Source of the DNA: Thermodesulfovibrionales bacterium
GTDB taxonomy: Bacteria > Nitrospirota > Thermodesulfovibrionia > Thermodesulfovibrionales > UBA6898
Assembly (NCBI GenBank): GCA_044450345.1
Contig: JBIOIY010000026.1
Coordinates: 1-39,349 of the forward strand
Direction: 5' to 3'
Length of the DNA: 39,349 nucleotides
The position numbers and the translations under genes are program-made. Below, piece by piece: positions 1-39,349 of the stretch (the first letter of the stretch is position 1; each line of letters starts with the position of its first letter). The notes below the pieces were generated by a model. The model worked only from the letters and a program-made list of their open reading frames with translations. It searched no databases and had not been told where the DNA came from.

Positions 1-1
1 C

Positions 2-559
2 AGCGTATTCAATCAGCTGAGGGAGAAGGTTGGCGAGCCGTACATATCGTTTCCGGTCGACGCCTTTATCTTTCTTGAAGGGGGGATGGTCGGCTGGGGA
101 ACAATATGCGGCGCAAATGCAGGAGCAAATATTGTGAGCAATATGATTATAGGGCCCAGAATCGCAGGCCCCGAGTGTGAAAACGGCGCAGCAATCGGCG
201 CTGACACCCTGCAATGGTATTCCGAAACGCCCCTTCCTTCTTACACTCCCAAAGAACCGAAGGTGAAAGCAACGATCATCCAGACGACAAGCGATTCGCC
301 GCTCTGTCATGTATCGGTCGGCAAATGGATGAAGGCGTCAGGTTATTCCATCGGCAGTCCTGAAAGAAGAGACAGGTGTGCCCGTGTAACTGCAAGCGTT
401 GCATACCACCTTGTTCAGGACCTGAATGCCTGGAAGGACGGTACGTATAAGCCAAAAGCCACATGGAAAGCGGCATCAAACGTTGGGATTACGGCTCAGC
501 AGAACTGCACTGAATGCCACGGCGCAAATGTGCCTGCGGCTCCTTCCGCAAAAAAGTGA
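2..559 (+). CDS. Split-Soret cytochrome c / C-GCAxxG-C-C family protein, 5'-truncated by window edge
   Basis: Frame is open from position 2 (SVFNQLREKVGEPYISFP...). It contains GWGTICGA, SPLCHVSV, RRDRCARV and a C-terminal CTECH heme motif. Confidence 0.75.
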   Translation, partial: SVFNQLREKVGEPYISFPVDAFIFLEGGMVGWGTICGANAGANIVSNMIIGPRIAGPECENGAAIGADTLQWYSETPLPSYTPKEPKVKATIIQTTSDSPLCHVSVGKWMKASGYSIGSPERRDRCARVTASVAYHLVQDLNAWKDGTYKPKATWKAASNVGITAQQNCTECHGANVPAAPSAKK

Positions 560-579
560 TTTAAAGATCAAACAGCATG

Positions 580-604
580 GATGGGCGGAAACATTCCGCC
601 CATC
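580..604 (+). terminator. Stem-loop downstream of the cytochrome gene
   Basis: GATGGGCGGAA-aca-TTCCGCCCATC is an 11-bp perfect stem; the U-tract is weak. Confidence 0.55.
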
Positions 605-698
605 TCGTCTCTATGCCGGATATCCAAAAGTGAGTATTGAGTCGGCGTAGTCATTAATTCTCGGCCCCGCAGTTCCTAAAATGCAGGCGCTGAAAACA

Positions 699-730
699 GA
701 CAAAATTGTCTGCAAGAGCACCTAAATGTA
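699..730 (+). promoter_or_regulatory. Tandem ACA-N4-TGT enhancer-like boxes upstream of the nifB sigma-54 promoter
   Basis: gACAaaatTGTc (700-709) and ACCtaaaTGTa (720-729). The same motif occurs upstream of the other three sigma-54 promoters. Confidence 0.6.
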
Positions 731-785
731 GTTAGCCACTTTCAGTGATCGGTCGATCTTTCCTTTAAATCCGATGGTTAAGAAC

Positions 786-800
786 TGGCACCGCGTTTGC
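786..800 (+). promoter_or_regulatory. Sigma-54 (-24/-12) promoter of the nifB operon
   Basis: TGGCAC-cgcgt-TTGC, a perfect match to consensus. Confidence 0.9.
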
Positions 801-835
801 GAACAGTAAGAGAAAAATGAGATGCGAGGTGAATC

Positions 836-1741
836 ATGCAGGCGCTTAACACAGTCCCTATCAAAGCCAGGAGAAACTCCGACATTCTGAAAACCCATCC
901 GTGTTTTTCGGAAGAGGCGCACCACAAGTTCGGCAGGATTCACCTGCCGGTAGCTCCCCATTGCAACATCCAGTGCAGGTACTGCATAAGGAAATATGAC
1001 TGTGCGAATGAATCCCGGCCGGGCATCACAAGCAAGGTGCTTAGCACCTGGGAAGCGCTCGAAAGGGTGAGGGCGGTTGTGGACCGGAGCGGCAATATCA
1101 GTGTGATAGGCATTGCGGGGCCCGGGGACCCCCTGGCGAATGATGCGACCTTCGAGACGATGACCGCGATCCACGAAGAATTCCCTGAACTGGTCCTCTG
1201 CATCTCGACGAACGGCCTCGCCCTGCCGGACAGGATCGAAGAGTTGATGAGGTCCGGGGTCAGGAGCATAACGATCACAATCAATGCCGCAACGCCCGCC
1301 GTAGCGGAAAGGATCTATTCCTGGGTTTCCTACAGAGGAAAAAGGTATACCGGCAAAGAGGCGGCGCAGCGCATCGTCGCGAACCAGTGGCGCGGCCTGA
1401 TAAATGCGGTCGACGCCGGGTTCATCGTGAAGGTGAACACCGTACTGATACCCGGGATAAATGACGCCGAGATACCCCTGATCGCATGGGGGGCCGGAGA
1501 AAGGGGCGCGGACATCATGAACATTATGCCGCTCATACCGCAGGCGGAATTTGCCGATCTCTCGCGGCCGTCCCGCGAAACGATAGAGAAAAAGCGGAAA
1601 GAATGTTCAGCACACATCCCCCAGATGTCCCACTGCAAACAGTGCAGGGCCGATGCCTGCGGCATACTCGGCGAGGACAAGGACATGGAGCTTGAAGTAC
1701 TCAATGCGCGCATCGGAGAAGAATACTGCGAGATGGTGTAG
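836..1741 (+). CDS. nifB: Nitrogenase cofactor biosynthesis radical SAM protein NifB (SAM domain only, no NifX-like domain)
   Basis: HPCF, RIHLPVAP, CNIQCRYC (CxxxCxxC), ESRPG, AGPGDPLAN and C-terminal CKQCRADA; GAGG RBS. Confidence 0.88.
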   Translation: MQALNTVPIKARRNSDILKTHPCFSEEAHHKFGRIHLPVAPHCNIQCRYCIRKYDCANESRPGITSKVLSTWEALERVRAVVDRSGNISVIGIAGPGDPLANDATFETMTAIHEEFPELVLCISTNGLALPDRIEELMRSGVRSITITINAATPAVAERIYSWVSYRGKRYTGKEAAQRIVANQWRGLINAVDAGFIVKVNTVLIPGINDAEIPLIAWGAGERGADIMNIMPLIPQAEFADLSRPSRETIEKKRKECSAHIPQMSHCKQCRADACGILGEDKDMELEVLNARIGEEYCEMV

Positions 1742-1778
1742 CAGACGAACAGAGAAAGCCGGAGAAAGGAGCAGAGTC

Positions 1779-1979
1779 ATGTGTATCGGGATAGTTTTAT
1801 TTGCAGTTGCAGTAACAGGTCTGGCCTTCATGATAATCAGAAGACATGACATGCCTTACCGGGCCAAGCTTGCCGCATACATCGTGACAATAGCCTGGGG
1901 GGCCGTGTTCTTCGGCCTTTTCATCGTGCGGTACGCGCGTCCCGCGGCTTTGCTCTATACCATGGTATCGCGGCTATGA
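1779..1979 (+). CDS. Small two-TM hypothetical membrane protein (66 aa)
   Basis: AAGGAG RBS at 1766-1771, ATG at 1779, two hydrophobic stretches, and an ATGA overlap with hesA. Confidence 0.6.
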   Translation: MCIGIVLFAVAVTGLAFMIIRRHDMPYRAKLAAYIVTIAWGAVFFGLFIVRYARPAALLYTMVSRL

Positions 1980-2833
1980 AGAACAGGGCGCTTATTACTC
2001 CCCTGACTGATCTCTCGGAACGGGAGTTGGAACGCTATAAAAGGCAGCTGATGCACCGGGGGTTTACACCGGAGCATCAATCGAGGCTCAAGACAGCTTC
2101 CGTGTTAGTTGCCGGTGTCGGCGGACTGGGGGGCGCAGCGGCGACCTATCTTGCCGTGGCCGGAATCGGCAGTCTGCGTCTTGCGCACTACGGGACACTC
2201 ACCCTTTCCAATATGAACCGGCAGACTCTCATGACAGATGAACGTATCGGCGAGTCGCGTGTGCTGCAGGCGAAGGACCGAATTAAAGAGCTGAATCCGC
2301 ACGTAGAAGTTGAAATGATAAATGAAAGGACTTCGGACGGCAATATCAGCGACCTGCTCAATGGCGTCGATATCGCGCTTTCGGCACGGCCTAATTTCGA
2401 CGAACGAAGGACGTTGAACAAAGGCTGCGTAAGAGGGCATATCCCTATGATAGAGGCTGCTATGAACGGGATGGAAGGCTATCTGTTCAATGTAGTTCCG
2501 GGACAGACGCCGTGTCTTGAATGCGTGTATCCGGAGGACAATCCTGAATGGGAAGAGCTGGGCTTCCCGGTCCTGGGCGCTGTCTCAGGGATGCTCGGCT
2601 GTATTATGGCGATCGAGGCGATAAAGCTGCTCACCGGTTTCGGCAAGCCGATGCTTTCGCAGATGCTTGTCTTCAATACATTCGATATGGAATATAGAAA
2701 ATTCAGGGTGCGGAGGAACCGCTCGTGCCCGGTATGCGGCAACAGACAGGAAAAATCCATGAGTGTAGGGGCGCCGCTTGCTGCGCCCTTCCGGTCCGGA
2801 TGTGAGGAAGGCCTATGCTTAAGAGGATACTGA
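1976..2833 (+). CDS. hesA: HesA/MoeB/ThiF-family adenylyltransferase (nif-associated HesA type)
   Basis: ELERYKRQ, GVGGLG, SNMNRQ, and the Zn motifs PCLEC and CPVCG; lies in the nifB operon. Confidence 0.8.
   Translation: MKNRALITPLTDLSERELERYKRQLMHRGFTPEHQSRLKTASVLVAGVGGLGGAAATYLAVAGIGSLRLAHYGTLTLSNMNRQTLMTDERIGESRVLQAKDRIKELNPHVEVEMINERTSDGNISDLLNGVDIALSARPNFDERRTLNKGCVRGHIPMIEAAMNGMEGYLFNVVPGQTPCLECVYPEDNPEWEELGFPVLGAVSGMLGCIMAIEAIKLLTGFGKPMLSQMLVFNTFDMEYRKFRVRRNRSCPVCGNRQEKSMSVGAPLAAPFRSGCEEGLCLRGY
2765..2789 (+). repeat. GTAG-type REP-like palindrome inside the hesA 3' end
   Basis: GTAG-GGGCGC-cgcttgct-GCGCCC-T. Confidence 0.55.
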
Positions 2834-3588
2834 TATTGATTTTGACGATTGTGTCACCGGAGATTCTTTGCACCGCCGGTGCTGCACCGAATAGCTATCT
2901 CACGGTTTCGGCTGCGATGAGCCTGAAGAGCGCATTTGAGGAGATCGGGGCGATTTATGAACAGAAGTCTTCCGGGGTAAAGGTCCGTTTTAATTTCGGA
3001 GCATCAGGTATGCTCGAAAAACAGATCGAGTCGGGCGCACCCGCAGACATATTCGCATCTGCCTCCGTGAAGGAAATGGACGAGTTGGAATCGAAAGGCC
3101 TTATCATCAAAAATACCCGGTGGAACTTTGCCGGCAATTCACTGGTCCTCGTTGTTCCGGCGAATTCAAAACTGGAGGTAAGGTCACTTGATGATCTTGC
3201 GGCAAACCCGGTCAAGAGGATCGCCATCGGGAACCCCAAGAGCGTACCCGCCGGGAAATATTCTCAAGAGGCACTCAGGAACCTCCATCTTTTTGAGCGA
3301 CTAAAAGAGAAACTCGTGTATTCAGAAAACGTGGGGCAGGTCATGGACTATGTTTGCAGGGGAGAAGTCGATGGAGGCCTGGTATTTTATTCAGACACAT
3401 TTTCCCGCAGGGGCGGCTTTAAGATTGCAGGGAAGGTCCCCGACGGAAGTCATGAGGAGATCAATTATCCTATTGCGGTGATTCGGGGCACGAGGAACGA
3501 GTCTCTTGCAAAGGCGTTTATCCTGACGGTCATATCCGAAAAAGGCAAAGAGGTCCTTGAGAAGAACGGCTTTGCCCTGAGACCCTAG
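2815..3588 (+). CDS. modA: Molybdate ABC transporter periplasmic binding protein
   Basis: Signal peptide, VSAAMSL, FNFGASGML, GAPADIFASAS, AIGNPKSVPAG. Confidence 0.93.
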   Translation: MLKRILILILTIVSPEILCTAGAAPNSYLTVSAAMSLKSAFEEIGAIYEQKSSGVKVRFNFGASGMLEKQIESGAPADIFASASVKEMDELESKGLIIKNTRWNFAGNSLVLVVPANSKLEVRSLDDLAANPVKRIAIGNPKSVPAGKYSQEALRNLHLFERLKEKLVYSENVGQVMDYVCRGEVDGGLVFYSDTFSRRGGFKIAGKVPDGSHEEINYPIAVIRGTRNESLAKAFILTVISEKGKEVLEKNGFALRP

Positions 3589-3593
3589 GCGAG

Positions 3594-4259
3594 ATGGAAG
3601 ATACTGCCCTTTTCTCGATGAGGCTTTCTCTCCAGGTAGCGGCTGTCGCAACCGCGATGGTGTTTTTCTTTGGCCTGCCTGCAGCGTATCTTCTTGCGAC
3701 CAGGAAATTCAGGGGCAGGGAGATGCTGGATATGCTTCTCACCCTCCCGCTTGTTCTGCCGCCGACCGTGACCGGCTATTACCTGGTGGAGCTTTTTGGA
3801 AGAAACGGTCTTATCGGAAGCATAGTAGACAGGGCAACGGGATGGAGCATCATGTTTACGTGGCAGGCGGCGGTACTGGCGTCGTTTACTGTCTCGCTGC
3901 CCCTGATGATCAAGACCGCACGGGCCTCAATCGAGTCTGTCGATAAAAACCTTATCAACGCCTCTTATACCCTGGGGCATTCTGAATTGGAGACCGCTTT
4001 AAAAGTTGTACTGCCCCTGGCAAAAAAGGGGATAATCGCAGGGCTCGTCCTTTCCTTTGCGAGGGCGATGGGAGAGTTCGGCGCGACGCTGATGCTGGCC
4101 GGAAATATTCCCGGAAGGACGGACACCATGCCGCTGGCAATTTATTCCCTTGCAACCGGAGGAGATTGGGGACGTGCGAATATGATGGTGCTCTCCCTGA
4201 CTCTTCTTTCGGGGCTTTTCCTTTATGCGGCGAACAGGTTCGGGGGAAGGAGGATCTGA
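3594..4259 (+). CDS. modB: Molybdate ABC transporter permease
   Basis: LPLVLPPTVTGYYL, FARAMGEFGATLMLAGNIPG. Confidence 0.95.
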   Translation: MEDTALFSMRLSLQVAAVATAMVFFFGLPAAYLLATRKFRGREMLDMLLTLPLVLPPTVTGYYLVELFGRNGLIGSIVDRATGWSIMFTWQAAVLASFTVSLPLMIKTARASIESVDKNLINASYTLGHSELETALKVVLPLAKKGIIAGLVLSFARAMGEFGATLMLAGNIPGRTDTMPLAIYSLATGGDWGRANMMVLSLTLLSGLFLYAANRFGGRRI

Positions 4260-5011
4260 TGGGACTCGATGTCAGGATACGCAAAGAGGTGAAGGGATTT
4301 TCGCTGGATGTGGAATGGGAGATCGGTGATGAGCTTGTAGTGCTTTTCGGATACTCAGGGGCCGGAAAATCGATGACGCTCCAGTCGCTGGCCGGCATCG
4401 CGACGCCCGATGAGGGCCATATAGTACTTGACGGAAAAGTATATTTGGACAGTGGCGCAGGGATCAACGAACCGCCGCAGAAAAGGCCTTTCGGCTATGT
4501 ATTCCAGGACCTTGCGCTTTTTCCCCATATGACCTTGAAAGAGAATATCACCTATGGCGGCAAGGGGATAAGCAGAGCGGAACGAAATGAAAGAGCGGAT
4601 GAGATGATCGGGCTCTTCCGTCTCAAAGGGCTCGAAAGGAAACTTCCCTCCGAGATATCAGGCGGACAGAAACAGAGGGTCGCCCTTGCAAGGGCGCTTA
4701 TAAGAAGACCTGACCTGCTTCTCCTCGACGAGCCTTTTTCGGCCCTCGACAATCCGGTGCGGGTCGAGATGAGAAAGATCCTCATAGAGATAAGACGGGA
4801 GTTCGCTATACCGATTGTCCTTGTGACACATGACAGGTTCGAGGCATACACAATGGCCGACAGGATGATCATATACTCCGGAGGAAGGATTGTTCAGACA
4901 GGGTCTCCGGAAGAGATACTACATAGCCCGATGTCCCATGATGTTGAAGCACTTGTCAACCCGTCCGGATTTGCCCGGCCGTCCGCCGACGCCTTCAGCC
5001 TCTGCAGGTAA
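4259..5011 (+). CDS. modC: Molybdate ABC transporter ATP-binding protein
   Basis: Walker A GYSGAGKS, ISGGQKQR signature, LLLDEPF. The ATG at 4259 overlaps the modB stop (TGATG) and follows a GGAGG RBS. Confidence 0.9.
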   Translation: MGLDVRIRKEVKGFSLDVEWEIGDELVVLFGYSGAGKSMTLQSLAGIATPDEGHIVLDGKVYLDSGAGINEPPQKRPFGYVFQDLALFPHMTLKENITYGGKGISRAERNERADEMIGLFRLKGLERKLPSEISGGQKQRVALARALIRRPDLLLLDEPFSALDNPVRVEMRKILIEIRREFAIPIVLVTHDRFEAYTMADRMIIYSGGRIVQTGSPEEILHSPMSHDVEALVNPSGFARPSADAFSLCR

Positions 5012-5028
5012 AGATCCTGGGGGGGTAG

Positions 5029-5059
5029 TACATAATTGTAAGTACAAGACAATTGTGTA
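5029..5059 (+). promoter_or_regulatory. Tandem ACA-N4-TGT enhancer-like boxes
   Basis: tACAtaatTGTa (5030-5039) and gACAattgTGTa (5049-5058). Confidence 0.7.
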
Positions 5060-5103
5060 GCATCCATCCAATATATTGTCCTTATAAATCAAGCAAATTC
5101 ACC

Positions 5104-5118
5104 TGGCACGGTTTTGGC
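5104..5118 (+). promoter_or_regulatory. Sigma-54 promoter of the HTH-porin-APC operon
   Basis: TGGCAC-ggttt-TGGC, GG-N10-GC spacing. Confidence 0.8.
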
Positions 5119-5134
5119 AGATATCGAGCTAAAG

Positions 5135-5323
5135 ATGATGGAAACTCTTAAAGAAAAGATAAAGGAAATGGAAAGGGAAGAAATAATCAATGCCCTCAGA
5201 GAATCCGACTGGGTCATGGCAAAGGCCGCCAGGAAGCTCGGCATAACCGAACGGATGATCGGATACAAGATCAAGAAATACGGACTAAGGATAAAGGAGG
5301 TGCGATGGATCGAGCATGGGTAA
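5135..5323 (+). CDS. Stand-alone Fis-type (HTH_8) DNA-binding protein resembling the NifA C-terminal domain
   Basis: EREEIINALRESDWVMAKAARKLGITERMIGYKIKKYGL resembles the NifA C-terminus (GWVQAKAARLLG). The ATG at 5135 or 5138 is preferred because the TTG at 5114 lies inside the promoter. Confidence 0.75.
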   Translation: MMETLKEKIKEMEREEIINALRESDWVMAKAARKLGITERMIGYKIKKYGLRIKEVRWIEHG

Positions 5324-5392
5324 AGCGGGGGCTGTTGTTGACCAGGATTCGTGTGCATTAATTTGTCAAAAAAATAGTAAAAGGAGGAAGTA

Positions 5393-6499
5393 ATGAAGAA
5401 AGGGATTTTGAAAGCAGCAATGTTTCTTATGTTAATTTTGTTTGTTTCGAGGGCCTATGCCGAAGACGCAAAACCGGCGGGCCTGAACGTGGATGATATC
5501 AAGAAGGCGCTCGGCCTGAGCATCTATGTCCAGGGCGGGTATACCTATAATTTCAAGAACCCGGATTCCGGCGAGAATGACCTCAGGGTCTTCGACCACA
5601 AGTCCAATAGCTTCACTTTTGATCTCGCGGAGCTCATGTTCACAAAAGATGCGCCCCTCGGCGGCGTCGGTTACAGGCTCAAATTATCGGCCGGAGAAAC
5701 GGCAAAGTGGATACATTCGCGGGGGCTTGGCGATGTGGGTAAGGACGAGTTCGACCTCACCGAGGCGTATATCGACTATCTTGCGCCGATAGGCAAGGGG
5801 CTTAAGTTCCGGTTCGGAAAATTCGTCACCATGCACGGCGCCGAGGTAATCGAGGCGAAGGACAATTTCAATTATTCCCGTTCATTCCTCTTTAACTATG
5901 CCATTCCCTTTACGCATACCGGACTTTCGGCGGGGTATGCCTTTTCCGATAAAGTGAACGCGACCCTTTATGTGGTGAACGGCTGGGACAACACCGACGA
6001 CAACAACAAGGGGAAGACCGTTGGGGCGACTCTCGGCTGGACTCCGATAGATCCAGTAGGGTTGACATTTAATGTAATGTACGGTCCGGAGAAGGACGAC
6101 AACAACCACGACAACAGGTTCCTCTTCGACTGGGTAGGCACCTTTAAGCCGGTTAAGAACCTGACATTGCTCCTCAACACCGATTATGCGACAGAAGAAC
6201 ATTCTGCGGCTGACGGCGGCACCGGAAAATGGTACGGGATCGCAGGATATGCAAAGTATGATTTCAGCGACCTCTTCAGCGCAACGATCAGGGCCGAATA
6301 TTTCGATGATAAGGACGGCCTGAGGACGCTCACCGCGCAGAAGCTGAAAGAGATAACGTTAACCCCTGAATTCAGGGTCGCCAAGTCGATCATAGTCAGG
6401 CCTGAGTACAGACATGACTGGTCCGACCAGCAGACTTTTGATGCAAACAGCAGAAAAAGCCAGGACACCATCGCGCTCGGCGTGATGTATACGTGGTAG
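5393..6499 (+). CDS. Outer-membrane beta-barrel porin (BBP2/OmpL-like family)
   Basis: Signal peptide, GKFVTMHGAEVIE, NFNYSRSFLF, PFTHTG, NGWD, alternating beta-strands, terminal aromatic (YTW); AAGGAGG RBS. Confidence 0.8.
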   Translation: MKKGILKAAMFLMLILFVSRAYAEDAKPAGLNVDDIKKALGLSIYVQGGYTYNFKNPDSGENDLRVFDHKSNSFTFDLAELMFTKDAPLGGVGYRLKLSAGETAKWIHSRGLGDVGKDEFDLTEAYIDYLAPIGKGLKFRFGKFVTMHGAEVIEAKDNFNYSRSFLFNYAIPFTHTGLSAGYAFSDKVNATLYVVNGWDNTDDNNKGKTVGATLGWTPIDPVGLTFNVMYGPEKDDNNHDNRFLFDWVGTFKPVKNLTLLLNTDYATEEHSAADGGTGKWYGIAGYAKYDFSDLFSATIRAEYFDDKDGLRTLTAQKLKEITLTPEFRVAKSIIVRPEYRHDWSDQQTFDANSRKSQDTIALGVMYTW

Positions 6500-6511
6500 G
6501 CTGAAATAAGC

Positions 6512-6543
6512 TGCGTCCCGGCCCCGGCAGAGGCCGGGACGCA
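6512..6543 (+). other. Intergenic stem-loop between porin and permease (no U-tract; possible mRNA-stabilising or processing element)
   Basis: TGCGTCCCGGCC ... GGCCGGGACGCA, a 12-bp stem. Confidence 0.55.
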
Positions 6544-6572
6544 ATAAACAACACTAACAAAAGGAGTATATC

Positions 6573-8471
6573 ATGTCAGAAACAACAAATACACCAGTCA
6601 CCAGGGGAACACTTGGACTGACGGGTCTTACCATGAACGCGATGGCGCTGATTGCGCCCGGAGCGTTCCTCTGGCTGACCTTCCAGATGCAGTCCCTTTA
6701 CGGCGCACCGATGGCAGGCATGGCCATGTGGTTCGGCATTCTCTTTGCGCTGTTACTCTGCTTTGCCACGGCGATAAGTTATTCGGAGTTGGCAAAGCTC
6801 TATCCGGGACCCGGCTCATCGTATCTTTACGCGGAGCAGGCGTACCTTTCAAAAACACACTCATACAAGTTCGCCCGTGTCGCAAAGTTCATCACGGGTT
6901 GGGCGAGTCATCTGTACTACTGGGTCTACCCCGGCGTCATGGTCGGCGTGACCGCGATCCTGGGCGGATTTCTGATGAACCAGTTCTGGCCGGACACCTT
7001 CAGCGGCACCTATAACAGCCCGCTCTTTATGTGGCTTTTCTGTGGCGTATTCGCTCTCGGCGTGGCGTACATCGCCTACCGCGGCGTAACAGGCACTACG
7101 GCGGTCAACGTGGCGATCAATATCATCCAGATCTCGGCTCTCCTGGTCTTTTCGGTGATTGCGATCGGCTACCGCGTTCAGCATCCGCAGGGCTCTACCG
7201 GGTATCATCTCTCTAACGGCGTGGCGATAAATTATCAGGTCGCCCAGGAGGTGGTGAAGGACGACAAGGGAAATCCGACACCGGTCTTGGACGAAAACAA
7301 CAAACCTACCGTGGATAAAGACGGCAAGCCCGTCTATAAGATGCAGGACGCTCAGGACAAAGACGGTAACCCTGTGCCTGCCGACAAGGACGGCAAGGCA
7401 GTAGCCGACCCTAAACTCGCTGCTCCTTTTACGGTCGACTATTCCCCTGAAGGGGCGATCGCAAAGGACGACAAGGGGAACCCTCAGTTCAACTATCATT
7501 CTTCGGCGGGTTCGGTTGTTCATCCTCACGGCTTCAACTTCATCTTCATCCAGGCGGCGATCGCGATCCTGATCCTGGTCGGTTTCGAGTCGGTCACCTC
7601 GATGGGCGATGAGGCCAAACACCCAAAGAGAGACATCCCGAGGGCCGTGCTATTGTCGCTTGCGATCCAGGGCGCTGTCTGCTATATGATAGAGTATTTC
7701 GCCGCGAACTACTTCCTTCATAACGGCTATACCATGCCGATGGCAGGCGCCTCCGGCGCGCCGGCCGCCGACATGATGGTGATAGTCGGCACATGGCTTT
7801 TCGGCAGCTATGCATTAGGCAAGGCGTTCATGCTGGTGCAGGCATTCACGGTCTTTCTGGCGCTTATCGGCACCACGCTTTCCTGCCTCAGCACCGGCGC
7901 CCGTGTCACCTATGCGATGGGCCGCGACGAAGAAGTGCCTTCTCACTTCGGCCTCCTGCATGGCAAGACAATGTCTCCCTATAAGGCGATATGGACACTG
8001 GCGGTGATCTCGGCGATCATCGGCATTATCACGGTAACAGTGTACATGGGCGGCCAGGCGACAGCGCCCGCGGCTCTGGACAAGCACAACTTCTGGTACA
8101 GCTTCGGCATTTTCTCGCCGGAGATGTACGTGTCGCTGCCCAACACGCTGGTCATCGTAACGCTGGTCAGCAACTTCGGCACGTTCCTTTTGTACATGAT
8201 CACTTGCTGGATCGCGATGGTGGCATTCAAAGAACACCACAGCTTCAACAGCATCAAGCACGTGGTCATCCCTGTTCTGGGATTGCTTGCAAACCTGGTG
8301 ATCATGCTCTTTTACCTGGTCGGTCCGTTTACGGTCGCCGGCATGAGCTGGAAGGAGCCGTTTATTGCGCTGGGTGTCTGTGCGCTCTGGGGCATTTACG
8401 GGGCCATCTACTTCCTCAAGTCCAGTAAGGCCAAGGGCAAGGAAGTGTTTCTAAGCAGCAAGCCTGCGTAA
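6573..8471 (+). CDS. APC-superfamily (amino acid/polyamine) permease with a large inserted hydrophilic loop
   Basis: About 12 TM segments; YSELAKLYPGPGSSY, GFESVTSMGDEAKHPKRDIPRA, ARVTYAMGRD; AAGGAG RBS. Confidence 0.85.
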   Translation: MSETTNTPVTRGTLGLTGLTMNAMALIAPGAFLWLTFQMQSLYGAPMAGMAMWFGILFALLLCFATAISYSELAKLYPGPGSSYLYAEQAYLSKTHSYKFARVAKFITGWASHLYYWVYPGVMVGVTAILGGFLMNQFWPDTFSGTYNSPLFMWLFCGVFALGVAYIAYRGVTGTTAVNVAINIIQISALLVFSVIAIGYRVQHPQGSTGYHLSNGVAINYQVAQEVVKDDKGNPTPVLDENNKPTVDKDGKPVYKMQDAQDKDGNPVPADKDGKAVADPKLAAPFTVDYSPEGAIAKDDKGNPQFNYHSSAGSVVHPHGFNFIFIQAAIAILILVGFESVTSMGDEAKHPKRDIPRAVLLSLAIQGAVCYMIEYFAANYFLHNGYTMPMAGASGAPAADMMVIVGTWLFGSYALGKAFMLVQAFTVFLALIGTTLSCLSTGARVTYAMGRDEEVPSHFGLLHGKTMSPYKAIWTLAVISAIIGIITVTVYMGGQATAPAALDKHNFWYSFGIFSPEMYVSLPNTLVIVTLVSNFGTFLLYMITCWIAMVAFKEHHSFNSIKHVVIPVLGLLANLVIMLFYLVGPFTVAGMSWKEPFIALGVCALWGIYGAIYFLKSSKAKGKEVFLSSKPA

Positions 8472-8487
8472 GTGATATCAACGTATT

Positions 8488-8555
8488 TTTTTGCAGGGGC
8501 AGGCCTATGTGCCTGCCCCCTCATTCGGCGCCCATACAAGGACCGCCTGCAAAAA
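8488..8555. repeat. REP/REPIN-like nested palindrome after the APC gene
   Basis: Inner GGGGCAGGC-ctatgt-GCCTGCCCC stem within outer TTTTTGCAGG...CCTGCAAAAA inverted arms. Confidence 0.55.
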
Positions 8556-8611
8556 TCTTTTTACGCCACCCGTTTTCAATAGTATTTAATAAATGTTAAA
8601 GTGATTTGAAT

Positions 8612-10414
8612 ATGGAACTTATCTACGCTGAACTTTCTTCCCCCGGCCCTGCCCGTGAGAACAACGAGGATTTTGTTGGCTTCTGGCAGCCGCAAACAGT
8701 CGAGGAAAAACGCAGTCTCGGAGCAGTGGCTGTGCTGGCCGACGGCGTGGGAGGACTCAACTACGGTGAAGTGGCCAGCCGGCTGGCGGTAGAGACGACC
8801 CTCAAGGCGTTTCGAGAGGCCACGGGAGACCAGCCACCGCAGCAGCTCATTACACAGATGTTCAGTGCTGCTAATCGGGCCGTCTACGACAAAGGAATGG
8901 AGGACCACGGCAAGTCCCGTATGGCAACGACCCTGGCGGCAGTGGTACTGCGCAACAATGAGATCACGGTGGGCAATGTGGGAGACTCGCGTGTTTATTT
9001 GATACGTAAGGCCACGATCAAGCAGCTGTCTACCGACCATACCTATACCGGCATGCAGCAGAAATTCGGACTCATTTCCGAGCAGGAGGCCAATACCAGC
9101 GAGAACCGGTCGATCTTGACCCGGAGCGTCGGGCATGAGCTGGTGATCCGGGTGGATGTGGAGAGCGCAACGGTGTTCAAGGGAGATAAGGTTGTGCTCT
9201 GTTCCGACGGCCTGTACACGCACGTGGCAGACAGCGAAATCGCCGACATCGTCTCTCGTTATTCTCCGGCACAGGCCTGCCGTCAGCTTGTTGCCCTGGC
9301 AGAGCAACGCGGCACCGAAGACAATGTTTCCGTGCAGGTACTGCAGATCAACGACGTCGAGAAGGTCGCGTTATACCGCGGCGTGGCGATGTATCAGGAG
9401 TCGGCGGACCCGACAACAAAATATGAACTCCGGCCGGGGCAGACCCTAGACAACCGTTTCCTCATCCTCGAGACGATCAGTCGCAGCGGAATGGCGACCA
9501 TATTCAAGGCGACGGACCATAAGACCAAGAAGACCGTGGCGGTGAAGGTCCCGCTCATGCAGTTTGAGAGCGATCCGGGCTTTTACTCCCGGTTCCTTCG
9601 CGAGGAGGAGATCGGGAGCCGTCTGGACCATCCCTACATCCTGAAATTCATTCCTATCGAGGAGGGACAGCGCAGCCGGCCGTACATCGTGACTGAATAT
9701 CTGCGCGGCTACACGCTTTCGCACCTGTTGAACAGCGTCCGCCCGCTGCCCGAAAAGGACGCGACCAAACTTGCCGGCCGCGTCTGCGAGGCGCTTGTGT
9801 ATATGCATGCGCACGGCGTCGTCCATCGGGACCTCAAACCCCAGAATATTATGCTCTGCAATGACGGGACGATACGGATCATGGACTTCGGCATCGCCAA
9901 GACCAAGGAGGGGAGACGGCTCACGTTCACCGGCTTCACGCCTGCCGTCGGCACTCCCGATTATATGGCCCCCGAGCAGGTCAAGGGGAAGCGCGGGGAC
10001 GAGCGGACCGACATCTACAGCCTTGGCGCCATTCTCTACGAAATGATAGTCGGCACTACGCCGTTTGAGTGCGAGAATGAAAATCCGCTCGTGATCATGA
10101 ACGCCCGCATCAACGGCGACTCCGTTGCCCCGCGGAAACGCAATCCGAATGTCTCACCTCAGACAGAGGAGATCATCCTGCACGCCATGGAACGGGACCC
10201 AAAGAACCGCTACCAATCAGCCGCAGCGATGAAGGCCGACCTGGATAATCCGGCGGCCGTGCAATTGACCGGCCGGTGTGACAGGCTCCAGACGCCGACC
10301 CCGTGGAAGCGGAGCTGGAAGAAAGCGCTTTGGTTCGCGCTTGCCGTCACTGTCCCTACCATTATTTTCATCCTCTTGGTTCTGCTGATTATCCACCGCG
10401 GCCCGGCGCATTGA
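8612..10414 (+). CDS. Bifunctional PP2C phosphatase / Hanks-type Ser/Thr kinase with C-terminal membrane anchor
   Basis: PP2C motifs ADGVGG, VGDSR, LTRSVG, CSDGL, EDN. Kinase motifs VAVK, HRDLKPQN, DFG, GTPDYMAPE. One C-terminal TM helix. Confidence 0.9.
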   Translation: MELIYAELSSPGPARENNEDFVGFWQPQTVEEKRSLGAVAVLADGVGGLNYGEVASRLAVETTLKAFREATGDQPPQQLITQMFSAANRAVYDKGMEDHGKSRMATTLAAVVLRNNEITVGNVGDSRVYLIRKATIKQLSTDHTYTGMQQKFGLISEQEANTSENRSILTRSVGHELVIRVDVESATVFKGDKVVLCSDGLYTHVADSEIADIVSRYSPAQACRQLVALAEQRGTEDNVSVQVLQINDVEKVALYRGVAMYQESADPTTKYELRPGQTLDNRFLILETISRSGMATIFKATDHKTKKTVAVKVPLMQFESDPGFYSRFLREEEIGSRLDHPYILKFIPIEEGQRSRPYIVTEYLRGYTLSHLLNSVRPLPEKDATKLAGRVCEALVYMHAHGVVHRDLKPQNIMLCNDGTIRIMDFGIAKTKEGRRLTFTGFTPAVGTPDYMAPEQVKGKRGDERTDIYSLGAILYEMIVGTTPFECENENPLVIMNARINGDSVAPRKRNPNVSPQTEEIILHAMERDPKNRYQSAAAMKADLDNPAAVQLTGRCDRLQTPTPWKRSWKKALWFALAVTVPTIIFILLVLLIIHRGPAH

Positions 10415-10759
10415 CGTTTCAAAGGTTCGTGTCAGGGATTGGACAGAGAGAAAGATAAGCACCCAGCCATTTCAAGGACTTCAACCGACGCCCATTTAGA
10501 GTCCTCACTTTCAGAGAGCCGAAACTCTATCGAGGGTACACTCGGAATATAACACCCTCGGAAGAGCCTGAGCGCCTTCTGTTACGGCCGCCTACTCTTG
10601 CTTTTCTTCACAGAACCAGCGGCTTTTGATTGCAAAAGGAACATATAAACCTGAAACTATTTGTCGCCCTCTAAACATTTTCTACCATGCTCTTATTCGC
10701 AATTGCGGATAAAAACGCCTCTCATTTCTCAATAAATATAGCCGAACTGACGTTGAAGA

Positions 10760-12829
10760 TTGGAGGGAATGATCTGTGCTATAATTACACCTGTGGGGAA
10801 GGCTTCAAGAAACAAAAAGGGTTCAATTAATAAAGTCCCGGGCGATCAGGGCAGACATGAGAAAGGGTTAAAACCCTCGCAGGAGTCGCCATCAATAATC
10901 GCATTGCAAAAGACTGCTTCAATAATTACTTTTATCCCGATTCTCATCTTGCTGCTTATCTCTTTTGTCGTATATTTTAACGCGCTTTTCGGCGATTTTG
11001 TATATGACGATATTTCACAGATAGTGAACAATCCGTGGATCACGAATATCAGAAACATACCAACGATATTTTCCAAGAGTGTCTGGAGTTTTGAAGAACT
11101 GGGCACCTCGAACTACTACAGGCCCATGATGCACATTGTTTATATGCTCAATTATCATCTCTTCGGTCTGAAACCCTGGGGTTTTCATCTCGTTAATATC
11201 CTATTTCATTTCGGCGCATCAGTTCTTGTATTTCTGGTCGTACGGAGGCTGCTGACTGAGCATAGGGACTCAATGTGCTCTGTTTACCTTTCGCCTCCGT
11301 TTATAGCCGCTATGCTCTTTGCCTCACATCCCATCCATACGGAGGCAGTTACATGGATCGCAGGATTGCCGGATGTGGCCTTTTCGTTTTTCTATCTCCT
11401 CTCTTTTTATCTTTACATATTGTTCCGAGAAGGTGTCAAAAGAGGCTATCTATTGTCGATTCTTTCATTTTCAGTGGCAACTCTTTTTAAAGAGCCTGCT
11501 CTTACTCTTCCCATCATGCTGATAGCCTATGACTATCTCCTGAAGAAATCGGATGAGACTATCCTTGCCGTCATTAAGAGATATATGCCATATGTGGCCA
11601 TTTCAGGTGTTTATCTTTTGGTGAGATATTCTGCGCTCAGAGGGTTTGCACCGTTAGAATCCTATTCTTACCTGAGCACTTATCAATTCATCATAAACGT
11701 CTTCCCGCTTTTTAGAGAGTATCTTACAAGTATGCTTTGGCCGTTTGATCTTAATTTATGGCATACTTTCCATCCTATCAGCTCTTTATTTGAGGCGAAA
11801 GGGATGATCTCCATAGTTGTCGCTGTCCTTTTTTTCATAGGTGCTGTGGCGGCATACAGAAAAGATAGAGTAATTTTTTTCAGTCTTCTTCTCGTAGGCG
11901 TTCCTCTTCTGCCGGTATTTTATATAAAAGCAATCGGCGGGAAACCTTTTGCCGAGAGATACCTTTACTTGCCCTCTGTCGGTTTTGTATTTCTTCTAGC
12001 GATCTTTTTATCTTGGGCCGGAGAGAAGCTGCCGCGAGCTGTCAGGAGTATCACGATAGTCTTTATAGTAATAGGTGCGTTATATGCCGGCGAAACGATA
12101 ATCAGGAATAATGTCTGGCAGGATAATTTTAATCTTTGGTCAGATACGGTCAAGAAGTCACCCGATAGTGAAATGGCTCATCATAATCTTGGTCTTGCAT
12201 ACCGATCCCAAGGACAATTGGATAAAGCAATTGAAGAATATTTAACAGCATTACGGCTGAACCCCAAAAACGCAAGGGTTCATAATAATATTGGTGCTGC
12301 ATATGCATCCCAAGGACAATTGGATAGGGCAATTGCAGAATACCAAATAGCACTGCGGCTGAAGCCCGGTGACGCAAAGGCTCACAATAATCTGGGCGCC
12401 GCATACCGATCCCAAGGACAATTGGATAGGGCGATTGCAGAATACTCAACAGCATTACGGCTGAGCCCTGATTATACAGATGCTCATAATAACCTTGGTC
12501 TTGCATACCGATCTCAAGGCCAATTGGATAAAGCAATTGCAGAATACTTAACAGCATTACGACTGAAGCCCGATTTTGTAGAGGCCCATAATAATCTGGG
12601 TGTTGCATATGCATCTCAAGGACAATTGGATAGGGCAATTGCAGAATTCCAAACAACATTACGACTGAAGCCCGATTTAGTAGAGGCTCATAATAATCTT
12701 GGTCGTGCATATGCATCTCAAGGCCAGTTGGATAGGGCAATTGCAGAATACCAAACAGCATTACGGCTGAAGCCGGATTTCAATGAAGTTCGCCAGCGTC
12801 TCAGTGATATTGTCTCAAGACGGCACTAA
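10760..12829 (+). CDS. TMTC-like GT-C membrane glycosyltransferase with C-terminal TPRs (start uncertain, probably further downstream)
   Basis: FVYDD, YYRP, HPIHTEAV, ERYLYLP and a multi-TM region, followed by six TPRs. Confidence 0.75.
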   Translation: MEGMICAIITPVGKASRNKKGSINKVPGDQGRHEKGLKPSQESPSIIALQKTASIITFIPILILLLISFVVYFNALFGDFVYDDISQIVNNPWITNIRNIPTIFSKSVWSFEELGTSNYYRPMMHIVYMLNYHLFGLKPWGFHLVNILFHFGASVLVFLVVRRLLTEHRDSMCSVYLSPPFIAAMLFASHPIHTEAVTWIAGLPDVAFSFFYLLSFYLYILFREGVKRGYLLSILSFSVATLFKEPALTLPIMLIAYDYLLKKSDETILAVIKRYMPYVAISGVYLLVRYSALRGFAPLESYSYLSTYQFIINVFPLFREYLTSMLWPFDLNLWHTFHPISSLFEAKGMISIVVAVLFFIGAVAAYRKDRVIFFSLLLVGVPLLPVFYIKAIGGKPFAERYLYLPSVGFVFLLAIFLSWAGEKLPRAVRSITIVFIVIGALYAGETIIRNNVWQDNFNLWSDTVKKSPDSEMAHHNLGLAYRSQGQLDKAIEEYLTALRLNPKNARVHNNIGAAYASQGQLDRAIAEYQIALRLKPGDAKAHNNLGAAYRSQGQLDRAIAEYSTALRLSPDYTDAHNNLGLAYRSQGQLDKAIAEYLTALRLKPDFVEAHNNLGVAYASQGQLDRAIAEFQTTLRLKPDLVEAHNNLGRAYASQGQLDRAIAEYQTALRLKPDFNEVRQRLSDIVSRRH
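12176..12787 (+). repeat. Six tandem 102-bp TPR-encoding repeats
   Basis: Unit AHNNLGxAYxSQGQLDxAIAEYxTALRLxPD; the DNA core CAAGG(A/C)CA(A/G)TTGGATA recurs every 102 bp. Confidence 0.92.
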
Positions 12830-13833
12830 GGCGCACTATTGTTCGCAAAGAACGTCCCGGCCCTTTCCCTTGCTTCATCCATACTACTGCTTGACTGGAC
12901 CCTGGACGCCAAAGAATGTCCGAATTTATAGTTCTTGGCGAAGTAGTGGGTAAATTCCTTCAGCCTACCCAGGCGGTATATGGGGCGATAATCCGTGCTC
13001 AGAGCTTCGATGAAGGCCGCGTACACATCCGGCAGCGACACTACGCGCTCCGTTATATCGACGCCGAATACACTTCTGGCAATTTCGGCGAAGAGCCAGG
13101 GTCTTGTTACCGCCCCCCGTCCGAGCATCAATCCGTCGGCGCCGGATACTCTCAGGCATGTTTCCGCGTCCTCTACCGAGAAAACTCCGCCATTGGCGAT
13201 AACGGGTATCTTAATGCATTCCTTTATTTCGGCTATATATGCCCATCGCGGATTTCTTGCAAAGGGCTCATGTTTGAACCGGGCGTGCACCGTAAGCATA
13301 TCAATGCCCTCACCTTCGAGCATGGAGCAGAACGTCTTTAATTTCCCGCTGTCGGCGTCGCTGCCGAGGCGGATTTTCGCACTCAGGGGCAAGGCGGTGC
13401 GCTTTCTGGCCTCGGCCACGATGCGGCGGGCCTCATCCGGTCGTTCCATCAGCATGACGCCCGCGCCGAACTTGCTGACCGCCGGCGACGGGCAGCCCAT
13501 GTTCAAATCAACAGCGTCAGCCTTCAATGCGTGAAGCGAATCAATGGCCCGGCCTATCTCGTTGTCAGTGGAAGTTAAGAGCTGATAGGAAAGTGGGCTT
13601 TCCCTTTCGGTCCTTATCAGATACGGGGAGATGCAGGGATTTTCAGTGGGCAGTCTTCTTGCCGAGAGCATTTCGGTGGACAAAAGGCCGGCCCCGCCGA
13701 AGTCGATAATAATCCGCCGGAGGGCGCTGTGGGTAAGGCCCGCCATCGGCGCAAGGAGAAGCGGCGGATCGATCAGCAGATTGCGAAGCTGTATCGCCTG
13801 CGGCTGTGTTTGCACGTTCGTTTCAGCTTTCAT
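12826..13833 (-). CDS. tRNA-dihydrouridine synthase (DusB/NifR3 family)
   Basis: LAPMAG, DLNMGCP, KIRLG, TVHAR, PVIANGGV, GLMLGRGA. Start chosen at MKAET; upstream Met codons are possible. Confidence 0.88.
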   Translation of the reverse strand: MKAETNVQTQPQAIQLRNLLIDPPLLLAPMAGLTHSALRRIIIDFGGAGLLSTEMLSARRLPTENPCISPYLIRTERESPLSYQLLTSTDNEIGRAIDSLHALKADAVDLNMGCPSPAVSKFGAGVMLMERPDEARRIVAEARKRTALPLSAKIRLGSDADSGKLKTFCSMLEGEGIDMLTVHARFKHEPFARNPRWAYIAEIKECIKIPVIANGGVFSVEDAETCLRVSGADGLMLGRGAVTRPWLFAEIARSVFGVDITERVVSLPDVYAAFIEALSTDYRPIYRLGRLKEFTHYFAKNYKFGHSLASRVQSSSSMDEARERAGTFFANNSAP

Positions 13834-14105
13834 CGACATTAAGGGACACATTCTCCCTCTCTCTTTCCTCGGCCTTTCTCAAATCCCAATTTCGATTAAC
13901 GTTCATGAGACGCACAATTGTATCATATTCGGAAAGTGTCGATTACAAGGAAGGAAATAAAAACCAGATCAGCGGAGATTTAGGAGGGCAAGCCTTATCA
14001 GCCTGTCCAGTCTGTGACGTGCTCATTCGGTTACGGGTCCCATAAGGAAAGAGTCTTACCTGTTCGGTCTGACCGGACGATATGTGTGCGTTATTGTCTG
14101 CGTTC

Positions 14106-14135
14106 TACATTGTTGTCATGTGAGACATTTTTGTC
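14106..14135 (+). promoter_or_regulatory. Tandem ACA-N4-TGT enhancer-like boxes
   Basis: tACAttgtTGTc (14107-14116) and gACAttttTGTc (14125-14134). Confidence 0.7.
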
Positions 14136-14180
14136 GCAGATTTAACCGGTCGAATCCTTGCAAAACAACAGTATCTTGCC

Positions 14181-14195
14181 TGGCACGCTGATTGC
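14181..14195 (+). promoter_or_regulatory. Sigma-54 promoter of the divergent PII-SMR-amt operon
   Basis: TGGCAC-gctga-TTGC, a perfect match to consensus. Confidence 0.9.
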
Positions 14196-14222
14196 TGCTA
14201 CATTTTAAAAAGGAGGCCCATT

Positions 14223-14558
14223 ATGAAGAGAATAGAGGCTATTATACGTCCGACCAGGGTCGGCAGGGTATGCACTGCCCTTGAAGGAATGGGACACCCA
14301 GGCCCCAGGATTTCCCAGGTTGAAGACAAAAGTCAAACAGGCACAGGATATCTGTTAAGAGGCATCACATATAAGGCGGATCTGGTGACCAAGTCGAGGG
14401 TGGAGGTGATTGCTAAAGATGGAGAGGCAGACATGATCATCAACGCCATCCGCGAGGCGGCCTTCACCGGCCAAAACGGAGACGGCGAGATATTCGTGTA
14501 TGCCATTGAAGATGTCGTACGTATACGGACCGGTGAAAGTGGGGAGGCGGCGATATAA
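14223..14558 (+). CDS. Divergent PII (GlnB/GlnK-family) signal protein
   Basis: MKRIEAIIRP, TGQNGDGEIFV, RIRTGESGEAAI; T-loop base and B-loop Lys are altered; AAGGAGG RBS. Confidence 0.88.
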   Translation: MKRIEAIIRPTRVGRVCTALEGMGHPGPRISQVEDKSQTGTGYLLRGITYKADLVTKSRVEVIAKDGEADMIINAIREAAFTGQNGDGEIFVYAIEDVVRIRTGESGEAAI

Positions 14559-14645
14559 TAAGGTGCTCGCAAGTAAAAACTCATTAACTTGGATAACCTC
14601 ATCGCGCTCTTCGGGCTGCGCATCTTTATCGTGCGAGGTTTACAG

Positions 14646-14969
14646 ATGACGTATCTTGCCTGGCTCATTTTCGTTGGTGCGGCAGTTCTGGAGGTCGGCG
14701 GCGATGCGGTCGTTCGCAAGGGACTTCGCGGAAGCAGTCTCATCATCATACTGATTGGATTCGCCATGTTGGGTTCTTACGGGGTTGTCGTCAATACGGT
14801 GAAATGGGATTTTTCAAAATTGCTCGGAGTATACGTTGCGATCTTTGCGATCATAAGCATATTATTCGGTCGGTTTGTATTCGAAGAAAATATACCAACG
14901 ACGACCTGGATCGGATTGATGGTTATCGTTTGCGGCGGGATGATAATCCAGTTTGGGGAGAGGATATAG
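14646..14969 (+). CDS. Small 4-TM SMR/DMT-like (YnfA-like) membrane protein
   Basis: 107 aa, four hydrophobic helices, TM1 Glu in AAVLEVGGD, GVYVAIF; GAGG RBS. Confidence 0.7.
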   Translation: MTYLAWLIFVGAAVLEVGGDAVVRKGLRGSSLIIILIGFAMLGSYGVVVNTVKWDFSKLLGVYVAIFAIISILFGRFVFEENIPTTTWIGLMVIVCGGMIIQFGERI

Positions 14970-15034
14970 TCACACAACGGCTGTCCGGATTATATGGACG
15001 TGGAAAAGATCAACAGCGATAGGGAGATGACTAG

Positions 15035-16588
15035 ATGAAGCAATTTCTAATCATAGGATTCTTGATGGTATTTATACTTACGGCGAACATGCTGTTTGCC
15101 GAAGAACAGGTGCGGAAGGCTAACCCTCCTTCTCAGGCTGAGCAGGATGCGCCCGCTCAGCCTGCACCTGCTACACCCGCCCCGGTCTTCAAAGCGGACC
15201 CCTCGGGCGCGAATACGGGAGGCGCCGCCGATGTCGTCGGCGCCACGGCAGGCGCACCGACTGCGGACGATATGAAGAAACTGGCCGCGAACGAGCCACT
15301 CGCGGTGAAACTGGCGGATGTCATAGGCCATAATCGGACTGCTCTTAATGTTGTATGGATGCTGGTCTGCGCGTATCTCGTCTTTTTTATGCAGGCGGGC
15401 TTTGCCATGGTGGAGACCGGCTTTACGAGGGCGAAGAACGCGGGCCATACCATGGCGATGAACATGATGGTGTTTGTCTTTGCGGTGCTCGGCTACTGGA
15501 TCTGCGGCTACGCGTTCCAGATGGGCGGCAAGGGATTTTTTCTTTCCGGATCGTCCTATGATGTGTCAATCATCACTCTCTTCATGTCCCAGGTGGTCTA
15601 TATGAACATCGCGGCCACAATTCCGACAGGTGCAATGGCCGAGCGCTGGACATTCAAGTCATTGGTCGTCTATGGGTTCTTTATCTCCATGTTCACCTAC
15701 CCGCTGTATGCGAACTGGGTATGGGGCGGCGGATGGCTCTCGCAACTCGGCAAGAACTTCGGCCTCGGCCACGGGGTCCTCGATTTTGCCGGCTCATCTG
15801 TGGTCCATATGGTTGGAGGAGTTTCGGCGCTGACAGGGGCGATCGTCCTTGGTCCCCGCATGGGAAAATATAGGGCCAATGGAACTCCCGTTGCAATTCC
15901 CGGACATCACATTCCGATGGCCATCATCGGGTGCTTGATACTCTTCTTTGGGTGGTTCGGGTTCAATTCCGGCCCAGCCCTCGCGGCCGGCAATTTGAGA
16001 ATCGGGGTCATAGCGGTAAATACTATGCTTGCATCCGCGGCAGCGTCCTTCTCGGCGATGCTCTACATGTGGATCAAGTATGGGAAACCGGACCTCTCGA
16101 TGTGCGCGAACGGACTCCTTGCCGGCCTTGTCGCCATCACTGCGCCGTGCGCATTTGTGAGTACCGTTGGAGCGGTAATTATCGGGCTTGTTGCCGGAGT
16201 TCTTTGTTGTGCGAGTGTCTTCTTCGTTGAACGCACGCTTAAGGTGGACGATCCTGTGGGCGCGGTGTCGGTCCACGGCACGTGCGGCGCCTGGGGCCTT
16301 ATCGGGCTCGGACTCTTTGCCGACGGCACATACGGCGACGGCCTGAACAATGTCCCCGGCACGGTCAAAGGGCTGTTTTATGGCGGCGCATCACAGTTCG
16401 CGGCCGAAGTAATAGGTGTCGTAGTAAACTTCGTCTTTGTATTTATCGTGATGTATGCATTCTTCACGCTGCTGAATAAAATCATTCCTCTGCGTGTGTC
16501 TGAAGAAACAGAGTTCGAAGGCCTTGACCAGAACGAAGTGGCTGTTACCGCATATCCCGACTTCAGTGTCACGAAGGCCCGCAGATAG
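15035..16588 (+). CDS. amt: Ammonium transporter (Amt family), paralog 1 with atypical S1-site residues
   Basis: FFMQAGFAMVETG, GAMAER, DFAGSSVVH, GWFGFN, DDPVGAVSVHG. Confidence 0.92.
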   Translation: MKQFLIIGFLMVFILTANMLFAEEQVRKANPPSQAEQDAPAQPAPATPAPVFKADPSGANTGGAADVVGATAGAPTADDMKKLAANEPLAVKLADVIGHNRTALNVVWMLVCAYLVFFMQAGFAMVETGFTRAKNAGHTMAMNMMVFVFAVLGYWICGYAFQMGGKGFFLSGSSYDVSIITLFMSQVVYMNIAATIPTGAMAERWTFKSLVVYGFFISMFTYPLYANWVWGGGWLSQLGKNFGLGHGVLDFAGSSVVHMVGGVSALTGAIVLGPRMGKYRANGTPVAIPGHHIPMAIIGCLILFFGWFGFNSGPALAAGNLRIGVIAVNTMLASAAASFSAMLYMWIKYGKPDLSMCANGLLAGLVAITAPCAFVSTVGAVIIGLVAGVLCCASVFFVERTLKVDDPVGAVSVHGTCGAWGLIGLGLFADGTYGDGLNNVPGTVKGLFYGGASQFAAEVIGVVVNFVFVFIVMYAFFTLLNKIIPLRVSEETEFEGLDQNEVAVTAYPDFSVTKARR

Positions 16589-16627
16589 GCACAACTGCAA
16601 TTATCTTTCAAGGAGTATTGCGACATA

Positions 16628-16673
16628 AATATTACTACAAAAATGTATCAATGAACATTTTTGTAGTAATATT
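16628..16673. promoter_or_regulatory. Perfect 19-bp inverted repeat containing two ACA-N4-TGT boxes
   Basis: AATATTACTACAAAAATGT-N8-ACATTTTTGTAGTAATATT. Confidence 0.8.
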
Positions 16674-16710
16674 ATTTTTGAGTTTCATTTAAAATCAAGG
16701 GGTTCTATTA

Positions 16711-16725
16711 TGGCATGTTTTTAGC
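16711..16725 (+). promoter_or_regulatory. Sigma-54 promoter of amtB-glnK
   Basis: TGGCAT-gtttt-TAGC (GG-N10-GC); IHF-like AATCAAggggTT at 16693-16704. Confidence 0.75.
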
Positions 16726-16763
16726 AAACCTTTTTGTAACAACTACCATAATGGAGGTTTGAG

Positions 16764-18104
16764 ATGAGAGGATTAGTCGGTTTATTGGTTTTATTATGTT
16801 TTCTCGGAGTGGCGGGTCTTGGTTTTGCCGAAGAACAGACCCATATTGCCCCCCCTGCTCCCGCGGCTGCAGCTGCCCAGGCGGTGCCTAAGATAGACAC
16901 CGGCGACACCGCATGGATGATTGTTGCAACGGCACTCGTCATGCTCATGTCTATCCCGGGACTGGCCCTCTTCTATGGTGGATTGGCGAAACGTAAGGAT
17001 ACCCTCAACACGATGGCGATGACCTTTGTGACGTTCTGTATCGTGAGTTTCCTTTGGGTGTTATACGGGTATACCTTTTCTTTCGGGACGGATGTCGGCG
17101 GCCTTATCGGAGGCGCAGAGAAACTGTTTTTAAAAGGCGTTGGTCCGGGCAGCATATCCGACCTCGCCAAGACGATACCTGAATACATCTTTATCGCTTA
17201 TCAGCTCACTTTTGCAGCAATCACTGTCGCACTTGCGAGCGGTGCCTATATCGAAAGAATGAAGTTCTCTGCGTGGATACTTTTCTCGATATTATGGATG
17301 ACTCTGGTATACATGCCGGTTGCCCACTGGGTATGGGGCAATGGATTTCTCGCAAAGCTCGGAGCGCTGGACTTTGCAGGCGGCACAGTTGTTCATGTTA
17401 ATGCGGGAATCGCAGCTCTTGTCGGCGCACTGATTCTTGGCAAGAGACGTGAAAAAGCGCTCATGCCGGGCAATCTGACCTTAGTGGTGACCGGCGCGGG
17501 CCTTCTCTGGTTCGGGTGGTTCGGCTTCAATGCCGGTTCTGCCCTGGCGGCAAGCGGGTTGGCCGGTGCGGCTTTCATCAATACCAACACTGCGACTGCA
17601 GTAGCAGCTATGTCCTGGATGGCTGTGGAGTGGATGCACTCAAAGAAACCGACCGTCCTCGGTCTTGCATCGGGTGCGGTCGGCGGACTGGTTGCCATTA
17701 CCCCTGCTGCCGGATTTGTAAACATAGGCGGGGCCATCGCCATAGGCGTTGCAGCCGGTGTAGTCCCCTTTTTTGCGGTTGCTGCACTTAAGCCGAAACT
17801 CGGGTATGACGATACGCTCGATGCATTCGGCATCCATGGAATCGGCGGAACACTCGGGGCGATTCTGACAGGTGTCTTTGCCGATCCGTCAATCAATGAG
17901 GCAGGCAGGGGCCTTCTTTACGGCAATCCGGGCCAGCTCCTGACTCAGCTGATCGCTGTCGGCGTGACGATAGCTTACAGCGGCGTCATGACAGCGATAA
18001 TCTTCATGATCATCAAATTTCTCGTTGGACTGCGGGTCGATGCCGAAGATGAGGTTCTCGGGCTCGATGAAAGTCAGCACGGCGAAAAGGCGTATAATCT
18101 ATAA
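16764..18104 (+). CDS. amtB: Ammonium transporter AmtB (canonical)
   Basis: PGLALFYGG, YQLTFA, DFAGGTVVH, GWFGFNAGSA, DAFGIHG, GLDESQHGEKAY. Confidence 0.95.
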   Translation: MRGLVGLLVLLCFLGVAGLGFAEEQTHIAPPAPAAAAAQAVPKIDTGDTAWMIVATALVMLMSIPGLALFYGGLAKRKDTLNTMAMTFVTFCIVSFLWVLYGYTFSFGTDVGGLIGGAEKLFLKGVGPGSISDLAKTIPEYIFIAYQLTFAAITVALASGAYIERMKFSAWILFSILWMTLVYMPVAHWVWGNGFLAKLGALDFAGGTVVHVNAGIAALVGALILGKRREKALMPGNLTLVVTGAGLLWFGWFGFNAGSALAASGLAGAAFINTNTATAVAAMSWMAVEWMHSKKPTVLGLASGAVGGLVAITPAAGFVNIGGAIAIGVAAGVVPFFAVAALKPKLGYDDTLDAFGIHGIGGTLGAILTGVFADPSINEAGRGLLYGNPGQLLTQLIAVGVTIAYSGVMTAIIFMIIKFLVGLRVDAEDEVLGLDESQHGEKAYNL

Positions 18105-18179
18105 AACGACACAGTGTTTGGCGCCATTGTGAGACTGCATTATGTGCTGACACTGTAACTAAAGACCGGCAAAGAATGA

Positions 18180-18527
<348 letters not shown>

Positions 18528-18558
18528 AATCGAAATAGTCAAAAATGGAGTACAAGGG

Positions 18559-18590
18559 AATGCCCCGCGCCGCTGCGGGGTATTTTTTAT
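18559..18590 (+). terminator. Rho-independent terminator after glnK
   Basis: AATGCCCCGC-loop-GCGGGGTATT followed by TTTTAT. Confidence 0.75.
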
Positions 18591-18781
18591 GATGAAAATA
18601 TTTTGAAGGGGGAGTCGATTGATGTAAGCCTTGGTTTGCGAGAGTTTATACACAGACTCTGATTAATGTCCGATGATCTTATCCATCCCTCACTGAGTAC
18701 CCCCCAGGATAACTCGGCCATCCACATTTTATTCATAACAATGTATATAATAAAAAAGGTGCATGGTTTTTTGTTTTTTTG

Positions 18782-18810
18782 TTGAAAGTTAATTTATGAT
18801 AAATTATAAT
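18782..18810 (+). promoter_or_regulatory. Sigma-70-type promoter of the FDH operon with an overlapping palindrome
   Basis: TTGAAA-17 bp-TATAAT; AATTTAT-g-ATAAATT palindrome at 18791-18805. Confidence 0.6.
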
Positions 18811-18841
18811 TCATGGGTTGACCTTATGTAGTATTAATCTT

Positions 18842-19309
18842 ATGGATAAGACGCTAGAAAACATTTTGGATAAAATTAGGGAAAAGGGCGGAAATATCAT
18901 CGTCCTTCTCCAGGAAACCCAGGAGGCCTTGGGATATATCCCTAAAGAGGCTGTCCGGTATTTATCTGAAGAGCTCAATATTGCACCCAGCCGTTTTTAC
19001 GGCGTTGCCACCTTCTATTCCCAGTTCCGGCTGAAACCGGTCGGCAAAAACAGGATAACCGCATGCTGCGGCACGGCCTGTCATGTGCGGGGGGCTGAAA
19101 AGATAATCAGCGGCCTGAAAAGAGAGCTCGCCCTTGACCCAGGCGAAGACACCACAAAGGACATGCAATTCACCCTTGAGGAAGTGGCCTGTCTCGGAAC
19201 CTGCAGTTTTGCGCCCGTTGTCTTTGTCAACGGAGCGGTGCGCGGCAAGACCACGGCAGTTTCGATCGTTAAAGAAATAAGGTCAATAAGGAAGAAGCCG
19301 AATGAATAG
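18842..19309 (+). CDS. NuoE/HydC-like [2Fe-2S] subunit
   Basis: GVATFYSQF, CCGTACHVRG, CLGTCSFAP. Confidence 0.9.
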   Translation: MDKTLENILDKIREKGGNIIVLLQETQEALGYIPKEAVRYLSEELNIAPSRFYGVATFYSQFRLKPVGKNRITACCGTACHVRGAEKIISGLKRELALDPGEDTTKDMQFTLEEVACLGTCSFAPVVFVNGAVRGKTTAVSIVKEIRSIRKKPNE

Positions 19310-22300
19310 CAAGACGATCATAAGGGTCTGCATGGGACCTGCCGGTATAGCAGCCGGAGGCAAAGGCGTGCTCGAGGCATTTTCGAAGTCCCTCGCTGAA
19401 AACGGTCTGAGCGCAGAGCTAAGGGAGAACTGTTCATCACATCAGGTCGGCTGTCTCGGTCTTTGTGCAAGGGACGTGCTTGTAGAGATCGATAATAACG
19501 GCGGAAAAACCACCTACCAGTATGTAAAACCCGATATGGCCGAGAGGATTGTCATCGAGCATCTTGTTGGTGGAAGTCCTGTAAAAGAATGGCTTGTGGA
19601 CGATACCTTTGATACGTTCTATAAAAAACAGGTCAAGATAGTGCTGGCCGATGTCGGAAGGGTCGATCCAGGGGACATCAATTCATATATCGCCGCAGGA
19701 GGCTATGAACCGACCCGTGAGGTCTTTAAGACTTGGACCCCTGATGCTGTGATCGACGAGATCAAGAAATCGGGGATAAGGGGGAGGGGCGGCGCAGGGT
19801 TCCCCACAGGCCTTAAATGGGAGCTCGCCAGGCGGAACGAGAGTGAGATCAAGTACCTCATATGCAACGCCGACGAAGGCGACCCCGGCGCATTCATGGA
19901 CAGGGCGGTCGTTGAGGGAAATCCCCACTCCGTGATCGAAGGCATGCTCTTAGGCGCATTCGCGATAGGTGCCAACAAGGGATATGTCTATATCAGGGCA
20001 GAGTATCCCCTTGCTGTCGAACGCCTCAAATTCGCCCTCAAACAGGCATATGAACGAGGGTTCCTCGGAAGCGATATTTTCAACACAGGCTTCAGTTTCG
20101 ATATCGAGATCAAGCTCGGTGCGGGCGCCTTTGTCTGCGGGGAGGAGACAGCGCTGATTGCCTCGATCGAAGGCCAGAGGGGCATGCCGAGACCGAAACC
20201 CCCGTTCCCGGTTAACAAAGGTCTTTGGCAAAGGCCTACGGTCATCAACAATGTGGAGACTCTCGCGAACATCCCCTATATCATAAGGAAGGGCTCGGGC
20301 TGGTACTCTTCCTACGGCACGGAGAAATCAAAAGGCACCAAGGTCTTCGCCCTTACCGGGAAGATAAAGAACTCCGGACTTATAGAGGTCCCGATGGGGA
20401 TCTCCCTCCGAGATATCATCTACGAGATAGGCGGGGGCATCGAGAGCGGCAAGGCGATGAAAGCGGTCCAGACAGGCGGTCCTTCGGGAGGATGCATACC
20501 TGCCAGCATGCTCGACCTGAACGTCGACTATGAATCGCTGGCAAAGGCCGGCTCGATCGTAGGCTCGGGAGGCATGATCGTCCTCGACGAGGACAACTGC
20601 ATGGTGAACATGGCGAAGTACTTCGTCCACTTCACCCAGACGGAATCATGCGGGAAGTGCGTGCCGTGCAGGGTCGGCACGAAACGGCTTCTTGAGCTGC
20701 TGGACCGGATTACAAAAGGACAGGGAAAAGAAGGAGATATCGAGCTGCTTGAAAAGCTCAGTAACGGAGTCAAGGCCTCATCTCTTTGCGGCCTTGGCCA
20801 GACAGCGCCAAACCCGGTCCTCAGCACCCTGAGGTATTTCAGGGAAGAATACGAAGCCCATATTAAATATAAACGATGTCCCTCGCTCGTTTGCAGGGAA
20901 ATAATATCTTCAGCGTGTCAACACGCCTGTCCTATTGGAACTGAGGCGTCCGTTTATACCGCTCTGATCGCGCATGGACGTTTTAACGAGGCGGTCGAGG
21001 TCATCAGAAAGGACAACCCCCTGGCAAGCGTCTGCGGGAGGATTTGCCATCACCCTTGTGAGTTAACGTGTAAGGCAGGCGAAGGAGGAGGGAAACCGGT
21101 TGCCATAAGGGCATTGAAGAGGTTTGCCGCTGATTATGCGCACAAAAAAGGCGTTCACGTGCAGGTCCGGAAGGAGGGGATCAAGGACCAGAAGGTTGCG
21201 ATTGTAGGCTCCGGACCGGCAGGGCTTATGGCAGGCTATTCCCTCACCCTTAAAGGATATGATGTCACTATCTTTGAGGCAAAGCCTGTTGTGGGCGGGA
21301 TGCTCAGAGTCGCGATACCAGAGTACCGCCTGCCGCGGGAGGTATTTGATCTTGACCTCGCATATATGGAGAGCGCAGGAGTAAAGTTCAGAACTGACAC
21401 CGCGCTGGGAAGGGATATTTCCGTTGACAGCCTTTTCGATGAAGGCTATAAGGCGGTTTTCATCGCTATCGGTTCCCATAAGCCGATGAAACTCGGGATC
21501 TCGGGTGAAGATACAGAGGGTGTTATACCCTCTTTGAGATTCCTCGAAGCGCTGCATCTCTGCAAAGAGACACACGTCGGCAAGAGGGTTGTAGTGGTCG
21601 GAGGCGGCAACGCTGCAGTAGACTCTGCGAGGGCTGCATTCCGTATTAAAGGAGTGGAGGCGGTCACGATACTTTACAGGAGAACGCGGCCCGAGATGCC
21701 CGCCTACAAAGAAGAAGTTGATGCGGCCATGGAAGAGGGCATCGACATACAGTTCCTTACCGCGCCCACCGCGATCCTCAGCAAAAAAGGCAAATTGAGC
21801 GGTATAACCTGTATCCGCATGAAATTAGGGTCCGCTGATAAAAGCGGACGGGCTGCGCCGGTTCCGATCGAAGGTTCCGAGTTCAATGTTGAAGCAGATA
21901 CTCTGATAGTGGCGATCAGTGAACAGCCTGACACGTCCTGCGTTGAAGGGACGTCAGGGATCGAGATATCTGCGAAGAACAGACTGGTCGTTGACCATGA
22001 GACGCTCGCAACATCACGGGAAGGCGTTTTTGCCGGAGGCGATGCTGTAACGGGCCCGAACACGGTAATTTACGCTATGCAGGCTGGGAAAAAGGCATCT
22101 GAATCGATCGACAGATATCTTGGGGGAGAAAGTTTAGAAAGAGACTATAAGGTGACGAGGCCCTCCCGGTATGTCGAACCTGTTGAACTGAGTGACGAGG
22201 AGCTTTTGGAGGAACCGGAGCGCCCGGAAATGCCGCTCCTTTCTCCCGAGGAGCGAACGAAAAATTTCAGAGAGGTGGAGTTAGGTTTTACGGAAGAGAT

Positions 22301-22418
22301 GGCGGTGAAAGAGGCAAGGCGTTGTCTCAGATGCGAGTTGAGCACGCTTGACGGTCAGAAGGCGGTTCAGGAGATGAATCTTAGAAAAGCAAAGCGTTTA
22401 CACGGGAGTAAGCATTGA
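19302..22418 (+). CDS. NuoF/HydB-like FMN/NAD subunit fused to a GltD/NfnB-like FAD/NADP(H) module
   Basis: GRGGAGFPTG, NADEGDPGAFMD, GAFVCGEETA, GGPSGG, CGKCVPC; then CQHACP, CGRICHHPCE, GSGPAG, GGGNAAVD, YRR, FAGGD, EARRCLRC. Confidence 0.9.
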   Translation: MNSKTIIRVCMGPAGIAAGGKGVLEAFSKSLAENGLSAELRENCSSHQVGCLGLCARDVLVEIDNNGGKTTYQYVKPDMAERIVIEHLVGGSPVKEWLVDDTFDTFYKKQVKIVLADVGRVDPGDINSYIAAGGYEPTREVFKTWTPDAVIDEIKKSGIRGRGGAGFPTGLKWELARRNESEIKYLICNADEGDPGAFMDRAVVEGNPHSVIEGMLLGAFAIGANKGYVYIRAEYPLAVERLKFALKQAYERGFLGSDIFNTGFSFDIEIKLGAGAFVCGEETALIASIEGQRGMPRPKPPFPVNKGLWQRPTVINNVETLANIPYIIRKGSGWYSSYGTEKSKGTKVFALTGKIKNSGLIEVPMGISLRDIIYEIGGGIESGKAMKAVQTGGPSGGCIPASMLDLNVDYESLAKAGSIVGSGGMIVLDEDNCMVNMAKYFVHFTQTESCGKCVPCRVGTKRLLELLDRITKGQGKEGDIELLEKLSNGVKASSLCGLGQTAPNPVLSTLRYFREEYEAHIKYKRCPSLVCREIISSACQHACPIGTEASVYTALIAHGRFNEAVEVIRKDNPLASVCGRICHHPCELTCKAGEGGGKPVAIRALKRFAADYAHKKGVHVQVRKEGIKDQKVAIVGSGPAGLMAGYSLTLKGYDVTIFEAKPVVGGMLRVAIPEYRLPREVFDLDLAYMESAGVKFRTDTALGRDISVDSLFDEGYKAVFIAIGSHKPMKLGISGEDTEGVIPSLRFLEALHLCKETHVGKRVVVVGGGNAAVDSARAAFRIKGVEAVTILYRRTRPEMPAYKEEVDAAMEEGIDIQFLTAPTAILSKKGKLSGITCIRMKLGSADKSGRAAPVPIEGSEFNVEADTLIVAISEQPDTSCVEGTSGIEISAKNRLVVDHETLATSREGVFAGGDAVTGPNTVIYAMQAGKKASESIDRYLGGESLERDYKVTRPSRYVEPVELSDEELLEEPERPEMPLLSPEERTKNFREVELGFTEEMAVKEARRCLRCELSTLDGQKAVQEMNLRKAKRLHGSKH

Positions 22419-22419
22419 T

Positions 22420-25146
22420 ATGATAACTCTGACAATCAACGGCAGGAAAGTCACGGTGAGTGAGACATCGACCATCCTCGAGGCTGCAAGGGCCAACGGC
22501 ATCTTCATCCCGACCATCTGCCATCACTCGAAACTCACGCCGTTCGGCGGATGCAGGCTGTGCCTCGTTGATGTTAAGGGCATGCCGAAGCCTGTTGCGT
22601 CATGCACGACTTCTGCGGCCGAGGGCATGGAAATAGTCACCTCAACGCCGTACATAGAGGAACTCAGAAGGCTTGTTCTGGAACTTATCCTCTCCGACCA
22701 CCCCAGCGACTGCATGGTATGCGAAAAGACGGGTGCCTGCACGCTCCAGGAACTCGCGTATGTATACGGAATCAGGGAAAATCCCTTCCAGGGCGAAAGA
22801 AGGGTTTACAAGAAGAAAGACGGGAACCCCTTCATCGAGAGAGACCTCGAAAAGTGCATCATGTGCGGAAGATGCGTAAAGGTCTGCGACGAGGTCCAGG
22901 GGGTGGAGGCGATCGATTTCGGCTATCGCGGGTTCCAGGCGAAGATCTGCACCTCCTTTGAAGACGACCTCGATTGCGAGTTTTGCGGGCAATGCGTTTC
23001 CGTCTGCCCGACAGGCGCCCTCACCGGGAAACTCTGGGCGCAGATGGGGAGACCGGGAAGTACGAAGGAAGTCGATACGGTCTGTCCCTATTGCGGTACA
23101 GGGTGCAATATCACCGCCCACGTAAAGGGGAACGAGATAGTCAGGATCGCTTCCGCAGATGACACCCCGAATGAAGGGTGGCTCTGCGTCAAGGGCAGGT
23201 TCGGGTACAAGTTTGTCAATAGCTCCGACCGTCTCACAAAGCCACTCATAAGAATAGAGCCGAAGGGTAGGGGCGGGGTGACCCCGCCCGTACAGAAGTC
23301 AGAAAAAAAATCCGCAATTTTCAGGGAAGCGTCATGGGACGAGGCACTTGATCATATCGTCTCCAGGCTCAAGGAGATAAAGTCAAAAAACGGCGCTGAC
23401 GCCCTTGCCGGACTTTCATCGGCGCGTTGTACCAACGAAGAAAATTATGTATTCCAGAAGTTTATGCGCGCCGCGGTAGGGACGAACAACGTCGACCACT
23501 GCGCACGTCTCTGACACGCTCCTACCGTGGCCGGTCTGGCCGCGATCTTCGGTTCAGGGGCGATGACTAATTCCATCCGCGAGATAGAGGGGATGGAGGT
23601 CATCTTCATCGTCGGATCGAACACGAAGGAGACACATCCCGTCATCGCCAACCGGATGATAAAGGCATACCGGAAGGGCGCTAAGATCATCGTTGCCGAC
23701 CCCAGGAGGGTGCCGATGGTGAAATTCGCCGAGGTCTTTATGAAGATGAAGCCGGGGACGGACATCGCCCTCCTCAACGGTATCGCCAATGTGATTGTAA
23801 AGGACGGTCTGAGCAACGAGGAGTTTATACAGGGGAAGACGGAAGGGTTCGAAGCGTGGAAGAAGTCCATCGGGGAATATACTCCAGAGCGGGTTGAGGG
23901 TATCACGGGAGTTCCCAAAGGTGATATCATCAAGGCCGCCAGGATTTACGGCTCATCGCGCAAGGCCGGTATCTTCTATACCATGGGCATAACCCAGCAT
24001 TCCTGCGGGACGGACAACGTGCGGGCGATCGCAAACCTTGCGACCCTCACCGGCAACATAGGACGGGAATCTACGGGGGTTAATCCGCTCCGGGGCCAAA
24101 ACAATGTCCAGGGGTCTTCCGACGCCGCTTGCATGCCGAATGTGTATCCGGGGTATCAGAGGGTGGACCTGCCTGAGATAAGGCAGAGGTTCGAGGCTGC
24201 ATGGGGTGTTGCCCTTCCTCCCAACCCGGGAATTACCGCCACCGAGATGATGGATGCAGCGGTTGACGGGAAGATCAAGGGAATGTATATCATGGGAGAA
24301 AACCCGATCATCACCGACCCGAACATGCACCATACCATCAAGGCTCTCGAGAGCCTCGAGTTCCTTGTGGTCCAGGATATATTCATGACCGATACGGCCG
24401 CGCTTGCGGACGTGGTCCTTCCCGCCGCCTGTTCTTTCGAGAAAGACGGTACTTTCACTAACACCGAGCGAAAGGTGCAGAGGGTGCGGAAGGCGGTCGA
24501 GCCGCCCGGAGAGGCAAGAGACGACCTTTCTATCATAATGGAGGTCTCGAAGCGGCTTGGATATCAAATGAACCACAATTCTGTGGAGAAGATCCTGAAA
24601 GAATATGGATCGCTTTGGCCGGCCATGGCAGGCATCACTTACGGCAGGCTCGATAAAAAAGGTATCCAGTGGCCGTGTCCTTCGGAGGAGCATCCCGGGA
24701 CGGAATTCCTTTACAAAGACGGCTTCCCGAAAGGCAGGGTCCCGTTCGTGCCTGTTTCATATAGCCCTCCGGCGGAAATTACCGATGCGGAATATCCTTT
24801 TATCCTGACGACCGGAAGAAATCTTTTTCAGTATCATTCGGGATCGATGTCGAGGCGTGTTAAACCTATCGAGGAGCATGCGGGAGAGCCCTATGTCGAG
24901 ATACATCCCGAAGACGGCCGAAGGCTCGGGGTAAAAACCGGTGACAGAATAAAAGTCGCATCCCGGCGCGGAGAGATAGAGATCAAGACGAGATTTACGA
25001 AAAAAGTATCGGAAGGCGTGGTCTTCATCCCCATGCACTACCGCGAGGCGGCGGCAAATGTGATCACCAACGACGCCCTTGACCCTGTTGTCAAGATCCC
25101 CGAGTTCAAGGTCTGCGCGGTAAAGGTAGCGCCTGCCGAAAAATAG
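22420..25146 (+). CDS. fdhA: Selenocysteine-containing formate dehydrogenase alpha subunit (NuoG-like Fe-S N-terminus plus Mo/W-bisPGD domain), 908 aa via UGA read-through
   Basis: ORFs 22420-23514 and 23527-25146 are in the same frame and joined by CARL-UGA-HAPTVAGL. Also CPYCGTGC, LCVKGRFG, PLRGQNNVQG, KIPEFKVCAV. Confidence 0.92.
23267..23293. repeat. GTAG-type REP-like palindrome in frame within fdhA
   Basis: GTAG-GGGCGGGGT-g-ACCCCGCCC-GTAC, encoding GRGGVTPPV. Confidence 0.6.
23512..23543 (+). promoter_or_regulatory. Sec UGA codon and bacterial SECIS element
   Basis: TGA at 23512-23514; stem GTGGCC-GGTCT-GGCCGC begins 12 nt downstream and resembles the E. coli fdhF SECIS apical GGUCU. 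Confidence 0.85.
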
Positions 25147-25187
25147 TGGCCGGGTTTAGCGGCGGAACGTTCTCATAACCTCAATGG

Positions 25188-26411
25188 TCACTTTGCGGGG
25201 AGCGCGACGGTGACCGAAAAAAGTTTCTCGTCTGTCTCGTTGAGTAAGACTTCCCCGCCATGGGACCGCACAATGTAGCGGACGATATAGAGACCCAGTC
25301 CCTTCCCTTCCGCATAGAGATGGGACCTTTGCCCCCGATAAAATGGCTCGAAGAGGTTTTCCAGCTCCTTCTTTTCGATAGGTTCACAGGTGTTTGAAAC
25401 AGTGATGAGTATCTTCCCCTTCTTGCGTGAGAGAGAAAGCCTGATCGACCCGCCGGCCGGGGTATATTTCACCGCGTTGTCCAGGAGGTTTTCTATGGTC
25501 CGCCGTATGAGCCCCTCGTCGCAGACGCAGTTAATGCTCGGTATTTCAGAGATGTCGAGAGAAATTTGCTTTGTGTCAGCTGTAACGGCATAGGAAGAGA
25601 TAATTTCCTTTATGATTTTGTTGATGTCGGTCCTGCTCCTGGACAGGTCGAGCGGCTTGAACTTCGAGGATGAGAGGAGGGCGAAATTGCGCAGGAGGTT
25701 TATTATCCTGTCCGTCTCGGTGAGCCCTGAGCCAATAACCTCCCTGTATTCTTCGGCAGATCGCTCCTTCCTGAGGGTGACCTCGAAGTTGCCCTTTATA
25801 GCAATAAGAGGGGAACGAAGTTCATGGTTGATGTTCGATAAAAAGGTCTCCTGAAAAGTGCAGAGATCGGATATCGGTCTCATCGCGTGGCCCAGAAGAT
25901 ACCTGCTTGCGAGATATGACAGGAGAAGCCCAAAAGGAGACATTATCAGGATCATTCGCAGAAAATCCCGCTCAAGGCCCGTCTCGTCGTGCAGTGAGAC
26001 CGCTGCCCTTCCCGCATAGGTGCCATCAAGAGGGAAATAGGAGATGAGGTAGCGCTCCTTGCCTACCATTCTGGTCTCGAACGCCTGCTTTCCCGCAAAG
26101 GCTGTCGTCAGCAGGTCACTGTTCAGTTCAGGATAAAACGCAGCCGAGTTGCGCGTAGAAGCCGCCACGCCGCCCGCCTTGTTCAGAATCTGAAAGTAGT
26201 TCTCGTCCACGACTTCCTTGATGAACGAGGGACCCGCATAACGGTAGCGATCGAGGAATTCGTCTCTTATGTCCTCTATTAAATGCCTTTTTACGCTGGC
26301 CATGAGGCTCTGATGAAGGATGATGATGCTGAACGCCATGATCAGGGCGCTAAATGCAACGATGACCGAGGTGAATATTGCGATGAGACGTTTTCTGATG
26401 GGCTCAATCAT
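25188..26411 (-). CDS. Membrane sensor histidine kinase (orphan in this window)
   Basis: Two TMs, H-box NHELRSPL, N-box NLLDNAVKY, LFEPFYRG, GKGLGLYIV. Confidence 0.88.
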   Translation of the reverse strand: MIEPIRKRLIAIFTSVIVAFSALIMAFSIIILHQSLMASVKRHLIEDIRDEFLDRYRYAGPSFIKEVVDENYFQILNKAGGVAASTRNSAAFYPELNSDLLTTAFAGKQAFETRMVGKERYLISYFPLDGTYAGRAAVSLHDETGLERDFLRMILIMSPFGLLLSYLASRYLLGHAMRPISDLCTFQETFLSNINHELRSPLIAIKGNFEVTLRKERSAEEYREVIGSGLTETDRIINLLRNFALLSSSKFKPLDLSRSRTDINKIIKEIISSYAVTADTKQISLDISEIPSINCVCDEGLIRRTIENLLDNAVKYTPAGGSIRLSLSRKKGKILITVSNTCEPIEKKELENLFEPFYRGQRSHLYAEGKGLGLYIVRYIVRSHGGEVLLNETDEKLFSVTVALPAK

Positions 26412-26718
26412 GGGAGACTGGAAAAACGCTCATTCGATGCCTGCAGGCAATTGAGGGACTTCTCATTATTTTTTGCAGAGTGCTCCTTCATATTTCCAGT
26501 TTATCTTAAGTGGAGAAGGAGTCAAGTTTGCGAAAAAAATAGTACCACATGAAATCCGCAATCCGTGCGCTGCTTCGGGGGCTGAGGCGGCAGGAAGAAT
26601 TAATACGAGATTGATGATTGCAGAAACGTAGTGCCATATATTCACAGTATGCTGACTTGAAGTATTAACGGGAGCCCGAGTATTGGCATGTCTCATATAA
26701 GTGTGATAGGATTTTACA

Positions 26719-29214
26719 ATGATGGATCGGAAGCTATCTCCTCTCAAAATTGTTATTCTTTATGCTGTGTCCGGCTTATTGTGGATACTTTTTTCGGATC
26801 TGCTCTTATCTAAAATAACGAAGGACACTCAAATATATACCAAAATCAGTATTGTTAAAGGTTGGCTGTATGTAATTTTGACTGCGGCCCTATTGTATTG
26901 GCTTGTCGGTATGTATTCAAAGCAGAGAACCCAGTCTGAAATTGCACTTCGTGAAAACGAGCAAATGTTCCGTTCCTTTTTTGAAGCTCACAGTTCCGTC
27001 ATGATACTGATTGATCCGGACACGGGAGATATTGTCGATGCAAACCGGGCAGCAGCAGATTTTTACGGTTTTAGCCGGGAGACACTTCGCAGCATGGCGA
27101 TCTCAGACATCAACGTGCTATCTCCCGAAGAATTAACGACTCAACGCCGCCGTGCTGCTGGTGCTCAGTGTAATTTATTCATATTCCCCCATCGCTTAGC
27201 TGGAGGAGAAATCAAGACGGTAGAGGTTTACACGAGTCCCATAGAAGTTAACCAGAAGAAGTTGTTGTTTTCCATCATACACGACATCACGGAACGCAAA
27301 CGGGCGGAGGACGAGATCAGGGAGAGCCAGGAGCAGTTTAAAGCTCTGACTGAAAGCACGAGCGACTGGATCTGGGAGGTTGATGAAGAGGGCAGATATA
27401 CCTATGTGAGCCCAAGGATAAGAGACCTGCTGGGATATGAACCTGAAGAGGTCGTGCATAAGACCCCCTTCGATCTTATGCCTCCCGAAGAGGCAAAACG
27501 CTTAAGAAAAACATTCGCCAGTGCTGCTGGCCGACGCGAGCCCCTCATCTCTCTTGAGAATACCAACCTTCATAAAGACGGTCACCTGGTTGTTCTCGAA
27601 ACAAGCGGGCTTCCCTTCTTTGATGCCGGAGGTAAGTTTCTCGGTTATCGGGGCATAGATCGGGATATAACCGAGCGCAAGCGGGTGGAAGATGCTCTGA
27701 GAGAGAGTGAAGAACGCTACCGGACTCTAGCTGAAGCAACCTTTGAGGGTATAACCTTAAGCGAAGGGGGTGTTTTGATTGATGCCAACTCCCAATTGGC
27801 AAGGCTGCTGGGTTATGAACTTCACGAGATCATTGGCAAACCAGTAACGGAATTTATCTTCCCCGAGGACCGGGAACTTGTTAGACGAAATATCGATGCT
27901 GATTACGAACTGCCCTATGAAAATCGGCTGCTCCGCAAGGATGGCTCAACTCTTACGGTTGAGACACGCGCAAGGCATTTCTCCTATCAAGGCCGAAACG
28001 TCCGAGTGACAGCTCTTCACGACATCACCGAGCGCAAGCTGGCCGAGGAGGATAGGGAGAAGTTACAGGCCCAGTTGCTCCATGCGCAAAAGATGGATGC
28101 GGTAGGGCGGCTGGCGGGCGGGGTGGCCCACGATTTCAACAACATGCTTTCAGCGATACTTGGCTATACCGAAATGGCTATGATGGAGTGTACCCCATCG
28201 GAGACGATCCATGCCCACCTTAAGGTGATCGAAGAGTCTGCGCTCCGTTCCGCCGACCTTGTCCGGCAACTCTTGGCCTTTGCCCGGAAGCAGACCGCAG
28301 TGCCCAAGGTTATGGACTTGAACAACACCGTGGCAGGCCTGCTCAAGATGCTCCAACGGTTGATGGGCGAGGACATTGATTTTGCCTGGATGCCAGGCGC
28401 GGCTCTGTGGCTGGTCAAGATCGACCCCTCCCAGATCGACCAGCTTCTGGCGAATCTTTGCGTCAACGCCAGGGATGCCATCGTCAGTGTGGGCAAGATC
28501 ACCATCGAAACCGAAAACGCTGTCTTCGATGAGGGCTATTGTGCCGTTCATCCGGGCTTTGTTCCCGGGGAATATGTGATGCTGGCCGTGAGCGACAACG
28601 GCTGCGGCATGAGCAAAGAAGTTATTGATCACCTCTTCGAGCCGTTCTTCACTACCAAGGAGGCGGGAAAGGGCACCGGACTGGGGCTAGCCACCGTATA
28701 CGGGATCGTCAAGCAAAACGAGGGATTCATCAATGTCTACAGCGAACCCGGCAAGGGCTCAACCTTCAAGATCTTCCTCCCCCGGTCCGTAGGGGAAGCC
28801 ATCGAGCCAATGGCTGTAAACACGACGGAAACGCCCAAGGGGCGTGGGGAGACGGTGCTCTTGGTGGAGGACGAGGCGTTGATTTTGAGCATGAGCCAGA
28901 AAATGCTGGAAGCGCTGGGCTACAGGGTGTTGACGGCCAGTACGCCGGGCGAGGCACTCCGCCAGGTCAAGGCCCATGCCAGTGAGATACAGTTGCTGAT
29001 CACCGACGTGGTCATGCCGGAGATGAACGGTCTGGATCTTGCAAGATTGCTCAGAGAGATCAACCCCGGTTTGAAATGCCTATTCTCATCAGGTTACACG
29101 GCCAACGTCATTGCTCACCGGGGGATACTGGACGAAGGCATGCACTTCCTTCAGAAACCATTCTGCATGAAGGATCTGGCGACCAAGGTGTGCGAGGCAT
29201 TAGAACGAGAATAG
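26719..29214 (+). CDS. Hybrid histidine kinase: two TMs, three PAS/PAC, HisKA, HATPase, REC
   Basis: Three DITERK linkers, AHDFNNML, NARDA, FFTTK, GTGLGL, LLVEDE, TDVVMP, FLQKPF. Confidence 0.93.
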   Translation: MMDRKLSPLKIVILYAVSGLLWILFSDLLLSKITKDTQIYTKISIVKGWLYVILTAALLYWLVGMYSKQRTQSEIALRENEQMFRSFFEAHSSVMILIDPDTGDIVDANRAAADFYGFSRETLRSMAISDINVLSPEELTTQRRRAAGAQCNLFIFPHRLAGGEIKTVEVYTSPIEVNQKKLLFSIIHDITERKRAEDEIRESQEQFKALTESTSDWIWEVDEEGRYTYVSPRIRDLLGYEPEEVVHKTPFDLMPPEEAKRLRKTFASAAGRREPLISLENTNLHKDGHLVVLETSGLPFFDAGGKFLGYRGIDRDITERKRVEDALRESEERYRTLAEATFEGITLSEGGVLIDANSQLARLLGYELHEIIGKPVTEFIFPEDRELVRRNIDADYELPYENRLLRKDGSTLTVETRARHFSYQGRNVRVTALHDITERKLAEEDREKLQAQLLHAQKMDAVGRLAGGVAHDFNNMLSAILGYTEMAMMECTPSETIHAHLKVIEESALRSADLVRQLLAFARKQTAVPKVMDLNNTVAGLLKMLQRLMGEDIDFAWMPGAALWLVKIDPSQIDQLLANLCVNARDAIVSVGKITIETENAVFDEGYCAVHPGFVPGEYVMLAVSDNGCGMSKEVIDHLFEPFFTTKEAGKGTGLGLATVYGIVKQNEGFINVYSEPGKGSTFKIFLPRSVGEAIEPMAVNTTETPKGRGETVLLVEDEALILSMSQKMLEALGYRVLTASTPGEALRQVKAHASEIQLLITDVVMPEMNGLDLARLLREINPGLKCLFSSGYTANVIAHRGILDEGMHFLQKPFCMKDLATKVCEALERE

Positions 29215-29525
29215 CCGTGCCTTTAGACTTTCAACTTAAGAAGAATATCCTGGCTGCTTGGAATACTGCAAAAGATATATCCCAAGTGAGAAATGCTATA
29301 GCTCACAACCCAATTGTTTTTATTTGGAGTAACCGTGATGGGGCAGGAGAACCTGACATTATTGGTATGCCTGTTTTTCGTTCGCTCAGTGGCGATCAGT
29401 TTCAAATTGCACCTGTAATTGATGTAAATAATTTGCATACTATTATAGACGATTTAGTAGATTTGGCTAAGAAGCTTCATGATCTGTTGCTCGAAATTCA
29501 ACAAGGAGGGTCACCAAGAGTTTAG
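29215..29525 (+). pseudogene. 5'-truncated HEPN-like gene remnant
   Basis: AT-rich open frame with RNAIAH (RxxxxH) at 29289-29306; no credible start, and it abuts the kinase stop. Confidence 0.4.
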
Positions 29526-29882
29526 GCAGTCAAACCCCTCCATGGCTTCCTTTTGCCATAAACGTCATCTGTCTGTTGCTGTCGTAAATCGTTGTTTCCG
29601 CCTCTCCCTTTTTTTGCGACTCAGTCGGTGAATCTGAGGTCAGGGTATCGTAGGGTATCCTTTCTACACGAGCAGTGGGATGCTGAGTGTTGCAGGACGT
29701 AATTAATATTTCTGGGTAGCAGAGCCTCCACCCGTTGTTATCAAAAATAACAAACACAGTCAGCTTTCATGCGGAGAGCGGAGGCCGACTCATGGAGGTC
29801 TTTCGCGCACCTCTCATGCGGCGGATGTTACGGGGCAGAGTCTTCAAGAGTTGCTTCTGGAAAGATCTGTTTGTTATCAGGT

Positions 29883-32243
29883 GTGCGACAAGAAGTCGCA
29901 TAAGTAATTGTCTCAAATCGCGTGGCATTGCGATTAGGAGACCGTCTATTCCGTTAGAGGTAGCCACTGCCCTGAATAAAGTGCGGGCAGGAAAGGATAA
30001 CCTGATCGAAAGATCCAATCAAAGCCGTGAGGCGATGATATATCTGCCAGCATCGAGGCGGATAAGGTGTCGGCTTGGTGGTACGACTAACATAGGTGAA
30101 CTGCTGATAAACTTCGTAAAACTACAACAAGCCAAAGATGCTGAAAGGCTTGCACCAAAAGGTACATAGCTGGTTAATCTCGTCACCTGTGGGATTACAC
30201 GGACATACAGCTATCGGAGGAAAGGCAGAGTCTAACCCACCATTGTTACTTATGCGGAACTTGGTAAACCCATATTCCTCCCGAAAGGGAAAGCAACCCG
30301 TAAGGGAAGCCGATAGGGATGTGGGCATGGGACAGTAGAGAAAGCGAATGCCGGCCTGTAACGGGTCGGATAAGGATTGAGCGAAAGCGACATCATCCTA
30401 GGCGAAAGCAGGCAGACTTCTACTTGGTCTTTCTTTGCAAGAGAATTTACAGAACCTTCGAAGGAGGAAAAGCAAATGAATACAGCTGTTAATGTATGTG
30501 CATCCTCCTGCGGGACTGTGCAGTGGTCCAACATCGATTGGGCGCAATGCATCAGGAACGTAAGGAGGCTGCAAATCCGTATTGCGAAGGTAACGCAGGA
30601 AGGCAGATGGAACAAGGTGAAAGCCCTGCAACGTCTGTTGACCGGCTCGTTCTCCGGCAAAGCATTAGCCGTAAAACGGGTAACTGAAAACGAAGGCAAA
30701 AGAACATCAGGAGTTGACAAGCAGCTATGGTCGACGCCTGAGGCCAAATCACGGGCAGTACAGAACCTTAACAGGCGAGGCTATAAGCCTCTTCCGTTAA
30801 AGCGGGTCTACATTCCGAAAAGCAGAACAAAGATGCGTCCGCTTGGGATTCCGACAATGAAGGACAGGGCCATGCAGGCACTATATCTGTTAGCTCTGGA
30901 GCCAATCGCGGAAACGACGGCGGACAGGAACTCGTATGGGTTCAGACCGGAAAGAGCTACTCACGATGCTATCGAGAAATGTTTCAATGTTTTATCACGA
31001 AAAACATCTGCAAGGTGGATACTGGACGGCGACATCCGAGGCTGCTTTGACAATATCAACCATGAATGGTTAATCGGCAATATCCCGATGGATAGGAAGA
31101 TTCTCCGGAAATGGTTAAAGGCAGGTTACGTTCACAAACGAATCCTTTATCCAACAGAGGCGGGTACTCCGCAGGGCGGAATAATCTCGCCGACGTTGGC
31201 TAATATGACACTCGATGGATTGGAAGCGGAACTGAAGGAGTTTCGCGCACAAGACAAGGTTCATATGGTCAGGTATGCGGATGACTTTATTATTACTGGC
31301 AGCTCTAAGGAGCTTCTGGAGAATGAAGTCAAACCCTTGGTTGAGAAGTTTCTCTCAGCGCGGGGGCTGGAACTCTCCCCGGAGAAAACCAGTATTGCGC
31401 ATATCGATGAAGGGTTCGACTTCCTTGGTGTGAGCATTCGCAAGTATGTTGGCAAACTGCTCACGAAGCCGTCCAAGAAGAATGTGAAGGCATTCCTCGA
31501 TAAAGTCAGGAATATTATAAAGGCTAACAGAAACGCAAAACAGATCAATTTGATAATGCTGCTCAATCCGATTATCAGGGGATGGGCGAATTATCACAGG
31601 TCTGTGGTAGCGTCGAAAACCTTCAACCGTGTAGACAAAGAGATTTGGCAATCGTTATGGCGATGGGCAAAGCGGCGGCATCCGAAGAAAAGTTCCAGGT
31701 GGATTAAAGATAAGTACTTTAAGACAGTTGGGAACAGACGTTGGAGATTTGCCGCTGATGATAGGGAACGGTTATATCCTGATGGAAAGCCCTACAGGGT
31801 ATCACTTTCCCTCGCGTCAGGTGTGCCGATCCAACGGCATAGAAGAATCAGAAGCGAGGCAAATCCCTTCGACCCCAAGTTTGAAACTTATTTTGAGAAA
31901 CGATCGATCTCAAAATTGAGAGACAATCTGAAAGGGGCTAAGAGATTATGGAAACTCTGGCTACATCAGGGTGGTCTCTGTCCAATCTGTCATCAGAAAA
32001 TTACAGGCGATATGCAATGGGATATCCATTATATCAACCATAAGGCTGACGGCGGAAAGGGCAATGTCTCAAATCTGATACTCACGCATGCTAGTTGCCA
32101 TCGTATGGTTCATAGCCTGTAGTTGGAAGTTGTGGAACCGGCAGCCACTGGCTGTTTATGAAAGGCTTGAGCCGTGTGTGGGGAAACTTACACGCACGGT
32201 TCTTATGGGGCCGGGGCTCAGTAATGGGCCTCGGCTACCAAAC
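29883..32243 (+). mobile_element. Group II intron (IIB-like), full length, about 2.36 kb
   Basis: 5' GTGCG at 29883. Domain V GAGCCGTGTGTGGGGAAACTTACACGCACGGTTC (32169-32202) has the AGC triad. Domain VI ends CTACCAAAC. EBS1 and EBS2 match the flanking exon. Confidence 0.9.
30476..32122 (+). CDS. ltrA: Group II intron-encoded reverse transcriptase/maturase with HNH-type endonuclease domain
   Basis: AAGGAGG RBS; RPLGIPT, SYGFRP, GTPQGGIISP, RYADD, FDFLG, RGWANY, CPIC...NL...HASCH. Confidence 0.95.
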   Translation: MNTAVNVCASSCGTVQWSNIDWAQCIRNVRRLQIRIAKVTQEGRWNKVKALQRLLTGSFSGKALAVKRVTENEGKRTSGVDKQLWSTPEAKSRAVQNLNRRGYKPLPLKRVYIPKSRTKMRPLGIPTMKDRAMQALYLLALEPIAETTADRNSYGFRPERATHDAIEKCFNVLSRKTSARWILDGDIRGCFDNINHEWLIGNIPMDRKILRKWLKAGYVHKRILYPTEAGTPQGGIISPTLANMTLDGLEAELKEFRAQDKVHMVRYADDFIITGSSKELLENEVKPLVEKFLSARGLELSPEKTSIAHIDEGFDFLGVSIRKYVGKLLTKPSKKNVKAFLDKVRNIIKANRNAKQINLIMLLNPIIRGWANYHRSVVASKTFNRVDKEIWQSLWRWAKRRHPKKSSRWIKDKYFKTVGNRRWRFAADDRERLYPDGKPYRVSLSLASGVPIQRHRRIRSEANPFDPKFETYFEKRSISKLRDNLKGAKRLWKLWLHQGGLCPICHQKITGDMQWDIHYINHKADGGKGNVSNLILTHASCHRMVHSL

Positions 32244-32701
32244 GATCCAACGACCACTTTGACGCGATAAAGGTTATATTTAGGGAAACCACATAGGGAA
32301 AGAACCCCTGATGGATAAATCACCATAGGACCCCGGTTGACTCTCTGGATAATCGTTCCTCAAGATCCTGCCACAAATGCTTTCTGGTCAAAAATAATTT
32401 TAAAGACAGGGAATCACCGCGCTTAATCTTGAAGTACCGATGACCTCCATGATTTTCCCTGCGGGTAGGGTCGGTCATATTCTATGAGCCTCAATAGTAT
32501 CGCTTGGAAGGTTTCTTAAAAAATGACACCAACAAAACCCCGGCAATAAATCCTCCGATACGACCCCACAACGCCAAAAAGTTAAAAAGATTTAATTGAA
32601 AGTTTCCATTCTCCCATTCATAAATTCAAAATATGTTCATAATTGGGTGTTAATCTTACGCCATAAGATTATTTTCAATTCAGTTTTATGGGAGGTATAT
32701 T

Positions 32702-32917
32702 ATGAGCTGCCCCTATTTTGACGAAGGAAACTTCAGCACCTGTAGTGCATCGGAATCAAGGCATGTTCCGAGCATTGAAAAGATGGAAACATACTGTTTT
32801 AAGCAAACCTATAGACTCTGCCCCACTCTTTTGGAATATCTATACGAAAACGATATGGCTATGGCTAACTACCCCCTAAGAAAGAAGTTGTTTCATTCAG
32901 CGAATAAAGTTTCTTGA
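32702..32917 (+). CDS. Small four-Cys hypothetical protein (71 aa)
   Basis: GGAGGT RBS; MSCPYF...C...YC...CP pattern. Confidence 0.65.
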   Translation: MSCPYFDEGNFSTCSASESRHVPSIEKMETYCFKQTYRLCPTLLEYLYENDMAMANYPLRKKLFHSANKVS

Positions 32918-33313
32918 TAATTGGTGCAGGGCCTGAATAAAAATTCAACCGAATTCTTGATTCAGCTTTTGGAGTTGTTAAGAGTATCGCAACTAATATG
33001 CTAAAGGCGGTGACAGTTGAAAGCATTCTTATTGTCTTGCAGTCACCTTGTCAGAACGATTTCCTAATGTCGCGGTCCCGCGAGAGCGCGGTGAGGCTTT
33101 TATAAGTGAGTACCTGACTTAATTGCCTCATTGTACCTGAAGAAAATTACTCCATGTTATGTTAATCCTGAGGAACTAATTCCACCTCCAGTCCGTGGGA
33201 GAAATTGTAACCGACTACTTGCATTCATCGTCTTAACAATATAAAGCCATTGTCTGAGTATTCCTTTTCGTCGCCCAAAAATGGATAAAGGCTTATTTGT
33301 AAAGGAGGTCCCC

Positions 33314-33830
33314 ATGCATAATGATTTAGTTACACAAGCTGCATCGACCGCAGTGCGATGTGTCGTAGTGGTGGTAAGCCATAGAACTCTTATCAAGTCT
33401 CTTGCAGCGTATATGTTGCTTTTTACCGCGATAATTATAGTGCAGCCGATTTCAGCGCGGGCGGGCGATTTCCCGAATATCAGTAAATCCCCCGAGCAGC
33501 TAATGTCCCGTTTAAAGGAACGTCTTAGGCTTACCGAAGAGCAGGAAACTAAGGTACAGCCGATTATTGATGAAGGTACAGCCGATTATTGATGAAAGCT
33601 TCAAAAAGCGCAGCGAGATATTAAAAAACGGCGGGCAGGACGGTAAATCGGAGAAGAACGCGTTACAGGAACTTCGGTGGTCCACCGATATGCAAATCGG
33701 CAGGATCTTGACGGAGGAGCAGATGAAGGAGTACCAAAAGCTCCGGGAAGAAGAAAGCGAAAAGAAGACGCAGCGCAGCGATATGCAACCCGGGAGAGGG
33801 TCGCGCACTGGCGGGATGCATGGATTTTGA
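33314..33830 (+). pseudogene. Exported Spy/CpxP-like (LTxEQ) protein frameshifted by a 22-bp tandem duplication
   Basis: AAGGAGG RBS, signal peptide, two LTEEQ motifs split across frames; AAGGTACAGCCGATTATTGATG is duplicated at 33551-33594. Confidence 0.75.
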
Positions 33831-33890
33831 CGAATGGTGGCATATGTGCAAGGCCCCATATTATATAAATTAACAAAAGGAGTTCTTACT

Positions 33891-34583
33891 ATGTACAAGT
33901 GTCAGCACAAGCAAAATATGATGTTTGGAAACATAATCTATGTTTTTTTGTTGCAGTCTGTACTGTTATTGATAGGCGCGGTAAGCAGTTCCGCCCAAGA
34001 GGCAAACATGAAAGCCTTCGGGAAGCCCGTCCAAGTTGCATCCCTCGGCGAAACTTCTCAGAAGCCGATGCTTGATTCAGCACGCGACATCGGTGGAGCA
34101 CGCGAGCGAGATATCGTTGAAGCTAAAGAATGCAATGATCGGGGCGTTACCTATTCGGAAAAAGGCCAATATGACCTCGCCCTTTCAGAATTCAAAAAAG
34201 CTCTCGATATCGCTCCAATGTCCTCGGAGACATACAATAATATGGGAATTACTTACTCGAAGAAGGGCCAATACGATCTTGCCATCGCCGATTTCACAAA
34301 GTCCCTCGATATAAATCCCAACGCTTCAAAAGTCTTGTACAATCGTGGTATTACTTATGCTATAAGAGGTCAATTCGACCTTGCTCTTTCGGATCTTAAC
34401 AGGTCGCTCCAGATCCAATCGAGCAGCGCTGCCGTTTATGACATCCGGGGGAGCCTCCATGTGGAGTTGGCGTGTGCAGATTGGAAACAAGCATGTAAAT
34501 TCGGGAATTGCGAACATTTAAAGGAGGCAACGAAGGCCGGTCTTTGTACTGAAACAAATGGGACCGGCACGTCGCTGCAGTAG
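33891..34583 (+). CDS. Exported TPR-repeat protein
   Basis: AAGGAG RBS, signal-like N-terminus, 3-4 TPRs (YNNMGITYSKKGQYDLAIADFTKSL), C-terminal ACADWKQACKFGNC. Confidence 0.8.
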   Translation: MYKCQHKQNMMFGNIIYVFLLQSVLLLIGAVSSSAQEANMKAFGKPVQVASLGETSQKPMLDSARDIGGARERDIVEAKECNDRGVTYSEKGQYDLALSEFKKALDIAPMSSETYNNMGITYSKKGQYDLAIADFTKSLDINPNASKVLYNRGITYAIRGQFDLALSDLNRSLQIQSSSAAVYDIRGSLHVELACADWKQACKFGNCEHLKEATKAGLCTETNGTGTSLQ

Positions 34584-34669
34584 AAAACCCGAAGAACACT
34601 ATGGTATCTATTGATGTTTATGAAATAAGAGATAGGCAAAGAATTGCCGATCAAGAGAGGCCGGGACTG

Positions 34670-35257
34670 ATGTCGTTTACCCACATAATAGACTACTTCA
34701 ACCGTCAATCCAAATCGTTTCAGATAACTTTAGACATTTCAATGATGCTCGTTATTGGGTTTGTTGATTATGTAACGGGATATGAAATAGGTCTGTCATT
34801 ATTCTATTTGATACCGATCATTTTTGCTGCATGGTTTGGGAGTAAAAGGCAAGGCATTGTCATATCAGCCCTTTGTCTTATAACAATGGCAATGGCAGAC
34901 TATTGGGCTGGCAAGGTCTATACAGTTCCTTTCATTGAATACTGGAATTTGCTTATGCATCTTGGGTTTTTTGTCATTATTTCGCTCCTGTTTTCAAGGT
35001 TGAAAGTTGAATTTGATGAGCGCCGGAACCTTATTAATAAACTTGAAAATGCAGTCAAGGAAATAAAACAACTAAGTGGATTGCTGCCTATCTGTGCGTC
35101 ATGCAAAAAAATAAGAGATGATAAGGGCTGCTGGAATCAGATAGAAACCTATATCAGTAAGCATTCGGAAGCAGAGTTCACGCATAGTATATGTCCTGAA
35201 TGTGCAAAAAAGTTATATCCGGAAGTGTACAAAAAAATATTTTCAAGAAATGAGTAA
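34670..35257 (+). CDS. Membrane protein (DUF4118-like TM sensor region) with C-terminal Cys/His putative Zn-binding domain
   Basis: Four TMs (FYLIPI motif), then LPICASCKKIRDDKG...FTHSICPEC. Confidence 0.75.
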   Translation: MSFTHIIDYFNRQSKSFQITLDISMMLVIGFVDYVTGYEIGLSLFYLIPIIFAAWFGSKRQGIVISALCLITMAMADYWAGKVYTVPFIEYWNLLMHLGFFVIISLLFSRLKVEFDERRNLINKLENAVKEIKQLSGLLPICASCKKIRDDKGCWNQIETYISKHSEAEFTHSICPECAKKLYPEVYKKIFSRNE

Positions 35258-35405
35258 TTCAAAGACGCTCATTAATTGAAGAGGCCCTGACAGTGAATAG
35301 TGCTGTGCTATAATTTGATTGAGAAAATATCGAAGCAGGCCTGTTGAGGCTCAGGTAAATCAAGAATGGGATCAATGTGATGAGCACGTGGAAGGGATTG
35401 CGCCT

Positions 35406-36662
35406 ATGCATACAAAAAGAAACTGCCTAAAAAGCCTTCTGCTTGTGCTTGTGGTATGCCTTTCGGCCCCCCTCTCTGTTGGGGCATTAGAAGGTGAATC
35501 GTCCGAAACATACTTCTTTACCGATCAGGAGCTCGACAATCTCCTTGCACCTGTTGCGCTTTACCCGGATCCTCTGCTGGCCGAGATGTTGCCTGCCTCC
35601 ACGTATCCCACGGAGATTGCTGATGCGGCGGCGTGGCTGCAAAGCGGCGGGGACATATCAGGGATCGACGGGCAGAACTGGGATGAGAGTGTCAAGGCAG
35701 TTGCCCACTATCCGGAGATCCTTGCCACGATGGTCGATGATATGGACTGGACTGCCGACCTTGGGGATGCATTTCTGAACCAGCAGGAAGACGTGACGAG
35801 GGCAATTCAACGGCTCAGGGCGAGGGCGAGAGCCAAAGGGAATCTGATGAGTACCGATGAACAGAGTGTCGTTGTCGAAGATGACTCTATCGAGATTATT
35901 CCTGCTGAACCTGAGTATATAGACGTCCCGGAGTATGACCCTTCGGTGGTATATGACCAGAGACAGGCTTACGGGGCAGCGCCTTTCATCATCTTTCGTC
36001 TCGTTCTTCCAGTCGGAGACTGGTTGAGCATGGACTTTGACTGGCATCGCCATCATTTGATCTACCATGGCTGGAACCGCCCCGGGTGGGTAAATAATGC
36101 AAGGCCCTATGTTCGCATGGGGAATGTGTATATCAACAAAAGCAGACCTTACATAAATCAGGCATGGAGGCATGATGTATCACGCGGCGACCCGGATAAG
36201 TACCGGGCGTCCCGGCCTGTCGGCAGTCGCCCCGACAGGTATGAACGTACTAGGGAAGTGAGGGGGAGAACTGTCACGCCCAAGCCTTCGGAGGGAGCGT
36301 TCCGTCCCACGGGCAATACAGTAGAGTTCAGTAATCGCGGCAAGGAAAGCCTCAATGCCGCCCGGCGAAAGCCGGCAACGACAACGACAGGAGTCAGCCA
36401 ACAGCCGGCAAGGCGGGCGCCTAGTGTGAGCAGTGGTATCGCCCAGCCCGGTCCAGCTCGGGGGACCGTGCAGCCGGCAAAGCCGGCTTCAAGCGCCTTT
36501 GGCGGTTACCGGGGAGCGGATGAGACCAGGGTGCAGAGTCGACGTGGCGAGGATAGCCGTCGGAGCAACGTCGGAGTGGGCTCTTCCGCGGCCCCTGCAA
36601 ATAAGGGTAGTGTTCCTGCGGGCAGGACGAGCACCGGGGGCAGACAGGGCTCCCCACGCTAG
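35406..36662 (+). CDS. DUF3300-domain exported protein with low-complexity C-terminus
   Basis: ELDNLLAPVALYPDPLLA, ASTYP, WDESVKA, WTADLGDAFLNQ, VPEYDP. Confidence 0.85.
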   Translation: MHTKRNCLKSLLLVLVVCLSAPLSVGALEGESSETYFFTDQELDNLLAPVALYPDPLLAEMLPASTYPTEIADAAAWLQSGGDISGIDGQNWDESVKAVAHYPEILATMVDDMDWTADLGDAFLNQQEDVTRAIQRLRARARAKGNLMSTDEQSVVVEDDSIEIIPAEPEYIDVPEYDPSVVYDQRQAYGAAPFIIFRLVLPVGDWLSMDFDWHRHHLIYHGWNRPGWVNNARPYVRMGNVYINKSRPYINQAWRHDVSRGDPDKYRASRPVGSRPDRYERTREVRGRTVTPKPSEGAFRPTGNTVEFSNRGKESLNAARRKPATTTTGVSQQPARRAPSVSSGIAQPGPARGTVQPAKPASSAFGGYRGADETRVQSRRGEDSRRSNVGVGSSAAPANKGSVPAGRTSTGGRQGSPR

Positions 36663-36731
36663 AGTGGCGGATGTGCTTCAACTATTGTCTGAAAACAGGG
36701 AATATAATTGAATAAAGAAAGGAAGAAAATA

Positions 36732-37700
36732 ATGAGGACAGTTCAAAAAGAATCCTTATTTTGTCTGTCGCGGGGATTGGTTTTTATCGCGTCGCTCCTG
36801 GTAGCTTCAACGCTCTTTTTTGCCTGGAGCACATCGGAGGCTGTAGCAGCATCGCAGGCGCTCTTTTCCTCTCCTGAAGATGCCTTGAAAGCCCTCGTCG
36901 AGGCCGTTAGCGCAAAAGACAAGGATGCTCTTGCACAGATATTCGGGCCTTCGGCAAAAGACCTTCGCTCGGGTGACGAGGTGCAGGCCGCCACTGAATT
37001 TGAAGAATTTGCCAAACACCTCGCGGAGAAAGCCGACCTTGTTAAAGAAGGTGATTCAAAGGTGATCCTTCAAATGGGGAAGGAGAACTGGCCTTTTCCG
37101 ATCCCGCTTGTAAGAAAGAATGAGCAGTGGTTCTTCGATACGGAAGCGGGCAGGGAAGAGATCCTGAACAGGCGGATCGGGGAAGACGAATTCACTGCCA
37201 TCCTGGTCTGCCGCTCTTATGTCAAGGCGCAGCGGGAATACGCGCTCAAGGACTGGGACGGCAACGAGGTGCTTGCGTATGCGCAGAAACTTCGGAGCGA
37301 TCCCGGCAGGAAAAACGGTCTTTTCTGGAGGGCAAAGCCGGGCGAAGAAGTGAGCCCCTTTGGTGAGCTCGTGGCACGCGCCTGGATGGAGGGCTACAAG
37401 AAGGAAAAGGCTGCTTTCAGAGAAGAGCCCGCGCCGTTTCATGGCTACTATTTCAAAATACTGGAAAGACAGGGAAAGAACGCCCCGGGGGGAAAATATA
37501 ATTACGTCATCAACGGCAACATGGTCGGGGGCTTCGCCCTCGTCGCATTTCCGTCAAACTGGGGCAAGTCAGGGGTAATGACCTTTATCGTGAATCAGCA
37601 GGGGAAGGTCTTCCAGAAGAACCTCGGCCCCGATACGATGAAGATCGCCCGCGAGATGAAGGACTACGATCCTGACAACAGCTGGACGCTTGTGAAGTAA
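36732..37700 (+). CDS. DUF2950-family protein
   Basis: FSSPEDA, WPFPIPL, EILNRRIG, PFHGYYFKIL, GGFALVAFP, SGVMTFIVN; DUF3300 is its usual gene partner. Confidence 0.88.
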   Translation: MRTVQKESLFCLSRGLVFIASLLVASTLFFAWSTSEAVAASQALFSSPEDALKALVEAVSAKDKDALAQIFGPSAKDLRSGDEVQAATEFEEFAKHLAEKADLVKEGDSKVILQMGKENWPFPIPLVRKNEQWFFDTEAGREEILNRRIGEDEFTAILVCRSYVKAQREYALKDWDGNEVLAYAQKLRSDPGRKNGLFWRAKPGEEVSPFGELVARAWMEGYKKEKAAFREEPAPFHGYYFKILERQGKNAPGGKYNYVINGNMVGGFALVAFPSNWGKSGVMTFIVNQQGKVFQKNLGPDTMKIAREMKDYDPDNSWTLVK

Positions 37701-37797
37701 AGATGAGTTCCACGCAACGGAGCTGGCCGAGATTAAGCCCAGACCGGCAAATTTCATGAGACGAGGGAGAAAAAATCAATGGAATCACGAGGGAAAA

Positions 37798-37874
<77 letters not shown>

Positions 37875-37962
37875 AACGGAAAAAACAGTATCAAAATATT
37901 AAGCGTCTTGGAGGAGTAAAGTCAAGTCGATATGAATCGATTATCTTTGGTACACTTTAAAG

Positions 37963-38727
37963 ATGGAGCCCTATAAGACAGTACCGGTTCTGAAGATCAA
38001 AGAGAAGCTGTCCTCTGTGACGGACGACCTTATCGCAGTAGAAAAAAAGCTTAGGATTTCTGTAAACGGAAAGAATGTGATCAGCCTGTATTGCACGCCC
38101 CTCATGGTCCGCGAACTCGTGACCGGGATAATCCATGATGAAGGGATCATCTCTGGTGAGTGGTGCGCGGACAGGATGGCTATCGAATACGATGACGAGA
38201 TAAGGGTGGATGTCCCGTCGTCGGGTAACCTTCATGAGGGGGAAAAGACAATCACTTCGGGCTGTGCGGGGGGTGTGAGTTTCGGCAGGGAGGCGGCCGG
38301 GATAGTCACCGACAACGTGTCATTCGCTGCAGAGACGATCAAGACGATGTTCAGGGAGTTCCAGCAGAAATCCGATGCATACAGGCTCACCGGAGGGGTG
38401 CACAGTGCGGCGCTGACCGATGGCAATAAAATACTCGTCTTTGCGGAAGACATAGGAAGGCACAATGCCGTCGACAAGGTCATCGGATATTGTCTGCTCG
38501 AAAATCTCCCCTTCAAAGGCATGATCATGCTTGCCAGCGGAAGGCTTTCCTCTGAGATCGTGTCCAAATGCGCGCGGTGCGCAATCCCGGTACTGGTCAG
38601 CAGGTCCGCCCCTACGAGCCTTGCAATAAAGATCGGCGAGTCTTCCGGCATCACCGTCATCGGATTTGTTCGCGGTGACCGCATGAACGTCTATACGGGA
38701 AGACAGAGGATACTTCTGTCACACTAA
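37963..38727 (+). CDS. fdhD: Formate dehydrogenase accessory sulfurtransferase FdhD
   Basis: ITSGC, TGGVHSAAL, EDIGRHNAVDKVIG, SGRLSSE, SAPTSLA, GFVR. Confidence 0.92.
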   Translation: MEPYKTVPVLKIKEKLSSVTDDLIAVEKKLRISVNGKNVISLYCTPLMVRELVTGIIHDEGIISGEWCADRMAIEYDDEIRVDVPSSGNLHEGEKTITSGCAGGVSFGREAAGIVTDNVSFAAETIKTMFREFQQKSDAYRLTGGVHSAALTDGNKILVFAEDIGRHNAVDKVIGYCLLENLPFKGMIMLASGRLSSEIVSKCARCAIPVLVSRSAPTSLAIKIGESSGITVIGFVRGDRMNVYTGRQRILLSH

Positions 38728-38887
38728 ACAGAGGGGAAATTCTGTCTAGGCGGTAGCGCGGCCACATCAGTCCCATCAGGGCCGATAAAAAAGGGTGTTT
38801 TTCTCCAAAATTATGTAATGCGGACATTATTCTGTCCCGCAGTAAAAAAAATGTTGAATTAGTTCTTGAAACTGCTATAATGTCCAA

Positions 38888-39349
38888 ATGAAACGCATTT
38901 TTCTTGCCGCCATTTTTCTCCTCCTCACCCAAGCCGTTTCTTATGCCCAGCCCGTGGCCCGATTTGTCCAGGTCGACCATGATTTCGGTGCTGTATCCGA
39001 CAAGGACACGGTCGAACATGTCTTCGAATTCTCGAATGCCGGGGATGACGACCTTTTGATAGAAAAGGTTGTCGCGGCCGCAGGCAACACCAAGGCAAAG
39101 GCCAGTTCGGGCCGCTTGAAACCGGGAGAAAAGGGGAGCATCACGGTGGTAGTCGATATGCGGGGAAAGAAGGGGATCTTCTCAAAAAATATAGATATAT
39201 ACACAAATGACCCGATAACTCCCGTCACTACATTGTCCGTGAAGATTTCCGTCAAGGACCGCATCCATATGGCCCAGTACAAGGCGACCGCTATATTTTC
39301 TGAAGAATGTCTTACATGCCATGTAGAACGGGGGCGGGGGAAAAAGGGG
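38888..39349 (+). CDS. Exported DUF1573 (Ig-like) protein with CxxCH heme motif, 3'-truncated by window edge (absent from the ORF track)
   Basis: MKRIFLAAIFLLLTQAVSYA signal, HDFG, FEFSNAGDDDLLI, LKPGEKG, YTNDP, and CLTCH at 39308-39322. Confidence 0.75.
   Translation, partial: MKRIFLAAIFLLLTQAVSYAQPVARFVQVDHDFGAVSDKDTVEHVFEFSNAGDDDLLIEKVVAAAGNTKAKASSGRLKPGEKGSITVVVDMRGKKGIFSKNIDIYTNDPITPVTTLSVKISVKDRIHMAQYKATAIFSEECLTCHVERGRGKKG

Follow-up and report, generated by a model that had tools for sequence, protein, structure and literature searches.

The window, a stretch of 39,349 nucleotides, carries four sigma-54 promoters on the plus strand, each preceded by two ACA-N4-TGT boxes (Table 1). 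All four −24/−12 elements (TGGCA-N8-GC) and all eight boxes were found where an earlier note on this DNA had placed them, and the claimed box spacing of 18–20 bp agrees with the measured values. The gaps, given there as 57, 46, 47 and 47, are each one base shorter when the bases between the last TGT and TGGCA are counted, which leaves the helical phasing of the boxes with the promoter intact.

Table 1. Features of the window. Spacing, distance between the boxes of a pair (bp); gap, bases between the last TGT and TGGCA; mismatches, relative to the 13-mer WATCAANNNNTTR.
Feature	Position	Strand	Remarks
Enhancer pair 1 (predicted)	698..731	+	14-mers 698-711, 718-731; ACA at 700, 720 (reads ACC); spacing 20
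IHF-like site, promoter 1	768..780	+	2 mismatches
Sigma-54 −24/−12 promoter 1	786..801	+	canonical TTGC; gap 56
nifB, radical-SAM-only form	836..1741	+	TIGR01290 343.3 bits, cut-off 343.65
MoeB/ThiF-like adenylyltransferase	1976..2833	+	
modABC-like molybdate ABC transporter	2815..5011	+	ORFs overlap or abut, behind nifB
Enhancer pair 2 (predicted)	5028..5060	+	14-mers 5028-5041, 5047-5060; ACA at 5030, 5049; spacing 19
IHF-like site, promoter 2	5087..5099	+	2 mismatches
Sigma-54 promoter 2	5104..5119	+	−12 element TGGC; gap 45
Stand-alone NifA-type Fis HTH protein, 62 aa	5135..5323	+	first gene after promoter 2
Outer-membrane beta-barrel porin	5393..6499	+	Pfam BBP2
APC-family permease (known by family only)	6573..8471	+	15-bp hairpin 6511-6544 upstream
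Enhancer pair 3 (predicted)	14105..14136	+	14-mers 14105-14118, 14123-14136; ACA at 14107, 14125; spacing 18
Weak IHF-like site, promoter 3	14163..14175	+	3 mismatches
Sigma-54 promoter 3	14181..14196	+	TTGC; gap 46
Divergent PII protein	14223-14558	+	behind promoter 3
YnfA/UPF0060 membrane protein	14646-14969	+	behind promoter 3
Ammonium transporter	15035-16588	+	behind promoter 3
Enhancer pair 4 (predicted)	16635..16666	+	14-mers 16635-16648, 16653-16666; ACA at 16637, 16655; spacing 18
IHF-like site, promoter 4	16693..16705	+	1 mismatch
Sigma-54 promoter 4	16711..16726	+	−12 element TAGC; gap 46
amtB	16764-18104	+	behind promoter 4
PII glnK/glnB	18189-18527	+	behind promoter 4

The promoters have the −24 GG and −12 GC with N10 spacing and stand shortly 5′ of a gene; their palindromic upstream sites are conserved and keep the helical phase, the paired ACA-WWWW-TGT boxes being one or two helical turns apart. 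The box consensus is approximately [CG][TG]ACA-WWWW-TGT[AC][GC]. As claimed, the ACA-N4-TGT unit is constant while the inner TGT..ACA spacing varies (N10, N9, N8 and N8 at promoters 1–4); none of the four inner pairs is an exact canonical TGT-N10-ACA, and the GnfM/NtrC-type TGC-N11-GCA occurs at none of the four promoters. In total the window holds seven TGGCA-N8-GC sites, of which both minus-strand ones lack a box. A weak third box lies at 16621, beside pair 4.

An IHF-like motif had been reported at all four promoters. Its position stands, with 13-mers starting 18, 17, 18 and 18 bases 5′ of TGGCA, but the match to WATCAANNNNTTR, which we take to be the IHF consensus, holds only with one to three mismatches.

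Behind promoter 1, the adenylyltransferase is presumably HesA-like, judging by context. The binding protein of the modABC-like transporter was called through Pfam SBP_bac_11, and its permease and ATPase by inspection only; modABC is probably co-transcribed with nifB. The earlier note was silent on the stand-alone HTH gene that comes first after promoter 2, and a search of the open-access literature gave no title on a NifA HTH that occurs naturally on its own. The proposed role of this operon in organic-nitrogen uptake proved to be a guess, since a substrate cannot be assigned to the permease from its family and the hairpin separates the permease from the porin gene.

Recurrence of the boxes in the genome and in relatives

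We defined a composite as a box pair with at most one mismatch and a spacing of 17–21, located 40–70 bases 5′ of TGGCA-N8-GC. Five composites occur in the window (the four promoters and an overlapping TGGCA-N8-GC at 5115 that uses the boxes of 5104), one, before nifH, in the remaining 3.15 Mb of the genome, and none in 300 block-wise dinucleotide shuffles; the repeated boxes are real. The earlier note had proposed looking for the motif before nifH and glnA. A matrix trained on the window only, applied to the 1924 candidate promoters of the genome, ranked nifH first after the training sites (19.3 bits, versus 12.4 for the next), in line with the first expectation. The second failed in this genome: strong boxes and a clear sigma-54 promoter are both missing at glnB-glnA (C2:144400-146450). 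In two relatives (L183, L187), the small HTH gene and its enhancer stand directly 5′ of glnA. At a third amt promoter of the genome (C47), a strong box lies at gap 56 and further boxes at 128 and 145, and an IHF consensus without mismatch keeps the register seen in the window. Look-alike but weaker boxes lie at a response-regulator activator locus on contig C1.

In relatives, box pairs precede 27 of 29 nifH genes (9 of 5400 shuffles) and 27 of 29 genes for the stand-alone HTH protein (6 of 5400 shuffles); the nifH promoters are not an independent set, since the NifH proteins are 88–99% identical. All 27 nifH pairs have spacing 20, which makes their inner pair exactly TGT-N10-ACA. At the small-HTH promoters the inner spacing ranges from 7 to 11, and it is 8 at Desulfovibrio nifH. 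The N4 is fixed, with a centre that is 96% A/T over 106 boxes, and single boxes in phase with the promoter exist at C47 amt and in L034.

IHF-like sites are enriched in relatives, with their position fixed at 18–19 bp, and a match with at most one mismatch was found at 6 of 27 nifH and 17 of 27 small-HTH promoters; the nifH promoter of the genome itself has none at this threshold. The genome was found to encode one IHF-beta-like protein (under its cut-offs) and one HU, with no IHF alpha. On these data we have moderate confidence in an involvement of IHF.

The GTDB scan accepted only perfect A/T-centred boxes, and its sample is thus biased to strong sites. Although the pattern did not require the −12 GC, it is present in 60 of 123 among the matches listed; in these the gaps fall into three clusters, with a resultant of 0.70 at period 10.5 versus 0.25 for the rest. 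Among the matches listed for Nitrospirota, 41 of 52 lead directly to small HTH, nifH, amt, glnK, porin or ynfA genes. The same tandem also stands 5′ of unrelated secreted-protein genes in Aminicenantes and WOR-3 (at least 14 matches with −12 GC), which indicates that the motif is not tied to one activator.

Candidate activator and related systems

The genome encodes 20 activators, only one of which belongs to the NifA family (G000:C2:146387-147913, hereafter C2). It has a GAF-AAA(GAFTGA)-Fis HTH architecture and passes the NifA model TIGR01817 (594, cut-off 528.85). Of the 19 own activators placed in a quick tree, which leaves out one with an internal stop (C1:212591), C2 is the only one in the NifA clade, with a support of 89, below 95. 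C2 orthologues adjoin nifH in three genomes (G062, G090, G027), and in G104 the orthologue is followed directly by the enhancer and the genes for the small HTH, the porin and Amt. The small HTH protein finds its best match in the HTH of C2, whose segment GWVQAKAARLLGITPRQIGY is identical in Paraburkholderia phymatum NifA. There is one Cys in the first 190 residues of C2, hence no GAF cysteine motif. The best solved-structure match to its HTH is PDB 2M8G, which we take to be Aquifex aeolicus Nlh2; Nlh1 and Nlh2 are NifA-like activators in a non-diazotroph. Across the class, 87 of 201 genomes have a NifA match without a nifH match, and 6 nifH-positive genomes have no NifA match at the cut-off.

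The classic upstream activator sequence of proteobacterial NifA is TGT-N10-ACA, accompanied by IHF. C2 and its sites share with this system the GAF-AAA-HTH family, a near-identical recognition helix, the TGT(C/A)G half-site and the promoter layout. They differ in that the half-sites are inverted (ACA-N4-TGT) and doubled, C2 has no linker cysteines, and the regulon includes amt/PII and is retained in nitrogenase-free genomes. Remnants of outer half-sites at proteobacterial NifA sites found no support (outer ACA-N4 at 1 and outer N4-TGT at 0 of 24 matches, 22 of them distinct).

The implied novelty of the site did not hold. The same 14-mer in tandem is listed for DVUA0143 of Desulfovibrionales in Additional file 4 of Kazakov 2015 (PMC4641369), where the predicted nif regulon has this palindrome 5′ of nifH/nifV, often paired 18–23 bp apart, and a second predicted regulon, that of DVU1949 (amt, glnA, glnN), has a similar 16-mer 5′ of amt and glnA; the geometry of AnfA/VnfA sites is alike as well. 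Applied to the Desulfovibrio nifH-nifV intergenic region, the window-trained matrix picks out the two published DVUA0143 sites and no other box; the motif before nif genes is thus the same in both predictions. An activator on plasmid pDV, presumably DVUA0143 (the old locus tag is our assignment), shares 47% identity and the recognition helix with C2 and scores above the NifA cut-off; in the quick tree the two do not form a group separate from proteobacterial NifA. There are three differences: nif and assimilation appear split between two regulators in Desulfovibrio, whereas one candidate spans both here; the gap to the promoter is 45–69 bp here versus 81 at Desulfovibrio nifH; and the stand-alone HTH target gene is absent from the excerpts of Kazakov 2015 covered here (PMC4641369). 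Most likely, then, the switch extends the one already predicted in Desulfovibrio and is not a new one.

In Rhodobacter capsulatus, AnfA sites (TAC-N6-GTA), tested in vivo and by EMSA, form two tandem palindromes 5′ of a sigma-54 promoter, both required for full activation, and the VnfA site is given as GTAC-N6-GTAC (PMC7294313). The AC-N6-GT core is intact in all eight boxes of the window, which show 0–2 mismatches to TAC-N6-GTA; they differ from the AnfA/VnfA sites in their A/T centre and in inner A/T pairs that are fixed. Unlike those of AnfA/VnfA, the targets here are Mo-nitrogenase and uptake genes (the NifD of the genome, a partial protein, matches TIGR01282 best, with 523 for nifD versus 198 and 188 for vnfD and anfD), and the GAF cysteine motif of AnfA/VnfA is missing from C2. 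Geobacter GnfL/GnfM is a precedent for joint control of nif, glnK-amtB and related genes by one sigma-54 activator via tandem sites (PMC2995071). GnfM, a two-component NtrC-like protein with TGC-N11-GCA sites, is itself ruled out as the activator by the site sequence at the four promoters.

Proposed switch and competing readings

Taken together, the computed sites, their phasing and conservation, the target genes, and the family of the candidate and its linkage to these targets make it quite probable that the boxes are operators of one NifA-family activator that would switch on nitrogen-fixation and ammonium-uptake genes. The claim of a single NifA-like activator is thereby supported for C2 as a candidate, by its place in the NifA clade and its synteny with the targets, and the claim of a regulon joining nif and ammonium uptake by the genes behind the shared boxes. 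Each box would form a single operator to which the DNA-binding domains of C2, a one-component protein, bind, and two operators 18–20 bp apart would gather its dimers. An IHF-like protein would introduce a bend some 18 bp 5′ of the −24 box, so that the assembled ATPase ring meets the sigma-54 polymerase, which would explain the gaps of 45–47, 55–59 and 66–69 bp. Nitrogen limitation, probably sensed through the GAF domain and PII by analogy with established NifA biology, would turn on nifHDK, nifB-modABC and three amt genes with PII proteins, as well as the porin operon headed by the stand-alone copy of the activator HTH domain, which may have a feedback role.

The same activator might instead use another register, with the inner TGT-N(8-10)-ACA, the classic NifA site with relaxed spacing, as the working unit, or with monomeric, flexibly tethered HTH domains on each of four independent TGT half-sites. 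The segment common to C2 and Paraburkholderia NifA and the uniform spacing at the nifH promoters of relatives favor this reading, but the inner spacing drifts elsewhere whereas the A/T-rich N4 does not, in-phase single boxes exist, and AnfA sites of like geometry are each partly active alone (PMC7294313); we consider it unlikely. Still less probable is a different activator on the boxes, such as the response regulator C1:173651, an NtrC/GnfM-like protein or a gene that the 91% complete assembly lacks. The number of activators in the genome, the nifH-positive genomes without a NifA match, the non-nitrogen genes behind the tandem in Aminicenantes and WOR-3 and the two Desulfovibrio regulators with similar predicted motifs leave room for it; against it stand the synteny of the NifA orthologue with both nifH and enhancer-HTH-amt, a GnfM motif unlike the boxes, and the recognition helix that C2 shares with the Desulfovibrio plasmid activator of identical predicted motif. 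Chance, AT-rich bending sites or OmpR-family (GraR/BceR-type) sites unrelated to sigma-54 might be invoked because the genome has 471 single ACA-N4-TGT-type boxes and the string occurs in passages of four papers on OmpR-type systems; the empty shuffles, the strict phase to the sigma-54 box, the recovery of the held-out nifH and the class-wide conservation effectively refute this.

Building on control by one NifA-family activator, a broader reading is offered tentatively and is rather doubtful as a whole: NifA of Thermodesulfovibrionia would be a general nitrogen regulator, with or without nitrogenase, that reads the proteobacterial TGT half-site in inverted orientation. Two nif boxes 20 bp apart create TGT-N10-ACA between them, and the textbook NifA site may thus derive from the inner pair of such a tandem. 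The free HTH, induced by the activator, would compete for the boxes and either give feedback or separate an 18–19 bp (uptake) from a 20 bp (nif) class.

The promoter architecture itself is textbook. In open-access text we found no description of a Nitrospirota regulon of this kind, of one activator spanning nif and uptake, of a NifA-type activator in class genomes without a nifH match, or of a recognition helix identical to that of Paraburkholderia NifA on inverted half-sites. The last of these offers a clean test case, one recognition helix with two site geometries, which ties NifA and AnfA/VnfA to the Desulfovibrio regulators. The result is a readable nitrogen regulon for a class of sulfur-cycling Nitrospirota that is large and mostly uncultured, with a motif that locates nitrogen-regulated operons in Thermodesulfovibrionia, and the many genomes with NifA but no nifH match mean that a "nifA" annotation is not a marker of nitrogen fixation in the class. 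Experimental tests are feasible, as excerpts of PMC12501866 describe nitrogen-fixing Thermodesulfovibrio strains in culture that have a nifA homologue.

Paired boxes in the window and the source genome

The paired-box enhancer is real and conserved, and we predict from its sequence that it is most likely functional. All four sigma-54 promoters and eight ACA-N4-TGT boxes described in the earlier note are present at the positions it gave. Its constant unit with a variable inner spacer was also borne out: N4 has a constant length and an A/T centre, whereas the TGT..ACA spacer between paired boxes varies, so that the operator unit is most likely ACA-WWWW-TGT. The composite pattern occurs in the window at the four promoters and at an overlapping TGGCA-N8-GC (5115). 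There is one further occurrence in the other 3.15 Mb of the genome and none in 300 shuffles keeping local dinucleotide content. An IHF-like element lies in register at 4/4 window promoters, with 1–3 mismatches to the consensus.

Features of the window and of contigs C2, C47, C71 and C72 of the source genome (G000); gap, bases from the last TGT to TGGCA (strict count for promoters 1–4)
Feature	Position	Spacing	Gap	Genes or remarks
Promoter 1	window 786	20	56	nifB, MoeB-like and modABC-like genes, closely packed
Promoter 2	window 5104	19	45	small HTH, BBP2 porin, then APC permease beyond a 15-bp hairpin
Promoter 3	window 14181	18	46	PII protein, YnfA protein, amt
Promoter 4	window 16711	18	46	amtB-glnK
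Small HTH	window 5135-5323 (+)			stand-alone protein, 62 aa, Fis-type
PP2C phosphatase fused to Ser/Thr kinase	window 8606-10414 (+)			immediately behind APC permease
Two weaker boxes	window 16726-16756			10.1 and 8.6 bits; just 3' of promoter 4; could act as repressing sites
NuoE/NuoF-like and formate-dehydrogenase-like genes	window 18818-25146 (+)			last subunit split by in-frame stop at ~23514, possibly selenocysteine (by inspection)
Group II intron-type reverse transcriptase/maturase ORF	window 30377-32122 (+)			YADD motif (by inspection)
nifH promoter	C71:9512	20	56	nifH
Second sigma-54-like box	C47:2801-3124 (-)			323 bp upstream of the first at the third amt; would read through four enhancer boxes
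Single GnfM/NtrC-like TGC-N11-GCA site	C2:145759			upstream of glutamine amidotransferase-glnB-glnA run; the NifA-family gene is transcribed divergently from this run
NifA-family activator	C2:146387-147913			GAF-AAA-HTH
Degenerate ORF	C72:7119-7304			resembles small HTH

When the 1924 candidate promoters of the genome were scored with a matrix trained on the eight window boxes, nifH, before which the motif had been expected, was the top candidate outside the training set. At the third amt gene (C47) there are one strong box with a gap of 56, further boxes upstream, and a perfect match to the IHF consensus. The corresponding prediction for glnA fails in the source genome, because glnB-glnA has neither a strong box nor a clear promoter. 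Several families of the order share a NifH (G000:C71:9564-10403 and relatives' loci L006-L012) that is 97–99% identical, which suggests that the nif cluster was transferred recently or that constraint is strong.

Two promoter classes among relatives

The names of its homologues put the source genome in Nitrospirota. From 201 Thermodesulfovibrionia genomes we took the best 30 of 90 nifH matches and the best 30 small-HTH matches, dropping the source genome from each. Among these promoters, which are kin and not independent, nifH has a sigma-54 box in 28/29 and a box pair in 27/29 cases, with a spacing of 20 in 27/27 pairs, gaps of 45–46 (5), 54–59 (14) and 67–69 (8), and TTGC as the -12 element in 21. 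The small HTH, likewise a set of kin, has a promoter in 29/29 and a pair in 27/29; the spacing is 18–19 in 22, the gap 44–47 in 27/27, and the -12 element TGGC (16), TAGC (6) or TCGC, with TTGC in none. Shuffled controls contained a pair in 9/5400 (nifH) and 6/5400 (small HTH) cases. Since spacing, gap, and -12 element differ, the promoters fall into two classes, nif-type (spacing 20, TTGC) and uptake-type (18–19, gap 44–47, TGGC/TAGC/TCGC).

The small HTH is found in 126/201 class genomes. It is the first gene downstream of the enhancer, and a porin gene, amt or glnA comes next. In some genomes there are 2–3 copies, and several loci (among L006-L034 for nifH and L161-L189 for the small HTH) have a third box 13–14 bp further upstream.

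Candidate activator and site geometry

Of 20 full sigma-54 activator domains in the genome, one, the C2 protein, combines GAF-AAA-HTH with passing the NifA cut-off. In a quick tree it shares a clade (support 89) with the activator of Desulfovibrio plasmid pDV and six NifA proteins from Proteobacteria, and it is the best match in the genome of the small HTH, whose best family match is the NifA C-terminus. Judged by a match at E <= 1e-150 alone, and with many genomes incomplete, the activator is present in 171/201 class genomes; 84 of the 90 with a nifH match have it, as do 87 genomes without one and 117 of the 126 small-HTH genomes. Five genomes without a nitrogenase component-1 match were chosen, four of them single-contig; 4/5 carry an exact pair-plus-promoter upstream of amt or the small HTH, and the reversed pattern gave 0 matches in them. 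In the class genome G104 the activator gene is followed by enhancer, small HTH, porin and amt.

In the mechanism proposed here by analogy with established NifA biology, two operators would recruit the NifA-family activator, and IHF-like bending would carry its ATPase ring to sigma-54 polymerase. The GAF domain and PII would probably convey nitrogen status. Oddly, over a 20-residue HTH segment the C2 activator matches Paraburkholderia phymatum NifA exactly, and the targets of that NifA carry TGTCG-N6-CGACA; the half-site is therefore the same and its orientation inverted. Spacing 20 at nif promoters re-creates the classic NifA site between two boxes. Two results speak against a simple ancestral array of four half-sites: among 24 proteobacterial matches, 1 keeps an outer ACA-N4 and 0 an outer N4-TGT, and the boxes at Desulfovibrio nifH are spaced by 18. 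The small HTH, with an invariant helix (ITERMIGY versus ITPRQIGY), may, we hypothesize, compete for the boxes. Taken alone, a NifA domain binds weakly (PMC10590331), which disfavours strong repression by the small HTH unless it differs.

Known systems and occurrence across GTDB

The site is already in print as a prediction: Kazakov et al. 2015 (PMC4641369) assign this 14-mer, frequently in pairs, to DVUA0143, the nif activator, and give DVU1949 a similar 16-mer before amt and glnA. The window-trained matrix recovers both published Desulfovibrio vulgaris sites from plasmid sequence. The DNA-binding domain labelled DVU1949 in Additional file 2 of that paper is encoded on pDV (L035:2405-3952), so that the labels of the first rows look shifted; we infer that the pDV protein is DVUA0143.

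The enhancer differs from the canonical NifA UAS and works like the tandem type of AnfA and DVUA0143, read by a NifA-family protein, the likeness to AnfA and VnfA being one of site layout. AnfA has two TAC-N6-GTA sites, and the cited VnfA site is GTAC-N6-GTAC (Demtroder et al. 2020, PMC7294313); the GnfM motif differs from the boxes (Ueki and Lovley 2010, PMC2995071). The available sections of PMC12501866 note a nifA homologue in Thermodesulfovibrio and contain no promoter analysis for it. Our searches of open literature turned up no account of the site's role across Thermodesulfovibrionia, nor of the merged regulon, two spacing classes, or stand-alone HTH target.

An exact-pattern scan across GTDB gave at least 123 matches. 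Among the matches listed, 60/123 have a -12 GC that the pattern did not ask for, with gaps in three clusters one turn apart. Records titled as Nitrospirota account for 52 listed matches, of which 41 immediately precede the small HTH (25), nifH (8), porin (4), amt (2), and glnK or ynfA. One listed match each lies before nifB, before amt (Omnitrophota) and, in Desulfovibrionales, before a gene that is homocitrate-synthase-like by inspection. In Aminicenantes and WOR-3, 16 listed matches lie ahead of unrelated secreted-protein genes; thus, other activators can have this motif too, and here the tandem probably serves a regulon of its own under a different activator. Its spacing is 20 and its gap 54–57 (loci L044, L067, L081, L098, L103, L111, L115, L119, L121, L130, L135, L142, L146). 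In Pelosinus (L126, L158), the same tandem with a gap of 66 lies before an alanine-dehydrogenase-like gene (by inspection).

Follow-up and report, generated by a model that had tools for sequence, protein, structure and literature searches.

A stand-alone NifA-like DNA-binding mini-protein encoded at the head of nitrogen-starvation operons in Nitrospirota: a candidate feedback regulator of its own sigma-54 enhancer

The locus and its promoter

The window, that is, the whole analysed stretch of 39,349 nucleotides, contains a short forward-strand gene of 62 codons plus a stop codon (hereafter the mini gene; Table 1), with a second ATG at 5138. In a Pfam search its product, the mini-protein, matched HTH_8 (E=2.4e-13; 50 bits against a curated cut-off of 22) with residues 9-49 on profile positions 2-42 of 42, and it can thus be assigned to this family over the whole domain. 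GAF and AAA+ domains were absent from the same search, and the sole extra match was the related HTH_50. The preliminary description, in which the frame was read as a Fis-type HTH alone without GAF or AAA+ domain, is thereby borne out, and the peptide quoted there is present in the translation. An opposite-strand open reading frame of 89 aa (5089-5358) overlaps the mini gene; the HTH_8 match and the codon-level selection described below are both found in the forward frame.

Upstream, the gene for an ABC-transporter ATPase ends at 5011, and the mere 123 nt of intergenic DNA before the ATG could not accommodate the remains of a nifA body. This spacer carries a sigma-54 site and two enhancer boxes, in agreement with the earlier view of an intact promoter at this place. 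The site TGGCACGGTTTTGGCA fits 11 of the 12 specified positions of the -24/-12 consensus, and the C of its -12 GC is located at 5118, 16 nt from the ATG. Placed by the usual sigma-54 spacing, the transcription start would presumably lie at about 5130, which would give a leader of about 5 nt. As no SD-like tetramer is present in the 18 nt preceding the ATG, the notion of a start codon about 5 nt past the predicted transcription start and without SD also stands. Translation of the mini gene into protein is predicted from the sequence.

Position-wise comparison of 65 related promoters unveiled a third conserved element, AAATCAA..agtT, directly 5' of the -24 region, which we take to fit the IHF consensus. 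It lies immediately upstream of -24, unusually near the promoter for a bending site. Apart from the boxes, this element and the -24/-12 region, no other operator-like conservation was detected in the 105 nt examined (counted from the start of TGGCA, 60 nt upstream and 45 nt downstream). Because these promoters already carry a conserved IHF-type element (ATCAA-N4-TT) between boxes and -24, the alternative once offered for the mini-protein, a Fis-like architectural co-factor, is weakened.

Table 1. Coordinates of the mini gene, its regulatory elements and associated features (window positions; C71 and C47 are other contigs of the same genome)
Feature	Position	Strand	Basis or context
Distal enhancer box ACATAATTGT (core of TACA-N4-TGTA)	5030..5039	.	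74 nt before promoter; position recurs in 65/66 related promoters
Proximal enhancer box ACAATTGTGT	5049..5058	.	55 nt before promoter
AAATCAA-N4-TT element, IHF-consensus-like	5086..5099	+	position-wise conservation, 65 promoters anchored on TGGCA
Sigma-54 type -24/-12 promoter TGGCACGGTTTTGGCA	5104..5119	+	pattern match; equivalents in 66/84 family copies
Mini gene, 62-aa stand-alone HTH_8 protein	5135..5323	+	open reading frame, Pfam, structure model, selection
OmpL-like beta-barrel porin (BBP2), second gene	5393..6499	+	Pfam; porin follows in 19/83 related copies
632-aa amino-acid-permease-like membrane protein, third gene	6573..8471	+	follows mini gene in 16/83 copies
PP2C phosphatase / Ser-Thr kinase fusion, fourth gene of conserved block	8606..10414	+	with permease-like gene in same 16/83 copies
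Enhancer and sigma-54 promoter	14107-14196		promoter at 14181; before PII-like, YnfA-like and amt genes
Enhancer and sigma-54 promoter	16637-16726		promoter at 16711; before amt/glnK
Paired-box site	C71:9426		before nifH
Paired-box site	C47:2930		before third amt gene

A small nitrogen regulon

By the strict pattern, three sigma-54 sites are found in the window (5104, 14181 and 16711), and each is preceded by two ACA-N4-TGT boxes that start 74 and 55-56 nt upstream. At 16628-16673 the two boxes make up a near-perfect 45-bp palindrome. Across the 3.19-Mb assembly there are 25 matches to the strict promoter pattern and 471 single ACA-N4-TGT boxes. Pairs of boxes spaced 6-12 nt apart were observed five times, as opposed to roughly 0.5 expected by our own arithmetic, and the pairing of boxes in this genome is thus far beyond chance. 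Since all five paired-box sites precede nitrogen genes (the mini-gene operon, three amt operons and nifH), the mini gene belongs to a small, purely nitrogen-related sigma-54 regulon. Its earlier designation as first gene of an enhancer-driven operon is supported by its promoter-proximal position and by the regulon that it has in common with amt, glnK and nifH.

Several further features of the window were recorded. Besides the three strict sites there is a sigma-54-like site at 786-801 (TGGCACCGCGTTTGCG), the fourth in the window; one GACAAAATTGTC box lies 86 nt in front of it (together 699-801). The genes that follow encode a radical-SAM protein, a ThiF-family protein and a molybdate/tungstate-type ABC transporter, and metal-cofactor supply may hence be part of the same regulon. 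The PII-like protein encoded at 14223 is atypical, with 65.9 bits compared to 117 for the glnK-type protein at 18189; its gene is followed by one for a YnfA/UPF0060-like membrane protein and then by one for an Amt protein with an N-terminal extension of roughly 100 aa (14223-16588). A formate-dehydrogenase alpha-like gene (22420-25146) forms a single frame interrupted by a TGA at 23512-23514 within CARLUH, very probably a selenocysteine codon. Finally, a group II intron occupies 29942-32243, with Rfam domains D1-D4 at 29942-30069, domain V-VI at 32167-32243 and an open reading frame for a reverse transcriptase/maturase/HNH protein at 30377-32122.

Conservation of the mini gene, its promoter and its operons

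Among 1493 candidate proteins of 34-109 aa, 1489 were homologous to the mini-protein at E<=0.001; the best 120 of these show 77-95% identity, and those with a named source belong to Nitrospiraceae or Thermodesulfovibrionales. Species-representative genomes yielded 80 related Nitrospirota loci with 83 copies, all in stop-to-stop frames of 61-138 aa. Codons 5-49 of 77 copies gave a mean pS of 0.81 and a mean pN of 0.15, and the median dN/dS of 0.11 (152 pairs with pS 0.1-0.6) reveals strong purifying selection. Twelve residues are invariant in the family (L5, E13, A31, A32, L35, I37, T38, R40, I42, Y44, K45 and K48). The preliminary description had proposed to look at conservation, synteny and dN/dS, all of which speak for a genuine gene, and had warned that relatives might carry a full-length nifA in its place, an arrangement that was never found. 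The short frames of all 83 copies, the purifying selection and the conserved promoter and boxes exclude a deletion remnant.

Of 301 Nitrospirota genomes sampled, 138 gave a match at E<=1e-14; among the 150 matches listed, a short-frame match (<160 aa) occurs in at least 64 genomes. Among the matches listed, several genomes of the order (for example G086, G106, G134 and G217) are represented by the long NifA-like frame of 508-532 aa alone, with the mini gene missing at E<=1e-14, which indicates that the activator works without the mini gene. A more NifA-like variant of the mini-protein heads a porin-like/amt/PII arrangement in genomes of the same phylum outside the window's class, and small clusters of stand-alone HTH_8 proteins are present in other phyla too, so that the architecture as such is not new.

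The promoter is retained together with the gene. In 84 copies, the window included, a sigma-54 site with a score of at least 9/12 was sought within 80 nt of the start and found in 66, with a gap of 10-43 nt, mostly 15-25, between the -12 C and the ATG. At least one box accompanies 65 of these 66 sites and a box pair 48 of them; the box positions peak at 73-76 and 55-58 nt, and the consensus across the family promoters is cTACAaaaTTGTAgc. An SD-like tetramer occurs in 61 of the 82 copies with an assigned ATG. The window belongs to the 21 copies without it, seven of which, again including the window, have promoter-ATG gaps of 10-17 nt. Two loci from genomes outside the window's class, L089 (about 3210-3235) and L090 (reverse strand), have a mini-gene promoter of the type TGGCAY-N5-TTGTA, in which GT takes the place of GC at -12; its boxes are located at a greater distance upstream.

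Gene context was counted on the same strand within 5 kb downstream of the mini gene. Amt and/or PII genes follow in 55 of the 83 copies (54 Amt, 42 PII), and the permease-like gene plus PP2C/kinase gene, the window's operon type, which has neither a PII nor an Amt gene, accounts for a further set (Table 1). The remaining arrangements include ten copies without Amt, PII or permease/PP2C downstream, six of which have less than 1.1 kb of flank. By Pfam, the first downstream gene codes for a BBP2 porin in 16 copies, for Amt in 14 and in most others for a family-less protein of 225-320 aa. Several genomes hold two or three mini-gene copies, each heading a different operon. In the window, no forward-strand terminator-like site was found between the mini gene and the porin gene. 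Taken together, the mini gene is a real and conserved first gene of nitrogen-starvation operons in Nitrospirota.

Some variation within the family deserves mention. A decayed second copy lies in a 76-aa frame of the window's own genome (C72:7161-7223); it is 76% identical over the recognition helix alone and lacks the first helix. The window protein and the other members of one subfamily share a conserved C-terminal tail, GLRIKEVRWIE(D/E) (residues 50-60), which most of the family either lacks or replaces by another sequence. A search for longer homologues returned 15 matches, none with an AAA+ domain, which is weak evidence for the absence of long relatives. At least five of them are metagenome proteins in which the mini-protein is fused by read-through to the product of the downstream gene, namely Amt (P0124, P0128, P0137), PII (P0129) or BBP2 porin (P0134); in P0130 and P0136 it continues into a signal-peptide protein without Pfam family. 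P0137 represents a group of 16 sequences and P0130 one of 27. Since a separate Met and signal peptide are retained in the downstream part, these fusions look like stop-codon losses; if translated as one chain, they would give a membrane-tethered HTH.

Relation to the NifA-like activator

The best NCBIfam match of the mini-protein is the NifA equivalog TIGR01817 (E=7.4e-12), followed by AtoC (2.6e-5). The match covers the last 46 positions of the profile (488-533 of 534), and its 44.8 bits are far below the equivalog cut-off of 528.85; the 62-aa protein is not a full-length NifA. Within the genome, the closest full-length protein is a GAF-AAA+-HTH NifA-like activator encoded near glnA (C2:146378-147913), which is 51% identical over the domain, compared to at most 46% for the other activators. 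The "NifA-like" label given to the HTH at the outset is supported by these matches. Both proteins share the signatures W-V-x-A-K-A-A-R and R-x-I-G-Y-K, and the common residues comprise T38, R40, I42, G43, Y44, K45, K47 and Y49.

Comparison of the recognition helices, GITERMIGYKIKKY in the mini-protein and GITPRQIGYKMKRY in the NifA-like activator, gave a divided answer to the question raised previously of whether this helix matches NifA. Most positions are shared, but two differ consistently: E39 is present in 76 and M41 in 72 of 77 mini-proteins, whereas NifA-like proteins of the same class have P and Q there. As these residues are fixed in each family, the DNA specificity may differ. Some full-length NifA-like proteins of other Nitrospirota carry the intermediate TPRM.

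A nifA-like gene is located directly upstream of the mini gene in 3 of the 80 loci (L027, L032 and L061) and also in genomes G220 and G256. These adjoining activators are orthologues of the activator near glnA (70-78% identical), and in the three loci a separate promoter with boxes is retained for the mini gene despite the upstream gene. On the basis of similarity scores and this linkage, the mini gene probably derives from a duplicated C-terminal domain of the NifA-like activator of the phylum.

The genome encodes 20 sigma-54 AAA+ activators with strong Sigma54_activat matches, 18 of which coincide with HTH_8 matches; the other two (C2:11140 and C51:14094) end in a divergent HTH, as judged by eye from their C-termini. 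Because all 20 thus have a C-terminal HTH of their own, a role of the mini-protein as DNA-binding subunit for an HTH-less bEBP was rejected. Of these 20 bEBPs, the NifA-like protein is presumed to be the one that occupies the boxes.

In an AF2 model (pLDDT 83.8), the mini-protein folds into three helices (5-23, 28-35 and 39-49) with a disordered tail, and no extra dimerising helix is seen. By sequence, the top-ranking PDB entries are 2m8g (E=1.6e-8), whose chain X is a 70-aa "Transcriptional regulator" of the NtrC family, and NifA 9qq6 chain C (E=4.5e-7), a "Nif-specific regulatory protein". The model superimposes on 2m8g chain X with a TM score of 0.76 and an rmsd of 1.6 A, and with the same TM score on the NtrC4 DNA-binding domain. 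The three-helix fold of sigma-54 activator DNA-binding domains is hence present, with weak Foldseek E-values (5.8e-3 or worse). Prediction of a homodimer from two copies gave a score of 0.01, from which the method makes no call either way.

Possible functions of the mini-protein

Most likely, the mini-protein modulates the enhancer that switches on its own operon. In the reading that we favour, the NifA-like activator would, under nitrogen limitation, occupy the two TACA-N4-TGTA boxes and, aided by an IHF-type bend, fire the sigma-54 promoter. The mini-protein would be the first product of the operon, made from a very short or absent leader, and could go back to the same boxes at its own operon, at the amt/glnK operons and at nifH. 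Such unproductive occupancy would hinder assembly of the activator ring, and induction would be damped or shaped in a negative feedback. Binding to these boxes would follow from the mini-protein's retention of most of the activator's recognition helix, and unproductive occupancy from its lack of an ATPase; the negative sign of the effect is likewise a prediction. An anti-activator function is plausible; the specific proposal that the ATPase-less protein binds the boxes and disturbs activator assembly is a tentative one, to which we give somewhat less than an even chance. Greater reserve is due to the wider proposal of a natural bEBP microProtein, i.e. a copy of the NifA-like DNA-binding domain only, placed in leader position of the operons that the activator induces and acting across Nitrospirota through decoy feedback on ammonium uptake and nitrogenase expression, or by shaping their induction pulse; this is possible, with doubt prevailing.

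An overexpressed C-terminal domain of NifA reportedly occupied the UAS sites and inhibited activation (Morett, Cannon and Buck in 1988). The isolated NifA DNA-binding domain is a monomer and binds DNA weakly in vitro (PMC10590331), and on this account a 62-aa monomer may be a poor competitor. This weak monomeric binding, the two fixed differences in the recognition helix and the relatives with activator but without mini gene all count against feedback.

The same two helix differences would fit an altered specificity, and the mini-protein could instead be a second-tier regulator that is induced by the activator, binds other sites, for example at sigma-70 promoters, and represses or activates genes beyond the reach of sigma-54, much as Nac couples the sigma-54 signal to other promoters. 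A precedent is HgtR, a 62-aa repressor made from an RpoN promoter beside an EBP gene (PMC2817479). This explanation is unlikely on balance but deserves serious attention: a second conserved motif was not seen in the family's own promoters, and if the same motif is kept, no separate regulon is visible. In a genome-wide search for such a regulon, 28 of 143 single [TG]ACA-N4-TGT[AC] boxes were intergenic, compared to an intergenic share of 14.7% of the genome, and about 10 of these 28 are known enhancers, so that little intergenic enrichment is left beyond them.

A third possibility is that the mini-protein helps the activator by stabilising it on the boxes, or is a partner gated by the neighbouring PII/GlnK, Amt or glutamine synthetase; in Firmicutes, the DNA binding of GlnR and TnrA is switched by a nitrogen-status protein. 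The frequent Amt and PII genes downstream (55 of 83 copies) and the rare read-through fusions to Amt, PII or porin would suit this role, as would the subfamily tail RIKEVRWIE, which lies outside the HTH, is disordered in the model and could be an interaction motif. Nevertheless, it appears rather improbable, as the fusions resemble stop-codon losses and not designed fusions, most family members lack the tail or have another one, the window's operon type lacks PII and Amt genes, and architecture is already supplied by the IHF-type element. A decoy of the feedback type might also be gated by PII/GlnK through the conserved tail.

It is hardly credible that the mini gene represents the inactive remains of a shortened nifA-like gene, or a frame that arose by chance: the protein does correspond to the last domain of a bEBP alone and a decayed second copy does exist in the genome, but the median dN/dS of 0.11, the conserved promoter and boxes, the short-frame matches in at least 64 of 301 genomes and the upstream region of only 123 nt argue against it.

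Comparison with known regulatory systems

To our knowledge, the known checks on sigma-54 activators act via their sensory or ATPase domains (NifL, PspA, PII). If the feedback reading on the boxes is true, a conserved decoy that occupies the enhancer would represent another principle of control for these activators and would provide a simple, portable part for tuning sigma-54 circuits. Independently of this, the analysis defines a nitrogen enhancer of Thermodesulfovibrionia-type Nitrospirota, composed of two TACA-N4-TGTA boxes 18-19 bp apart, an IHF-like element and a -24/-12 promoter, as well as its small regulon in one genome, and both are directly testable.

The mini-protein resembles the C-terminal domain of NifA and other bEBPs in its three-helix HTH_8 fold; it differs in being a separate gene with its own promoter, in the absence of GAF and AAA+ domains and in having E39/M41 for P/Q. 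Another free-standing HTH_8 protein is the nucleoid protein Fis of Enterobacteria, which is believed to derive from an NtrC DNA-binding domain and has about 98 aa, including an N-terminal arm and a further helix for dimerisation. The fold search also returned Fis structures (TM 0.67-0.72), but the mini-protein, with 62 aa and three helices only, shows nothing in its model that matches the N-terminal arm and first helix of Fis, and cannot be classed as Fis. Unlike Fis, it is driven by sigma-54 and an enhancer and is confined to nitrogen operons.

Small regulators that are made by a specialised regulon and feed back on it or extend it are represented by Nac, GerE and GlnR/TnrA, which belong to other HTH families (LysR, LuxR and MerR). 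GerE is the stand-alone output domain of a larger regulator family, and glnR heads its own nitrogen operon. We know of none among them that is a copy of its own activator's DNA-binding domain. A full-text literature search, conducted mostly at the level of abstracts, likewise returned no stand-alone NifA or HTH_8 mini-regulator, which fits the original remark that no example had been described, and logical analogues such as HgtR do exist.

HgtR of Geobacter sulfurreducens is expressed from an RpoN -24/-12 promoter, controls many RpoD-type genes, has no sensor domain and adjoins an EBP gene whose product is thought to induce it (PMC2817479). Both proteins are sensor-less, have 62 aa and an RpoN/sigma-54 promoter and are found near an EBP gene; HgtR differs in being a predicted ribbon-helix-helix protein without similarity to known proteins, in its monocistronic gene and in acting on carbon and energy genes (PMC2817479). 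The logic of HgtR is recognisable in the mini gene, with a predicted -24/-12 promoter directly before the gene and an EBP gene nearby. Should the mini-protein have targets of its own, it would be the Nac or HgtR equivalent of the phylum. With the targeting domain of a regulator and no effector domain, its composition is that of a microProtein.
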